Of a DNA stretch of 64,000 nucleotides, positions 1-64,000 are shown piece after piece. A program made the translations under genes and the position numbers. The DNA comes from Gekko japonicus (Eukaryota). The notes under the pieces were generated by a model that was not told where the DNA came from, ran no database searches, and saw only the letters and a program-made list of their open reading frames with translations. Location: NCBI RefSeq assembly GCF_001447785.1, contig NW_015172565.1, positions 347,947-411,946 of the forward strand, in the 5' to 3' direction. Numbering within the stretch: the stretch's first letter is position 1; each line of letters starts with the position of its first letter.

Positions 1-516
1 AGGCCCTTGTTTTGCCTAAAGCAAAAGACTTTTTGAACACTACGGGGAATGTTTAATTATACCCAAATCCCCTCCCCCCCATATGGCTGAATTGATATTA
101 GCAAAGAAAAGATCCTCAGAGGCAGGAGTAATATTTACATCACAAACAGCCATTTTCATATGATGCTTAAGTGATTACAGCAGTCCAGTATTTGGAGTTA
201 TTCCCTATAACTGTTTTGGACAGACCAATGTTCAGATTTCAAAGCCTCACAAGTCAATAAGATGATGGAATACATTAAGGAGGAAAAAGCAAAGCTAAAT
301 TCTGTAGAAATAACCATAATGCAGGCACCAGCCCCTCAAAAAACCATAGCAAGACAAAAAAACTACATAAAGTACAAAATAGGTGGGGAACTTTGCCCTC
401 CCTGCTCCTGACATAAATCAATCAGTATTTAAACAATCTAAATCTAACACAGAAACTGTGTTTAACAGTTTTTATCTACAGTTTTTCAAATGCTGCAGCT
501 TAAAAGACAGACAGAC

Positions 517-661
517 CTGAGCTCCAATGTCCATGTCTTGCCTCGCCGAGACTGGATAAGCGTTCGCAAAGAATTTGCAATACATCTTTTCCCGTCCCAG
601 TATAAGAGAACAGCCACTAAGCCCCTTGTTAGGCCAGGAAAATAAGGCTGCTGGTGCTCTC
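517..661 (-). CDS. NUP205: NUP205 coding exon 4 (gene continues beyond the window start)
   Basis: ttcag|GEHQQPYFPGLTRGLVAVLLYWDGKRCIANSLRTLIQSRRGKTWTLELS|gtctgt; 145 nt. Confidence 0.96.
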
Positions 662-1879
662 CTGAAAAATGAAAAATAGTTCACTCAATTGTGAGAGAAG
701 CCCAAATTTTTGCCAGTTATCAGTTGTGTGTATGTAATATTCCTCTGTGTGTCTGTCTCTTTGTCACAATTACAACCTCCACCAGCTCTGCCAACAGACA
801 CAGAGCAAGTATTATCCATATCCAAATCTGACTCCAAAGCAACTGAAAACAGAAGTGTGACAACTAAACCCAAAATTGTGTAAAAGCTTTGGGGAGTGGG
901 GGCAGCCAATTAATCAAATGTGGTTAACAGAGCTTTACTCTGATAATTGCTGCTATGTTTTTGTACACAAAAAGTACACAAAACAATATTGAAAGTATGT
1001 ATCCACCACTCATAAAACCAAAATAAAGTTCTGTAACAGACTAGCTTTATATTTCTTTAATTCCCGATATCACAGGAGCAAAGCAGCCTCCTTGAGACAT
1101 CAGGGAAGGGGGCGATCTTATCCAGCAAGCCACACTCACAGTTCATTTTGGGGTTTGACTTGGCTACCACCTGGCCAGCCACACTGCACTTTGCAACATC
1201 CTAAAGGATGCCAGGTTTGCAGCAGCCTTTTTCACAAGCTGCGGCACTGGCAAAAGGGCTGTTTCATCGCTCATCCTCAGCAGAAGCTTTGGCTGCAAGT
1301 GAGGGAGTGGATCAGTGACAGTAAGGTTGTAACTTGGTGGGTCTTCTTTTCACCAGTCACTGGTAAGTTCAGGGACTAGCCTTCTGTCTCCAGACATATT
1401 GCGAACCTGAGTTTATGAATCTGAGCTCTGCAAGTGCTGAATATAGATACCAGATGGCTTTTGGAATTTTTCTAGGTAACCAAAGGAGGATTTGCATTGC
1501 CACCTACTACAGGTGCTGGTTAACAGAGTTATATGGATAACCAAGTACCAGCTAACGTAGTCTTTACTGCATATTATTAGAACACGTGTAATTAAGGAAG
1601 AGGATTTATACCCCGCCCTTTATTTGGAGTCTCAAAATGGCTTACAGTCTCCTTCTCTTCCTCTGCACCAGCATAAGCCTTGAAGTTCACCACTTGTTGA
1701 ATGCAAGGAACAATTTCTTCCCAAAAATTAGCTCCCAAAATCCTGCTTTATTTTGACCATCAGGCATGATTTCTCTTATGATTTAACATTCAAGTTTTTA
1801 AGAACATAATTTGCTAAATAATACACAATCAGAATGTAAAAGAAACAGATAGCCTGCACTCAGTGCAGGATCCCATTAC

Positions 1880-2051
1880 CAGCCAGGAGGAGTTCCACAG
1901 CTGCCAGTTCCCCAATATCAAAAAGATTGCTTAGAATAAAGGCCTCTCTGATGAGCTGCTCTGGTAATAGTCTAGTTCCCTGTTGGCCCTGGATAGCGAC
2001 TCCTTCAGTACTTGCTTTCTGAATCTTTTCATGCTGTTGAGCATTTTTTGG
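1880..2051 (-). CDS. NUP205: NUP205 coding exon 3
   Basis: tatag|PKNAQQHEKIQKASTEGVAIQGQQGTRLLPEQLIREAFILSNLFDIGELAAVELLLA|gtaatg; 172 nt. Confidence 0.96.
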
Positions 2052-4222
2052 CTATAAAACAATCAGATAAAAAATGCAAATTCATCAGAAATAAATTTGT
2101 CATAATACCCTTAGACATCTTTCCATTGTAAACACTACCTATGATTCAACTCAATGACAATAGTCTAATAAATGTTATACTCCACATACATCTTGTGATG
2201 TAGAAAAGGATCTTAAACAATTTGCAAGTATTTATTTACAATGATTAAATACAGTTATTGTATGTTATACTTCGTTAAAATAAAATAACTCCATTTTGAA
2301 AAAATATCTCTTCTGATGAGAAGCCATAAAAATAATATATTGCTTTTCCAATTTTTGGTTTTCACTAAGGAAACCCTTCTTTATCCTGTGAATTACTTTC
2401 AGCCCATCAATTAGGTTAAATGTTTGCAACATCCTACACTTGCTAATAAGTGCCTATCCTTCAGAAAAAACACAGGAGATAGAGTGACTGCGGGAGTTAT
2501 TTGTTATAAGAATAAAAGATTTCCTGACTCGCTCTGCATCCTTGTTACTGTGTCCTTGGACTCTGCATAACATCCTCTCCTCCTATGCTCTACCATGACA
2601 GTTTCACTCATCTGACCAGGGCTTTCTGCAGGTACCACCCTGCAAATGGGCAAGATCAACAACTGCCTGTATTTGTGCATTCTCTGTTGTGCCACCACCT
2701 TGTGTCTGATGAGGTCAAGAAGGCTCCCACTCTCCTGGTAAAGCAAAACTGAATTTTTCAGATGAGCATCCCTACAAAGGGAATAGGGCTATACTATAGC
2801 AGAATGTTTCAGGAAAATGTTTTAATAAAGGGAAAGGAACTATGGACTGCACTACTGTGCATAGTATATACTCTCTTTTGTTGTATCTATTTTATGTAAT
2901 TTCTGCATTGTTTAATAGATCATGTTAATATTTATGCTTTGTTTCAGATTTCTACAATTCTAATCCTATTTCATTACTTATTAGATGTAACATCCTGTTG
3001 ATGGCATTGATTTACACTGTGTAATAACTGCCTTGAATCTCAGTGAGAAAAGTGGACTATAAATAACTGATATAAATAAACGAAAAGGAATACCCTTGTC
3101 TTCTCTCACAAATGTGCTTAGGAAAATGTACGCTTAAATCTCTGTTTCCAAGCACAACGGACCTCTCCTGAGAAACATTAGTGGGCCACAACCTTTCCAA
3201 ACTCCCTGATGCTAAATATGCAAGCAAGAATGTCAAAAGCTTTGAGGAACAGTACAAGAGATTCCCTAAGTTTATGGGCATAACTCTTCATATGTCTCAA
3301 ATTAGATTTAAAGCATAGACTTCCAAGGTCCACATTCTTACAGCCTGGTTCCATGCATGTTCCCACAGAGGGAAGTTCCACTATGTTTAATGGACATATT
3401 TCAGAGTTAAAAGTGCCTAAAACTGTAGTCTTAGCCACTGTGCTAATCCAATATTCAAAAAACGTTTTGTCACTAACTTGCTTACCTGCATCTGTAATCA
3501 CTTAAGTAAATTTATTGGAACTCAAAAGTATTTTAAAACATTAAGAATTCTGTCCTTTTCTATTACAAGTGTACCAATTAAACTGAAAAATATAGCTGTA
3601 AAATATTTTGCATACTCAAAAAGTCTCTTACAATCCAATCTCAAATATATTAATCAGGAGTAAGTCAAACAGATTTAAATAAGCATTACTTCCCTTTCTA
3701 TCACTGTCTCCCAGTAGAGGGCAAAGATTTCTTCATTTTGACTGGTGTTCCTTCAATAATCCCACCTTCCTACTTTATGTTTTAATTTGATGCCTTCTGT
3801 TTCATGTTTGTATTTTTAGCTCTACTTTTATGGTATATTTTTATTAGACTGTTTTAATTATTAACTGCCTCATGCCCCAATTGCGTTGAAAGGCAGGATA
3901 AAAATGTAAATAAATAAACATTAGGTGTGTTTAGAGTCAGACCCTTAAGAAGAATATAACAAAACTCCAGTACTACTTGTAAATACAAAGTGGGAAAACA
4001 GAGAACCACAACAAGGTTATTTGAATGAAAAAGACTATGCAGAAAGAATGTGCTCACTAATGCACTGTTAAAATATTCAATTGACAAAATATGTATTTCA
4101 TTATTATAAACTAATTTCTTCACAACCCTCACTGTTAACCACACAAGACAAAACTGAGAGATTCCAACAATACCAACATGACCTCACCCCACCTCCAAAG
4201 ATAGGGAAATGTTTATTTTTAC

Positions 4223-4365
4223 CGGATTTCTGAAGAGTGATATAAAATCAGGTTTGTGTTTCTTTAAAACCTGATCAAGAAGGTGTATCGCTTCTGGCTG
4301 TCTTTTCCATATTGCATTAACCACAGTCTGCCAAAGGTCTTTGTAGGGCCCCCATAAACTAGCAA
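4223..4365 (-). CDS. NUP205: NUP205 coding exon 2
   Basis: ttcag|..ASLWGPYKDLWQTVVNAIWKRQPEAIHLLDQVLKKHKPDFISLFRNP|gtaaaa; 143 nt, frame-consistent with exons 1 and 3. Confidence 0.96.
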
Positions 4366-5321
4366 CTGAAAAAAATGCACAGAATATTTTTTTCAACTGG
4401 AGAATATGATAACAAAGTTATTTCACACTGAATGGGTTCAATACTTCAAATACAAACATGCAAGTACAATGAGGGAAGATGTCTGTATACTGATGATCAT
4501 ATACAGACTGACGATACCCTCATGACACATGTAACCTATAACCACATGCCTGTGTCCATTTGTATCATCAGCACTGATTTGAAAGGAAAGAATGATGATA
4601 AAAATGTGTTTTTGCAGAAGCAGGCAAAGAGTCCAGGTTACTTCACATTATCACACTTTTTAAAAAAAGGTAATTTTGTGCCCAGTGATAAATAGGATAA
4701 CCCCACACACAAGTATTTCAGCATAAGCTATATGAAAGTTTGTTTCCTACCTAAATACATAACATGTAGACTATGTCTCACTGCAGTTAAAAGTACAGCC
4801 TTACATCAAGAAAAGAAAGATATATGCAGCATTTAAACAGAGGTGATGACTGCTATCAGGGTAAGGACTGACAGATTAGAACAGTAAACTCTGCTTTTCT
4901 AATGATACACAGAACCCAAGAAAAGCTTCAAAGGGCTTTTAGTATAAGGCTGCATAATAAATCAGCAATAATTTCATTGACAGATGAATGATCCAAAAAT
5001 GAAAGATGGGAGACTCACATAGGATGCATGGTGTTAGTTGTGTTGAGAAAAATACAGTAAACAGAATGGATGTCATTAGATTGGGTTACACAGAGGGTGC
5101 GTAGCCCCAAAAGCAAAGTAGTTATCCTTTGACCGCACTGTTATATTCACAATTAGGATACTTAGAGAATGGAAGCAATGCAGTTTCCTTCCAGGCCTTC
5201 AGGGCATGCTTATCACCATTATCATTACCACTCTATCTATATAAAAATAAAATAAAATATAGGGCCACTGACCAAGGTGGGGGGCTCTGCAAATGCAGTG
5301 CAATTAAAGAAGCTCATCTAA

Positions 5322-5681
5322 GGTCCCGGTCACATGGGCTGGATAACGCGGGGGGGGGGGAGGCATGCCTATTTGTGCCGTCGCAGTTTGATCCACAATT
5401 ATGCGTTCAGACGTGATGGCGGCTTCCTCCTTTGGCACCCAAGGCAAACAGGACAGTGGGGGAGAAAGCTGCACGCCGACGCGATCACACTGGGGGAATT
5501 CGCATGCAGCCCGTGGCAAACCATTTGCTAGTAGGTCGTCCCAGTTACTTTTTTAATGGGCATCTTCGGCGGGACACCATGGGTTCACTACGCCTCCCAG
5601 ATGTTCCAGTGTGATCGCGCCAGAAAACTCCACAGAAGAATCGTGCCTTCAGCGTGGCAAATGCTCCGTGTGACCAGGGCC
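5322..5681. mobile_element. PIF/Harbinger-type MITE
   Basis: Imperfect TIRs ggtcccggtcacatgg / ccgtgtgaccagggcc flanked by TAA on both sides (5319-5321, 5682-5684). Confidence 0.75.
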
Positions 5682-5835
5682 TAAGTCATATACAATAACA
5701 ACGTATTAGATACGGTTTTGCTTTGTTTTGGGTGTGTGGACTTTTTTACAGGGATTTTAAAAACGGACAGAGAACCTTCTCCATCTGCCATCCAAAATTC
5801 TGAGACACTCACTGAAGGTAATGGACAATAGATTC

Positions 5836-6130
5836 AGGATAAGCACAAGGAAGTACTACTTTCCTCAACAAGTAATGGCCCTGAGCATAGATGGCTTTAA
5901 AAGAAGATTAGACAAATTCATGAAAGACTGGACCATTAATAGCTACCAGCCGTGGTGAGCGAAAGGAACCTCCTCGTTCACAGGCAGCAAATCTCTAAAT
6001 ACCAGCGCTGGGAACAACATAAAAAGAAGGCCTTAGGCTCGAATGACCTATCTGTTGGTCCTTCAGGGCAACCGGACGGCTGCTGTATGTAACAGGACTC
6101 TTTGACTTGACAGATTGCTGGTCTCCAGTG
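5836..6130 (+). mobile_element. Old CR1 LINE 3' fragment
   Basis: gatggctttaaaagaagattagacaaattcatg...aatagctac resembles the CR1 ORF2 end seen in the younger copy at 34.9 kb. Confidence 0.55.
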
Positions 6131-6339
6131 GGACTCTTTTCACGTTAACGCCAAGCTCCCTAATCGGTTGCTTGGAAGCGCCTTTGACTCCTCGTGGACA
6201 TGGGAGGCTTAGGGTCGTTCGCTTTCGCAGCGCAAGGAGCGCAGAAACTGACATGGCACCGAAACCACAACACTGTAGAAAACAGACACAAACTACACTC
6301 GTTGTCGCCCGCTATAACTCCCGCACGGGTTCCTCATAC

Positions 6340-6367
6340 CTGAAATTACCGCCAACGGCGCCGCCAT
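6340..6367 (-). CDS. NUP205: Nucleoporin NUP205, coding exon 1 (MAAPLAVIS, phase-1 end)
   Basis: Minus strand reads aaaATGGCGGCGCCGTTGGCGGTAATTTCAG|gtatga inside a CpG island; resembles the vertebrate NUP205 N-terminus (MATPLAVNS) and splices in frame to exon 2. Confidence 0.93.
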
Positions 6368-6860
6368 TTTGGAAACTCTGTGCGATCCCAAAGGTCGTCT
6401 CTTCCGATAGGCCCAGAAATATAGGAAGGTGACCACAGTAATGCCGGCATTAAAAAACAATAAACAAACCGGATTTTTCTGTTACTCAACTGAGAAATGC
6501 CAGGACCAGGTCTCCCTTATTGTTTGCCATCCACATTTGCGGATAGCGCCTCAGTTAACGGAATTAGATGGACGCCAAGCGTACAGGCTCAGGTAGCCTG
6601 GCTAATCAACATTGCGGGGACCCGAAGCAATGGTCTCTGGGAACTGTAGTTCCAGTCTGCTTCACGCCGAAAAGGCGGGAAAGGTAGTGCCAAAGAACTC
6701 TTATTAAGCGACTTCTAGTTATTTGTCCAAGTAGAGAGTTAAAGGAAAAACCAGTTAGGTTTGGGACACACACAGCCGTTTTTTCTCTAGGTGGTGCCGA
6801 TGTTTTCATATTTCTTTGCATGACTCTCGCGGCCGAAATGCTTGCTGGCCCCAAAACAAT
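6368..6860 (-). promoter_or_regulatory. NUP205 CpG-island promoter with ZNF143/ACTACA motif and E2F site
   Basis: CpG-rich; tgggaactgtagt at 6638-6650 (reverse of ACTACAnnTCCCA); ggcgggaaa at 6674-6682; YY1-like aaaatggcggc at the start codon. Confidence 0.75.
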
Positions 6861-7145
6861 GTTCTTGCCTTGGGAATATTACATTGTACACAGTACAAGA
6901 AGCAAAACTAGGCCACCTGTAAATAAAGTGTTTAAACACATTTTCGGGACTCCCTAACTATGCAGAACAGTAGCCTTGTTCATAAATTACAGTGAACGCA
7001 TGTACACTTGATTGTTCTTTGTATATGTAATTCTCCCGTTACAGCCTATCCATGTACAGCTGAATGTGTGCTACAAACACCGTGTACTGGTCCCCGGTTT
7101 CGTTGGTTAAAGTGAACGCATGTTGGACCTTTCTTACAAACGCAC

Positions 7146-7298
7146 GTTGTTGTTGTTGTTGTTCAGTCGCACAGTCGAGTCCGACTCTTCGCGACCCCAT
7201 GGACCAGATCACGCCAAGCCTTCCGGTCTTCCGCCGTCCTCTGAAGTTGGCTCAATTTCATGTTCGTTGCATCTATGACACTGTCTAACCATCTCATC
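7146..7298 (-). mobile_element. BovB/RTE 3' fragment
   Basis: (CAA)n tail and ggggtcgcgaagagtcggactcgactg terminus on the minus strand; similar to copies at 9.2, 20.1 and 24.8 kb. Confidence 0.85.
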
Positions 7299-7608
7299 TG
7301 GATCCCCCTGAATTAGAGCTCATCCCCAGACTACAGAGATCCGGGGAAAGTAGATGTTTTGGAGGGTGGCCTCTGTGGCATTGTACCCTACTAAAGTCCC
7401 TGTCCTCCCCAGCCTCCCCCCCCCCCCCCCTCCCCCGGGTGTGGGGCTGGCAACAAGGCAACTATGACTTTGTGAATTAACCACAAGAGGGATCATGCTC
7501 CAGGAACAGTACAGCTGAGAGTTAGCGAACGTTAGAAAGGGAATGGGAAACCTTAGTCTGCTCTGCATCACTTCCAGAAAATGCAGACGGGGGGGGGGGG
7601 GGGGGATG

Positions 7609-7610
<2 letters not shown>

Positions 7611-7655
<45 letters not shown>
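7611..7655. repeat. (GT)n microsatellite preceded by a poly-G run
   Basis: Direct reading. Confidence 0.95.
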
Positions 7656-7657
<2 letters not shown>

Positions 7658-7799
7658 CAGGAGTCCTCCTCCTCCTCTTGCCGTGCAGTTCCTCTCGGAT
7701 TCCCAGGAAATACTCTTGACAAACAAGCTGCCCTATCTCTCGAAGAAGCCGGAAGCTCAGAGGAGCTACGCTGATGGTTTTAATTATCAGAGCCTTGCA

Positions 7800-8640
7800 G
7801 AGTACTCCTGTGCCGTGAGATCCACTCGAAATAGGCTCGCAAAATCACCGAGTTGATCTCCTGGGCGACGCAGCCCGCGCCGGGCGAAAGAGGACGGGGA
7901 GGCTTCCGCGCTAGGAAAGGGAGGGACCGGCGGCTTCCGAGCGTCCATCCGGCGGGCGCACGTGCTGTTTACTCCGCCTCCTTGTGTGGCTGTGAGCTGA
8001 GACTCAGCTTCGCCGGATTCTCGCTGGGGAGACGCTGGAGCGGCTGGATCGAGGAGGCGTCTTGTGAGGGGTCTGGTGGGTGAGTAATCGCTGCAGCAGT
8101 GACTGCTGGGGGATGAGTAAGCGCCGGCTTCGTCGGGAGCCTCCAGTCCTCGGCTCTTCCCCGTCGCCTCCTGTCTCACTCTGGTCAGGCGCTGGGAGGT
8201 TCCCTCGGAAGCGGAGCGAACCAGACCGGTTGCTCTGCCCACAGCGAGGGCTCATCAGTTCCTTCTCCCCAGGATGTGAAGGGCCTTCTTTTCGAGAGGT
8301 CTCCGCCTTTGGGGGGTCTGGTCTGGCCGAGGGAGGGAGCCCCTTGGGGATCCGCAGGCCTTGCCCCCCGTGGAGCTTCGCCTCCGGCTGGCCTGCAAAC
8401 TACGGTTCGGCATGGCTGGCCCGTTCAGTGGCCCTAGTCTGTGTGCTTCATCCTTTAGGCAGTAACGACTTTCAGGCAGTTCTTGAATTAAGGATTCAAG
8501 AGAATCTGATTCAGTGTAGTGTGCTGACCAAGGATTTTCAGGCTAAATGATTTCCCCTCCCTCTTTCTTTCTTCGTTAATCCTCGGCAGGCTTGTGGTTC
8601 TGCTTCAGGCGTGTCGATTTTGGTTTTTAGGAACTGAGTG
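7800..8640 (+). promoter_or_regulatory. POLR3H: CpG island and probable non-coding exon 1 of POLR3H (donor gtgagt at 8080; alternative gtaagc at 8117)
   Basis: High CpG/GC; donor gg|gtgagt; the ATG-bearing exon downstream is preceded by a splice acceptor (ccccctgccag at 10817), which implies an upstream exon. TSS not determinable from sequence. Confidence 0.7.
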
Positions 8641-9193
8641 GGGTATCTAAAGAGGAATGATCCTGGCTTAGAGGAGGCACATGGGGTACCTTACAGAAGC
8701 TAATGTGTAGGGGCCTGGGTTTTTTAGGGGGGAGGGATGTTCAGGCACTTGTTTGAAGGCAGGGTGGGCTGATTTCATTCATCAGGAGCAATGATTTAAA
8801 TCAAATCACACATTTAGAAGTTTGAACGTGTACTTAATGGACCTGTATGTTGCTATAACAGTTCAAGCATTCCCACTTAAACGCATACCTTATAGCTGCA
8901 AAGTTGTATATGCGTAGATAGAAAATATATATCTGATTCTCATTGGGTACATGATAATGGCCTTGGCTGTAATCATCCAAAATGTTCTAGAACAGACTTG
9001 TAATTAACATACCAAAACAGATATGGGAAATCCCCATCTTGTTTGGCTGATAATTATAAATAGTCATACTCTTAAAAATTAAATACATCATAGTGGGTAT
9101 AAAAGAATGGGGGGAAAGCCATGCATATGGGCTCTGTGCGTAGTTTTGGTGTGATGGAGAAGTGCAGCTAAATAAGTAGATGGTAAGGGTAGA

Positions 9194-9356
9194 AGACGGG
9201 GACGGCAAAGGATGAGATGGTTAGACGGTGTCATCGATGCAACGAACAGGAAATTGAGCCAACTTCAGAGGACGGCGGAAGACAGGAAGGCCTGGCGGGA
9301 TCTGGTCCATGGGGTTGCGAAGAGTCGGACTCGACTGTGCGACTGAACAACAACAA
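9194..9356 (+). mobile_element. BovB/RTE 3' fragment with TSD
   Basis: GRQRMRWLD-coding end, (CAA)n tail, aagggtaga at 9185-9193 and 9357-9365. Confidence 0.85.
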
Positions 9357-9578
9357 AAGGGTAGATGGAGAAGAGAATGTTTTCTGCTGTTGGGAAAGGG
9401 GAAAAGATTTGCTTTTGATGAAGACAAAATTGGTTTTGAATATGACAAAATAAATATACCTGTCAATAAGCATAGTTATGTTCCCCCCCCCCCAGTTGTC
9501 TGACCAATTAAAGTGATCTCTGTGGCTTCTGAGTAAAAAAAACTTCCTCAGTCTTACTTTGGAGGACAGAAAAGATCC

Positions 9579-9941
9579 CGTTATGAAAACAGAAACAATA
9601 CATTTGCTCGCGTCTGATAGTTCTTGAAAAAAGACTCAGGAATCTTGTTATGTCTTAATGTAATAAAGACATGAGTGAGCTTATGCACAGTCTATATTAA
9701 AAGAGCATTGCAAGGATTGACCTAATGGGCCAATCAGAGAAGCCTTTGCCTTCGGCGGGAACCACTCTCATTGGTTCCAAGCTCCATATTCCTATTGGTT
9801 GTTATCTGTTTGTTGGGTGTGGTTTTGCCCGTTCAAATCATATATAAGCCAGCCTTGTTCTATGAAGTTTGTCTTTGTGTTATGAGCTGAATAAAATGAA
9901 ATCACTTGTTCAAGAAGCTGCCTCGATCTCAGTTCATAATA
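9579..9941 (+). mobile_element. Probable solo LTR in POLR3H intron 1
   Basis: Ends (c)gttatgaa...ttcataat(a) are inverted and resemble mutated TG...CA; internal CCAAT boxes, tatataag, then aataaa in U3-R order. Confidence 0.5.
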
Positions 9942-10165
9942 AATCTTAAATAATGTAGTGAGATGCGGTTTTCATTCCTCAAAGTCCTTGTGGATATCCT
10001 ATCATCTGAGCCTAGGAGGGACCATTCTTTGTATGGACACAACTTTTTAGATTCAGGTAGCAGAATATTCTTGTTTGGCTTCAGCAGTAATGCTACATCT
10101 GCTGTGGCAATTTCTGAAAGAGGATTTTCTCTTTGGAGAAAATTGCTAGGTTCTATGTCCTATGC

Positions 10166-10449
10166 GGTTCAAGACCCGGGTGCCGCAAGACAGGGTGAGC
10201 TCCTGTCTCTAGTTCCAGCTCCTGCCAACCTAGCAGTTCGAAAGCAAGAAATTGCAAGTAGATTAATAGGTACCACTTCGGTGGGAAGGTAACAGCGTTC
10301 CGTGCGCCTTGGCGTTTAGTCACGCCGGCCACATGACCACGGAAACGTCTTCGGACAGCGCTGGCTCTTCGGCTTTGAAACGGAGATGAGCACCGCAACC
10401 CTAGAGTCGGATTCGACTGGCTTTCGAGCAAGGGAACCTTTACCTTTAC
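10166..10449 (+). mobile_element. Sauria SINE, 5'-truncated
   Basis: (ACCTTT)n tail; 13-bp TSD ctatgtcctatgc at 10153-10165 and 10450-10462. Confidence 0.9.
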
Positions 10450-10841
10450 CTATGTCCTATGCTAATGAACGAATGTCTATATCACAACTAAAACTGACAC
10501 GGTATAAAGTATATGATCTGCACATTGTGGAAGGTGAGAATAAAGCATTTGCCCTTTTGGTCCTGGCCCATGTAACTTGTTAAGCTTATCAATGCCTTCT
10601 CATTTTTAGAAAAGATTTTCTTATATAAAACATCTTCAAACTTCATATATGCTTCAGCTATGATTTTTCTGGATAACATAGCTCGGTATTTCATACTGTC
10701 CAAGTAGTAGGCATTTAGTGGTTAAACAAAATAGAAAGTTGACCAATGAAAGATTTCTGACAACTATAATTGCAGAAAAGAATGTTCTCTCTCACTCTGC
10801 ATTTTCCCCCCTGCCAGGAACATTGCTTTTGCTTTGCCAAT

Positions 10842-10952
10842 ATGTTTGTGCTAGTGGAAATGACAGATACTGTGCGAATACCTCCATGGCAATTTGAAAG
10901 GAAGCTTAATGATGCAATCACAGAAGAATTAAACAAGAAGCTAGCAAATAAG
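10842..10952 (+). CDS. POLR3H: RNA polymerase III subunit RPC8, coding exon 1 (exon starts at 10818 with 24 nt of 5'UTR)
   Basis: [37 protein letters not shown]|gtaaag; recognisable RPC8/RPC25 N-terminus. Confidence 0.96.
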
Positions 10953-11455
10953 GTAAAGTTTAGAGTGCTGTAGGCCAGTGCTTGATTAACATATATATAT
11001 ATAGGGCAAACCATGGTTGCCATCATCACAACAAAAAAGCTGACCTCTAGCCTTAATTCAGTCCCTCTCCAATTTCTCATAATTTCATTATTGCTTTAAG
11101 AAGCTTGATTTAATTCACCTACCACTACTGAATGGTTTTCACATATAAACAAGGAATGTCAAAACCTGCATGCACATGCTTTTAATGTCATACAACAAAG
11201 CATATTGATGTGAAATGATAAAAAGAGCTTCTACTGAGAATCAGTGTGAGGCACTACAATAAAAGCATTGCTGAAAATACGACGCCATAATGAAGTTTCT
11301 AAGTGCCATGGCAACCTGGAACCTGGGAATTTTTGAGCCCTGTTAGAGGGCTGTAATGGGAATATATTCCAAAGTCAGAAGCCTTGATATTTAGCTACAT
11401 ATTCAAAAGTGTTAAAGAACACTGTTAAAGAACAGTGTGGTTCTTTACTATGACC

Positions 11456-11660
11456 ATATGAAGCTGCCTTGTACTGAATCAGACTGTTAGAATATCTATC
11501 TTGGATTGGCTAGTCTGACTAGTCTGACAACAGTTCTCCAGGCAAAGAGACGTCTTTTCCAACCTATCACCTGAGATCCTTTAACTAGAGAGGTCAGAGA
11601 TTGAACCTGGTAGCTTCAGCATGCAAAACGTTATCACTGAACCTTAGTCTCTCCCCATAA
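11456..11660 (-). mobile_element. Degenerate tRNA-derived SINE (Squam2-like)
   Basis: Similar to 31478-31693 (atgaagctgcctt...gattgaacctgg). Confidence 0.6.
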
Positions 11661-12042
11661 TACTAGTCATGGTGCAAATTGATACTTTTAATAAGTGTAA
11701 TGTGCAAACAGCTGTCCCCAGTCATTGCCAATTTTAACAGACTGGATAGAATTGGGAGCAAATTAAGTTCTGTATCTCTCCATTGCTAACACTTGTTGTC
11801 TAGGTGTACTGTAATAAAATGCAGGAGAGCAGAAAAATAAAGAGTCAAAATCAACTTTTTTGGTTGCTCTGGGATACATATGGCAGTATCCCTTTGGAAA
11901 TCTATTTTTGCCAAGGTTTCTGTATGAACCACTTCTATCCATTCAGTTATTATGCTTCAGTTCACCAGGCTGGTTTATTTGTATGGCCTTTCTTGTGCAT
12001 AAATTCTGATATGCTATTTAAGGAAGGTTTAACATATTTTCT

Positions 12043-12178
12043 TGTTCCAATGTATCTGAAATAGTGTGCCTTGCACATGAAAGCTCATACCTTGATTAAA
12101 CCTTTGTTGGTTTTAAAAGTGTCACTGGACTCTAAATTTGTTCTACTGCTTCAGACCAACATGGCTGACCATCTGGAT
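12043..12178 (+). mobile_element. Penelope-like element terminal fragment
   Basis: tctgaa..gtgtgc..gcacatgaaagctcatacc..ctttgttgg..gtcactggactc; repeated at 24.2, 27.5, 52.2 and 54.6 kb. Confidence 0.65.
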
Positions 12179-12233
12179 ATATTTTCTCATTGTTACTGGG
12201 ACCTATTGCTATGTAAGCTCTTTCCCCAAACAG

Positions 12234-12330
12234 GTTGTATATAACGTTGGCCTCTGTATTTGTCTGTATGATATCACAAAGCTGGAAGATTCCTATATAT
12301 TTCCAGGAGATGGTGCGTCACACACAAAAG
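12234..12330 (+). CDS. POLR3H: POLR3H coding exon 2
   Basis: aacag|[32 protein letters not shown]|gtttgt; 97 nt. Confidence 0.96.
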
Positions 12331-13613
12331 GTTTGTCAAATGTTTATCTTAATCTAGTCTCTTTGTGAAATTAAAACTATAAGAAACCTGAGGGAGATTT
12401 GCAATTGCTGACAATTGCAGGTCTTTAACAGTTCTTTTTTTAGAGGGATCTTAAGAAATGCTGACAACATCACAGCAGCATAAATACTCCTTTACTCCTT
12501 AATCTACATAATGACTGCAGTCCAGGAGAAAGTGCCAAGTACATCTGGGAAGACACTGTTTCATAAAGCCAAAATAGTTTGAGGAATGAAGATTCCGTTT
12601 AATCCTTAGTACCATCTTCCCTTGAGACAGAGTTATGGTGACTATTCTGATATGCGACAACATTTCCTTTTCAATATGTTTTTGTATAAATGATTGTCAT
12701 CTTTTTCCTGGACTGTTTGGCTATTTTTCATCCACTGCTTAAAGAAAATGAAAACTACTGGCAGGAGGCTTATCCCATTCTGTATTTGATTTGCTCATGC
12801 CCATATTTCCTGGTGACCTCACTTTCATGTATCTTGCAGACGGAATCTTAAGAAGATAAATTCCATCTCTTTGGGTGGAAAGAGGGCAGTCCTATCTACA
12901 TTTCCCTTACTGCTGCACTTCATCCAGCTGCTGTCTTATTTGATCGAGTTTGAGCTCAAAACCAGTTATTTTTCAATCTTTTAGACTTGCAGAAATTGGA
13001 TTCTTGTGCTCTGTATGTTATTAGTACCATATGAGCCAGAAGCCTAAAGGAAAGGCTTTAGGATTGGGAAGGGCAAAATCAGTGCTGTGTGTGAACTGTG
13101 TGAACATGACAGGTGAAAGATATCAGAGGGTTGTTGATGACCTTGTTGAGGGAAAGTGTGACTATTAATCAGTAGTATAAATACCAAAATGTCTCTTACA
13201 GGTACCGTGGGTCTGGTTTTGTTGCTCTGCTTTGCATTTACCTACATGCATCAAGCACTACTCTTCCCATCTATTTGCCCCTTCTTAAGGAAACATGAAG
13301 TTTTTGAGCAAGTACAATTTATACAGAGTCTTTCCATTGCTCATGCAATCTCTTAATACTTTCTGGAGACACCTTTCCATGCAGACCTGAGTGTGGACCC
13401 CTCTTCTTTTAAAAAATTGTCTGCTAAAAACAGTCCCCAAATGTAGTGGAACTTTACATAAATGAGTAGAGAATACTACCATAATGCTGATGCCTGATTG
13501 TGTCAAGTTGTGTTTATTGAAAATACAGATTTCTAGAGAATGCAAGTACAGGATAACTGTGCTTTAATGTACTTAAGGACGTCACATTAATTTATTATCC
13601 TTGCTGTTTTCAG

Positions 13614-13700
13614 TGCATTTTCGGTATGTTGTATTTCACCCTTTTCTGGATGAAATTCTGGTTGGAGAGATAAAAGGCTGCAGTCTGGAAGGAGTCCGTG
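13614..13700 (+). CDS. POLR3H: POLR3H coding exon 3
   Basis: ttcag|[29 protein letters not shown]|gtaagt; 87 nt. Confidence 0.95.
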
Positions 13701-13796
13701 GTAAGTCTTAATTTTACTACTGAGGAGGTTGGAACTCAGAAGTAAGGAAGGAGTAAGTCCTGAAGGGAATGTCATTATAGTGGACTGCAACAGTGG

Positions 13797-14030
13797 AGAG
13801 CCAGTGTGGTGTAGTGGTGACTCTAATCTGGAAAAATGGGTTTGATTCCCCACTCCTCCATGTAAAGCCTGCTGGGTGACCTTGGGCCAGTCACAGTTCT
13901 CTCAAAACTCTCTCCCCCCCAGCTAGCTAACAAGGTGTCTATTGTGGGGAGAGGAAGGGAAGGCGACTGTAAGCCTTACAGAGACTCCTTACAGTAGAGC
14001 AAATTGGGGTATAAAGACCAACTGTTCTTT
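13797..14030 (+). mobile_element. tRNA-derived SINE (Squam3-like)
   Basis: gagagccagtgtggtgtagtgg head with A/B boxes; family repeated several times in the window. Confidence 0.75.
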
Positions 14031-14798
14031 TAAATTATTGGTATACTTGTTGAGTTGCCTGTCTGGAGGGTGTTCCGCCCACTTAGTAATGTCTAAAACT
14101 TGTTTTGAGCTGCCAGTTAACATCACTAGATTGCAGAACTTAACCACTTGAAGTGTGGGAATTATGTTTCTCCCCCCAGGGAACTGAGGACAAAGGACCC
14201 TAAATGTGCAACTAATTCCCAACTGCTTTGAACCCAAGACAGTGTGCTGCTATCATACTGATATTGAGGCCTCTTTTGGTCCTGAATGCAGTGTATCTTA
14301 AATTTGTAAGCCACTTGGATTGTCCAGTTCTCTGTGTTGCCTGGCCTGTGAGAAAGACATTTATTGGGATAGGATGTTAACATGGAATATCAGTTCAAAG
14401 GAAGCTACTGTTCCTTTTGTGTTTGCTTTTAACTTGATTGTAGTTGCCTGTAGTAACTGGAATCTCTCCTTTGTAGCCGTATGACATTGCCAAAAAGCCT
14501 GTGCACACCAAGGAGTGGTAGGCTTTATTTTTTTCAAAAGCAAATAACACATACATAGCGGGAGAAGAAGAGAAGAATATCACTTGTGGTTTAAAGTATT
14601 ATAGTGCCAATAACAGATTTGTTTGGATGTTCAGATATATTAAAGGCAGCTTTAATACTGTGCTATAGCAGGGAGAATGCTGAGTCTGTGTTCAAAATCT
14701 TATTCTGGAGTGTCACTGGGTAACCTAGGAAAGCCTTTAAAATGTGGTGTCACATTTTGCCTGAATAATCTCTATATTAATTTGAATTCTTCCTGCAG

Positions 14799-14862
14799 TT
14801 TCTCTTGGGTTTTTTGATGACATCATCATTCCTCCAGAATCTCTACAGCAACCTGCCAAGTT
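14799..14862 (+). CDS. POLR3H: POLR3H coding exon 4
   Basis: tgcag|[22 protein letters not shown]|gtatcttt; 64 nt; followed by a U12-type donor. Confidence 0.95.
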
Positions 14863-15330
14863 GTATCTTTTGAACAGCTTCACCCTGACTGATGTATAAA
14901 AATGTGCTTATCTTAAAACCGACCCTGTGTGTACAAAGCATGATAAGTTGCTTTGTTGCAACATGTTCTGGCCACTATCATTAAAGAATGGCCAATCAGT
15001 GTAACAGCTGCCCTGAGCCTGCTTGTGGGGAGGGCGGGGTATAAGTTTGATAAAATAAATAAGCCACCAGAAAAAGCATGTGCAGAATTTTTTAGTTTCC
15101 GCAGACTAGTGTAGTGGAGGGCAATGGAGAGAGTAAGCATATGTGGCTGGGTCAGCTGAGGGCTGGTAAATAGTAGTCATCTACTTGGCTTCCATCATTT
15201 ATATACTAATTGCCAAGACGCCCCCTCTGTGCAGATATCTAAATCCGCACATCGGGGGCACTTGGAGGGCAAAGAGATTTCCCTCCACACTTGGGGCAGT
15301 CCTCAGGTGTGCAGGAGAATCTGAAAAGTA

Positions 15331-15605
15331 GAGAGCCAGTTTGGTGTAGTGGTTAAGTGTGCGGACTCTAATCTGGGAGAACTGGGCTTGATTCCCCACT
15401 CCTCCACTTGCACCTGCTCATGTGACCTTGGGTCAGTCACAAGCTCTGGCACAGCTGTCCTTGAAAAAGAGCAGTTTGTGTCAGAGTTCTCTCAGCCCCA
15501 CCCACCTCACAGGGTGTCTGTTGTGGGGAGGGGAACGGAAAGGAGTTTGTAAGCCACTCTGAGACTCCAAGTGAAGAGCAGGGTATAAATCCAATCTCTT
15601 CTTCT
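15331..15605 (+). mobile_element. tRNA-derived SINE (Squam3-like)
   Basis: gagagccagtttggtgtagtggttaag head, (CTT)n tail. Confidence 0.8.
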
Positions 15606-15695
15606 ATATGGGGGATATTTAAATCCCCCAAAAAGTAAAAGAGCGTTCCCTGTGCTCTGGGAACTCTGCCTCACTGCCGTTAGGGGGGGATGCTT

Positions 15696-16000
15696 GGCAG
15701 GCCAGTGGCTGGAAACCGCTCAGGCCTCGGTGCCAAGGGGACAGTAGAAGGCTCAGCAGGCCCAGCGGCTGGAAGCTGCTCAGACCTCACCACTGCGGGT
15801 GGGGGGGGGCGGGAGAAAGCTCAGCGGGCCTGGCAGCTTGAAGCCGCTCTGGCCTCGTCGCCGGTGCTGGGGGTGGGTGGGAGAAGGCTCAGAGGGCCCA
15901 ACGGCTGGAAGCTGCCCAGATCTTGCCATTGCTGCGGGGGGGGTGGGAGGAGAAGGCTCGGAGGGTCCAGTGGCTGGGAGCTGCTCAGGCCTCGCCGCCA
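15696..16000. repeat. GC-rich minisatellite, about 5 diverged units of 60-70 nt
   Basis: Recurring gaaggctcag..ggccca.cggctggaagctgctcaggcctcg motif. Confidence 0.75.
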
Positions 16001-16377
16001 GGGAGGGAAAAGGCTTACCTGCGGCCACTTCCTCCTTAGTGCTGAGTTGCTTCTGGAGGCTGGGAGCCTTTGGGAATCCTCCTCCCCGTAACCCCCCCCC
16101 CCGCAAGTATTGCGGGTCCCGCTTCTTGTATACTCTTATCTCCACCAAGAATTCCTTCCTAATCACTTCCCAAGACCTGCATTGGGTTCTGTTTTCTTGC
16201 AGTGCAAACTAAAACAGGGTATGTGTTAGTAGATACAGCATGGTTTGTACATGAAGCAGAGTGAGAGAGGGCTACATAAAGAGATGAATGATGGGATTTA
16301 AAATACAGAAAGGGTTTCATGTTATGAACTTCAGTGCCTTGTTACTGTATTTCTGCCTTAACCTTTAATATGGCCAG

Positions 16378-16585
16378 TGATGAAGCTGAGCAGGTGTGGG
16401 TCTGGGAATATGAGACTGAAGAAGGAGCCCATGATCTGTATATGGATACAGGGGAGGAGATCCGTTTCCGTGTGGTGGATGAGACCTTCATTGATACATC
16501 CCCAACAGGCCCAAGCTCTGCACAGCCTTCTACCTCTGGTGCTGCAGATGAGGCCCAGAAGAAGGAGGCTCCCTATACTCTTGTG
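16378..16585 (+). CDS. POLR3H: POLR3H coding exon 5
   Basis: gccag|[47 protein letters not shown]...KKEAPYTLV|gtaaat; 208 nt. Confidence 0.96.
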
Positions 16586-17047
16586 GTAAATAACAAAGCT
16601 TCTCTCTGCACAGCCATTTGATATTAACTCTACTCAAAAGACCTTAAGTCAAAGCTAACATTGCACCATGGTGGTCACACACGAGGAAAGGATGCCAGAG
16701 AAATAGAAGATCCCAACACCAGCTGATAGGTTGCGTGTCTCAAAACAATGGGGCAGAATTTGGTAGATGAGTAACAATTAGCATGTGCAGCTATGCACAC
16801 TTGTTCTTGAGAAATGTGTGTGTGGTGTGTAATCAAAATCTAAACCTGTGATTAAGCATACAAGCTGTTGTATATCCTCAGGGGTAGGGGTGTTTTTTCA
16901 AATAGCCATTATTTTAAGTCATATTATCTTAAAATCCTTGTTGACCACCATTTAATGGAATGCTCAGAATATAGACGAATACTACAAAGGTTAAATGACT
17001 AATGGCAATGTTCTTAAAACTTTAATCTGTATTCTTTCTCTGGACAG

Positions 17048-17101
17048 GGATCAATCAGTGAACCTGGCCTAGGCCTCCTATCCTGGTGGACAAACAGTTA
17101 A
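17048..17101 (+). CDS. POLR3H: POLR3H last coding exon
   Basis: gacag|GSISEPGLGLLSWWTNS*; the six exons total 621 nt = 206 aa plus stop, no disruptions. Confidence 0.95.
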   Translation, partial: GSISEPGLGLLSWWTNS

Positions 17102-18174
17102 CCAGTGGGAGAGACTATTCTGAACCATGGAACTTTGCAAACTGGAAAAGCCTACTTTATCTTCTATGGACAATGGCAGTGAAAAGGCAACTTTGTTTTC
17201 TCACTTCTGCTTTGCATCAGGTCCACATCAATCTGAGTGGGAGCATCTAGTGTGATATCTGCACAGAAGAACAATCTATGAAGCTCTGACAGTGTACACT
17301 CAGAAGGTTCTGATCCCTCTAATAAGTGGGATTGTGTAAAAGTTCTTATGAATTCAGCCTGGAAAAACATTTAAAGCAGATAAATGAAATCATCCTCAAT
17401 GAGAGTTCTTGGAGGAGCGAAGTATTTCATACTGCTGCTTTTCATTTCATGATGTGATGGAAATGGGGAGGATGTTGTGAAAGCTAGCCCTTGCTTTGAC
17501 TGCTTTTGTTCCATTTCCCCCATTAGAATGGAGATTCTTCCATTAGCCAAGAGTGTCTGGGAAAGCAATGAGCTGGCCCTTCACAATTAACAAACCTTGG
17601 TGAGGAAGCCTCAGGCAGGAATCTGGCCCACAAGTGGGCTGAAATGTTGCCAAAAGGACCCTAAGCAAGTGCCCTTCCTAATCCTACTGTTTTCTGGGAA
17701 AACACACACCTGCCATCGTGTTTAGCTGTGATATTGCATGGATTTGGGTGGGTAATATTGTTTTCTGTAAACAAGACCTGAAAGCAACTAGAAGACTGAT
17801 CACTCATCTAAATGGATCTTTCATGCTATTGCATGACTGATGAAAAAATTCAGTTATCTGCTGCTAGTTTTCAATATTAGGAGGCAGATGTTTCTGCCTT
17901 ATGGCTGAGAGCTTTTCAGCCATTGAATGTGCGTGCAGAAGTTGACAGCGGGTGCTGAAACTCTTGTCTTCTGAACAGAAAATAATCACTTCCAATTGGA
18001 GAAGCAGTGGTGTAGGAATGAAGCCTGTAAGAGATTGGGCACCTGGCAAAGGGTGACAACTGTAATATATAACAAATTTCTGTATCTTATGTGGTGTTAC
18101 TGAATTAGTTTCTGGAGGATTATCCCTGTGAGGATTCCTCTAAAGCACCTTAGATGCTATTTAGCTGAAATTGT

Positions 18175-18180
18175 AATAAA
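18175..18180 (+). terminator. Probable POLR3H polyadenylation signal
   Basis: First AATAAA noticed after the stop codon (about 1.07 kb 3'UTR), followed by T-rich sequence. Confidence 0.55.
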
Positions 18181-19089
18181 ACTTGATAATGGATTTTCCT
18201 TTCATATTTATACTGTGTAGCAATGGCTAGAGGATTTTTGAAATAGTTCTGTAGACATCACTTCAAAAACTTTGAAACACAAACTGGAGAGTCTTGATTA
18301 CTGGACCTGGAGGGCAATTGGATAAGATGCATATACCATATTTACTGAAAAGACAACCCTGAATGGAAGACACCCCCATATTATACACCCCAAAAGGTTA
18401 TTATAGGATATAGCTATAATTTGTATGTAAGATGACCTCCCCCATCCCCATTTTAATGGCATATTAACACACACACCCCAATGTTGCATTTGACTAATAC
18501 CGTAATGTATGGCTTATTGCAGTTCCTGTTGGTGGTATTTTCTTTTCAGGGGGCAGAGCCTTTTTTGTAACGTATGTACGAATGTGGACCACTACTGGTG
18601 AAATTCATAAACATTTAACTGCTTTTATTTAGACTGTAGTCCTAAAGATTGATCTGGAAACAAAGTACTAACTATAGCCAAATTTTAATGAGCTTCAAAC
18701 AAGGCCTCCACTGGTCTTTTTAGGGCTTTGTCAATCTGTACAACATTAGTTGGATTCAGCAGTTCACTAGCAGAAGGCCCTAATGGTCATTGGATCTTTC
18801 TTGTTTACCATCCCCTCTGATAGCCTGCTGACAGAAAAAGAGAGGGTGACTTTGCTCCCTTCCACTCCTCACTGCAGCCCACTGACCTAGGTGGCTGTTA
18901 CTCCCTATGTTAACTTTGTTGAGGTAAGAAGGGATTTGTTGGGAGAGGGGAAAGTGCAGAAAATCTGTGATCCTTACATTAAGTAGATTGCTGGATCAAA
19001 CCCATTATGTTGCTCTTTTATCCACTGATCCATAGTTCTTGCTTTTTGTGCTACTTGTTGCTGGAACAGGTCCAGAGAAACAGATACAC

Positions 19090-19404
19090 CAGGCATGTCC
19101 AAGTTCGAACAGGTAGTGATCTGTTTTTTTCCAGCCAAAAGTGCCGGTGATCTACCACCATATAAATAAAGTTTCAAATTAGTTTCAAATTAGATTTTAA
19201 CCCACTAAAGTTGGGTTCCTCCGCCGCCCCACCATTTATAATGCACCTTCTGTCAGAAAGAACTGCGAACATTTTTTACCACCAATCATAAAAAAACCCC
19301 AAACACCTGCCCAGCAAACCAGGAGACCAAGTAAGGCTGGTGATCTACCTCTGACCTCTCCGCGATCTACTGGTAGATTGCGATCTACCTGTTGGACATA
19401 CCTG
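19090..19404. mobile_element. hAT-type MITE
   Basis: TIRs caggcatgtccaa / ttggacatacctg; 8-bp TSD agatacac / gcatacac; internal gatctac repeats. Confidence 0.75.
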
Positions 19405-20097
19405 GCATACACTATTAAAATAAATTTTAGATACACATGGAATTTGGTAGTGCCATGCCTCTTTGAAGTTGCCTTTAACAGCAAAATGTATTTGTTGGAG
19501 ATCACATGGATCCTGTCTTGTGCTTTGTGTAGCCATATAACCCAGAATATTTAATCACAGGTGTAGAATATAACCCCGGAAGTGTCAAGCTTTGTCATTT
19601 GTCCTTAATGGCTTCAAAAAGTGCACCTTATGTAGAAGAGGAAAAAAATCTTGTTTGTATGGCTTAGTCTCACAGCTAGTTACTCCATTAAGCTAAAGCA
19701 AAGGGCAAATCTGCTAGAACACAAGGTGGCTAAAGTTCACAGGTAAGCTGCTCTGCTAGTGCTGGACCTCAGCAGTTGCATTGTTCGGAGTTAGAGGTGA
19801 CTTTCCTACTAATTTATCCTGTCCTTCCCTATTCCATGATAATGACTCACAGGTTCCCAACCTTATTGTTAGAAAAGATATACATATTGTATGTTTTGAT
19901 ATGCTAATTTAAGTTGTATAAATTGGAGGCTATGATGAATCATCTAAAAAACTTTAACTGGGTGACAGCAGTAGCAAAAAAAAATACATAGAATGTTTAT
20001 TTAAAGCAAAAAAAAAAATCCCTATGAAATTAACACCCATACTTGAAGAATTATAACTCAAAACTTTCTTCCAGAATTTATACTTCAGTTAGTTTAA

Positions 20098-20750
20098 TGT
20101 TGTTGTTGTTCAGTCGCACAGTTGAGTCTGACTCTTCGCAACCCCATGGACCACATCACGCCAGGCCCTTCTGTCTTCCGTCATCCTCTGGAGTTTGCTT
20201 AATTTCATGTTCATTGCATCGATAACACTGTCTAACCATCTCATCCTTTGCCATCCCCTTCTTTGACCATCAATCTTTCCCAGCATCAGGGTCTTCTCCA
20301 GTGAGTGCTCCCTTCTCATTTGGCGGCCAAAGTATTTGAGGTTCAGCTTCAGTATCTGGCCTTCCAGGGAACAGTCAGGGCCACTAGTTCACGGATTCCC
20401 AAGATGTCAATGTTCAGTCTTGTCATCTCATTTTTGACCATATCCAACTTACCTTAATAAATCTTACATTCCAGGTTCCTTTGCAGTATTGTTCTTTGCA
20501 GCATCGGACTTTCCTTTCACCATCAGACACATCCAAAGCTGAGTGTCCTTAATGGCTTTGGCCCAGCCGCTTCACTCTTTCTGGGGCTACTTGTACTTGC
20601 CCTCTGCTCTTCCCCAGTAACATATTGGACACCTTCCGACCTAAGGGGCTCATCTTCTGGCGTCCTATCTTTTAGCTTTTTGTTACTGTCCATGGGGTTT
20701 TCTTGGAGTGGGTTGCCATTTCCTTCTCCAGTGGATCACGTTTTGTCTGA
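20098..20750 (-). mobile_element. BovB/RTE LINE 3' fragment with internal deletions
   Basis: Minus-strand ORF MRREHSLEKTLMLGKIDGQRRGWQRMRWLD typical of the BovB RT C-terminus; (CAA)n tail. Confidence 0.88.
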
Positions 20751-20949
20751 TGTTTTCTCTAGACTAATACCTTAGATTGCATCTTTGTAAATTTTGAACA
20801 ATACATTTGGGAGAATAGTAACATTTGCATGAATATAGTGCTGTTCTAATAAGATGGCTGTTCTAAGATAAAACTTACTACCATTTGTAGTATAAAACCT
20901 TGGAAATACATTTGCTGGCTAGAAAAAATTGTTAAAACAATCAGCTTGA

Positions 20950-21126
20950 TGTTTCCCTTCTCTGTGTAGAGTACTGTCAAGTTGCAGCCAACTTAGGGTG
21001 ACCCCATAGGGTTTTCAAGGCAAGAGCCGCTCAAGGCTTTCTTGGTGCTTTCCCATCCAAATACTGACCAGGGCCAACCCTGCTTAGCTTCTGCGATTGG
21101 GCTAGTCTGGGCCACCCAGTTCAGGG
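20950..21126 (-). mobile_element. 5S rRNA-derived SINE, degenerate
   Basis: Minus strand gaagctaagcagggttggccctggtcagtatttggatggga matches the 5S internal promoter region; RTE-like tail. Confidence 0.7.
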
Positions 21127-21897
21127 TATGTTTCCTTTACTTTTAATTAAACTGGAGCAATTCCTAAATTTGGCACAGCTGTCATCCTTCCTCCTTTTCA
21201 TTTTGATATAGATGGCTATTATGCTGGTGTCCCTGCTCCAATGTTTTGCCCTGAAGAAAGGAGGGGGAGCCCAGAACAGCCTCTCATATTTTTTAAATAG
21301 AAGGCCAAGAGCAGGAGAGTTAGCATTAAAGGGGCTGAACTACATGCAGGAAATCCAAAATGTATTTGTCCTTTCCCCCCCTTTTCTTAGCAAACTACAG
21401 CGGGGGGGGGGGGGGTTAACCATTTTCCTAGTGTGATCTTCAGCCAGATGAAAAATATAATTTTGTTTAGGAAACAAAAAACCCACAACCCACTCTGTCC
21501 TTGGGCTTTGATGCTCATACAGAGACGTTTTAGTTGTTGTTGTTGTTTTGGGGGGGGGAGAAAAAACAGCAGATCTGGTCCCAGGTCTTGCACATAAGGG
21601 TGGCTTCAGCCTAAAGCATCGCCAGCTTTGGAAGGAAGCTACTGCCAACAAGCTTTTTGCGCACCGATGGATTCGTGGTGGTTTCCCTGTACATCGCCTT
21701 AGCCCTAAGCGGCCAGGCGTCTCGTACATATAGATGTTATTTCACAGGTGAAGCCTCTGACAGTATACCCACCTTGTCTACTCTGACCCTATACTTAAGT
21801 TAGCGTGCTGTTGGAGAAGGGGAAGACGCTAATCAGCCTTGCCAACATGAAGGCTGCTGGACGAAGGAAGGGTCCATGGCGGAGCGGCTCTTCATAC

Positions 21898-21924
21898 GGA
21901 AATTACCCTCAGCCGCGCGGCTTT
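21898..21924 (-). pseudogene. Decayed duplicate of NUP205 exon 1 (ATG changed to AAA, 1-nt deletion before a retained GTATGA donor)
   Basis: ccaagaaagccgcgcggctgagggtaatt vs ccaaaatggcggcgccgttggcggtaatt, 21/29 ungapped; reads KAARLRVIS vs MAAPLAVIS; flanks colinear with the NUP205 promoter. Confidence 0.8.
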
Positions 21925-22330
21925 CTTGGAAAACTCGTTCAGTGGTCGTCGCTCGACCTAAAGCGCCGCCGTTGACGAGAGGCCCGCAAAGTGCCAGAGA
22001 CGACAAAGCTAGTGCCGGTGTAGAAACTCCACTTTCCCCACACGCCGCTACCTGCTGGCGCAGTTTCTCGAAATACTCTTTTAAGACCCTGGGCCACTGT
22101 TGCTTTATAAACCTCAGGGTCTTCCAGGTTGAGAATCCGAACCTTAGGAGTACTGGCGAGGTGGTTTTTACTAACCCCGAAAGTGAGGACCTGACAGCAA
22201 TGGAAATTGGGAGCTGTAGTTCCTGGACCCTCTCGGCGGGAAAGGAGATTGAAGAGTTTTTAGACGACTTCGTTGTCTGCGACGGCGTCAAATATAATTT
22301 TGTCTGAGAAAGAGGTTCAATTAAACTGCT
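21925..22330 (-). promoter_or_regulatory. Duplicate of the NUP205 promoter (orphan CpG island)
   Basis: tgggagctgtagt at 22208-22220 and ggcgggaaa at 22235-22243 in the same order and similar spacing as at 6638-6682; several additional colinear blocks. Confidence 0.75.
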
Positions 22331-22622
22331 AATTTCAGGCGAGGGGGCTACAATCACAGGGTTACATGACAGAACAGGTCCACAATTATAATGATCTTGA
22401 GGAATTCTTAAAAGACATGCCAAGAACACTTTTAATCTCCACTGGGGGGACGGACTCTGTTATTGCCATATGTAAAACAGAAGGGAGCGACTTCTAAATT
22501 AACCTTCTCATCAGTTTGTTAAATTTGATTTGCAAGTTATGCTAATTTGCTAATATTTTTTTACTCCTCCCTCCACACACTGGTGAGGGGATGTGATCTT
22601 CTGCACATCACTGGATGTGGTT

Positions 22623-22974
22623 AAAGGTAAAGGTAAAAGTTCCCTTGCTCGAAAGCCAGTCGAATCCGACTCTAGGGTAGCGGTGCTCATCTCCGTTTCA
22701 AAGCTGAAGAGCCAGCGCTGTCCGAAGACGTTTCCGTGGTCACGTGGCCGGCATGACTAAACGCCAAGGCGCACGGAACGCTGTTACCTTCCCACCGAAG
22801 TGGTACCTATTTATCTACTTGCAATTTCTTGCTTTCAAACTGCTAGGTTGGCAGGAGCTGGAACTAGAGATGGGAGCTCACTCCATCATGCGGCACCCGG
22901 GTCTCGAACTGCTGAACTACTGACCTTCCACAGCCTGCAGTTCAGCGTCTTAACCACTTGAGCCACCGCAGCTC
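22623..22974 (-). mobile_element. Sauria SINE, full length
   Basis: tRNA-like head gagctgcggtggctcaagtggttaag, body near-identical to 10166-10449, (ACCTTT)n tail. Confidence 0.9.
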
Positions 22975-23042
22975 AATTACACCACAGCAATTCTTTGCAG
23001 CTGGCCACACTGGAAAATAGCGGCTGAAACGCCCTGTCTGAA

Positions 23043-23125
23043 CGCACCCTTAATGTGAAATAGCCAACACCATGTGGATGCAGCGCACCCTTAATGTGAA
23101 ATAGCCAACACTATGTGGATGCAGC
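23043..23125. repeat. 41-bp tandem duplication
   Basis: cgcacccttaatgtgaaatagccaacac(c/t)atgtggatgcag occurs twice. Confidence 0.9.
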
Positions 23126-23818
23126 CTTCCGTGGATGTAGATTTAATTGATTTCAGTTGACAATCACTGCATTTACAATAATAATAATAATAATGCTTTC
23201 GATTTATTAATCGCTTTCCCCACAAGTGGGCTCAAAGTGATTTACAGTTACTCTTTAGACAGGGGACTAACAATGTTTTTCATAGGGGATAGGGAAGACA
23301 ACATATAATTCATTTAAGTTGCACACGCCGTACTGTCCGATGGAAAAGCCTGTGGCTTTTATATAGAGGAGACAAAGTACTATCATTATATTCTTATTTA
23401 AGGAAGCCCTTATGGCTGGTTAGGAATATGATAGGGCTTAGCTTCTAATGCCACCAGCAGCTGGAAGGTGAGGCTCAGAGTGGAGGACTAACATCTGGGA
23501 TGCTTCCCCCCACCATCATGTCAGCAAAGAACCCCAGCTTTTTGCATTCAACTATTTTGTGAAGCATCTTTTATTGTAAAACACCAAAACTGGACCTACA
23601 TCTTCAAAGACAGAGTTACTGAACATCATTCTCTATGAGAAGCATATCCTGAGAAGGCAAGTTTTGCTCCAGGCATTTCCATTCATACCCACTCATCTAC
23701 TAAGCTGATTAACTGAAACTGAGCACTGATTACACAGCATTTGCTTAATGTATTTCATTAAGCCTCCAAAAACAAACAAAACTATTCCCTTAACTCATTT
23801 ATCTATCAATAGATAGTA

Positions 23819-24046
23819 AAAAGGTAAAGGTTCCCTTGCTCGAAAGCCAGTCGAGTCCGACTCTAGGGTTGCGGGGCTCATCTCCGTTTCAAAGCCGAAG
23901 AGCCAGCGCTGTCTGAAGACGTTTCCGTGGCCATGTGGCCGGCATGACTAAACACCAAGGCGCACGGAACGCTGTTACCTTCCCACTGAAGTGGTCCCTA
24001 TTTATCTACTTGCAATTTCTTGCTTTCGAACTGTTCGGTTGGCGGG
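23819..24046 (-). mobile_element. Sauria SINE, 5'-truncated
   Basis: 14-bp TSD atcaatagatagta at 23805-23818 and 24047-24060. Confidence 0.9.
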
Positions 24047-24842
24047 ATCAATAGATAGTACATGACTTTTGAACTACTTCCCTCTCTATTGGTGACATCT
24101 ATAAAACAAAATTGACATCAGCTATATATATCTCATTCCTCCCCCCACTATTGCTGACTGTATAAAATTATCAAATTAGACTAAAACTTGATCAAAACCC
24201 ACCCTTTGTTGGTCTTAAAGGTGCCACTGAACTCAAACTTTGTTCTGTTGCTTCAGACCAACACGGCTACCCATACTGAATCTGGCATTATCTTAGTTAA
24301 CATTAATATCCATATGATCCTGTGTACAATTCTTCTATAGTATTAGAATTCCTCTATATACTTCCCTACATATTGAATAAACTCAGACAAGAAGCCGTTT
24401 TGCTAAGTAAGTAAAATGAGTTATTCTTGCTTGTGAACAAGAAGAGAGAAATCTGAGGGCGAAGAGCTGTTTTTTCTCTGCCAGCAACCCTGCCACTGTG
24501 ATACTGCTGCTACTGACTGAGTGGTGTTTTCACTGTGCATTTATTTGCCTATCCATCTGCTAGGAATGTTGTCCGTCTACCAACATTGTTATGGATGCAG
24601 AACTGTGTATTTGAGAATGGACACTGCTGTTGATATATTTATTCTTATGACTTGCTAATTGTTTTTGAGTTGCTGCTGTGCATAGGATTTCTAGCTTTCA
24701 TCAGTGCAAGCAGCAGCACCGTGATGTCGGAATGACCATCCAATGTATTTTTCCAGCTTCCTCGTTTAGAACAGAAAACTAGTTAGGGGGATGTTATTGA
24801 AGTATCAAATTATGGCTGAACTAGAAAAGTGAACAAGGATAA

Positions 24843-25138
24843 GTGGTTTGCCCTTTCGAGTTCCCTGGAAGGCCAGATACTGAAGCTGAACCTCAAATAC
24901 TTTGGCCACCAAATGAGAAGGGAGCACTCACTGGAGAAGACCCTGATGCTGGAAAGACTAAAGGTAAAAGAAGAAGAAGGGGACGGCAAAGGATGAGATG
25001 GTTAGACAGTGTTATCGAGGCAACGGACATGAAATTAAGCAAACCCCGGAGCACAACGGAAGACAGGAGGGCCTCCTGTGATGTGGTCCATGGGGTCAAG
25101 AAGAGTCAGACTCGACTGTGCGACTGAACAACAACAAA
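24843..25138 (+). mobile_element. BovB/RTE 3' fragment
   Basis: RRRRGRQRMRWLD-coding end and (CAA)n tail. Confidence 0.85.
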
Positions 25139-25539
25139 ATAAAGAGTCAGTGTGGTATAGCAGTTAGACCAAGATCTGGGAGATCCAGGTTTGAATCCCA
25201 GCCACTCACATATTCTCAGCCTAACCTGCCTTACAGGGTTGTTGTGAGGAAACATGAAGACGAAGCAATGTGGTAAAGCCACTTTCGGTCCCCATTGGGG
25301 AGAAAAATGGGATACAAATGAAGTGAATAAATAACTACATAAATCCAAAAGGCAACTAAACGCACAAGCATTAAGTTTAAAAGTGATTAAATAAATAAAT
25401 AAAACCGGACCTCTAAACAATAACAAACACCGAGAAGAAAAATTACTGCCAAGTGGTATCACTACAAATACAGCCAGTCTTTTCCTTAAAAAACCGAAAT
25501 ATTTCAATATTACACTGAATATAATTTTGGGTTTCAAAG

Positions 25540-26100
25540 CGGGGACTCGCGGAAGGGTACTGAGGACCAGCGTTATCTTACAGGCTCCAGAATGTAGAAC
25601 GAGCCAAAGCTCCTGAAGCGGTATCGCATTCTGCCCATTCGATTTCTCACGCCCCTCTTCCCTTGCAGTCCTTGACTCCAGCGGAATTTATTGCATCCAT
25701 TCGATAAGGAAGAAATACTCCAGGAATACGCCACAGAATGTGGCTTCGGGATAGTCCAACCTAAAGAGGCGACCGGGAAGTCTTGAAGGCTCCATCGAGC
25801 TAGGTCAGCCCTTTAGTTCCTTTGGAGTACACGAGAACAAGCGCATACCCTACTTCCGCAGCTTGTGAATCGTAGCGTGAAGAAGCTGCTGAGCCTGTTG
25901 AACCTCTGAATTGACAAGCATGCTCACCGGCTAGCCACTCCGCCGCCGGTAAACCACGGTCCTTCCCACCCCAAGACTACAATTCCCATCATGCTCTCCC
26001 CACTGTCGCGTCCGACCTTTTCTTTCCGCCCACCCGCCTGCCCATCCGTCGGCTCGTGCGCATGCGCGTTGGAAGCAGCGTCCGGGGCAGGCAGGCAGTC
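25540..26100 (+). promoter_or_regulatory. CNOT4 CpG-island promoter
   Basis: Canonical ZNF143 composite motif actacaattcccatcatgc at 25976-25994; NRF1 palindrome tgcgcatgcgc at 26057-26067; GC boxes. Confidence 0.8.
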
Positions 26101-26316
26101 TCTCCCTAATGTAAGATGGTGGCCGGTCTGGCAGCGGAGCGCGCAGAGCCTGAAGATTACCCGTCTCTCACATAAAGGTCGTCGGTGGAGCTCCCCCCAG
26201 TCCCTTTCCCGCTGCCACGGAAGAGAGAGAGGGCGAGAAGAAGAGCGAGCCCTAGAGAGCCCCGCCGCCCCCGCCGCCAGACAGCCGGTCGCCGTGGAGC
26301 AGAGACGACGAGGCGG
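26090..26316 (+). other. CNOT4: CNOT4 non-coding exon 1 (5' boundary approximate)
   Basis: Within the CpG island; strong donor gcgg|gtgagt at 26317; the next recognisable exon on this strand is the CNOT4 ATG exon. Confidence 0.75.
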
Positions 26317-27530
26317 GTGAGTGAGAAGCAGCAGCCATCGCAGGGGCTGGGGGAGCCGGGTCTGCCTGGTTACGAGAGAGCGGAGGCCTCGTGGGGAGCC
26401 TGCAGGCCTCGGGCCCCCCTTCCTCCGCCGGCTGCTTCAGCCCTTCAGTGGGCACTGGGGCTCCCTTTGCCTGGAGGAGCGGAAGGAAGGAAGGGAATCG
26501 GGCGAGCCCAGGGCGGCTCCTCTGCCCGCAGTCAGGGCCCACCAGCCCTTCCGAAGGGGCTTCCTGCACTCGGTGGTCTGGGTCGGGGGACTGGTGTGGG
26601 GACGGAGTCTGCGTGGGATCCCGAGGCTATGCTGAGATTTCTCAGGATGGGGGGCCTGGCAGTAAACAGGAGCGGAGGGCTCTGGTCCAGGAGCTTCGCA
26701 TCCCCCTCGCGAGTGGCGTGTGTGTCTGTGGAGTAGGTGAGAGGCAGCCGAAGCTGTTGCTGGAGGCTACGCGTCTTTCGTGGATTTTTCGTAAGGGTTG
26801 GCTGGAAATGTTTCTCTTTTTCCCTCCGCACGCTGAAGCAGGCGGAAAAAAACCCCAGGCTTGTTAAGATCAGCACGTGTATTGGTGGGTGGCGATTAAC
26901 TGTATGAGTGTTTCCTTTGCAGTTATTCTTGGTAGGCCCTTTGACTTTTCCTGGGATTCTTTCACTTCATGTATGCTTTCCTGCCTTTAAAATAGATATC
27001 TTTGTTTTTTGGAATGCAGGGGTTCAGCTACAGAATTTTGCTCCTATTGAATGTCATCAGTTCTTTCCCTTTTAACATGCAAATACAATTGCTCGTACTG
27101 TCCACCTTTTTTGTTTTAAGGGTTTTATGGTTTTCTTAGCATATCTATTTATAATGATACAGGTTTTTCAGGAGAGAGAGTAATTCCAGGGAAGGATACA
27201 TCCTGTGTCTGATGTAAGCTAGAAAAATACTGAAGCTAGTAAGTGGTGCCTGAAAGCTATCTTGTATGTGCTTGGTATACTGACTCTATGCCTCTTACTG
27301 CTGAGCATGGAATTCAGCTCTGTTGAAATCTTGATCACTCCAAAATGTTACTTGTGTCCTCAGATTATATGGACTTTAGTAGGAATGGTCATATGCTTGT
27401 TGTAGTTGTGCTTCTGTATTTACTTTAACAAAAATCAGTTGATTTTAACTGAATTCTTGGTACCCTCATTAACATTACCTTGGTTATAGATATAATGAAA
27501 GCAAATTGGAATACTGAAATTATATTTTAA

Positions 27531-28175
27531 TACAACAAAGTTTGAGTCCAGTGGTACCTTTAAGACCAACAAAGTTTTATTCAACGTATAAGCTTTCATG
27601 TGCACACACACTTATTCAGATACATTGAAATTGAAGTTATCAGTCCATAAATATAGATAGAGGGTGAACAGCAAATTAGCACAAGCATATTAAATGGTAT
27701 TTAACAGATGCAAGGACCAAACTGGAATTGCAAACTTGGTTTTTTATGGTCACCATTTGTTTAGGTTTAATTCCAGGGAAAACATAGAGGAAAAAAGAAA
27801 TATATCCAAATTGGAGATAGATTGGTAGATGTATCCTTCTTAATTGTGGAATGCTGAGAGTAAATTACTGAGACCCTGTTGTTACACTCCATCTGTTTCC
27901 TCTCAAACATGGAGGTAATTTTACAGCATCCTTTTATTTGAGGTGGGGTGATTGGCTGTGCAGTGTATATCTCCTGTCCATAGACCAGAGAAATAGATTC
28001 GAATCTACCATTCTATTGTTCATTACATTACAATTACTATTGTAATCTACTATTCCAAATAAAATAAAACAAAGGATGTATAGCCTTTCTTGGTGAGAAT
28101 GCAGATGTAAAGACTGAATGAGGGTAGCATATGTGGTGAGATAAGAAACCAATATCCCTGTTAAGTCCTGGGGAT
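27531..28175 (-). mobile_element. Penelope-like element fragment
   Basis: gagtccagtggtacctttaagaccaacaaag terminus; degenerate GIY-YIG-end-like coding remnant near 28100-28170. Confidence 0.6.
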
Positions 28176-30187
28176 TTTAACACAATTATTGTTAAATACT
28201 TTCTTGAAAATGTAATTTATGAAAGGAGTAATAAAATGAGCTGTAAAATGTTTGATGGATATAGGTACACCGTAGCTTGCAGTTGACAGAGTTTTTGGGA
28301 GTTACCTGTTTCAAAAGCTGCTTAATGTAATGGAGTATTCAAATGCACTATACCTTACAGGTTTCATTATTCTGTTGATTTTCATCCCACAAACACAGAT
28401 AATACATGTATCTCTTTAGAAACACTTGCCAGTTAGACTTGGCAGAAATACAAGCAAAGTTTGTTCTGAGAGAGAATGAATGAATGGTCTTTGTGTGGTA
28501 TGGGGGCACAAAGACTGGAAAGGCCTTCATAACTTTGAGTATTGTTTTATTCTTGGCTACTTTTAGAGAAAATGTGAAGCATTAAATGCTTGTGTGCTCC
28601 ATTTTTTTCCATTTTGTATCTATGAGGTCTTCAGTCTTACAAGCATCTTTAGAGTCCATTCAGTTTATATTAGCCTAAAACTAAAATACAATTTATGGTT
28701 TTAGTGTGCGGAATAAATTTGTACACTACTTCTCCGTTAACCTGATATAACATTTTTCGTCTGTCTAATACTAGTGCATTCTTTTTGATGATCCTTTTTA
28801 AGGTTAATGGCTGTTTACTTGAGGACTTATTTTAAAGCATGTGATTCCACCAGGCAGGATGTGTCTGAATTATATATACTGGGATTTTATATATTTATGT
28901 TGCAAGTTGTACAGCAGGTGAGTAGCAGTACAGAACAATACAGACAATAAGAAATTGCTGTTCAAAGTTATTTTTTGGGGGGTGCATCTTCTTACTCAAA
29001 TGTAGATTGACTGTCTTAAATATGCCATTTTATTTTTATTTGAAAGTATGCAGCATCCTGTTAGAATGGAACCAGTTGCTTACATGGCAAAATAACATTT
29101 GGGAGATGTATCATTTTTTCAGAATATATATTTGCTCTCCAGTCTATACATCTTTCTTGCTGTCTCTCACCTGAATGTTTCTTCAACTAGAAAAGGCTGG
29201 AAAGGGAGGCTTGCAGAAAATACTAGTGTCTTCTTTATTCCTGCACAATAGAATACCCCCAAAGTCAGCACTATGCAGCTCTTCCACTTCTCCTGGATTT
29301 TTAATCAGTACAGCCCTAGAAGAATGCTTGAGTTCTAAGCAGCCTTTTCTTTCTGTACCCATGAAGTCTTCTCAAAGAATGATGTGTTATGTTAATTATG
29401 TGTTTTGGTTAGTGGGAGAACTGAAGCATAATTGCAATTTGAAGAAGTATTAGAACCTCAAAGCAAGCAATCCAGACTTTCTCCCTCTTGTAGAACAGCA
29501 GCGAAATAGGAAGAGAATCCTTTCCCTGTCACAGGAAGTGTCATCATATATAATACAGTGAGATGCCCATTATGGAATTGATGCTGAAGATGAATTATTT
29601 ATTCATCATTCACTTACAGATCTAGAACATGTCTGTTTCCAAGAAAGAGGAGAGAAACACTTGCAGAAAACAGTAGAGTGTGTTCTAGGTAATCCTCCTC
29701 AGAATACGCAACCCTAAAATTATAAATCAGGAGAGGGATGAAATTCCCATGCTGCTTGCTTAGAAGTAATAATTGTCCTTAAACCACTCAACCATATGGC
29801 TTGCATACGTGGTACTTACTCAGAATGCTGTTGGAGTTTTGCAATACTAGAAATATTTCACCAGTTCTAGGAATGTAAGAGTTAGAAGGTACTACATGAC
29901 TTCTCAAATATTCTTCTAGATAGAACTTGTATGTTAGGAGCATGCAGTCCGTTTACCAGATGCTTACATCTGATCCAGCATAATCTCCAGTCTCAAACTG
30001 GGCTGTGCCTCTCATACTTTTGTCTCCAGTGTGAATGGTACGGGATTTTAAAATTCTTAATCACCTCAGCTGCATGTTTCTGGGGACAGTGTATAATAGG
30101 AGAACCCTACCAAAGCTTCTTGTTGCATGCGTCTTTTACATGTCTTAAAGAACCATTTTCCTGTGACATGGCTTTAGTGAAAGCAAG

Positions 30188-30322
30188 GGAGCCAGTTTGG
30201 TGTAGTGGTTAAGAGCAGCGGACTCTAATCTGGAGAACCGGGTTTGATTTCCTGCTCCTTTTCATGAAGCCAGCTGGGTGACCTTGGGTCAGTCACAGCT
30301 TTTTCAGAGCTCTCTCAGCCCC
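30188..30322 (+). mobile_element. Squam3-like SINE fragment
   Basis: Same tRNA-derived head as the copy at 15331. Confidence 0.7.
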
Positions 30323-30423
30323 TAAAAACAAGTCTAGCTCACCACTAGCATAATGCTAAGAGCTAGAACTTGTGGCTGCCAGAAAATCTTTGGATCTCCT
30401 GGCTGTTCTAGGCACAGTGCCAT

Positions 30424-30966
30424 ATCATAGAAGCATAGAGTTGTATGGGACCTCCAGGGTCATCTAGTCCAAACCCCTGCACAGTGCAGGATATTCACAA
30501 ATAGCTCCCCCTCCACACCCGCAGTGACTGCTGTTCCACGCCCAGAAGATGACAAAAAACCTCCAGGATCCCTGGCCAAACTGGCCTAGAGAAAAATTGC
30601 TTCCTGGCCCTGGAGTGATGATCAGCATTTTCCTGGGCATGTAAGAAAGGGCCACAAGCACTGATGCAACCCTTCCTGCCCTCCCTCTCATGAACTGCCT
30701 AAGTCCACACAATCAGCATTGCTGTCAGATGGCCATCTAGCCTCTGTTTGAAAACCTCCAAAGAAGGGGAGCCCACCACCTCCCGCGGAAGCCTGTTCCA
30801 CTGAGGAACTGCTCTGTCAGGAAGTTCATTCTAATGTTTAGCTGAAAACTCTTCTGATGTAATTTCAACCCATTGGTTCTGGTCTGACCTTCTGGGGCAA
30901 ATGAAAACAACTCCATACCATCCTCTATATGACAGCCCTTCAAGTACTTGAAAATGGTTATCATAT
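30424..30966 (-). mobile_element. CR1 LINE 3' fragment (second subfamily)
   Basis: MITIFKYLKGCHIEDGMELFS..TRTNGLKL = CR1 ORF2 C-terminus; ttctatgat tail. Confidence 0.85.
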
Positions 30967-31477
30967 GATAATTAATTAATTAGTTAAAGCAATTCTTTGT
31001 AAATTCACACATGAAATATGTAATTGAGAAGATTATACTTAAAATACTGCGGTGTCAGTGTGATATGTTCATGCCCTTGAAATGTAGTGTTACATGCATA
31101 GGTATGCAGGTAATTAAGACCTTGTTTCTGATTCTTTTTTTACGTCTCTGGATGATTTTCATCTCTTTTTGTTTGTTTACTTCATTTATAGCCTACTTTC
31201 TCATTGGGACTCAAGACAAATTACATGAGCCACATCTCAGAGGTAGAGAACATAGTATCCAACAACCTATTTCTGCTTTGCCAAGCAGCAACAGAATAAA
31301 TGTGTTTGCATACTAGTAGTAATTTATAAATTAATAATAGAGTTAAATGGTGCATTTTCAAAGTGGGATGTGGTAGGCACTTCCAATGGCACACGGATCG
31401 TGCCATGGCGATACTATCACTTGCACAATAGCCCTTGCGTTAGTGGAACACTACTTGTTTGGAGATGAATTCTGCTG

Positions 31478-31693
31478 ACACATGAACACATGGAGCTGCC
31501 TTATACTGAATCAGACCCTTGATCCATCAAGGTCAATATTGTCTACTCAGATGGGCAGTGGCTCTCTGGGGTCTCAGGCTGAGGTCTTTCACATCACCTC
31601 CTACCCAATCCTTTCAACTGGAGATGCCAGGAATTGAACCTGGGACCTTCTGCATGCCAAGCAGATGCTCTGCCACTGAGCCACAGCCCCTCC
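31478..31693 (-). mobile_element. tRNA-derived SINE (Squam2-like)
   Basis: Head ggaggggctgtggctcagtgg...ccaggttcaattcc with A/B boxes. Confidence 0.75.
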
Positions 31694-34692
31694 ATTTCTT
31701 TGGATGTACACCAGCGTCTCCCAATTAAAAAGAACTGAAATAGTCAGACTTGGAAATATTTTCATCTGATACCTTGGAGAGGGTATGTAACCAATGGTCA
31801 AACTTGGTATAAGGCAGTTTCATTAAATGCTTTGACATCTTTGGGTTTAAAATATTACCCTTAATGGTTTGATGCTAAGGATGGCAGGTGCTTACTAACT
31901 GTTATAAGTTGTGGTATTTTGGATTTTCTATTGGTAGAGCGTCTTAGGTGGCAGATAGTATTTGGAAGGATTAAATGTAGGCTTGAATACAATTTTCCCC
32001 CTGTATAGTTTAGTAGAAGGCTCCTCATCTTGAGAATTGGGGATACTGAATGTAAAAAAAATGTTTATATGTTTAAGATGTAATGGTGAAAGAAAAACAT
32101 TGATTTGACTTGGGAATCAGCGCCTGCTTGATGATTTAATAGAGTTACCTGTTCTTGTTACAAAACTTGTATCAGTAGGTAGGCTCTTGTCGACATACAT
32201 GTCTCTAAAAAAACCCCCAAAGGCACTGTTCTCTAACTTACTCTCATTACAAGGTATGCCTTAATTCTGCCTGGCATTAAAATGTTTTTAGAAGGCCATC
32301 CATGAGGAGTGAGCTTTGCACTAAAACCGCACTAAAGCAAGCAAGTTGATTATCTGTTGAGTTAAGATGCATGATGGGATCCCCAGACAGTAAGTAGTGA
32401 GTCTGCCTTTTTGAACACTGGCAGTTTTCAGTCAGTTTATATTTATTAACTAAGCTTAGTTAGTAGACTAGTTTTTCTTCTCCTGGCAGCTTTCCTGACT
32501 GCCAGAGCCACATTTTCCGTTTAGTGTATGAGCTTAAGTGGGGGGGGGGGGGGTGAATTTTTTTTTTTGCTGTACCCTGTCCATGGTACTGCAGCTAAGG
32601 TGACTTGTTTCCATTCCAGTAAACAGCTGTTAGCAAACCTCTGCCATCTGTATTTGGTTTATTGGATTAATGTAGGAACAGCTATTATACAGCTTGAGTA
32701 TTTTATTGGAATATATTATGTATCAGTGGTAATAGTGAGTGATGGGCTGTAGAAAGTAAACATAAGGCACTCCTAGCAAAGCTTGAGGAAATGCCAGGAA
32801 GTGTATTCCTTGATATAATTTCTGTTCAGTTTGTTTTCCTACCTGTAGTAATCTTCATGAAGGGGGGGCACACACATGAACTAATCTAATCAGTCTTCAT
32901 AAAGATCTCTTAGGAAAACATCCACCTGGTTATGTTGGCATTCCAGTATGACTATAGTATGATTGCCACCTATCTGCCGGTGTGTGGTGTTGCATTTATT
33001 CTCAATTTGACCTAATGTTGTAGTTACAGATTTAGTTTGTAGCAGTAAGAGAATGTTCATAATTGACTCTCCTGTACGAGACCATAAATCTGAGTGATCA
33101 AAAGCAGCTGAAGATATTTTGCTGTCAGCTGAAAGTCAAGATAACTAAAGAGTTTTGACCAATTTACAGGTTGGCAAGTCCAAATAATAGAATTACTAAG
33201 CTGGTTAAAAGTGCTAGGTATTAAATTTAAAGACATTTATCTGCTTGGGAACAGGGTTTCTAAAGGACAGCCTTCTCCCATAGACACCTGCCCATCAGTT
33301 AAGATTTTTGGCTGAGGCCCTGCTTTGTCTCCCTCCATTATGGATATAAGAAGAACAAAAAGAAAAGAAAAGGCCTCTTTAGTTGTGGCACCCCAATTAT
33401 GGAATGCTCTCCTCTCATCTATGTGGGGCCTAGCAAAATGAAGACTTATTTGTTTATCTAGCCTCTTTGAGTTTTTATTTTGGTTTTGTTTCTTCTCTTT
33501 TTGTAAATCATCTTAAGAGCTTGAATTGGCTGTTTGGGATAGAAATTGCATAGAGGCTATCTAGTTGGATGTCATGTGTTGGGACAGGCTTCTTTTATAT
33601 TCAGAACAAATTAACCTCTATTATGTGTTTTGTGAGTGGCTTTATTTAGGCAGTTAATTGGGCCATTTTTCCATTTGCCTAATCCATGGAGTTGATTTGT
33701 ATACTTTTTGCTCCACCTGTTTTGTGTATGCAGTGCATTTTCCTAATAGAAATGTCTGCCTTAACATGTGTATACAAATATATACTAGTCCAGTGGTTCC
33801 CTTTTTTTCCAAGTATGAAGACCCCTTTTTAATGTCCAAAAAATGTGCAACCCCCCACGCAATATTAATTGTAAGAGTATTAGCCTTAGGAAAAAATACA
33901 TAATGGCAGAAAGCTACGATGCATTCCCTAACTCTTATAAATGAATCACAACAGCATCTACATACATTAAAAAAATAGTGATACATATAAGTGCAAGACA
34001 TATTAAGGTACATTCCAGGTGTCTATAACAAAGTGTTTCTTGTTATAACTACTGCCTGTCAGGATCGACAGTACAGTCCAATGACCTGATGCAGTATGAG
34101 AAAGCTTTGTATATTTGTATAGCTTTCAGTTACTGTTTTGCTGCCTGGAATGACCCCTTTGATAAGTTATCAGTTAGTCTACATTCATGGGTAGTCACTT
34201 GGCTATCCAATTAACTTTCAATCCTTGACAGAACAATTGGTGTATGCTTATTTATTTTGATTTTAACCCTGCTTTTTGGTGGTAGATTGGCTCCCAGAGG
34301 AGCTCAAATATACCAGAATCTAACACAAATAATGACTAATGTGTAACAGAAAATGTCCCTTGTGGAGAAAATTCTCAATTGTGCTGGATCCAGGCATGAT
34401 CAAGGGATGATCCCTGTTTAGGCAGTGAGCGCATTTATGCTCGCCTGCAGAGACAAATGGACCCTGATTGGCTTCAGGCTGCTTTGCAGGATTCAGTGTC
34501 CCCTGGTGACTCGTTAGATGTGCTGGTGGAGGACTGGCACTCTTGGCTCTCCGAAGCCATCAAGACTATTGTCCCCTGGCCCTGGTGCCCTCTCTACCCT
34601 CGGACCAAAGCTGCCCTGTGGTATACCCTGGAGCTGCGGAGGATGAAGCGAGAGCTGAGACAGCCTGAGCGAGTGTGGTGGCATGCTTGTGA

Positions 34693-37099
34693 CGAACATA
34701 AGAACATAAGAGACGCCAATGTTGGATCAGGCCAAAGGCCCATCCAGTCCAACACTCTGTGTCACACAGTGGCCAGAAATACCAGTGCCATCAGGAGGTC
34801 CACCAGTGGGGCCAGGACATTAGAAGCCCTCCCACTGTTGACCCCCCCCCAAGCACCAAGAAGACAGAGCATCACTTGCCCCAGAGCCCCTAGCTATACC
34901 TTGTGGCTAATAGCCACTGATGGACCTCTGCTCCATATGCTTACCTAATTCCCTTTTGAAGCCGTCCATGCTTGTAGCACCCACCACTTCCTGTGGCAGT
35001 GAATTCCATGTGTTAATCACTCTTTGGGTGAAGAAGTACTTCCTTTTATCCGTTCTAACCCGACCGCTCTGCAGTTTCATGGAGTGCCCACGAGTTCTTG
35101 TATTGTGAGAAAGGGAGAAAAGTACCTCTTTCTCTACCTGCTCTTTCCCATGCATAATCTTATAAACCTCGATCATGTCACCCCTCAGTCGTCTTTTCTC
35201 CAAGCTAAAGAGCCCTAAGCGCTTTAACCTTTCCTCATAGGGAAAGTGTTCCAACCCTTTTATCATTCGAGTTGCCCTTTTCTGCACTTTTTCCAAAGCT
35301 ATAATATCCTTTTTAAGGTGTGGTGCCCAGAACTGCACACAGTATTCCAAATGAGGTCTCACCATTGATTTATATAGGGGCATTATTATATTGGCTGATC
35401 TGTTTTCAATACCCTTCCTAATAATCCCCAGCATAGCATTGGCCTTCTTTATTGCAGTCACACACTGTCTCGACATTTTCAGTGAGTTATCCACTACAAC
35501 TCCAAGATCTCTCTCTTGCTCAGTCTCTGCCAGTTCAGACCCCATCAATGTGTATTTATATTTAGGATTTTTGGCTCCAATGTGCATCACCTTGCACTTG
35601 GCCACATTGAACCCCATTTGCCATGTTGACGCCCACTCGCCCATCCTTGACAGATCCCCTTGGAGTGCCTCACAATCCTCACTGGTTTTCACCACCCTGA
35701 ACAACTTTGTATCATCCGCAAATTTAGCCACTTCACTGCTTACTCCCATCTCCAAATCATTAATGAACAAGTTAAAAAGCAGTGGACCAAGTACTGATCC
35801 CTGCGGTACCCCACTGCTTACCACCCTCCACTGAGAAAATTGCCCACCTACACTCACTCTCTGTTTTCTATGAACTAGCCAGTTTTTGATCCATAAAAGG
35901 ACTTGTCCTTCTATCCCATGATTTTTGAGCTTACTTAGGAGCCTTTGATGAGGAACTTTATCAAAAGCTTTCTGGAAGTCAAGGTAAATAATATCTATTG
36001 GATCCCCCTTGTCCACATGTTTGTTCACCCCCTCAAAGAACACTAACAGGTTAGTGAGACAAGATCTTCCCTTACAGAAACCGTGCTGAGTCTGCCTCAA
36101 TAGGTTTTGTTCATCTATGTGCCTACTAATTCTTTCCTTAATAATGGTTTCCACCAATTTACCCGGTATCGACGTCAGACTGACTGGCCTGTAATTTCCC
36201 GGATCTCCTCTGGAACCCTTTTTAAAGATGGGAGTGACATTAGCTACCTTCCAATCCTCAGGAATGGAGGCAGATTTTAAGGAAAGATTACATATCTTTG
36301 TCAGGAGATCTACAAGTTCACATTTGAGTTCTTTCAGAACTCTCGGATGTATGCCATCTGGGCCTGGTGATTTTTCAGTTTTTAAGTTGTCTATCAGTTT
36401 TAGGACCTCCTCTCTCATCACCTCAATCTGACTCAGGTCTTCCAACACCCCTCCTGAAATCAGTGGTTCTGGAGTGGGCAAGCACTTCTCATCTTCCACA
36501 GTGAAGACGGAGGCAAAAAATGCATTTAGCTTCTCAGCCATTTCCCTATCATCCTTCAATACTCCTTTTACCCCTTGGTCGTCCAAGGGCCCCACTGCCT
36601 CCCTGGCTGGTTTCCTGTTTCTAATGTATTTGAAGAAAGTTTTATTGTTGGTTTTTACGTTTTTTGCTATATGCTCCTCATATTCCCTTTTTGCCTGCCT
36701 GACCTCAGACTTGCATTTTATTTGCCATAGCCTGTGTTCCGTTTTATCAGCCTCACTGTGACTAGCTTTCCACTGCTTAAAGGAATTCTTTTTACTTTTT
36801 ACAGCTTCCATTACTCTGTTTGTTAACCATGCAGGCTTTTTCCTATACCTTTTTGTGCCTTTCCTAACCTGCGGAATATATATTTTTTGAGCTTCTAGGA
36901 TCGTAGTTTTAAACAGTTTCCAAGCTTCCCCAATTGTTTTGACCCTTTCTACTTTTCCTTTCAGTTTCCTCCCCACGTGTCCCCTCATATCAGAGAAATT
37001 ACCCCTTTTAAAGTTAAAAATGGTTGTGTGAGTCTTTTTGGCCAATTCTCTATTTGTACAAATGATGAACTCAACAACATTATGATCACGAAGTGGCAA
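34693..37099 (-). mobile_element. Young 5'-truncated CR1 LINE with an uninterrupted ORF2 fragment (RT)
   Basis: 732-codon open frame 34907-37105 with KSPGPDGI, NYRPVSL, LDFQKAFD, GVPQGSVLGP, FADD; (TTCTTATG)n tail; gaacat at both junctions. Confidence 0.95.
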
Positions 37100-38584
37100 G
37101 AACATCTTATTAGTTGTTTATGAAGGCCTGTAAGATGGCACTGAAGTCTGCAAAGAGAGAGTTCTATGCGGCCTCTATTGCATCAGCAAAATCACACACA
37201 GCCCAGTTATTTATAACTATTCGGTCATCAAATTCGTTGCCACAAGATAAACTAAATGCTAGGGAATTGGACATAGGCTGTGAGGCTTTTGCAATGTATT
37301 TTGCTGATAGTCTTGTGACTCCCCCAGGACCTCCCGACCACTATTGATAGGGTAAAGGAGCTGGAAACCCTTTATCTGCCTTCAGGTCCTATATTGGACC
37401 ATTTCAGCCGGCTATCTGAGGAGGGTGTCGACAGGGTCCTGGCAGCTGCAAGGCCAGCCACTTGCTGCCTTGACCCGTGTTCATCCTGGCTGGTCAAGGC
37501 CTGCAGGGATTATATTTGGGTCTCCCTGGGAGACATTATCAATTTGTCCCTTTCATCTGGGACCTTCCCAGTGGAGATTAAGGAGACAGTGGTTCGCCGG
37601 CTCTTAAAGAAACCAACTCTGGACCCAGTGGTCCTGGCCTACTACAGCCCAGTTTCAAATCTACCATTTCTGAGTAAGGTAGTTGAGAGAGAGGTGTCTG
37701 AACAGCTCCAGGTCTTCTTGGGTGATGCATCTGTCCTTGACCTCTTCAAGTCCAGTTTCCATCCTGGTCATGGGACGGAGATGGCACTGGTTGCCCTTAC
37801 AGATGTTCTCCGGAGGCATCTGGATTGGGATGGGTCAGTGCAGCTGTTACTGTTAGATCTTATGGCGGCATTCGACACAGTTGACTATGATCTTATGACC
37901 CATTGCCTCGCCGACATTGGGGTTCAGGAAACTGCGTTTTAATGGTTTTCCTCCTTTCTCTGTGGTTGGGGACAGAAGATGGCACTCAGCGAGACGGTCT
38001 CCCCGCGGTACCTACTTGAGTGTGGTGTGCTGCAGGGGGCGATCCTCTTGCCAGTGTTCTTTAACATCTACATGTGCCCCCTCACCAGGTTGGTCTAGGG
38101 GTTTGGGTTGGGGTGTCACCAATATGCAGATAACACCCAACTCTGTTATTGGATAGCTGCCCAGACTCCACCCCAGAGACTCTGACCAGGGCATCGGAGG
38201 CCATAGCTGGTTGGTTGCAGCAGAGCCAGTTGAAACTCAATCCAATGAAGACAGAGGTCCTATCCCTGGGTGATTCTGGATGCCTCACTTTCTATGGAGG
38301 CCCAGGTCACCACAGTTGCCAGGTCTGCCATTTTATCTCTGACAGATCAGGCAATTGCCCCCCTACCTTGCCCCCAAGACTTGGCTACTGTGACCCATCC
38401 AATGGTCACTTCCAGGCTTTTTTTTTTTGCCCCCCCCCCCCGAGGGGATTTTTTATTCCATTTTATATATAGACTACAAACTACAATTGAAAAAGGGGGG
38501 GGTTTACTACATTTAGGGAGAAAGTAAAGATAACCACTTCTGACTAAAAACCCAAGAGAGGAGATCTTCAAAATAGCTTATATA

Positions 38585-39401
38585 CCGTATATACTCGAGT
38601 ATAAGCCGACCCGAGTATAAGCCGAGACTCCTAATTTTACCACAAAAAACTGGGGAAAAGTATTGACTCGAGTATAAGCCTAGGGTGGGAAATGCGAAAT
38701 CGGATCGGATGCGAAATCGGATCGGATGGAAACACTCCCTGGCCGTCGGCCTGACATATTCCTGGGTGCTGCTGCTGGGGCTTTGGCAGCGGCCGCCTTT
38801 CCCCACGCGGCGGCAGAGGAGAAGAGGGTGGGAGGAGGGATGTGCGCGTGCGCCGAAGCTCTCCGGGGCCAAGGAATTCTAACCGCCCCGCCCGGAACAG
38901 CCAGTCCCGATTCAAGAGGCGGGGAGAAGAAGGGCGGGCGGGGGCTTGGCGCAGAGGGAGCTCCTGCGAGTGGCATTGGAGCCCTCCCCTCCCCGCTCGC
39001 ATCCTCTTTCCGCTCCGAAGAAGGGCAGGGGCTAGAAGAAGTTGAGCGCTAGGAGAGCAGAGCGGCTGCTTTCTGTCTGCAGAGCGGTGGCACCGCGCAA
39101 GAACACAGGGGCACCGTGACGAGGAGGAGGAGAAGGAAGAGGAGTCCACCCCCATGGCGCCCTCTACCTCCTCGCCGCCTTCCTCTCCCCTCCCTCCCCT
39201 GCTTCCCTCCCTCGCTGGAGAGAGAGAGAGCGCGCGAGAGGGGTGGGCGGGAAGAGACCCTCCCCACCGCCTTTCTTTTCTTTCTTCCGCGGCGGCATTT
39301 TCTGGGGTCATTTTTTTTCTCACTCGAGTATAAGCCGAGGGGGTGCTTTTTCAGCACAAAAAATGTGCTGAAAAAGTCGGCTTATACTCGAGTATATACG
39401 G
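38585..39401. mobile_element. Tc1/mariner (Tc2-like) MITE
   Basis: Perfect 26-bp TIRs ccgtatatactcgagtataagccgac, TA TSD, subterminal ctcgagtataagcc repeats. Confidence 0.92.
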
Positions 39402-40619
39402 TACTATACCATCCCTTTAAACGCTACATTTTATTAACTTAGTCAGTCATGCTTTTATAACTTTTAAGTCTTAAATTTAACTGTTAGCGAAGGTTCCCTC
39501 AGCATCTCCATGTTAAAATATCTTATTTATCAGAGTTCCATTCAGAGTCTTTCAACCCTCATTTCTTCTTGTCTTGTCTCTTCCGCAATTTATAAGGACT
39601 TTTAGGAGCCGCTGCACCCTTCTCCGACAGAGAGTCCTCTCCAGAGGACCCCGAGTCCAGCTCGCCACTGGACTTACTGTCCTTTTCTTCTTTATCCACC
39701 TCCTCTGGCTCTCCCCTCTGGGTTCTCAAAAAGCCTCGTGCTTTTGAAACAGAGTCAATCTTTTCCATTTTTTCCTGGAGTTTACAGGTCACACCCTCTG
39801 AGTATAACTACCTATAGCCGATTGAGTTAGTTTGAAGAAAAAGGATTAAATCTTTATATTTCTTTCTCCACTGTCTTATTTCAAATGGAATATCTTTCAG
39901 GATCCAAATAGACTTGTCCTCAATTCTCAAAGGTGTCCCCGCCGTCGCTCTCAGGATACAATCACGTGTCTCTTTGAGAATCTCACCACAATTTCCCCAG
40001 GCAGATTCTTCTTCTTTATGTATATGGAATAGGACCTATAGACCACATCCATTTCGCTCCTAAGATAGTCCGCCATTAAATCTGTCACTGGGGCCAATGC
40101 TTCGTTCATCATATGCTTCAGATTCTCTCCTTTGCTCTCTGGGACACCCTGGAAGCAAAGAACCAGATTTGCTTTTTCCATTTGCATTTGTAAGAGCTGT
40201 TCTTCTGTTGAGTTTTGCTTCTTTTCCAATTTATACACCTTTTCTTCACCTTTTGTGTGGTGGCATCAACCTCTTTCACTCTCTCTGCTGTTTGGTCCAG
40301 GATTTTAAGTGTATCGTTGAGTTGTATCTGCTGGGTAGATATGCATTGATTCATTTTTGACAGCTGCTCTTGAAGATTGGTCATCTGCTCCAGCAGGGGG
40401 CACAGGGACTCTGCCATCGTTTTAGCCAACTCGGTGGTTCCTTCCGGTCTTGGACTCTCAACTCCTTTAGTTTTTGAAAGCTTCTCCTTCTCCGTCCTCT
40501 TCCCCGCCATCTTTTTCAATTGTTTACTTTCGCCCAAGTTTTAAAAGTCTCTGAATTTGCCCTCAACCGCTTGTACGTGCCTTGGTAAGTCTTTCCAGCA
40601 GTTTTGCTGCTTTGCTTCT

Positions 40620-41183
40620 GCTCCCCCCCCCCGATCTCACTTAAAGTTTATGCACTTGGGAGGGGCCCCTCCCCCACTCGCTTTGCCCTCTAGTCCGTGG
40701 GGGTTTGGGGGAGCTTTCTTTTTAGTTTAATAAATCGCTTCCATCCAACTCACGTTCATTTATTGGCCATCCAACCTCTTTTACTTTCATTTTCCACCAC
40801 TCAATCTCCTGCGCTTGTCCCGCCCAGTGCCACTAATTCCAAACGGACACAGACAGAGGGACCATGAGGACGGAGAAGCGCCTCGATTCCCCAGCATCGT
40901 GCTCCCCCCCCCCCGATCTCGTTTAAAGTTTATGCGCCTGGTAGGGGCCCCTCCCCCACTTCCTTTGCCCTCTAGTCCGAGGGGTTTTGGGGGAGCTTTC
41001 TTTTTAGTTTAGCAAATCGCTTCCATCCGACTCATGTTCGTTATCGGCCAGCCGGCCTCTTTTACTTTCATTTTCCACTGCTTGATCTCCTGTGCTTGTC
41101 CCGGCCAGCGTCACTAATTCCAAACGGACACAGACGGAGGGACCATAAGGACAGAGAAGCGCCTCGATTCCCCAGCATCGTGC
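40620..41183. repeat. Two tandem ~281-bp monomers in the 5'UTR of the half-L1
   Basis: gctccccc..gatctc...gcctcgattccccagcatcgt repeated from 40620 and 40901. Confidence 0.9.
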
Positions 41184-42325
41184 TGGGGAAGAGGCAACCT
41201 CTCAGGAATCCCTTGGCCAGGAGGCTTTCGCCAGTCTCCTGGGGGGAGTGCGATACATGCCCCCCCCTTTCTGCCTGCACGCAGTTTCACCCCCGGGAGG
41301 TCCGGGAGGTGCGACTGCTCAGCGCGCCGCCATCCACCGGAAGTGTCACTTCCAGGTTTGATTACTGTAACTCACTTTATGCGGGCTTGCCCTTGAGACT
41401 GATCCAGAAACTCCAAGTAGTCCAGAATGCGGCGATGCACCTGCTGACGGCATTGCCTGTGTGGGCATGCATTTGGCTGGTATTGTGCTGTTTGCACTGG
41501 CTACCGATTGAGTACTGGATCCATGTTGGTATTAACCTTCAAAGCCTTGCACAGCCGGGACCAACATATCTGAAGGACCGCCTCTTCCCATATGTGTCCT
41601 TGCGCTCACAGGATCAACATCTACTGGTTATCCCTGGCCCAAAAGATGTCTGCTTAGCCTCTACCAGGGCCAGGACTTTCTCCACCCTGGCTCCAACCTG
41701 GTGGAATCAGCTCCCACTGGAGATCAGGGCCCTGCGGGACCGTCTATAGTTCTGCAGCACCTGCATAATGAAGCTGTTCTGCCAGGCCTTCTGTTGAGGT
41801 AACGGGTGTCTATCTTTGTTGGCCTCGCTGCTCTGGCTCCTAATCTGCTGAAAGGGCCCATTTGATTCCACCTGTGGCTCTAAGAGATATGAAACTCTTA
41901 CTACTTGTATGAATTTGTATTATTTATTGTCTTAACTGATTTTAATGTGATTTTATTGTAATGAGTCTTGGACTTGGCTTCTTGTGATCCGTCCTGAGCC
42001 CGTTTTGGGGAGAGTAGAAGAACAATCTCAAAAATAAAATGAAAACATTTTTTTAAATGTCCGGTTGTTCTCCCCCTCCCCCCTCCAGCCTTAGAAATGA
42101 CACTTCCCCTCATGATAAGCAGTTCTCCTTGCAAGTAGGCAAGAAGCTCTGACTGGGCTGGTGCACACTTGGGAGCATATGACTGAGATTGGCCCGATGC
42201 CCTTGCTTGGATGAAGGCTCAGAGCAGGCAGACACAGTTGGGGAGACATGGCCACACTGTGACAAGCAGCCAGTCTAACACAGAGGTGAGCACAGGGGTG
42301 AAGGTGAAAACTTTCTCACCCTGGA

Positions 42326-42575
42326 TGGTGTAGTGGTTAAGTGCGTGGAGTCTAATCTGGAAGAACCGGGTTTGACTCCCCACTCCTTCACTCGCAGCTG
42401 TTGGATGACCATAGTTCTGTCAGAGCTGTTCTTGAAAAAGGGCAGTTTCTGTCAGTTCTCTCAGCCCCACCTACCTCACAGAGTGTCTGTTGTGGGGAGG
42501 GGAAGGGAAAGGAGTTTGTAAGCCACTCTGAGTGAAGGATGGGGTATAAATCCAATCTCTTCTTCTCTTCTTCTT
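42326..42575 (+). mobile_element. Squam3-like SINE
   Basis: Same family as the copy at 15331, (CTT)n tail. Confidence 0.75.
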
Positions 42576-45500
42576 TTGTGTACCCCCTGCAGTAACTCCA
42601 CAGCCCTCCAAGGGTTCCCAGACTGTGGGCTGGGAAATACTGTACTAGTCTATCCTTATACATGGAAAACCCCTCTTCTCTGCCCTCACCTGGTGTGGAT
42701 GTCAGATGCTTAAAAGTCCAGGTTTGCTAAAAATTTATACGGTGGTTAACCTGGCACCTGTGTTGTGCCCTTCATAAATAAAACTAACTTCACTATATTG
42801 GGCCCTATGTTATACATGATGCATTTTGTGTACATACAATGGAATATGTACTTTTGATTTGCCTAAGTCTGTATTGAATAATTTCTATTAATTCCTAACA
42901 TTTCGCTTTCTTAGAAAAAGTGGTTTTATAACTCTTCAGAGTTTCTGGAATCTTTACGTCTCTTCATATGCACACAAACTAAGATGGCCTCAGTTCCCTT
43001 AAATTTCTTTTTTTCTGCCCTCAACCTAGGCTTCATTAATCAAGATAACATCACAAGATGAAAAAAGGAATGTGGCAGTGCGAAATGAGGGATTGTACCT
43101 TGAAGTTTGTGCACTAGATTGGGGAGGGAGGCATACCCATTCCTTAATTTGGTGTGGGAGTTAGCCTGGAGTGCTTCATGCGAAACCGTCAGTTTCTAGC
43201 TCCAAGTCTCTAGTTTACCACTGCCACAATCCCTCTCTTGTGTGTGTACATGCAAGTCTACATCATCTTGTTGCTTGAAGCCTTGGAGTGGAGCAGGGGG
43301 GATGTTTTAGTTTGTGTGAGCTAAACCTGTTGTAATGTAAGGTCCCTGGAAAATTTGAAATCAAAGGAAATCCCTTTTTCAGGGGAAGAAAGAGAAAGGG
43401 GGGGGGGGAATGTTGTGTATGTAATACTGATTCTTCAAACCTTAACCTAATTTACCATTTTAATAGCATTGGGTTGTATCCTGCTACTCTGGTAATGGCA
43501 TTGTCAGCACAAGATTCATCTTGCTAACAGTGAAGTCTCTTGCATCAATGGGACCATGCCTTATGCTGTTAAAAAGTGGCACCCTTAGCTGATATAGTAC
43601 TGGAAAATGAAAAACTGTATTGGGATTTAGAAACAGAAAAGCACATATACATGCTAAAATGAGTGTCGGTAAATAGAAGTGGGGAGAGGGTTGTCATAGG
43701 TGGACCATTCCTGAAGCTTCTGTTCTGGTTATCTGTCAGTGTAGCTCTCTGATGCTGGGGTTAGGAGTAGTCACCTAGGTTTCCATGCCATATATTTTAT
43801 ATTTTCATTTAGCCACCTTTACTGTTAAACTGCTCTGGTTCTTCAATCATGCATTAAGCATTTAGGGGTAATTTAACAGGTAATTCGTGATGGATTTTCT
43901 TCTGCAATTAATTGATAAACATAATTATATGCTTAAGTCATGTATTTCAGAAAATAATGTGTAGGGATAGCACTGCCACAGAATATTTTACTGAACATGT
44001 GGTATATGAACATTTGCCAGATCTCCTGCTTTCCTTAAAATAAAGCTAGTCTCTTTTGCTTGGGTCTGTTTACCAGTTAGGCTAGAATTGTTCTGTTGCA
44101 AAGTACATGTTTGTATAGATAAGACATGAATTGTCCGCCTGCTGATTTTTTTTGTGGACAAGATGAAATCTTATTAGTGGATCCCTTTCATACCAAAAAT
44201 AGGTTAAGGCTTTCAGTTAAAGTTTTTTTAAAAAATAATTCTATATTGCAAGAGAACCTTTAATATCTACAGTGAATTTCTTGCAGATGCTTCAGTTCGC
44301 AGTAGTACTACTGAATGTGAGTGTGTGATTAGATGAGTTTTAAAGCTGTGAGATGTCTTTCAAATTTGTTTAATTTAATATCTTTCTAGCGTTTTTCAAG
44401 GTGAAGATTGAGCTTGTAGCCTCTAATCTCATCATGTGTGTCAACTAATATAGAGTGGCTGTTATACCATGGACATCTCATCGTAGAATTTATCTTGAAT
44501 TATCAGCTTGTATATACTTACCTGAAAGAATATGCAGTTTCATGCATAACAACTTTCATACCTGTAAATCAGTCTGTTACTGCAGTCCAGCATAAAGGAG
44601 AATTGGTGAATATGATGCTGCTGCTGCTACTCCTAAGAGAAAGAAACCCGATGAGAGGAAACGTACCTGGGACACCTTGCTTGGGAAATAATGTTAAACA
44701 TCATTAGTGTTCTGTTGCTGTGCAGATTTTCATATGGCTTTTCTAGAGCAGATGTGTGGAGGCTGTTTTACTTGAACACACATACCCTGGAGTTACATAT
44801 TGTGGTTCTCATAAGGAAAAATTACCTATTGGTATGAGAAACATCTGGTGAAAGTCTTCCAGAAGTGTTCATATGGTAGGTGTATCCTCAAGGAGTAATT
44901 ATAAGGTAAACAATCTGGATTCCACTGTGGTTAGTTCATGCTTTGTTACTTGTGTAAATGAATCATTAAACTCTCTATCCAGCTGGTGTATCTTCAGTAT
45001 ACAGACCTTTTGAAAGTGGCAGTTGTTAATTTAAGGAGCAGAAAGTTTATTTTTTTAAGTTTAAAATATTTCAAAATATCTATATACTATCTCCCAAATG
45101 TGGCCCCCATCTGTGGATACCGAAATCCATGGATTGAGGCCACATTTACACTAAATAGATTTTTCTGCAAACTTGGGTGACCCCCCCCAAGTTTGCAGAA
45201 AAATCTGAAATCTTTTTTTTAAAAAAACATTGGGGGGTTAAATCCCCCCCCAATAAATTAGGATTAAATTTGCACCTGTCTCCAGTAGTTGTCGGAGCCT
45301 AGGAGCTGCTGGACCCATTGCTGACAGAAGCACAGCCCACACATCACACTGGGCCTGTCCAGAAAGTTGGAGGGAATCTCCCCCTGAGTATCTTGGGCCT
45401 GCACTTGTGTATTACTATTGCTTAGGTTCAAAATAGTTGTTGACTCACTGTTGGAGTTCTTCTCAAACAACAAATGCCAATCTTAATTCTTCCAAACATT

Positions 45501-48500
45501 CTTCAGTATTTTGGCCTGAAATGACATTTGAGTTGAGATTATACACATTATAACATTGGATTCGATATCACTTTTGTGCACAGCTTCTGTTGCAGTCATA
45601 TTTATACATCTAATTTCCATTCAATTAGTGTGGAACCTTTTACTCTGTCTTTTTGTGACTTCACTAAAAGTTCTGGTGAGGTAACACTGAATTTGCAAGA
45701 TTATTAAAGACTTAACAAAAGAAAAGACTTGTGGAATATGCTATTAAATGCTGCTGTGGTGATTTGGAGAAACAAATTGACAGGTTATTTAATTACAGGA
45801 AATAAAAAAAGGGGTAGAGAAGAAATGATCTTATGAGGACCTTGATTGCATTTCAGGCTGAGAGTGTTACACTTGAATGTTGCTTTTGAGTGCCACTGAG
45901 CTTGAATTGAGACTAAGGTTAGTATGGAGAAGATGGTAGAATTAACTGTAGCATAATTCTGGAGCATATTCTGCATACTGTATGCTAAATATTTGTAGTC
46001 ACTGTAGATTAACATAAATATCATAGAACCAAATCTACAGGATATATTTTAAAGTACTAGCATTTACAGCAATTAGCTAGTTCTGCCCTGGGAGCATTCC
46101 AATGTGTAGCACTTGATTTGTGTGTGCGCGCACTATGCATGGGCTTCCTTTTTTAAGTGAGAAGTTATAGCAGCCTAGCCTGCAAGTTGTGAACATTCTA
46201 GCTAACCAAGGATCTGTTGTTAGGATCATGCTGCAAGGTAGATTAATAACTAAGACATGGTTACTCAGAAGTAAAATCACTAAACAGTCCAATTCCCAGT
46301 CCTCTGGTCATCTTGGTTGCCTCTTTTATCCCCTTTTCCACTACATTCTGCTTGAGTGACAGTGGCTAGAACTACCAACAGTATTCTAAATGTGGCCACA
46401 GCATAGACTTGTGTGATCATATAATGACAGTTACTATGTTCTGTCTCTCTTCTGATGGAATTTGAGACTTTGGCTGATTCTGCACTTGTCTTTTCCCCCC
46501 GCAGTTTGTCCACAGCCACATCGGAAGCAGAATCTCCCTCCACATTGCATCCCAGTCTCACTTTCCTCCTGCATCGCAGCTCTTTCCAGATTCTGCGTTG
46601 TTTTATGGCTGTTTGGAGATGACTTTGCAGTCATCATGGTGTTGCCCCGGGGTATCTGAAAGTGGTCTCTCCCAGGACCTTTTTGCTCTTCAGCTTCTGA
46701 TTTGGAGGGAATAATAAGCAGACTACTTGATGTGGCTTTAGTCATATCTGCCCATTCCCCCGTCCCTATTTCCACTTCTGCTTTGATGCTACTAGCTTGC
46801 GTGGGGGGGGGGTGTTTGACACACTCCTCCATCCTTTGCACACTGAACCCTAGGGAGGGATCTTTCCCCTTTCTCCAAAGCCAATCTGCACACAACTTGG
46901 AGGGGGATGTATTAAAAGGAATGACAGGATTGCCCATTGGAAACAGCAGGAGAGGCCTTAAGGCCCCCTTTTTAAAAATTAAAACCCTTGGGGTGCCACC
47001 CCTCCTGACAGGCCAACCAGCCACCAAGCTGGCATTCCTCTGTGGGTTGTGCATGCTTGGAGTAGCCCAGTGGTAGCTAGCTAAAGGGGGTGGGAGAGCG
47101 GGACAGAGAGGAGAGAAAGGGGACGGTGCGGTGTGCCCCATCACTTACTTACACACTTGACCAAGTTGGGAACACCCGTCCACAGGTCACGAGTGACATT
47201 AACCACAATTAAGCAAAAAATGTGCGTCTTGGTTGTAGATGCAGAATGCATACACAAAAATAAACTGGAGAAAAAAGAATAGCGCAGACGGCAGGGTCAC
47301 AAAATACGAAGTTAACCTTAATGGCTCAACTGCTCGGATTCTCTGGAGGAAGCTACAGTGAGCTGTTCGTGCAGAAAGGACCTTTCTCTGATTTTTTTAG
47401 ACCTGTATCTGCTGCTTAACTCTGATGCAACTTAAATAGCTTAACACTTATGCCAGGTTTGCCTGACGGAGGAAACCTGCAGCTACTTTTGTTGTTAAAC
47501 TCTAAGAAAAGCTGAACAATACCATAAGAACAAACCTGTATACCATAAGAACAAAACCGATCTGAAATCGATCTCATCTGTTGAGGCTCTGGCTAGAAAC
47601 ACAGGAATATTATTGTATTTTATCTGATGTATTTTATTTGTTTTTAATTTTTTGTGTATTGTATTGATGGAACCCATCCTGAACCCGCTATGCAGGGAGG
47701 GTGGGATACAAATAAAAATAAATAAATAATAAAACCAAACAAATGTTTCTAGGTAATATCCATATCTTAATAACATTACTTGGAAGCCAGTCTCAATTGG
47801 TTTGGCAGAATACTTGTATTTCAGCAGGTTTTGTCTCTTTGCTTTCAACTACTCATGGGTCAGGCAGCTCAGAAACCATTAAAACTGTCTTTAGTATTGG
47901 GGGTCTTTATATTTTGGATTCAGCAAGTCTGCAGTCTTCAACCAATGAGAAATGTGTACAAGGGCATTCCCCTGTGAACAGGTTCCAAGGGGTGTCTGTA
48001 TGTGTACTAGGTTGGATGTAGACTAAATTGGCAATTTTCACTGATTTCCCCCCTTCCTGCTACAACCCCCACCCCATGTCATTCCTTGGGAGCGTTTTGT
48101 AGAGATCAGTGAGCTGCAGTTGTAGTAGAAAGGCAGGAAGGTTCCGTTCAACTTATGAAAAAAATTGGCTGATTAACCCACATGCATGCCATTGCACAAC
48201 AACCTGTATGTGGGTTTCATGCCTCCTGCACAGAATGTCTCATTTCTCTATCCGTTGTATCCAGTTCTTTACCAACGCCTGTTTCTCCCATTCTTCCAAC
48301 TCATTCTTATCTCCTTTATGGACTAACTGTTTGCAGAGCCATGCCTGAGAGTGCTTCTGGTTCTGACATGTCACTGCAACCCTACCTTTATAGACACTTC
48401 CATTAGTGATAGTAATTTCAGGTTTCCCCCATGGTTCTGTATATCTTTAGCTCAGTTTTTCAGTGTTAGAATGTTATAAAACAATTATAACACTGCCTCC

Positions 48501-51500
48501 CTCTGGAAGTCAGACAGCCACATCTTTTGAAACAAGGTTCAGTTCTTCCTGGAACTTCTGTCTCTCCATCTTAGTGTTAAATCTTGACTCAGTCCAATAT
48601 GTCACTGGTAGTAATGCTGCTCAGGGACTGCTCAGTTGAGGACTCGAGATTTTGTGGTCTCAGGAAGTCCCTAGTTGCTTAGAATACTGCAATTTAAGAG
48701 TCTTCATGCACCAGTGAAATTGTAATACTTTATCTCTTGGGCTGTGGACTGCATAAAACATACTTGTAGAACATGTAGGATCACTTTCCCTTTGTGCGTA
48801 TGAATAAAATAATTAAGTACTTGGTTTTGATTATTTTTTAGAACTTGTTCATTTTCATGGAAAGTGAATACTTAATGACAGTATAACTTTCATGATTATG
48901 CTTCGTTACCATTTATGAAGAGGTGCTGTTTGTTGTTACTGCTGAGTCAATGAAATTTATAATAGAAGATGCTTGCTGTGTAGAAGGAGGTTACTTAACT
49001 TGGTCCCAAAAATAGTCTCCAGAGAGTAAACTGAGGGAAGTCCTGTTGAAGTCTCCGGTTTCATTCAGAAGAGACCATGGGCACATTAGGAATATTATAT
49101 AGGCCTGAAGGTTGTGTTCAGAAGTGTTGTTAGCCAAAATGTGCATTTTGTATTTATGGCTAGGCGTAATAGGACTTAGTGAATTTCACATTTCTGTTGC
49201 CTTCTGCAAGTTGAACCAGTACAAATTTGTCTTCAGTTTAGGGTTCTTGGAGAACCAGTAGAATTTAGCAGACAAGCTATTGTAGTAGGAGATCTGGGTT
49301 CATATCCCTGTTTCTCAGTGAAACTCACTATGGGATCCTGATCCAGTAACGCTTGCTCAGCCTTCAGTGAATAGTTGTAAGTGATAAACTCCCACACAAG
49401 TTGCCTTGAGTGCCTCAGAGGAAAGGAAGGATACAAATGTGTAAAAGTAATGTGAAACAGAGTATGTTCTAGTTCTCTGGCTTTAATATTAACAAAAAAA
49501 CTGTTTGGTAAGTTTATCTGTTTCAAACCACTTTTCAGTAGGCTCAGATGCATTTTATACAGATGAATGTCATAGTTTTATGGTTGCAGTGTAATTCTTA
49601 CAGAACAAGTTCAGTAAGAATGTGTTTGCAGATATTACTATCACATAATAATTTATCTTGTGCCCTCCAAGATATTCAGCAAGCTGGAGGAAACAGGAAG
49701 CAATTATCTTTTTGTGTTGTTCGTCTTAAATGGCACTTGGATAAACAGGGGGTTGTCTGTTTCAATTTGTTCCAATATTGTAATGGGTTTTATGTTAATC
49801 AGCTGAACAAACTACTACCTCTTACATGTATGAGACATCCAAGCTATAGTTTCAGCATTGACTTGTGCAGTATCCTGGGACACGGTCAGGTCATTATCTT
49901 ACATTTAATGCTAATCTTTCTCTACTTCTGTGTGATGGAAATAATGTTCACAGTCCATCCCATTTTTACTGGTGATGTCTTGGCACTTGGTAGAAACTGT
50001 GTGTATGCCACCTATTGTGGCACCTATTGTTGTGGAAGTCACTATTTGATGTGACCATTGCAGAGTGTTCTATTTGGAAAATATTAGTTGTCAGGTTGCA
50101 ACCTGTTTAGTTCATCACACAACTCAGTGAAGGTAACCAAAAACTGTTGAAAAGGCAGCAGTAATCATACTGATTATAGTAGTGTCGTTCTGAAGCAGTT
50201 CAGTAACTTCAAATGCGAAGTACTTCAAATGATGGACTTTAAGTGACACCTTAACTTAAGCCATAATTGGTTAAGGTGTTGAGGCCAGAACCAGAGTAAT
50301 CTTTGGCATTGTAGTCGGTTAAATTTGACACTGCTCCCTCTAAACATATGAAACTTCTGCTATATATCCAACATGTTGGCAATTTAAATCTGATATAAAA
50401 GTCCTCCAATAGAGGTAAGTGCCCAGCAGACATGCTTGGAATGGAGTATTGGTAACTTGACTATCTCTGGGTAGAATACATGGAATGAGAATTTCTCCTG
50501 ATCATATATTGGGTGCATTCCAGTTTTAGAAAACAGTTTCTAACTTACCACTTTTTAAAACTTTTATCAGAAGTTATGTAAAGATGATTGTTGTATGCAG
50601 AGTCAAGTTACTACAGCTCAAAACATCTGAAAAGATGGTTGACCATTTAGAATGGTCTGTCTTGGACATGCATGTATCTTACTGGGTGGCACCTCTGTCT
50701 ACCTGTGCATGACAGTTAATTGTGCTGTTCATGGCTTTGGTGACTGCTAAATCGATAATTGCTTGGGGAAATCAATGAAACTAGCCCATAAGCATTCTTT
50801 CCTTCTATTTGTGTTGGTTTCCCCCTTTGATTTGTGAAATAATGGTTGCTTATAACCAGATCAGAACATCATTGTCAGAAATAAAAAGGTTGAATCAATC
50901 AAAAAAAAATCAAGAGTGCATTGTTATGGCTGGACTAAAGATGCCATTGCTTTGTTCTGTATAATATGGTTTACCTGCTGCTCTGCTACAGCCTCCCCAG
51001 CCTTACCCCCTATGGTACATGGCTGAAGTCATTGAAGCAATTTGGAGAGATGGGTAGCTGACTGGTGGTGGGAAATATCTGCCAAATCTGACCAAATGCT
51101 ACAACAGCTATGTTTTTGTGTTTAATAGAGCATTGATTTCATTTTTCCTTTTCAGTGTGTCTGGCAGAGCTGTTGTGGATGGTGAATGGGTTGTTGAATG
51201 TTCTGGGTATCTTTGCTATGTAGAGTTTCATTGCTGTGAAATGTTTTAAAGATACCCTGTGGGTAAAATAACCTTTCAGATACCACTTTAAGGCAGAATT
51301 CAAGTTAGCTCTATAGCCAGGAAGTTCTTGGATAAGTGTGCTGTTCAGTTACTTTATTGAATGTTTACTAGTTGCTTAGGGACATCCATGTAATCGCATG
51401 AGCTTGGGAAAACGTCATTCCCTTTTGACCTTCACTAAATAAATGTTCATTGTTGCTAGATATGTTGCATTTCCCATGGGGAAGAAATATATCAAGCTAG

Positions 51501-52039
51501 ATATGCTTTGAATGTGCTTCATCTTCGGATAGAAAAGAAAAAAAATTACCATTGGGCCTCTTGAGTGGTTTTTGGTATATTGGGCCATCAAATAGTGATG
51601 AATTTGTCTACTTAATATGATAGAAACTCAGCTATTTGTAATGAATAAGAACTTTATTTTAATGTAATTCAATGAATGGACTTTCATAGTAGTATTGTAG
51701 GAACCTTGTGTTCCTTCACATTTGGTAGCCTTAAGGAGTATAAAAATATACATGTTTTGTTTTCTATAGGCAAAATTGCAAGCTGCAAACAACTGTATCC
51801 TATACCACTTCAGCACGTTATCTTAATTTTTTGCCATCTGAGAGGATTAGGGAACAAATTTTGTAATAACGTACTCTTCATTATATACTTGGACAAAAAC
51901 AGTCTGATACAACCACAGTAGGCAGGTCTACCAGCATATTTGAGTATCCAAGTAAACTTTATAACATTGAAAATGCAAAATACTTGGTTATCACACATGT
52001 GAGAGCATATTGATTGTTAACTGATAACGAAGCTCAAGA

Positions 52040-52332
52040 CAATGTATCCACCTGGACTGAATTGAGACCTAGGTTTCCTGTCTTACTACCAATGCTGATT
52101 TCTCCATGTCTACTACCTCTCTACATATCACACCTAATCCAGTCAAACCTTCTGTTGCCATTTGCCTGCTAATGTCATTTGGCATCTGAAATCACTCCAC
52201 TTTCCAATATATAGGACAGAGGGCCTGAAAATTCTAGCTGTATCTGAAGTGAGTAGTGATTCACGAAAGCTCATAGTCTACCAATAATTTTCTTAGTCTT
52301 TAAAGTGCTACTGGACTCTTACTCTTTTCTAG
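52040..52332 (+). mobile_element. Penelope-like fragment
   Basis: Shares sequence with 54600-54872; cacgaaagctcata..ttagtctttaaagtgctactggactc end. Confidence 0.65.
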
Positions 52333-53161
52333 GTACATTATCATCTAATGCTGTATTATATAAAAGTTTTCATACTATGTATACTTGAAAAGAATTTTAA
52401 TCATTACAAAGGAGAATGTATTTCATATGAGGTTTTTTGTGCTCCCTGAAATTTCACAACTTTTCTGTCAGAATTTTTTTAACGACCTTAGGACAAAAGA
52501 AAACATAGTTTTGTGACTTTTCCCATTTCTTTTCAAAGTGTTCACATCTCTCTATATACTGAAGTTGGTTGCGAAGGGGGCGAAGGTTTTTCAGCTTCAG
52601 CTGTGAGATTCCATTTCCCTGTATGTGTGTGTTTATACCTAATAATATATTTGTTCACCATGAATGCAGAGAGCAGGTAGAGATACAACTATAGTCAGTC
52701 CCAGGTATGCTGCGTTCATGGTGTTTTCCACAGATCAGTACAAGTTTGAAGAGAAACTTCTCTAATAATTGTGTATTGGAATATGAAATAACTTCAGTTG
52801 GTGGCAAATGACAATGGAAAAACCATATTTCTATGCAGCTTTATTTTACAGTCCCTTGTGAGTGGGAGACTTGCATGGGGGACTACGCGAAGACTGCAGG
52901 ACAAGCAATGGTTTTCTTCAGTGGCTTCTAATAGAAAGTGTGCAGTGATCTGTGGATTTTGTAATTGAAATGATTACTTTTGTACCTTAAGAACTGCTTC
53001 AGAAAAATCAAAGCAGTTAAATTCTAAAGCACCCTTTAATAATAATTCTCTTATCTTTTTTTCTTTGCAGATCTTCAAGTTTCGTCATTTTAGTTTTCTG
53101 TGCTGACCTTATTCCTCCCTTAAGTTATTATATACTTTTTTGCTGCTGTGGGGAAACAAAG

Positions 53162-53335
53162 ATGTCTCGCAGCCCAGATGCGAAGGAAGACCCTGTGGAA
53201 TGCCCCCTTTGCATGGAGCCTCTGGAGATTGATGACATAAACTTCTTCCCTTGCACCTGTGGTTACCAGATCTGTCGCTTCTGTTGGCATCGGATTCGCA
53301 CTGATGAGAATGGGCTTTGTCCTGCTTGCAGAAAG
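53162..53335 (+). CDS. CNOT4: CCR4-NOT subunit 4 (RING E3 ligase), first coding exon (exon starts at 53071)
   Basis: MSRSPDAKEDPVECPLCMEPLEIDDINFFPCTCGYQICRFCWHRIRTDENGLCPACRK = C4C4 RING of CNOT4; acceptor ctttgcag at 53070; donor gtatcctt. Confidence 0.98.
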
Positions 53336-54159
53336 GTATCCTTTTTAAACTTGGAATGAATTTGTGTTAAGGTTGTTTCCAGTTGTGGTGTACTTTGCCC
53401 CTTCTGTCCCCTCGCGTCTTAGTCTCCTAGTAAATCTGAAAGCTATCAGGAGGAAATGTGGAGTCTTGTTCAGTAGAACCTGTACACTGTTCAGCTTGGG
53501 AGTTCTACACTTCTACAGCAAACTGGGCAAAGTATTTTCCAGTGTTCCTAATTGCCAAGATACAGTACCAGTGTACACTATGGGTACTGATAAAAGCTTC
53601 TAGGATGTAACTAGTTATACGATTCCATTTTCCTGTGGCAGAGTTTAAGGGTTCAGAGTTTAATTATGTCCTGTCTCACTTTCCTTTTGAAGTGCTTTGT
53701 TTGTTCCTTGTGCATTTGAGTGTGCTACTTTGGCAGTGGTATTTAGTATGCTGTATTTTAGGGGTGTTAAACATACGGCCCATGAGCCACATCTGGCCCC
53801 TTCAAGGCTGCAATCCGGCCCGAGAGCAACTGACTCTGTGCTGCTTCCTGCTTATAACATGGCAGCTCCTTTCCCCCCAGTCTCTCATATTTCCTACTTC
53901 AGAGGAGAGAAAGAAAGCCTTCCCTTGATTGGCTGAGGGCTACTCCTCCCTTCTTCTCTGGGGAGGGAGGGGAAGGGAAAGAGAGAGGGAAGGTGAAATG
54001 GCATCTCATGGGACTTGTAAGAAGACCAGCAACGGTTTATTCCATCACACTTTTTCTTCTTCAGAGACAGAGGGAGTGAAAGAGACAGAGGGAGCACACC
54101 AGAGAGAGAGAGTCCTGTGTTTAAGACCAAATACGTTTTATTCTAGGTATAAGCTTTTA

Positions 54160-54441
54160 ACATAACATAAGAACATAAGAGACGCCAATGTTGGATCAGG
54201 CCAAAGGCCCATCCAGTCCAACACTCTGTATCACACAGTGGCCAAAAATACCAGGTGCCATCAGGAGGTCCACCAGTGGGGCCAGGACATTAGAAGCCCT
54301 CCCACTGGTGACCCCCCCAAGCACCAAGAAGACAGAGCATCACTTGCCCCAGAGTCCCTATCTATACCTTGTGGCTAATAGCCACTGATGGACCTCTGCT
54401 CCATATGCTTATCTAATTCCCTTTTGAAGCCGTCCATGCTT
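54160..54441 (-). mobile_element. CR1 3' end, same young subfamily as 34693-37099
   Basis: Near-identical to 34694-34973. Confidence 0.9.
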
Positions 54442-54599
54442 CAAAACTGATACAAAAACAGTCTCTCTTTCTAGTCTCCCTTTGAAATTCCTTTGTAAGA
54501 GAACTGCTACTCTTAGGTCAGCAACTGAATGCCCTGGATTCCTGGAATGTTAAAATATTCCTCCACTGGTTTTTGAATGTTGTGGTTTCTAATAGTAGT

Positions 54600-54872
54600 A
54601 GAAAGAGTAAGAGTCCAGTAGCACCTTTAAAGACTAACAAAATTGTGGTAGGGTATGTGCTTTTGTGAGTCATTGCTCACGTCTTCAGACTTATTTCCAT
54701 TCTTTGTATCCTCCTGGACTGAATCCTCCTGTACCAAATTGAGACCTAGGTTTCCTGTCTCATTACCAATGCTGATATCTCCATGCCTCTGTATATCACA
54801 CTAATGCTGATATCTCCACCTGTCTGCATATCACACCTAATCCAATCATGCCTGCTATTGCCATTTGACATC
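54600..54872. mobile_element. Penelope-like fragments in inverted arrangement
   Basis: 54600-54690 is the reverse complement of, and 54715-54872 is direct to, parts of 52040-52332. Confidence 0.6.
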
Positions 54873-55664
54873 TGTCACGTCTCCCCTTGTCTGATGCCAA
54901 TTGACCCCTAGTCACCGTCCTGGATGATCAGATCCAGTGCTATCTCGCTCACTCCGGACTCCATTTGGAAAGCTGCCGACCTTGCTTGGGAGGGGACTCA
55001 GGCCCAGGCTAGGGAATAAGGGAAGGTGGAGGGAGGGCCTCAGAATGTGGGTCCTTCTGAAGAAGGTTGCGTCACCTCTTCACCCACCTGGGGTCTGGCT
55101 GAGATATGGCCCTCGGCCTGTGGCACGTGTACTCTCTCTCTTGTCTTGCCTACAGCTAGTTCAGCTACTCCTCCCCGGCCGTCTCCAACCTTCTCTTTTT
55201 ATTCCCCTCCTGGCTCTTCCTCCTTCCCGTTATAGCTCTGCCCCCATTTAAATCTTTTGACGCCGAACTGAGGCGGCCTCGCCCAGCCCCACCAGCTTCA
55301 TGCTGTCCGCTGGTCTCTGCTCTGTCTCCCCCGCTTCTCCCTGTGCCGCTGGCTGACTCAGCGGGATCCACCCACTCCCAGATGGGTCTCCGAGCTGCCA
55401 GGCCCCCTCCTGATCCCGGTCCTGAGCCTGCCCTGGCGCATCCCCTAGTCACCGCCGTGGCTTCGCTGCAGACTCCTAGGGGCGACGGGCCTCTGCATCT
55501 GGCCCCAGTATCGCTGCCTCTGCTCTGCGACAGTCCCCCAAGGTCTCACTGCCTTCCTGCCACTCCGACTCCACAGTAAGTTGGGAGGTGGTTGCGGGCT
55601 TCCCTCTGGGGCTCTGCGTGGTGCTTGTCGGCCCCTCCCAAAGCTCCCAGCTAGAGCTGGGACA
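54873..55664 (-). mobile_element. Solo LTR (Gypsy/ERV-like) inserted in the Penelope fragment
   Basis: TGTCAC...GGGACA ends, acatc/gcatc TSD; the empty site catctgaaatc is intact in the paralogous copy near 52182; TATA-like and AATAAA on the minus strand. Confidence 0.75.
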
Positions 55665-56377
55665 GCATCTGAAATCTTCTCTATAAAGTTTATATCTTCG
55701 GTACCTTGTGTTACATTTTATGGCACACATGGCTCGGCCTGACAAAGTGACATTTATGTCAGATCTGGCCCTCGTAACAAATGAGTTCAACACCTCTGCT
55801 GTATTTGGTGTATTAAGGAAGTGCAGTAGGCTTGATAGTAGCAATCCTTGGTAGATGTCCAAACCCTAACTGTTTTTGATATGGTAAAGGACTCTGATTC
55901 ATGTCTAGTCTGTAGCTCATAAATATACGGTTGACCTGAATTTTTTTCTGAGGTAGGTATTAACTTGGAAAATCTGTGCTGATTTAGGATAAAACATGAG
56001 CTAAACAGTCTCACTAAGATAATGCACTGTAAAGAGAAGATTTGATTTGTGGCCTTGTAGCAGTATTAATGGAATTGGTAAAATAAGAACTATTAGTAGC
56101 ATTTCACACTGGCTTGAAATTGAAGTAGTGGCTCCTGCATGTGTTTGTAACGTCACGTAGTAAAAGAGCCTCTTGTCCCACAGCTACACCACTGCTGTAC
56201 AGAAGACAGTATAGCACAAAAATCTGGAATGTACATAGAAACCATAAACTCAAATTGTAACAGTCTGGCCAATACCAAAACATTTGGGGCCCTGAATCAT
56301 TTTGCCTGGCTGATTAAGAACAGGCAGTGAGGTGGGCACTCTGCACCTCCAGTTGACACTTGTTTTAGAATGCTGGA

Positions 56378-56660
56378 ATGGTGTAGTGGTTAAGTGTGTG
56401 GACTCTAATCTGGGAGAACTGGGTTTGATTCCCCACTCCTCCACTTGCACCTGGCTGGATGACCTTGGGCAAGCCGTAGTTCGGATAAGAGCTGTTCTTG
56501 AAAAAAAGAGCAGTTTCTGTCAGAGCTCTCTCAGCCCCACCTACCTCACAGGATATCAGTGGGGAGGGGAAGGGAAAGGAGTTTGTAAGCAGCTCTGAGA
56601 CACCTTTGGGTAGTGAAGGGTGGGGTATAAATCCAATCTCCTCCTCCTCCTCTTCCTCCT
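56378..56660 (+). mobile_element. Squam3-like SINE
   Basis: Same family as the copy at 15331. Confidence 0.75.
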
Positions 56661-57325
56661 CGCCAGCGTGGTGAAGGGACTGCTGGGTGTGTGTGGTGGG
56701 AGGAACATGATACATGGGCAAATACTGGGAGAGGTGCTTTTTCAAAAATGTGTCCCAGGGTGTGAAGGGCTTTATAAGTCAAAACCAGGAGCTTAAATTG
56801 AGTCCGAAAACAAACAGGAATGTAGACCTTTCAGAATAGGTGAACTGAGTAAAACAATATACACCACTGCACTATTTGGTACCAGTTCAGGTTTCATAGC
56901 TAACTTTAAGAACAGCCCTACATATAGAACACATTATGAGTTTCAGTCCTCAGAAAATGTGCACACCCCCAACTTTTTTAGCAATCCTGTACTGCTTTAT
57001 ATTTCATGTATTCATCAAGCATGATGGGGTCCAGTGTGCTCTATCCTTTTAGCCCCCACCTCCAGTTTTATTGTTTAAACAGTAAGAAAAGCATCCAAAT
57101 ACTGTGGGGTTATAATTGACTCACATTGAAATGAATGGGAAAATTGACCCCAAACACATTTATAGAATTTGCTGTTTTCTATACATGCACAAAACTTTCA
57201 CTAGCATTTGTTCTGGAGTCAGTTACACCACAAGTAGAAAATAATGGTAACCAACTTACCAATTAACTTGAACTTTCTATTAACCTAGCAGTTAACTATT
57301 CATTGTGTGAAACTTCAGAACAATA

Positions 57326-60300
57326 TGATCTTCGACGTGGTCTCTGTGCTTCACACCCATGGGAACTAGTGCTTACGCACTGGATCGATCGGGATAGTAG
57401 CAAGCTCTTTAACAGATTTTTGCGCCCAGACCTCGGTCATGCGCAGGAACCCCACCGCGCATGCCCAGAGGGGAGGGCGCGGACATCCCGCCAGTTCCTT
57501 TCTTGCCGCCGCGTTGGAAAGACCTTTTCTCCGTCGGTCTGGTCGGTTCGCTATTTTTGGCTATTTGGATTTTTCCTCGCTTTTCTACCTTTTTCGTGTT
57601 ACTTCTTTGTTACCTACAAAAATAATTTTAAAAAAGACTTTATTTTTCCTGAGGGGGGAAAGTTCCATTTACCTCAGCTTGGCCTTCGGGCTCTACCCCC
57701 CCTCTCTCCCCCTTCTTTCTCCACTACTTATTCTATGGAGGAAAAGTGGGGCTTTTTTAACCGGTGTCAACGTTGCGGTAGTAAACTCGCACCATCTGAC
57801 TGCCACACCCTCTGTATTTTGTGTTTGGGAGAGTCTCACAGACCTGACTCTTGCCAGCACTGTGCAAGATTTTCAAACCGAACCCGAAAAAACCGAGCTG
57901 TGCGCCTCAAAGTGGTGCTTCTTGAATCGGCTCTAAATCCTTCCACAACGATGGACTCCGAGAGACCTTCTACCTCGACGGCTCCGGTATCGAGGCCTGC
58001 CTCTGACATCGTTCAACCGATGCTGAAGCCTCCGGCATTGAAAGCGCAATCCTTCGCCTCAACACCAGTGAAGAAGAGACCCAAGGCAAGTAAGGAGAAG
58101 TCCACAAAAAATGGTTCCTCTAAGCCCCTCAAAGCGGTGCAGAAGGTGAAAGTAGCGGCGTCCGCACTGGGTGATGCCCCTATAGTGACCCCCGCGCCAT
58201 CGATATCAGAAACGCACGCCCCACCACTGATATCTACAATTCAAATTTTGGACTCTCCTATTCAACAACTGGATCGTCCCTACTCCGACATTGAGAATGT
58301 GGAGCTCCTAATTCACCCCACGGGTCCACAGCTTTCCCTCTTTCCTTCTCCATCGTCAACATCGACAGTTTCGGAAGCTCCCAACGTCGATACAGGTCAG
58401 AATAGACACATTCCTTCTAGCGTGCAGCATCAACCTCCACGTCTGCATGCCGATACTGTCGATATAGATGAGCGAGTTTTTAGAGACCGTTCACAAAGAC
58501 GGCACATTCCTTTGTCTCCGAGACATGATCGGTCCAGAAGTCAATCCCCCAGAGTCTTTATCCCCCCACCACCACCGATGTCGTGGGATCAACGTCAACT
58601 GAGATACCTCTACGGCAATTATCCACCATCCATGCCCTGGCTGACTCCTGCGGGCTATTCCGACTGGGATCGCTATTCGACCTACTCTGCTCACAGATCA
58701 AGGTCACCCTATAAATTGAGACCTTCAGCATCGCTGTCTCGACCTCTGGCTGAAGATCCTTCCCACCATCAAATGGAACCTCTGGGTTCTCCCACCCCCC
58801 AAGTCGTTCCACCAAAGGTTTTAACTAGTCAACCGGAAGTTACTCCAGTACAAATACCAGAACAGGGCTGCTCTGACTCTGGAGATGACGAATCTGACTC
58901 AGAAGCTTCGGAGATCCAAACCTCCCCTGACAACAAGTCCCCTAACCAAACTGTCGCGGAGGACCTCCCTATATCGCCATCCGACAATCTCACTTCTTAT
59001 GCAGACCTTGTCAAACGAATGGCCCATTCTCTAGGCCTCTCTGTCGTACAACAACAGCCACAGGTTACTGATCCTGTTTTTGATATTGTGCAACTGGATA
59101 CCTCCACTACTATTGCACTCCCCATGTCCGCAGTCCTCTTGCAAGCTATCAAGGCCCCATGGGAAAAGCTGTCTTCAGCCCCGGTGTTGACGAGATGTCT
59201 GGACCACATGTACAGAGTCCAGGGGACAGGTGCCGAATTTTTATTTTCCCACCCTCAACCAAATTTGGTAGTCATAACATCCTCGTCCAAGTCGAAGCGA
59301 ATGCACTCGGCACCCTCTGACAGGGAAAGTAGGAAATTGGAAATTAGACGCATTCGGGAGACGCTTCTACTCCATGGGTGTGTTAGGGGTCAAAACCACT
59401 AACTACCTAGCCTGCATGAGCCGATATCAATATACTCTGTGGGAAAGGTACTCCGACCTCCTGACCCACCTCCCTGAAGACAAGCTTCAGACGGCCAGGA
59501 TTATTCAAAAGGAAGGCATGGTCCTTGCAAAGCAGCAGATCAACACTTCCAAACATGCCTTAGAGGCTTCCTCCAGAACAATGGCCTCAGCGATCGCTCT
59601 GAGGAGACACTCCTGGCTCCACAATACCAATCTTCCACAAGATACCAGGTCCTATGTCAAAGACCTTTCTTTTGATGGCCTCTGTCTCTTTAACAGCACA
59701 ACCGATATTATGCTCCAGGATATAGATAAGAGCATAAAGGCCTCTCGCGCTCTAGGAGTATCATCCTCCATGAGGCAACAGTTTCGCCCTTGCACCTCGA
59801 CAAGGCCCTGGCAAAAACGCACCCCGAATCGTCAGTCTCCAGACAGGCAATGGAGACCACGTATGGCTTCCGGTGGTCAAAGACCCGTCTTTCAAAAGCC
59901 TAAGTTCGTAACGGGACAACAGCCCTCATGCACCAAACAACCAAGGTCCTCCAAGCAGGGCTTTTGACTTCCCTCCTACCGAGTCAGTTCAAACCCATCT
60001 GTCACCCTTCCTTTATGCCTGGCGTCACATCACCTCGGACCAATGGGTGCTGTCCATCATAACCCAAGGCTACCATATTCAATTCGACCAGAACCCCAAC
60101 ACTCCAGTCATCGTCACCACACCCCCTTCCCCACCTCTCCTAGACGAGGTGTTCATCCTCCTGCACAAGGGAGCCATCAAGAAGGTACCACCATACCTCT
60201 ATGGGACGGGATTTTATTCCCGATACTTCACAGTTCCAAAGCGGGATGGAGGCATTCGACCCATATTAGATCTGAGGGAGCTGAACTGTTATGTCACCTA

Positions 60301-60437
60301 CCACCGTTTCCGCATGGTGTCCTTGCAGCAGATTATGCCACTTCTCCGGAAAAACGTCTGGATGGCCACCCTCAACCTGCAAGACGCGTACTTCCACCTC
60401 ACTGTCCACCCCTCCCACTGCCAATACTTGCGCTTCG
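57326..60437 (+). mobile_element. DIRS1-like retrotransposon, 3'-truncated (gag with Cys/His finger and LAP2alpha-like region; N-terminal half of RT)
   Basis: Gag from ATG 57735 (RCQRCG..DCHTLCILCLGESH..SCQHC; ..MASAIALRRHSWL) with one frameshift near 59350; RT GFYSRYFTVPKRDGGIRPILDLRELN..LQDAYFH..YLRFA; no RNase H or tyrosine recombinase seen. Confidence 0.88.
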
Positions 60438-63400
60438 CAGAAGCGGTGAAGCTGAGGGAAGGTCTGACGGAGATGCTGTTTCTGAAACCTCCAGGGGACG
60501 CTTCTTGTCCTTCTGTGACTCCTTTTCTTTCATGGGATGAGAACAGGTGGGGGGAGGGAGGTCACCATCCCCCACTTGCCCCAACACTCATTCCGCCTCC
60601 CGGCTCTGCAACTCTTCAGATGTGCGGTGGCAACATCAGTGCCCCTTTTCCCCTTTGCTCCTCAGTTTCCTTCTGAGGCTGAGAGGTGTTTATCCCTCAG
60701 AGTAGAACACACAAGTCAGCCCAATTACCTCTCAATCCATGTACCAGCCCTCTTCCTCGCTGGTCCTGGTCCCTCATCAGCTAACTGCTGCTCTGTGCAC
60801 CTGCTCTCACCCACCCCCATCATGGTCACCATTTGAAAAAAACACAAAGCCAGTTGGTGCAGTGGTGGCAGTGCCAGTCCTGCTGGATTTGTTCCACTGT
60901 TTCAGGTTTTAAAAACTGCTGCTAAAATAGCTTGGTGTGTGTATGGGGGGTGTATAACATATATTTTATGGATATAATAAAGCTATTATACAGTCAGACC
61001 ATTAGTCCATCTAGCCCAGTGTTGCCTGCTCTGACTTGGCTCTCCAGGGTCTTAAGGGTCAAGAGATCTTTCCCAGAACCTCCTACCTGAGATCTTGTAA
61101 CTGGCGTTTCCAGGAGTTGCAAGCAGAGCTCTCTGCATATGTTCTCTTGTTGAGGCTTAGCCTCTTCTGTAAATCCTGTAATCTCAAAGAAAAATTCCTT
61201 TTAATTTTTCTGTAATCTGTTCAGGCTGTGATATGGATAATTATAAAGTAGTTTACCTGGGGCATTTGTTTTGAGCTCTTCTGATGCCCTAGCTGTTGGA
61301 ACTCATTGACCTTTCTAAAGTGGGATAGTTATCATGCACTAGAAGCAGCCAAAAGGAAGTGTTCATAAAAGAAATGCTGCATGAGATTAAGGCAGTACAT
61401 TATGCCAAACCACATTGGAAACTGCTGAATGTAATTTCTGATTAATATAGTTTGGGCATTAACTATTTGAGCCGCATGGAAAATGTATAGAAATTTATAG
61501 AAATGTAGTGAATATTTTTGGCTTGGCTATCTCTGTTTTAGTTGTCTGTGCTCTGTGCACATGTGTGTCTGTGTGCTTTTGCAAACAGCAGTTATCCTCT
61601 CTCTTTGAAACCATATCAAGTGCCTGTTTGGGTATGAGGGTAGAGCTGTGTGCCACTGCTGCTGTAGCATTGTCCACACTGTTCCTTTGTATTCCAGTCT
61701 ATGTATGTGACTTGTTTGCCATTGTAGCCTTTGAACTACCAATTAACGTGGGCAGACAGGCTGCTTTTATGGCACTTGTTCTGTCTTCAGACATTAAAGT
61801 GCCATGGGTCTTCAAGGGCATTAAAGAAAACAGCATGCATATGGAAGGATGCCCTGGCCGGGGTGTGCATTGTCATATCTCTGCTGACTATAGCTCTTAT
61901 GTCAGCAATTATAACCTGTCACAGGCATCCAGACAAGTGCTGAATTTAAAAACAAACCCCCTAAATTTCGCTTTGGTAGACAGTACAAGAGCAGGTAAAG
62001 AATGTGTTCATTCAGCATTGGGAATACTTCCTCTAAGGCAAACTATGAGTTTCCCCTATAAGAATGAATTTGAGGGATTCTTCAGGCTCACATATGCTGT
62101 CCTCCTCCCCCTTGCTCGGTGACATAATTGTTTCCATCTTTGTTGCAGATCATAGTTTAATACAGCCAAACCAGCGAAATGCAATTTGTGCTTGTCCTAC
62201 AAATCAGGTCCAAACAGTGGTTTACTCCCAGTTTAGGACCCTGGTTTGCCGGGTAAGAGCAGGGGCAAACTTTGGTTTACTACAAACCTGGAAATAATAA
62301 TCTTGCTGTATGAGGGGGGAGAAGGAGTACACAGACTCAAGAATTCCTGAAGCCTTGCAGTTATGTTTTCTGCTGGTAATAACATGAAGTGTCTTAAGTG
62401 AAAGCAAGTGAAAGTTTAGTGTAACACTACCAAATGAGCCTTCAGTGTCTTCTCAAGTGGATGCAGTTCTGTAGTGGTGCATTGATAGGATTTCAACATG
62501 CCATCTTTCCCTGACAAGCTTCTGTTAGCATTTTATTGTGTTACTACCCTCATAGCACTCACAGTAGGTACCAACTTCAGAAATAGGTTTATAGCTTAGG
62601 ACACATCCTTCGGACTCTGTGAAAATGTACTGAAGCTTCTACAGTGGAAGGATGAGTAATGGCACCATGCCTACCATTACATATCTTCCTTTGAACTTCA
62701 CAGCTGCAAGAAAATGTTGGATATAGCAAAGGGTGACAGTGGAGAGTCAGCTGTTCTTGCTTGCATGCATTTAGGGCTCTTCCTACAGGGGCACTCCAGA
62801 AGTGTAGGGACCTGTTGTTCTTGTTTAAATTCCTTTGAAAAGTGTGTGTATGTTAGTGAGTTGCATCACATTAGTCAACAAAAACATTAGGTAAAATGGG
62901 CATGGGTTCTTTATGCAAATGGTTCACTGAATGAAATAGTTATGAATACTAGAAAACGGGGTGTAATTGCAGTGCAGGTGAGAGAATGTAGCTTCAAACT
63001 GAAGTTCATCACAAGTTTCATATTGTCTGATTTAAAAAAGAAGCAAGGGTATAATGCTGATAATTGTGGAAAGAGCACCTTTGAAGTATACATACCCTTG
63101 GCTAAAAGCCAGAAAAGGTCTGTGGAGTTGGTACATGGTAAGATTGTGTCTCATGGCACACCACAGCTTTGCACTGCTTTGCTTAGTTCCTGTATACCTC
63201 TGGTTTCCTGGCCATCATTCCAGACAAATAGGTCTGAATAAATTCAGTTACCTATATAATTGTGGAATTGAGGTGGTAGAGTAGAATTCTAAAGTCTAGA
63301 GTGAAGTTAATAATTGTAAAAGTATGGATTCCTCATAAGGGAAAATAATTATTCCTGAATACTGAAAAGTTTGTGTAGACTTACATGATTTTAGTTTAGG

Positions 63401-63565
63401 GAGTTATTAACAGAAATAAATTAAAGATATCAAGCTAGGATTTTCGTTTTTTCTGGGTTTAGAAAAATGGTTTTCCTAGATCCACAAAATAAAATCAGTG
63501 TTTATTCCATCTCTGCTTCTTAGAAATTTATCATTTAATTCTTTTTTTAAAAAAATTAAAATTAG

Positions 63566-63763
63566 CCATATCCAGAAGATCCAGCAGTGTACAAACCACT
63601 CTCTCAAGAAGAGCTGCAGAGGATAAAAAATGAAAAGAAACAGAAGCAGAATGAAAGAAAACAGAAGATATCAGAGAATCGTAAACACCTGGCCAGCGTA
63701 CGGGTTGTACAGAAGAATCTTGTCTTTGTAGTAGGGTTGTCCCAGCGTCTAGCGGATCCAGAG
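63566..63763 (+). CDS. CNOT4: CNOT4 second coding exon (coiled coil and start of RRM); gene continues beyond the window
   Basis: attag|PYPEDPAVYKPLSQEELQRIKNEKKQKQNERKQKISENRKHLASVRVVQKNLVFVVGLSQRLADPE|gtaagc; 198 nt. Confidence 0.98.
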
Positions 63764-64000
63764 GTAAGCAGCTATTGGAATCCTCCTCATTACGAACAAC
63801 AAATGTGGTCTAACCTGGGTTTGCTGTAGTTCTTGCAGTTGCCAAATTAAGTCATGTAGAGATTGGTTCTTCTGTTTTGCATTTGCTTATGCTTTGGTTT
63901 ACTTGTACATTTCTAGTACTGCTTCACCAAATTATTTGATTTCTTTGAAGCACCTTGTTCATGTATTGCATTTGTATGGATAGTCATGGATTGTTTCTTA

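What the first reader, a model, noticed from the sequence alone, without database searches (positions are those of the whole stretch)
6330..26905. Duplicated NUP205/CNOT4 head-to-head promoter module flanks POLR3H, with reciprocal decay of the two copies
Seen: about 6330-8640 and about 21885-26905 share many short blocks in the same order and orientation, covering both the NUP205-facing half (6330-6760 vs 21885-22330) and the CNOT4-facing half (7670-8640 vs 25650-26905). Copy B is longer partly because of SINE, BovB and Penelope insertions. Copy A keeps a functional NUP205 exon 1; copy B keeps the functional CNOT4 exon 1. Known: NUP205 and CNOT4 are head-to-head neighbours in human. Inference: the shared promoter region was duplicated and an intron-containing POLR3H landed between the copies, giving each original gene its own promoter and one spare promoter half to POLR3H. 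Possible mechanisms include staggered-break repair or circular-DNA integration.
Basis: partly seen in the sequence, partly recalled or inferred. Interest (0 to 1): 0.92.

Follow-up and report, generated by a model that had tools for sequence, protein, structure and literature searches.

The report
Duplicated promoter module flanks relocated POLR3H
In this gecko-like lizard genome the essential RNA polymerase III subunit gene POLR3H lies between NUP205 and CNOT4, flanked by two old, diverged copies of their 5' region, and RNA reads show it uses the spare CNOT4-type first exon: a clean example of a known way for a gene to get a promoter.

Summary
The core observation holds. Four colinear, same-strand blocks link 6328-6684 to 21886-22245 (NUP205 exon 1 with its splice donor, a ZNF143-like site, a shared 11-mer). 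One gapped block of about 285 bp links 8080-8364 to 26319-26632, directly after two GTGAGT donors. Local scores are about 10 SD above dinucleotide shuffles. The pairs are reciprocal best hits across all 64 kb. The colinear chain beats 200 of 200 local shuffles.

The gene identities are right:
- NUP205 is on the minus strand, with its ATG at 6367.
- An intron-containing POLR3H is on the plus strand at 10818-18195.
- CNOT4 is on the plus strand, with its ATG at 53162.

RNA-seq shows a GT..AG junction from 8079 to 10818. POLR3H's non-coding exon 1 therefore lies inside copy A's CNOT4-type half. A transcript contig from a second species shows the same junction.

Copy B's NUP205-type exon has AAA in place of ATG and a weakened donor, yet its CpG observed/expected ratio is 1.0.

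Not supported: similarity across 7670-8080 and 8400-8640, and a Penelope insertion.

Not tested:
- The ancestral state. The tool that fetches loci from other species was closed.
- RNA evidence for copy B.

The scan's other notes on this locus come from this same window, not from other DNA.

Verdict: a real, old duplication, most likely tied to a DNA-level relocation with first-exon capture. Moderately interesting.

The parts
6340..6367 (-). NUP205 exon 1, coding part (ATG at 6367-6365, nine codons plus one base, donor GT at 6339-6338). The 5'UTR extends upstream on the minus strand into about 6500-6700.
   Evidence: Direct reading of the sequence. RNA reads fall in bins 6300-6699 of run X15. 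Downstream exon ORFs at 4187-4417 and 1863-2051 match NUP205 residues 6-59 and 58-116.
6328..6375 (.). Copy A, block 1: the end of NUP205 exon 1, its ATG and donor. Homologous to 21886-21932.
   Evidence: 36/47 identical, blastn E = 0.002. z = 9.5 for this half against shuffles.
6618..6684 (.). Copy A, block 2 (ZNF143-like ACTACA/SBS site on the minus strand, 6618-6653) plus a shared 11-mer with an E2F-like core (6674-6684). Homologous to 22187-22245.
   Evidence: 30/36 identical. Motif scan and 11-mer positions. The spacing to block 1 is 290 bp in copy A and 301 bp in copy B.
7991..8079 (+). POLR3H non-coding exon 1. This is the minimum extent; reads also fall in the 7700-7899 bin. The donor GT is at 8080-8081.
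   Evidence: Junction from 8078/8079 to 10817/10818, GT..AG, in 5 reads from 5 starts (X15) and 1 read (X16). A 1198-nt transcript contig of organism B (X11) covers 7991-8054, then 22 diverged letters, then 10817-10954.
8080..8364 (.). Copy A, block 3: the start of POLR3H intron 1. Homologous to the start of the predicted CNOT4 intron 1 at 26319-26632.
   Evidence: 180/248 identical with gaps; score 31 against a shuffle maximum of 20-21. Reciprocal best hit in the whole window.
10818..18195 (+). POLR3H exons 2-7:
- 10818-10952 (ATG at 10842)
- 12234-12330
- 13614-13700
- 14799-14862
- 16378-16585
- 17048 to about 18195 (stop codon at 17099-17101, AATAAA at 18175)
   Evidence: tblastn with vertebrate RPC8 proteins; the best is P0158 (Paroedura picta) at about 96%. 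Splice sites were read directly. Pfam SHS2_Rpb7-N and RNA_pol_Rbc25 hits. polyA signal.
21886..21932 (.). Copy B, block 1: a relic of NUP205 exon 1 (minus-strand sense). It has AAA where copy A has ATG, a 1-nt deletion and G>C at the last exon base, and GTATGA retained.
   Evidence: Alignments; direct reading.
22187..22245 (.). Copy B, block 2: the ZNF143-like site (22187-22223) and the shared 11-mer (22235-22245). It lies in a CpG island: 21850-22300 has GC 0.53 and CpG observed/expected 1.01.
26100..26318 (+). Predicted CNOT4 non-coding exon 1, not verified by RNA. The upstream promoter carries ACTACAATTCCC (25976), an NRF1 palindrome (26058) and a YY1-like site (26113). The donor GT is at 26319.
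   Evidence: Motif scan and CpG island. The donor is positionally homologous, within about 20 nt, to the RNA-verified donor of copy A. The CNOT4 coding exons lie downstream on the same strand.
26319..26632 (.). Copy B, block 3: the start of the predicted CNOT4 intron 1.
53162..53335 (+). CNOT4 first coding exon (residues 1-58, RING domain). The next coding exon is at 63566-63766.
   Evidence: Identical over 58 residues to PDB 1e4u NOT4, E = 6e-39. ORF reading.
7151..7298 (.). A BovB-type tail fragment inserted in copy A after the duplication. It is in the opposite orientation to the BovB-type copy in copy B at 24860-25143. The two SINE copies in copy B (22625-22912, 23820-24047) are also post-duplication insertions.
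   Evidence: Self-blast of the window. BovB-like ORF tail.

Best explanation
What is shown:
- A module of at least 1.8-2 kb exists as two direct, strongly diverged copies about 15.5 kb apart. It comprises NUP205 exon 1 with its upstream ZNF143/E2F-type promoter elements, and the CNOT4 non-coding exon 1 with the first ~0.3 kb of intron 1.
- An intact, intron-containing POLR3H lies between the copies.
- Copy A (6.3-8.4 kb) serves two genes. Its left half is the working NUP205 exon 1. Its right half provides the CpG-island promoter and the non-coding first exon of POLR3H, which splices from 8079 to exon 2 at 10818.
- Copy B's left half is an ATG-less relic of NUP205 exon 1 that is still a CpG island.

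What is inferred:
- Copy B's right half (26.1-26.3 kb) drives CNOT4.
- A genomic copy of POLR3H lacking its own exon 1 was inserted at the DNA level into CNOT4 intron 1, a few hundred bp downstream of exon 1 and in the same orientation.
- The same event re-copied the target from NUP205 exon 1 to the insertion point. This could have been repair of staggered breaks, or replication template switching of the FoSTeS/MMBIR type.
- The duplication gave POLR3H a ready promoter and splice donor while leaving NUP205 and CNOT4 each with an intact 5' end.
- The event is old. It predates the split of the two species seen in the reads. From about 27% mismatch in the best-preserved block, and loss of alignability elsewhere, its age is of the order of 10^8 years.
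For: - Colinear homology far above shuffled and natural GC-rich controls, with reciprocal best hits window-wide.
- Gene identities from PDB, Pfam and protein searches.
- POLR3H has introns at six coding exons, so it is not a retrocopy.
- The RNA-seq junction 8079|10818 appears in two runs of the same species and in a transcript contig from a second species.
- The homologous block starts at the donor in both copies.
- The only CpG island upstream of POLR3H exon 2 is copy A.
- The BovB fragments in the two copies are in opposite orientations, so they inserted after the duplication.
- tblastn finds no second set of POLR3H exons in the window, which argues against a simple 15.5-kb tandem duplication.
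Against: - No outgroup locus could be examined, so 'insertion' versus 'ancestral arrangement' is undecided.
- The promoter and exon 1 sequences of POLR3H and CNOT4 themselves are not detectably similar. Descent of the exon from CNOT4's rests on its position between homologous blocks.
- CNOT4 exon 1 at 26.1-26.3 kb has no RNA evidence here.
- Junction depth is low: 6 reads plus one contig.
- No relic of the presumed donor locus (for example the ACO2 3' end) was seen by eye in 17-22 kb.
- The age estimate uses assumed substitution rates.
Confidence: 0.6

Rival explanations
1. The duplication is real, but the whole NUP205-module-POLR3H-module-CNOT4 arrangement is much older and widely shared, at sauropsid, amniote or deeper level. 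The mammalian ACO2-POLR3H linkage would then be the derived state. On this reading nothing is lineage-specific here.
For: Most of the module is no longer alignable, and only a few probably constrained blocks survive. This fits great age. No outgroup data could be obtained.
Against: A 285-bp intronic block that is still 73% identical would be surprising after more than 300 My without constraint. From my own memory, not tested, POLR3H sits beside ACO2/CSDC2 in both mammals and chicken.
Confidence: 0.2
2. A two-step or larger-unit history. Either the promoter module was first duplicated in tandem and POLR3H was inserted between the copies later. Or a ~15.5-kb unit already containing POLR3H was duplicated in tandem and the second POLR3H was then deleted.
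For: The present structure (copy, 13.5 kb, copy) fits either history equally well. The copy-to-copy period is 15,558 bp.
Against: It needs more events. There is no trace of second POLR3H exons downstream of copy B. An intermediate with POLR3H in CNOT4 intron 1 and no second promoter would trap CNOT4 transcripts.
Confidence: 0.2
3. Copy B's left half is not a decaying relic. It is a working promoter and first exon, either of a divergent non-coding RNA or an alternative upstream non-coding first exon of NUP205. This would be neofunctionalisation rather than decay, and it is not exclusive of the main explanation.
For: CpG observed/expected is 1.01 over 21850-22300. The ZNF143-like and E2F-like sites and GTATGA are retained while neighbouring sequence has diverged beyond recognition.
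Against: The ATG is lost, and the last exon base and the spacing at the donor are damaged.
Confidence: 0.3
4. The similarity is not homology. It is chance or convergent promoter grammar: ZNF143, YY1 and E2F motifs and GC-rich composition shared by housekeeping CpG islands.
For: Block 2 is largely a ZNF143 SBS-type motif, and a further copy of the ACTACA motif sits in the CNOT4 promoter at 25976. Block 3 is GC-rich.
Against: Block 1 covers exon, start-codon and intron sequence that matches no promoter motif I recognise. Order, orientation and spacing are conserved. Scores exceed all shuffles and all other CpG islands in the window.
Confidence: 0.03

Closest known systems
DNA-mediated gene relocation (duplicative transposition with loss of the parental copy), including gap-repair 'filler' insertions and FoSTeS/MMBIR templated insertions. 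Cited from my own knowledge of the literature, not checked here.
   Same: The gene between the copies keeps its introns. The insert is flanked by a direct duplication of the target. There is a single copy in the window.
   Different: The flanking duplication is kb-sized and is itself a two-gene promoter module whose halves are partitioned among three genes. The donor locus and the empty site were not observed here.
Promoter and 5'-exon capture by relocated or retroposed genes, for example retrogenes that recruit nearby CpG-island or bidirectional promoters and gain 5'UTR introns. Cited from my own knowledge.
   Same: A non-coding first exon foreign to the gene splices to the exon that carries the ATG (junction 8079|10818). 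The promoter is a CpG island beside another gene (NUP205).
   Different: POLR3H here is not a retrocopy. The captured exon appears to come from a duplicated copy of the neighbour's first exon, not from the neighbour's own working exon.
Duplication-degeneration-complementation (subfunctionalisation of duplicated regulatory modules). Cited from my own knowledge.
   Same: Two copies of one module each keep a different original function: NUP205 exon 1 in copy A and, by prediction, CNOT4 exon 1 in copy B.
   Different: Only the 5' module was duplicated, not whole genes. One spare half was co-opted by a third gene, and the other remains a CpG island of unknown use.
Vertebrate head-to-head (bidirectional) CpG-island promoters with ZNF143/YY1/NRF1/ETS-type motifs.
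   Same: There are divergent housekeeping genes, a CpG island and ZNF143-like, YY1-like and NRF1 motifs.
   Different: The divergent starts are about 1.3-1.6 kb apart in copy A and about 4.2 kb apart in copy B, beyond the usual 1-kb definition. Part of this distance is due to later repeat insertions.

Membership tests
Insertion flanked by a kb-scale target-site (segmental) duplication | Two copies in direct orientation flanking the insert, colinear over several blocks, above chance | tested here: met
Insertion flanked by a kb-scale target-site (segmental) duplication | An empty site with a single copy of the module in outgroup species | not testable with these tools
The other collections hold no vertebrate genomes. 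Paper searches found nothing.
Insertion flanked by a kb-scale target-site (segmental) duplication | An identifiable donor locus (POLR3H beside ACO2/CSDC2), lost or retained | not tested
   Only this 64-kb window is available. The scan's notes hold nothing on ACO2, CSDC2 or aconitase.
Retrocopy / processed gene | Intronless coding region with a poly(A) tail and short target-site duplications | tested here: not met
   Six coding exons with GT..AG introns.
5'-exon / promoter capture | A non-coding first exon spliced to the exon that carries the ATG | tested here: met
   Junction 8079|10818 in X15 and X16, and in the X11 transcript contig.
5'-exon / promoter capture | The captured exon is homologous to another gene's exon | tested here: inconclusive
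   Exon 1 and promoter give z = -0.5 against shuffles. The intron directly after the donor is homologous, and the exon lies between homologous blocks.
Bidirectional promoter (strict sense) | Divergent transcription starts less than 1 kb apart | tested here: not met
   The NUP205 ATG is at 6367, with reads up to the 6500-6699 bin. POLR3H exon 1 starts between about 7700 and 7991. In copy B the relic exon at 21.9 kb and the predicted CNOT4 exon 1 at 26.1 kb are about 4.2 kb apart.
Complementary degeneration of duplicated modules (DDC) | Each copy has lost a function that the other keeps | tested here: inconclusive
   Copy B lost the NUP205 ATG. Copy A's CNOT4-type half no longer serves CNOT4 but serves POLR3H. 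Use of CNOT4 exon 1 in copy B has not been verified by RNA.

The most novel reading that the evidence does not exclude
One rearrangement inserted a promoter-less genomic copy of an essential Pol III subunit gene into the first intron of CNOT4 and at the same time duplicated the whole NUP205/CNOT4 5' module. This instantly supplied POLR3H with a CNOT4-derived CpG-island promoter and first exon, and allowed the original POLR3H locus to be lost. The left-over NUP205 half next to CNOT4 has been kept as an active CpG island because the CNOT4 promoter needs, or tolerates, its divergent partner. That would be a natural dissection of a two-gene promoter into reusable halves.
Probability: 0.3. Interest if true: 0.7.

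Novelty: new variant of a known kind. Interest (0 to 1): 0.5.

Why it matters
If the outgroup comparison confirms a lineage-specific relocation, this locus is an unusually readable case. It shows how an essential housekeeping gene can change chromosomal address without a retrocopy step. It shows how a kb-scale duplication of the target protects both neighbouring genes. It also shows how a duplicated first exon and CpG island is recycled as the promoter of the newcomer. Finally, it offers a natural test of whether the halves of a divergent promoter work independently. It introduces no new kind of mechanism.

Tried and rejected
I did not try to get them by another route.
- N-terminal extensions of POLR3H gene models from other squamates, run by tblastn against the window, gave only noise with E >= 0.02 and no hit on exon 1.
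- An eye scan of minus-strand ORFs in 17-22 kb found no relic of a former neighbour such as ACO2. I had no ACO2 sequence to search with.
- Paper searches for POLR3H/NUP205/CNOT4 together, for a NUP205-CNOT4 bidirectional promoter, and for POLR3H-ACO2 synteny found nothing relevant. PMC4433680 only lists both genes within 7q33-q35.
- Rfam at gathering threshold finds no RNA family in either copy. There are no tandem repeats in the blocks.
- Tests of the flanks, of the interval between blocks 1 and 2, and of promoter plus exon 1 of the CNOT4 half were not significant. The 'middle' row of that call is void because masked N matched N.
- The first run of the chain test timed out. It was repeated with repeats deleted.
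- The locus-tag trick (finding NUP205 or CNOT4 models of the same annotated genomes) was not attempted. Exon-sized queries cannot reach full-length proteins in the search for homologous proteins.
Exons were searched singly by reference.

Full report
**Genes in the window**

- Stop-to-stop ORFs on the minus strand at 4187-4417 and 1863-2051 match human and Xenopus NUP205 residues 6-59 and 58-116 (E = 7e-24 and 2e-28).
- Upstream of them on the minus strand, an ATG at 6367 opens nine codons plus one base, followed by a GTATGA donor. This is NUP205 exon 1.
- On the plus strand, six coding exons between 10818 and 17101 encode RNA polymerase III subunit RPC8 (POLR3H).
  - The largest exon recovered vertebrate RPC8 models.
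  - tblastn places all six exons. The best match, about 96%, is to the gecko Paroedura picta protein P0158.
  - Pfam finds SHS2_Rpb7-N and RNA_pol_Rbc25.
  - All introns have AG/GT borders, and AATAAA lies at 18175.
- CNOT4 follows on the plus strand. Its first coding exon (ATG at 53162) is identical over 58 residues to the solved NOT4 RING domain. The next exon is at 63566-63766.
- I searched exons one at a time by reference and did not join them into a spliced model.

**Is the similarity real?**

A word-7 blastn of 5.0-10.5 kb against 21.0-27.5 kb gives two kinds of hit. One is strong hits that are interspersed repeats. The other is three weak plus/plus hits in the same order. Smith-Waterman alignment resolves these blocks:
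- Block 1: 6328-6375 vs 21886-21932, 36/47 identical.
- Block 2: 6618-6653 vs 22187-22223, 30/36 identical.
- Block 3: 8095-8364 vs 26354-26632, 180/248 identical with gaps.

An exact 11-mer with an E2F-like core follows block 2 in both copies, at 6674-6684 and 22235-22245. MAFFT shows further small in-register matches between blocks 1 and 2. It also shows that block 3 begins at the two GTGAGT donors, give or take a 20-nt indel.

The controls all point the same way:
- Local scores of 22 and 31 compare with dinucleotide-shuffle means of 10.9 and 13.6 and maxima of 16 and 20-21, so z is about 10. The reverse and reverse-complement sequences, and seven other GC-rich stretches of the window, score 19 or less.
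- Against every 600-bp tile of the window on both strands, the left halves are each other's best hit, and so are the right halves.
- The best colinear chain scores 155.6 bits. With copy B shuffled locally in 300-bp pieces, the mean is 35.6 and the maximum 107, and 0 of 200 shuffles reach the observed value.

Chance and shared composition are therefore excluded. Block 2 is mostly a ZNF143-type motif and could recur independently. Block 1 is exon, start-codon and intron sequence, and the 290 vs 301 bp spacing is conserved.

**What is not similar**

These intervals are no better than shuffles:
- the promoter and exon 1 of the right halves (7700-8094 vs 25700-26353)
- the sequence to the right of block 3
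- the sequence to the left of block 1

Copy B's extra length includes two copies of a SINE also present at 10164-10451 and a BovB-type tail. I could not show a Penelope element. The BovB fragments in copies A and B are in opposite orientations, so they arrived after the duplication.

**RNA evidence**

I had one read-laying run and used it on 5100-11099, with three RNA-seq runs of the same species and one run of a second species.
- A GT..AG junction from 8078/8079 to 10817/10818 is seen in five reads with five different starts in X15 and in one read in X16.
- A 1198-nt contig of X11 (organism B) covers 7991-8054, then 22 diverged letters that correspond to the end of the exon, then 10817-10954. 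It is a spliced POLR3H transcript of a related species.
- POLR3H therefore has a non-coding first exon that ends at 8079, inside copy A's CNOT4-type half. This was already so before the two species split.
- Reads also fall on NUP205 exon 1 (bins 6300-6699).
- Depth is low, and the libraries give no usable strand signal.
CNOT4 exon 1 at about 26100-26318 is a prediction. It rests on the CpG island, the ACTACAATTCCC, NRF1 and YY1-like motifs, and a strong donor. The donor's position corresponds to the verified donor of copy A.

**State of the copies**

- In copy B, the NUP205-type exon reads AAA where copy A has ATG. It has lost one base and the final G before the donor, so it cannot start NUP205.
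- Even so, 21850-22300 keeps 32 CpGs, with an observed/expected ratio of 1.01. The bulk of the window is at 0.05-0.25. This suggests a region that stays unmethylated in the germline and is probably still active.
- In copy A, the CNOT4-type half has not decayed. It has been taken over by POLR3H.
- 'Reciprocal decay' is thus only half right.

**Interpretation**

- The shown facts are the duplication, the intron-containing POLR3H between the copies, and the use of copy A's right half as POLR3H's first exon.
- The inference is that a genomic POLR3H fragment lacking its own first exon entered CNOT4 intron 1 in sense orientation, and that the target from NUP205 exon 1 to the entry point was duplicated in the process. 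This could have happened through repair of staggered breaks or through replication template switching.
- A one-step event avoids an intermediate in which CNOT4 transcripts would be trapped by POLR3H.
- A two-step history, or a larger tandem duplication followed by deletion, cannot be excluded. No second set of POLR3H exons exists in the window.
- About 27% mismatch in the best block, with loss of alignability elsewhere, points to an age of the order of 10^8 years. This rests on assumed rates.

**What remains open**

- The key question is whether the arrangement is derived in lizards or ancestral.
- My recollection is that POLR3H lies beside ACO2/CSDC2 in mammals and chicken, and that CNOT4 and NUP205 are divergent neighbours on human 7q33. 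This is memory, not a test.
- The scan's other notes on this locus (s1-821542, s1-821603, s1-821627) were written on this same window, not on other DNA.

**Verdict**

This is a genuine old duplication of a two-gene 5' module around POLR3H, with first-exon capture supported by a small number of spliced RNA reads and one transcript contig. It is a new and tidy variant of known processes: DNA-mediated gene relocation, promoter capture, and partitioning of duplicated regulatory modules. It is of moderate interest until it is dated against outgroups.

Noticed in passing
window 31619-31690 (-): A full-length tRNA hit inside CNOT4 intron 1 (Rfam tRNA 66.8 bits; ARAGORN tRNA-Ala, anticodon GGC). It could be a real tRNA gene, a tRNA-derived SINE head or a pseudogene; this is not resolved.
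   Followed up: partly
window 10164-10451, 22625-22912 (-), 23820-24047 (-): A SINE family with 93-95% identical copies. RNA-seq depth on it reaches hundreds to thousands where single-copy sequence has 0-3, so it is abundant in transcripts genome-wide. Many reads run on into unrelated sequence at its ends.
   Followed up: partly
window 7151-7298, 9182-9358, 20094-20372, 24860-25143: Four BovB-type LINE tail fragments, 85-95% alike. Their ORF tail carries the typical ...MRWLD...REAWR...HGV.KS.T.L.D ending. Two of them sit in POLR3H intron 1 and one in each copy of the module.
   Followed up: partly
window 34910-37117 (-): An open 736-aa ORF with a reverse-transcriptase domain (RVT_1, E = 1.6e-35). 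It is a LINE ORF2 piece in CNOT4 intron 1. A further RT fragment lies at 37319-37939 (+).
   Followed up: partly
window 57267-60673 (+): A 711-aa ORF followed by overlapping ORFs of 229 and 254 aa, in a CpG-rich stretch (observed/expected up to 0.9). There are no Pfam hits, although the last ORF looks RT-like by eye. It is probably a fairly young retroelement in the CNOT4 intron between the first two coding exons. It is only described here.
   Followed up: partly
window 15746-15999 and 40619-41184: A GC-rich 68-bp tandem repeat (3.7 copies) in the POLR3H intron before exon 6, and a 281-bp tandem repeat (2 copies, 89%) in CNOT4 intron 1. The second accounts for the CpG-rich patch near 41 kb.
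   Followed up: no
window 7420-7660: Poly-C, poly-G and (GT)23 tracts lie between NUP205 exon 1 and POLR3H exon 1. The read tool skipped 7579-7663 as repeat.
   Followed up: no

Follow-up and report, generated by a model that had tools for sequence, protein, structure and literature searches.

In the 64-kb window of Gekko japonicus DNA analysed here, the window being the whole stretch examined, from a reptile-like genome, POLR3H, the gene of an essential RNA polymerase III subunit, is located between NUP205 and CNOT4, and its transcripts carry a non-coding first exon followed by an intron whose beginning is paralogous to the start of CNOT4 intron 1. We consider it probable that an old rearrangement at the DNA level put POLR3H into a duplicated NUP205/CNOT4 promoter block, the spare CNOT4-side half of which was reused by the gene. 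Of this account, the paralogy of the blocks, the arrangement of the genes and the splice joint have been demonstrated.

NUP205 is encoded on the minus strand and extends leftwards from exon 1, the coding part of which (6340-6375) has its ATG; in Pfam, the Nup192 profile is matched at consecutive positions by three more exons, at 4187-4417, 1863-2051 and 489-680. POLR3H, on the plus strand, is intact and comprises six coding exons, which were searched against Pfam one by one and not as a joined protein. The gene was identified by SHS2_Rpb7-N in exon 2 (10818-10952, with the ATG at 10842) and exon 3 (12234-12329), followed by RNA_pol_Rbc25 in exon 6 (16379-16585), and a comparison of exon 6 with protein representatives gave 88-90% identity to bird RPC8, the matching clusters carrying bird and mammal RPC8 names. 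The ends of exons 4 (13613-13696) and 5 (14798-14860) are approximate, and the last coding exon together with the 3' UTR occupies 17048-18180, with the stop codon at 17099-17101 and an AATAAA at 18175. The ATG exon of CNOT4, also on the plus strand, lies at 53162-53335 and encodes a NOT4-type RING (zf-RING_4 in Pfam, E=1.7e-20). It is found ~27 kb past a CpG island at 25541-26940, in which a consensus donor, GTGAGT, is present at 26317. We infer that the non-coding exon 1 of CNOT4 is located at 26100-26316 on the plus strand, since the other CpG-rich stretches there are mostly on or beside transposon ORFs.

The possibility that POLR3H is a retrogene was ruled out by its six intron-separated coding exons and by the exon 2-3 joint in RNA-seq reads, and any move of the gene would therefore have been DNA-based and not a retroposition. 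No ACO2 remnants were seen 3' of POLR3H when the open segments of 17100-21900 were inspected by eye on both strands, only TE-derived ORFs being present.

RNA-seq data of the same species, consisting of three raw-read runs and one contig set, were compared with the region 7670-12339. The joint between 8079 and 10818, which had been predicted from the sequence alone, was seen with GT..AG ends in six reads from two runs, namely five reads with five different starts in X22 and one in X23; the exon 2-3 joint (10952 to 12234), used as a control, was covered by 12 reads, 11 of them in X22 and one in X23. In X22, reads covered 7826-8137 and exon 2, and the depth was zero in 10478-10789, directly upstream of exon 2, which is therefore not a first exon. 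As had been noted earlier, this ATG exon starts at a splice acceptor and has no CpG island of its own (observed/expected CpG 0.13, with none nearby). The joint thus indicates that POLR3H transcription starts in CpG island A (7661-8320; GC 0.61, observed/expected CpG 0.81) and that the coding exons are joined to a non-coding exon 1A on the plus strand (7850-8079), defined by RNA-seq depth and by the joint, with an exact 3' end and an approximate 5' end, as reads begin within the 7826-7981 bin. The intron between them (8080-10817) contains SINE copies at 9182-9358 and 10164-10451. The six joint reads, obtained at low coverage, give no sign that POLR3H transcripts start elsewhere: no other joint into 10818 was found at the reporting threshold, below which rarer alternative first exons could fall at this coverage, and none from the alternative donor at 8116 was reported at a threshold of at least three reads. 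Two longer bird RPC8 'isoforms' (P0155 and P0005) were considered as evidence for exon 1 and rejected, their extra length consisting of retained introns and including no upstream exon. Long poly-C, poly-G and (GT)n runs occupy 7400-7660, between a SINE and the promoter and just upstream of island A.

The sequence-only reading had taken the POLR3H island for a copy of the CNOT4 island on the basis of a series of short colinear matches, and all the strings that it quoted were found at or near the positions assigned to them. Smith-Waterman alignment of 7670-8640 with 25500-27000 gave a score of 66.7 over 8036-8364 versus 26295-26632, where 217 of 283 aligned bases are identical and 20 gaps account for 101 columns. 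This corresponds to a colinear stretch of 270-330 bp with ~77% identity, counted from 8095 and 26354 or from 8036 and 26295. Dinucleotide shuffles scored 17.7 +/- 2.7 (maximum 29.9), and the reverse-complement, reverse and complement controls scored 18-21. When 162 tiles were taken from both strands of the entire window, the CNOT4 island was the sole outlier, the runner-up scoring 20.8, and nhmmer detected the pair with E=7.6e-8, followed by a next match with E=8.6. The signal is confined to 8095-8364 versus 26354-26632, both on the plus strand, which scored 64.0 against 14.1 +/- 2.7 in shuffles that keep local composition, none of 300 equalling it. The extension back to 8036, comprising the exon end and donor (8036-8094), is not above chance when taken alone (34 of 300 shuffles equal it), and neither are the matches upstream, in the promoter and exon body (7661-8035; 124 of 300), or downstream (8365-8660; 29 of 300). 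The significant part is wholly intronic, lying just 3' of both splice donors, and its right copy is the start of CNOT4 intron 1. Hence only a portion of the proposed series stands: the central matches reflect homology but the outer ones (for example 7675/25655, 7708/25712 and 8588/26857) are indistinguishable from chance, and alignment of the two islands establishes a shared intron start but not a shared exon, promoter or downstream region. The block begins 15 bp past the POLR3H donor at 8079 and 37 bp past the donor of the CNOT4 island and, as both shortly precede the paralogous stretch, the two donors appear to be positional counterparts.

Within this intron block, the best-conserved piece (8233-8244 and 26520-26531) looks acceptor-like in each copy, a pyrimidine tract being followed by CAG, and might represent a bound element or belong to an alternative exon of the 5' UTR. 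No known RNA accounts for the conserved block, since an Rfam search of the whole window returned only a tRNA match (RF00005, 66.8 bits) on the minus strand at 31619-31690, inside CNOT4 intron 1, which could be either a gene or the head of a SINE.

The large nhmmer bias term for the intron block, and the G-rich composition of both stretches just downstream of a CpG-island start, are what would be expected if the two blocks were dispersed repeat copies, or if their similarity were an artefact of composition in G-rich CpG-island shores, and no locus duplication had taken place. We regard this explanation as extremely improbable. A dispersed repeat or SINE was rejected because exactly one partner, on the same strand, was found for the block in the 64-kb window; controls that keep composition, whether reversed or locally shuffled, reached 14-21 as compared with 64-67; other CpG-rich stretches of the window show no match; and a second block of different composition, described below, is colinear with the first. 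Plain self-BLAST of the 64 kb at E of at most 1e-3 returned TE pairs only and missed both duplicated blocks, the detection of which needs gapped local alignment or nhmmer.

Upstream of the intron block no resemblance above chance was detected between the two first exons. Exon 1A contains no ATG, in agreement with the earlier remark that the CNOT4 uORFs are not evident in it, and the CNOT4 island has three (at 26062, 26109 and 26116), including that of a 19-codon uORF. Two ETS cores and an E-box are recognized in island A, and ZNF143, NRF1, YY1 and Sp1 motifs in the CNOT4 island. These differing motifs, and the failure of promoter and exon body to align with CNOT4, would suit a history in which POLR3H brought along a promoter and first exon of its own and acquired the CNOT4-like proximal intron later, by gene conversion or by chance. 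Such a history is nonetheless very unlikely: gene conversion requires pre-existing homology, the similarity begins 15 bp past the donor so that a breakpoint would be needed exactly there, chance is excluded by the alignment, tile and nhmmer controls, and the duplicated NUP205 block on the other side would be left unexplained. The proposal that POLR3H is a regulatory chimera with a CNOT4-derived first exon is therefore upheld as regards the spliced non-coding exon and the CNOT4-like start of the intron that follows, but the promoter and exon body carry no detectable similarity to CNOT4. They probably descend from those of CNOT4, having diverged past alignment or been remodelled, a descent deduced from their position and from the second, flanking NUP205 block because their own similarity is undetectable.

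This second block was found when 21400-22500 was compared with all tiles of the window. The only outlier was the alignment of 6328-6725 with 21886-22279, with a score of 34.4 as compared with at most 20.6 for the others, and the pair was also detected by nhmmer (E=3.7e-11). The left copy is the real exon 1 and promoter of NUP205. The right copy is a ghost in which the ATG is lost and the observed/expected CpG is ~1.1. In both block pairs order and orientation are identical, as in two colinear copies each of which has kept a different side, and there are therefore two copies of a segment that begins with NUP205 exon 1 and extends as far as the first part of CNOT4 intron 1, one at 6328-8364 and the other at 21886-26632, which enclose POLR3H. 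Decay appears to have been reciprocal, to judge from the sequence: only the left copy has retained the NUP205 ATG, and it is the right copy that is followed by the CNOT4 coding exons. The simplest reading would be a single duplicated NUP205/CNOT4 segment that has left a head-to-head block on both sides of POLR3H. The divergence of the blocks is high (K2P 0.28 and 0.42), which points to an old event, provided that the blocks were not reset by gene conversion, and the SINE and TE insertions are later than the duplication since their positions and orientations differ between the copies. Within the ghost exon 1 region (21800-22100) the same CpG ratio of ~1.1 is observed, and a ZNF143-type motif is found at 22209; this suggests that the ghost NUP205 copy may still be unmethylated and perhaps forms a promoter-like element active upstream of CNOT4.

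According to the origin that we favour, an intron-containing POLR3H, made up of the ATG exon and five later coding exons, would have been placed inside the duplicated NUP205/CNOT4 head-to-head block. The left copy of the block would have kept a working NUP205 exon 1, its CNOT4-side half becoming the promoter region and non-coding first exon of POLR3H, and the right copy would have kept the CNOT4 side and a NUP205 side without an ATG. Transcription of POLR3H would thereby proceed from island A, with exon 1A ending at a donor that occupies the place of the one in CNOT4 exon 1, intron 1 opening with 270-300 bp in which the start of CNOT4 intron 1 is still recognizable, and exon 1A being spliced to the ATG exon 2.7 kb downstream. 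This layout would go back to one duplication, at the junction of which POLR3H came to lie. Somewhat doubtfully, the whole might even be ascribed to one replication-type rearrangement, in which a template switch copied the POLR3H ATG exon and five coding exons into the junction of a tandem duplication of the ~2 kb NUP205/CNOT4 block, moving the gene and giving it a spare promoter in one step; the 270 bp intron start would then have remained alignable, and the promoters not, as a functional promoter-proximal element or via gene conversion.

In mammals, POLR3H is located between ACO2 and CSDC2, at 22q13.2 in human and alike in cattle, and human CNOT4 and NUP205 are both in 7q33 (PMC12580483, PMC12789686, PMC4433680). 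On this published mammalian gene order, POLR3H would be the incomer at NUP205/CNOT4; the order fits such a role, mammals not being an outgroup test for the gecko lineage. As a tandem duplication is symmetric, the polarity might also be the reverse, with the NUP205-POLR3H adjacency ancestral and CNOT4 having moved in with a copy of the block. This is highly improbable in view of the common 7q33 location of human CNOT4 and NUP205 and of the place of POLR3H between ACO2 and CSDC2 in human and cattle. Moreover, duplication of NUP205 and CNOT4 as a pair would account for the position of the ghost NUP205 exon next to CNOT4.

The identical strand and order of the two copies would also permit exon 1A to have arisen by duplication as an alternative first exon of CNOT4 and to be spliced, even now, to the ATG exon of that gene at ~53150 as well, so that POLR3H would be nested in this long intron and make use of the same exon 1A. 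A common function could in that case be the reason why donor and proximal intron have stayed CNOT4-like. We hold this to be unlikely. The use of exon 1A by POLR3H is shown directly by the joint reads, and a shared exon would supplement the capture of a CNOT4-side promoter region by POLR3H but not replace it.

A gene that is moved without its promoter normally dies. The survival of an essential, broadly expressed gene after such a move is rarely visible, and at POLR3H both flanks are still readable, so that duplication of a promoter, reciprocal decay and capture of the spare CNOT4-side half are exemplified by one compact natural locus. Of particular interest is that both halves of the duplicated two-sided promoter are legible and that the spare half is reused. 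The intron start is a candidate regulatory element because its similarity has outlasted that of the promoter. For annotation, 8079 should be taken as the end of a non-coding exon 1 of POLR3H, and only where reads support it should the CNOT4-like island at ~8 kb be named a CNOT4 first exon.

No description of POLR3H beside NUP205/CNOT4 was found in the literature. As a relocated gene that uses a borrowed promoter region, POLR3H would be a clear case and not an unprecedented one, as capture of promoters and 5' exons by DNA duplication is already known. The closest described case is that of the LRRC37 family, to which segmental duplication in primates supplied promoters from BPTF and DND1 (PMC3371713). 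As is proposed for gecko POLR3H, a foreign promoter region and 5' end were gained there through DNA duplication of the corresponding part of a gene unrelated to the recipient. However, whereas LRRC37 forms an expanding family, the recipient in the gecko is an essential housekeeping gene, apparently relocated. The gecko event also dates back much further (K2P ~0.3-0.4), and what was donated is one side of a duplicated head-to-head block, the opposite side having undergone reciprocal decay. Retrocopies are likewise known to gain promoters and 5' untranslated exons (PMC4772013), and the retrogene that replaced SYCP1 in amphioxus uses the bidirectional promoter of a neighbour (PMC5803294). These cases share with POLR3H the expression of a moved, promoterless coding sequence via a nearby CpG-island or bidirectional promoter with new non-coding 5' exons, but POLR3H has introns and the promoter that it uses is a duplicate and not the working copy of a neighbour. 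Gene relocation through duplication followed by loss of the parent copy has been described for DPY19L2 (PMC1475853). There too a functional gene arose at a new locus via DNA duplication, but DPY19L2 is not described as using a captured promoter. A general model for the fate of duplicated regulatory modules is duplication-degeneration-complementation, to which the present locus conforms in that the copies of the two-sided promoter block keep one side each, NUP205 on the left and CNOT4 on the right. It departs from the model in that the spare CNOT4-side half is not just lost and would drive a third, unrelated gene, POLR3H.

Apart from the duplicated blocks, the window contains two SINE families, one with copies at 7151-7298, 9182-9358, 20079-20372 and 24860-25159, and another at 10164-10451, 22625-22912 and 23820-24047, the copies of which are 93-95% identical, indicating that this second family is young. 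The SINE tails are presumably of the BovB-derived type familiar from squamates. Intron coverage is swamped by both families, on which RNA-seq reads from their copies at other genomic sites pile up to depths in the hundreds to thousands. CNOT4 intron 1 also contains a 732-aa, reverse-transcriptase-like ORF of LINE type on the minus strand (34907-37105); TE-like ORFs were found at 37394-38472 and 41096-41749. A CpG-rich, low-complexity stretch in the same intron (38601-39400; GC 0.60, observed/expected 0.83) has open frames on both strands and may represent the 5' region of a TE or else an internal promoter that is not annotated. In CNOT4 intron 2, retroelement-looking ORFs of 699, 197 and 209 aa are present on the plus strand at 57303-60676, with a CpG-rich stretch at 57761-59480.

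Follow-up and report, generated by a model that had tools for sequence, protein, structure and literature searches.

An old direct duplication of the NUP205/CNOT4 promoter block flanks a relocated, intron-bearing POLR3H gene in Gekko japonicus

The POLR3H gene, which encodes the RNA polymerase III subunit RPC8, adjoins ACO2 and CSDC2 in human, but in Gekko japonicus it lies between NUP205 and CNOT4, head-to-head with NUP205. How an intron-bearing gene came to occupy this site, and from where its 5' end was obtained, is the question raised by the 64,000-nucleotide stretch of genomic DNA analysed here (the window). An earlier reading of the sequence only had placed an intact gene of six coding exons and 206 amino acids, with canonical splice sites and a retained U12 intron, between these two neighbors, had judged it not to be a retrocopy, and had proposed its DNA-mediated transposition, either as a replacement or as a second paralogue. 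The neighbors are borne out by exon matches on both sides (Table 1), and motif scans place STRA8, WDR91 and AGBL3 beyond CNOT4.

The coding sequence consists of six exons that join to 621 nt, i.e. 206 codons and a stop; all introns are GT-AG, and five of them interrupt the coding region. Retrogenes are marked by loss of introns, and since POLR3H retains its own, the view that it is no retrocopy holds. There is in addition a seventh, non-coding exon: RNA depth spans ~7770-7820 to 8080, and 5 RNA reads, from one of three raw-read runs (run X23), join its end at 8079 to the ATG exon at 10818 and continue with the letters of 10819-10848. This exon and two pairs of duplicated segments had been overlooked; the gene end proposed earlier, 18180, is the last base of the AATAAA motif. 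An Rfam search returned only a tRNA.

Table 1. Features of the POLR3H locus and of the relic at the ancestral site (window positions unless contig C11793 is named)
Feature	Positions	Strand	Remarks
NUP205 exon 2, left neighbor	4223-4365	-	human NUP205 residues 11-57, E 9.5e-23
NUP205 exon 1, coding part	6340-6367	-	ATG 6367-6365, GT donor 6339; 28 nt, phase compatible with that of exon 2
Copy B1, left half	6328-6725	+	NUP205 exon 1 and promoter; aligns with 21886-22279, 239/361 columns identical
POLR3H non-coding first exon	7800-8079, start approximate	+	in CpG island; RNA depth and spliced reads
Copy B1, right half	8012-8364	+	end of POLR3H first exon with start of its intron; aligns with 26284-26632, 231/306 columns identical
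POLR3H first coding exon	10818-10952	+	coding 10842-10952, ATG 10842
POLR3H coding exon 2	12234-12330	+	relic counterpart C11793:244291-244371
POLR3H coding exon 3	13614-13700	+	relic counterpart C11793:254988-255076
POLR3H coding exon 4	14799-14862	+	relic counterpart C11793:256061-256135
Predicted U12-type intron	14863-16377	+	junction from protein alignment; matches human junction
POLR3H coding exon 5	16378-16585	+	no relic counterpart found
POLR3H last exon	17048-18180	+	coding 17048-17101, stop 17099-17101, 3'UTR, AATAAA 18175-18180
Copy B2, left half	21886-22279	+	decayed second NUP205 exon 1 with promoter; start codon ATG and donor gone, ZNF143-like motif persists near 22220
Copy B2, right half	26284-26632	+	CpG island, GT donor 26317; putative first exon of CNOT4 with start of its intron
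CNOT4 first coding exon, RING domain, right neighbor	53162-53335	+	human NOT4 residues 1-58, E 1.6e-39
POLR3H 3'UTR relic	C11793 about 256680-257230		DNA alignment

The intron between coding exons 4 and 5 has the sequence features of the U12 type: the 5' site GTT/GTATCTTTT, a CCTTAAC branch motif whose branch A lies 16 nt before the 3' end, and absence of a pyrimidine tract. U12-type 5' sites follow an RTATCCTTT-like consensus, from which the gecko donor departs at +6 only. Judged by these motifs, the minor intron that had been claimed for gecko POLR3H is of the human type, and its exon junction coincides with the human one; human POLR3H is itself a minor-intron gene, with the 5' site GTT/GTATCCTCC and the branch site GCTGCCTTGACC (PMC6717393).

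The predicted product is a conserved RPC8 of the ordinary kind. It is identical to the protein of another gecko, Paroedura, at 204/206 positions, to that of chicken at 189/206 and to that of a bat at 181/205; exon 5 matches human RPC8 (PDB 7a6h_G, E 5.6e-33), and the Pfam domains SHS2_Rpb7-N (33.2 bits, cut-off 24.8) and RNA_pol_Rbc25 (56.4 bits, cut-off 25.1) both pass. Because the sequence is conserved and the gene is single-copy, the protein would be incorporated into Pol III and serve as a normal stalk subunit. In the RPC8 tree it nests among the squamate rows, all 19 of which fall on one side of a branch with support of 100/99, and the geckos cluster with weak support (71/89). Faster RPC8 evolution after the move is unsupported, with p<0.05 in only 2 of 24 Tajima tests, both of Python with the newt outgroup. 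The gecko gene thus shares its protein, six coding exons and minor intron with POLR3H/RPC8 (RPC25) elsewhere.

The ancestral site is found on contig C11793, where the order DESI1-PMM1-CSDC2-ACO2-PHF5A-TOB2, with no intact gene between CSDC2 and ACO2, is the human order without POLR3H (PMC12580483), in agreement with the human location named in the sequence-only reading; by motif scans CCDC134 and SNU13 lie toward the start of this contig. Motif scans of ~1.2 Mb yielded no shared block linking C11793 and C12855. In chicken, POLR3H (chr1, + strand, 49,458,574-49,465,331) and ACO2 (- strand, 49,465,617-49,486,042) are arranged tail-to-tail (PMC8980806), and the NUP205-POLR3H-CNOT4 order is therefore not general among non-mammals.

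A protein query of the gecko genome assembly (G000) matches all six exons only at the new site, the next match having E 1.13, i.e. there is one intact POLR3H. Between CSDC2 and ACO2 lies a decayed POLR3H relic of exons 2-4, pieces of intron 4 and the 3'UTR, collinear, with splice sites kept, and oriented opposite to ACO2 as is chicken POLR3H. Exons 3 and 4, as well as two pieces of the 3'UTR, individually rank first of 80 tile-strands at C11793:250-260 kb (+ strand), exon 2 has its best score in the next C11793 tile, and the summed relic score is 293 as compared to a null of 163.5 +/- 7.8 (max 191, n=283). For the first coding exon and for exons 5 and 6 no relic was found (ranks 79, 73 and 4 of 80 tile-strands), the POLR3H 5' exon has no donor-site match (rank 43/80 tile-strands), and donor-derived sequence was sought without success both upstream of exon 2 and beyond the 3'UTR; a coarser 150-nt tiling gave only one in-order and one out-of-order relic match. 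Search of the ACO2 region by tblastn with the RPC8 protein gave nothing below E 0.5; a protein search alone therefore misses the relic, which is detected by DNA alignment. Since one intact copy is accompanied by only a decayed relic at ACO2-CSDC2, the move is a replacement and not the gain of a second paralogue, and the kept introns together with the relic sustain the proposal of DNA-mediated transposition.

New in this analysis is the old direct target-site duplication that flanks the relocated gene. The layout is B-POLR3H-B, where B is the NUP205/CNOT4 head-to-head promoter block, and the copies are direct and in the same order. The left halves of B1 and B2 align with a score of 68 (next unrelated 51) and the right halves with a score of 126 (next unrelated 48; average of 61 GC-rich tile-strands 35.7), each pair being the best non-self match among 1,495 tile-strands from 1.2 Mb. 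The B1 promoter carries a motif near 6650 that we take to be ZNF143/Staf-like. B spans at least 2.0 kb on the left and at least 4.7 kb on the right; the gap between its halves measures 1.3 kb on the left and 4.0 kb on the right, and no sequence within these gaps aligns above background. The junctions fall within 8365-10790 and 17900-21885, neither of which contains alignable sequence. A genome DNA search with 7990-8400 returned the self-match only, such a search being too insensitive for a 75% copy. The B2 island putatively holds CNOT4 exon 1, and the POLR3H 5' end most likely came from the new site rather than the old. Compared with human and chicken POLR3H beside ACO2, the gecko gene thus faces NUP205 and has a first exon paralogous to the CpG island that lies upstream of CNOT4.

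It is quite likely that POLR3H was copied as intron-bearing DNA from ACO2-CSDC2 into the NUP205/CNOT4 promoter region, likely in the squamate ancestor, and that the original then decayed. Block B, comprising NUP205 exon 1, the promoter and the CNOT4 first exon, would have been duplicated around the insert. In the left copy NUP205 would have retained its exon 1 and the CNOT4-derived exon would have become the POLR3H 5' exon; in the right copy CNOT4 would have retained its exon 1 and the NUP205 exon would have decayed. The new copy would have been expressed at once from a housekeeping CpG promoter, and because of this the old copy would have been free to be lost. The leading candidate for the physical route is one replication-based template switch to the donor and back to an upstream position in the target. 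We give about even weight to such a replication-based, two-junction "cycle of templated insertion" as the mechanism, and less to a two-step or circle route; the fuller proposal, that a single germline template switch in the squamate ancestor moved POLR3H, supplied it with the promoter and the first exon of CNOT4, separated NUP205 from CNOT4 and created the NUP205-POLR3H head-to-head pair, is tentative and falls a little short of that. Cycles of templated insertions (Li et al. 2020, PMC7025897) likewise insert a distant template and re-replicate a host segment, mostly with two junctions, to yield B-X-B, and can place a gene under foreign regulatory elements; the gecko locus also has the host segment twice, in direct orientation, around POLR3H. 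The described cycles are somatic events of cancer genomes with readable junctions, whereas the gecko event would be germline and clade-fixed, with junctions decayed.

Because the breakpoints are too decayed to read, one event is indistinguishable from two, and it is possible, if rather doubtful, that B was tandem-duplicated first and a POLR3H fragment inserted later, by a circle or ectopic recombination, into one of the copies or between the two. Transposed genes of Arabidopsis often carry flanking target-derived genic repeats, explained by tandem repeats and circles (PMC2869330). Divergence also looks somewhat greater for the B copies than for some relic pieces (JC 0.45 and 0.29 vs 0.14-0.36), but these distances, from gapped local alignments and exons once under selection, provide no clock. 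Two successive steps would require two rare events at one spot, and B-derived sequence was searched for at the donor site and not found. The mark of a circular intermediate, permuted insert order, is absent, i.e. the exons are unpermuted and no donor 5' sequence was found downstream of the gene, a test made weak by decay, and a large target duplication is not typical of circles. The circular-intermediate duplications of tilapia vasa (PMC3245284) and, as cited in a review, of cattle KIT (PMC3420103) resemble the gecko case as DNA-level gene copies to a distant site. Closer is the likeness to the plant genes of Woodhouse, Pedersen and Freeling (2010, PMC2869330), where an intron-bearing gene has moved, the parent site is identifiable and the target repeats are direct and non-transposon; those repeats are 30-550 bp and recent, whereas gecko B is at least 2.0/4.7 kb and old and most likely gave promoter and first exon, and the parent is lost. 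The B-flanked POLR3H accordingly belongs to a recognized class, DNA-level duplicative transposition with target-derived flanking repeats, of which it is an unusual, promoter-capturing example.

Accession order is only a proxy for gene order, and here tests adjacency to CNOT4, not to NUP205. POLR3H and CNOT4 accession numbers are at most 11 apart in 11 of 17 squamates, including gecko, lacertid, iguanians and snakes, and in none of eight turtle or bird series (Python and Pantherophis, which lack comparable numbers, are excluded from the count). The six squamates without close numbers are Eublepharis (496), Sphaerodactylus (62), Sceloporus (1,394), Podarcis muralis (320), Thamnophis sirtalis (about 18,000) and Lerista (41 locus tags). 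P. lilfordi, of the same genus as P. muralis, has numbers 8 apart, and the proxy therefore misses true neighbors. Absence from the new site in outgroups is given by coordinates for chicken and by the proxy for the eight turtle and bird series, tuatara being outside the set. The order is thus probably shared across squamates generally and represents an old event, not a peculiarity of this gecko genome. The six exceptions, and a relic still recognizable as if from late loss, could suggest that both copies persisted into the squamate radiation and were reciprocally lost, the copy beside ACO2 being retained in some lineages, or that the move is restricted to part of Squamata. This is unlikely, given the spread of close numbers among squamate groups, the Podarcis conflict and the RPC8 tree, in which all squamates form a single group with the geckos weakly together. 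The position of POLR3H is already implicit in public annotations; in the literature covered, which left bioRxiv supplements and most subscription papers outside its scope, no account of a move to NUP205/CNOT4 was found, and PMC13005343 names the genes as bare supplement rows only.

Nested inversions with staggered breaks could have carried POLR3H with no copy-and-paste at all, and donor and target may have been close on one chromosome: three turtles have POLR3H and CNOT4 numbers only 131-261 apart, and synteny with human breaks just past NUP205 (UTP20, ARL1). This is most improbable, since it would take two or more precisely nested inversions, gene order is undisturbed at both flanks, the relic lies in the orientation of the ancestral gene and B forms direct rather than inverted repeats. 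Misplacement of the gene in G000, with the relics as noise, is largely refuted: although that assembly is fragmented (191,500 contigs) and the full 20 kb is not bridged by any one contig or read, the window is without N, 6200-26199 is tiled by eight unique pieces of run X1 with comparable depth (62-86), RNA links the B-derived exon to POLR3H, colinear pieces of a related organism (run X20) extend from 8495 to 18364, other squamate annotations agree, and no null tile scores as high as the relic or the duplicates.

Duplicative transposition of POLR3H with its target's promoter block, the history preferred here, adds no new protein function. An intron-bearing gene that leaves its promoter behind when it moves is normally non-functional from the outset, and the locus suggests a route past this loss: the target's two-way housekeeping promoter is duplicated with the insertion, and each copy retains one half. 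Retrogenes can replace the parent and recruit a neighbor's promoter; the gecko gene is likewise a replacement with a borrowed CpG promoter, but it kept all introns, the minor intron among them, and its promoter was duplicated rather than shared. Since the relic at the donor site and the two promoter copies can still be detected, this history is testable, not guesswork. Synteny-based orthology or gene-loss screens could miscall POLR3H as lost in squamates. Should the arrangement prove squamate-wide, it would be a rare genomic change open to scoring in tuatara, dibamids and skinks, and POLR3H of squamates would be expected to share its regulation with NUP205, not with CSDC2 or ACO2. If the single template switch is true, it would mark the entire clade and also constitute a dated natural experiment, i.e. 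the promoter swap of an essential, minor-intron Pol III gene.

Between NUP205 (minus strand) and CNOT4 (plus strand), the gecko contig carries POLR3H as the sequence-only reading had described it, intact in six coding exons with 206 residues and a retained U12 intron: the frame is complete with GT-AG introns, exon 5 matches human RPC8 at the protein level (E 5.6e-33), and both domains expected of RPC8 exceed the Pfam cut-offs. At the fourth coding-region intron the 5' site reads GTT|GTATCTTTT, and a branch motif, CCTTAAC, stands 16 nt before the intron end; an excerpt of PMC6717393 catalogues human POLR3H as a minor-intron gene, GTT|GTATCCTCC. An acceptor-like motif within this intron, common to the gene and the relic described below, could serve as an alternative 3' splice site. 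RPC8 identity is 204/206 to Paroedura picta and 189/206 to chicken, and no clear rate acceleration of the protein was found. Full-length gecko RPC8 matched these six exons and nothing else in the gecko assembly below E 1; exon 5 alone gave one match among five candidates, and an SHS2 family search gave two above cut-off, both within this gene. It is thus, on the evidence of these protein, exon-5 and SHS2 searches, the only intact copy found.

ACO2 was located on another gecko contig, C11793, in the order DESI1, PMM1, CSDC2, ACO2, PHF5A, TOB2, the genes being identified by characteristic motifs and Pfam matches. The CSDC2-ACO2 interval lacks an intact POLR3H, and its one gap, of 432 bases, is too small to conceal the gene; inspection revealed instead a collinear POLR3H relic on the strand opposite to ACO2. 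Of 15 POLR3H query pieces compared across 80 tile-strands, four score best in the 250-260 kb tile and exon 2 ranks first in the adjoining tile, while the other ten gave no stand-out score on the tiles of this contig. The five scored pieces were picked after a first look, but four share one tile, in order, and together they score 293 vs 163.5 +/- 7.8 (maximum 191) in 283 other tile-strands. The relic sequence seems to have lost exons 5-6 in a deletion of about 1.2 kb, and no counterpart of the POLR3H 5' exon was matched at this site. Two weak out-of-order matches to POLR3H pieces (scores 48 and 51) may be chance similarities or scattered fragments. According to an excerpt of PMC12580483 the human order is TOB2, PHF5A, ACO2, POLR3H, CSDC2, PMM1, DESI1, in line with the place next to ACO2/CSDC2 given in the sequence-only reading. 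A NUP205-POLR3H-CNOT4 order is not general outside mammals, since chicken chr1 POLR3H (+) ends 286 bp from ACO2 (-) in an excerpt of PMC8980806.

Features of the POLR3H, NUP205/CNOT4 and ACO2/CSDC2 regions (plain coordinates, window; C12855, NUP205/CNOT4 contig; C11793, ACO2/CSDC2 contig)
Feature	Position	Strand	Remarks
POLR3H coding exons	10842-10952, 12234-12330, 13614-13700, 14799-14862, 16378-16585, 17048-17101	+	206 residues + stop
NUP205 exon 1 + promoter	6328-6725		
Its direct copy, CpG-rich	21886-22279		239/361 columns identical
CpG island upstream of CNOT4	26284-26632		
Its direct copy, around POLR3H first exon	8012-8364		231/306 columns identical
Stretches missing from X20	9170-10639, 15198-16136		
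Acceptor-like motif, gene; relic	16190-16207; C11793:256512-256529		
Relic exon 2 + acceptor	C11793:244291-244371		
Relic exon 3 + acceptor	C11793:254988-255076		
Relic exon 4 + start of minor-intron donor	C11793:256061-256135		
Relic piece of intron 4	C11793:256470-256529		
Relic 3'UTR pieces	C11793: about 256680-257230		
Gap	C11793:226953-227384		
Out-of-order matches	C11793:240983-241083, 263397-263505		
Second CpG island upstream of CSDC2	C11793:227400-229400		ZNF143-like motif at 229368 facing ACO2; could be abandoned POLR3H promoter
UTP20 exons	C12855: about 249-292 kb	+	E 2.6e-19 to human UTP20
tRNA-Ala (GGC)	31619-31690	-	
RVT_1 frames	34910-37117; 37319-37939	-; +	
Open frame, 711 aa	57267-59402	+	cysteine cluster; no Pfam match
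Putative sushi-like exon	C12855:485494-485970	-	between CNOT4 and STRA8

At the new site both halves of the head-to-head NUP205/CNOT4 promoter block are duplicated, each pair being the best non-self match among 1,495 tile-strands (1.2 Mb of the assembly), with 68 vs 51 for NUP205 exon 1 and 126 vs 48 for the CNOT4 island. The NUP205-derived copy has lost its ATG and donor and retains a ZNF143-like motif. Read jointly, the sequences place the POLR3H body between one block with the NUP205 5' end and the POLR3H first exon and a second block with a decayed NUP205 5' end and the CNOT4 island; between the halves of each block copy alignment is no longer detectable. Three raw RNA runs have 18, 13 and 3 reads on 7670-9150. 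In one, X23, five reads break off at 8080 and resume with the letters of 10819-10848, a splice from 8079 to 10818; no loose read ends are listed there for the other two. The first intron is thus chimeric, with its donor in block-derived DNA and its acceptor at the ATG exon.

The window is free of N. Contigs of DNA run X1, possibly not independent of the assembly, cover 6200-26199 wherever the sequence is unique, with depths of 62-86; run X20, from a related organism, gives colinear pieces over 8495-18364 with some SINE insertions missing; no single piece of either covers all of 6200-26199. Two stretches absent from X20 contigs are probably recent insertions in the lineage of this gecko.

The insert with introns, the donor relic, the direct target duplication and the chimeric first intron bear out the proposed DNA-level transposition, and of the two outcomes left open, replacement or second paralogue, the lone intact copy and the decayed ACO2-CSDC2 relic decide for replacement. 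The insert would have arrived without its own promoter, or lost it, and been transcribed from the duplicate of the block's CNOT4-side half; each block copy would then have retained one of its two exons, while the original gene became redundant and decayed. In excerpts of PMC2869330, target-derived repeats likewise commonly flank transposed Arabidopsis genes, with tandem repeats and circles proposed as the explanation. The permuted segment order typical of circular intermediates in excerpts of PMC3245284 and PMC3420103 was not found in the gecko insert.

Gene order elsewhere was surveyed by the distance between POLR3H and CNOT4 accession numbers, which usually track gene order inside one annotation. 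The numbers lie within 11 in 11/17 squamates vs 0/8 turtle or bird series: Crotalus tigris and Candoia, 1; Anolis sagrei (two releases) and Pogona, 2; Protobothrops, 5 (same 209 kb contig); Paroedura, 6; Podarcis lilfordi, 8; Phrynosoma, 8 (weaker because of few isoforms); Notechis, 9; Pseudonaja and Erythrolamprus, 11; six turtle series, 131, 180, 261, 975, 1,681 and 1,765; two birds, 1,869 and 4,786. Close numbers are absent in Eublepharis, Sphaerodactylus, Sceloporus, Podarcis muralis, Thamnophis sirtalis and Lerista, and the conflict between the two Podarcis species indicates that the proxy can miss true neighbors. In an RPC8 tree a single branch (100/99) sets all 19 squamate rows apart from the others. 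Most simply read, the move happened once, before geckos diverged from the remaining squamates, roughly 200 million years ago. The smaller turtle distances (131-261) hint at a donor and a target that once shared a chromosome, separated by some tens of genes; no link between the two gecko contigs was found.

Past the NUP205 3' end, at about 249-292 kb of C12855, UTP20 exons and, judged by their motifs, ARL1-like exons (-) stand next to NUP205 in the place that SLC13A4 and other genes take in human, a synteny break. The long first intron of CNOT4 holds retroelements with reverse transcriptase frames and a tRNA-Ala that, as eukaryotic tRNA-Ala is normally AGC, is possibly a pseudogene or SINE head. 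The 711-aa frame is similar to the gag-like frames known from DIRS-type retrotransposons.

The POLR3H protein was already known and its gecko position is implicit in public annotations; a literature search without most subscription papers found none describing the move. The sequence-only reading was correct overall, and the case is now documented beyond it. DNA-level gene transposition that leaves flanking repeats is an established type of event; unusual are the likely acquisition of a promoter and first exon through duplication of a two-way promoter, the replacement of an essential parent and the probable clade-wide fixation. The case bears on genome history, not on new function.
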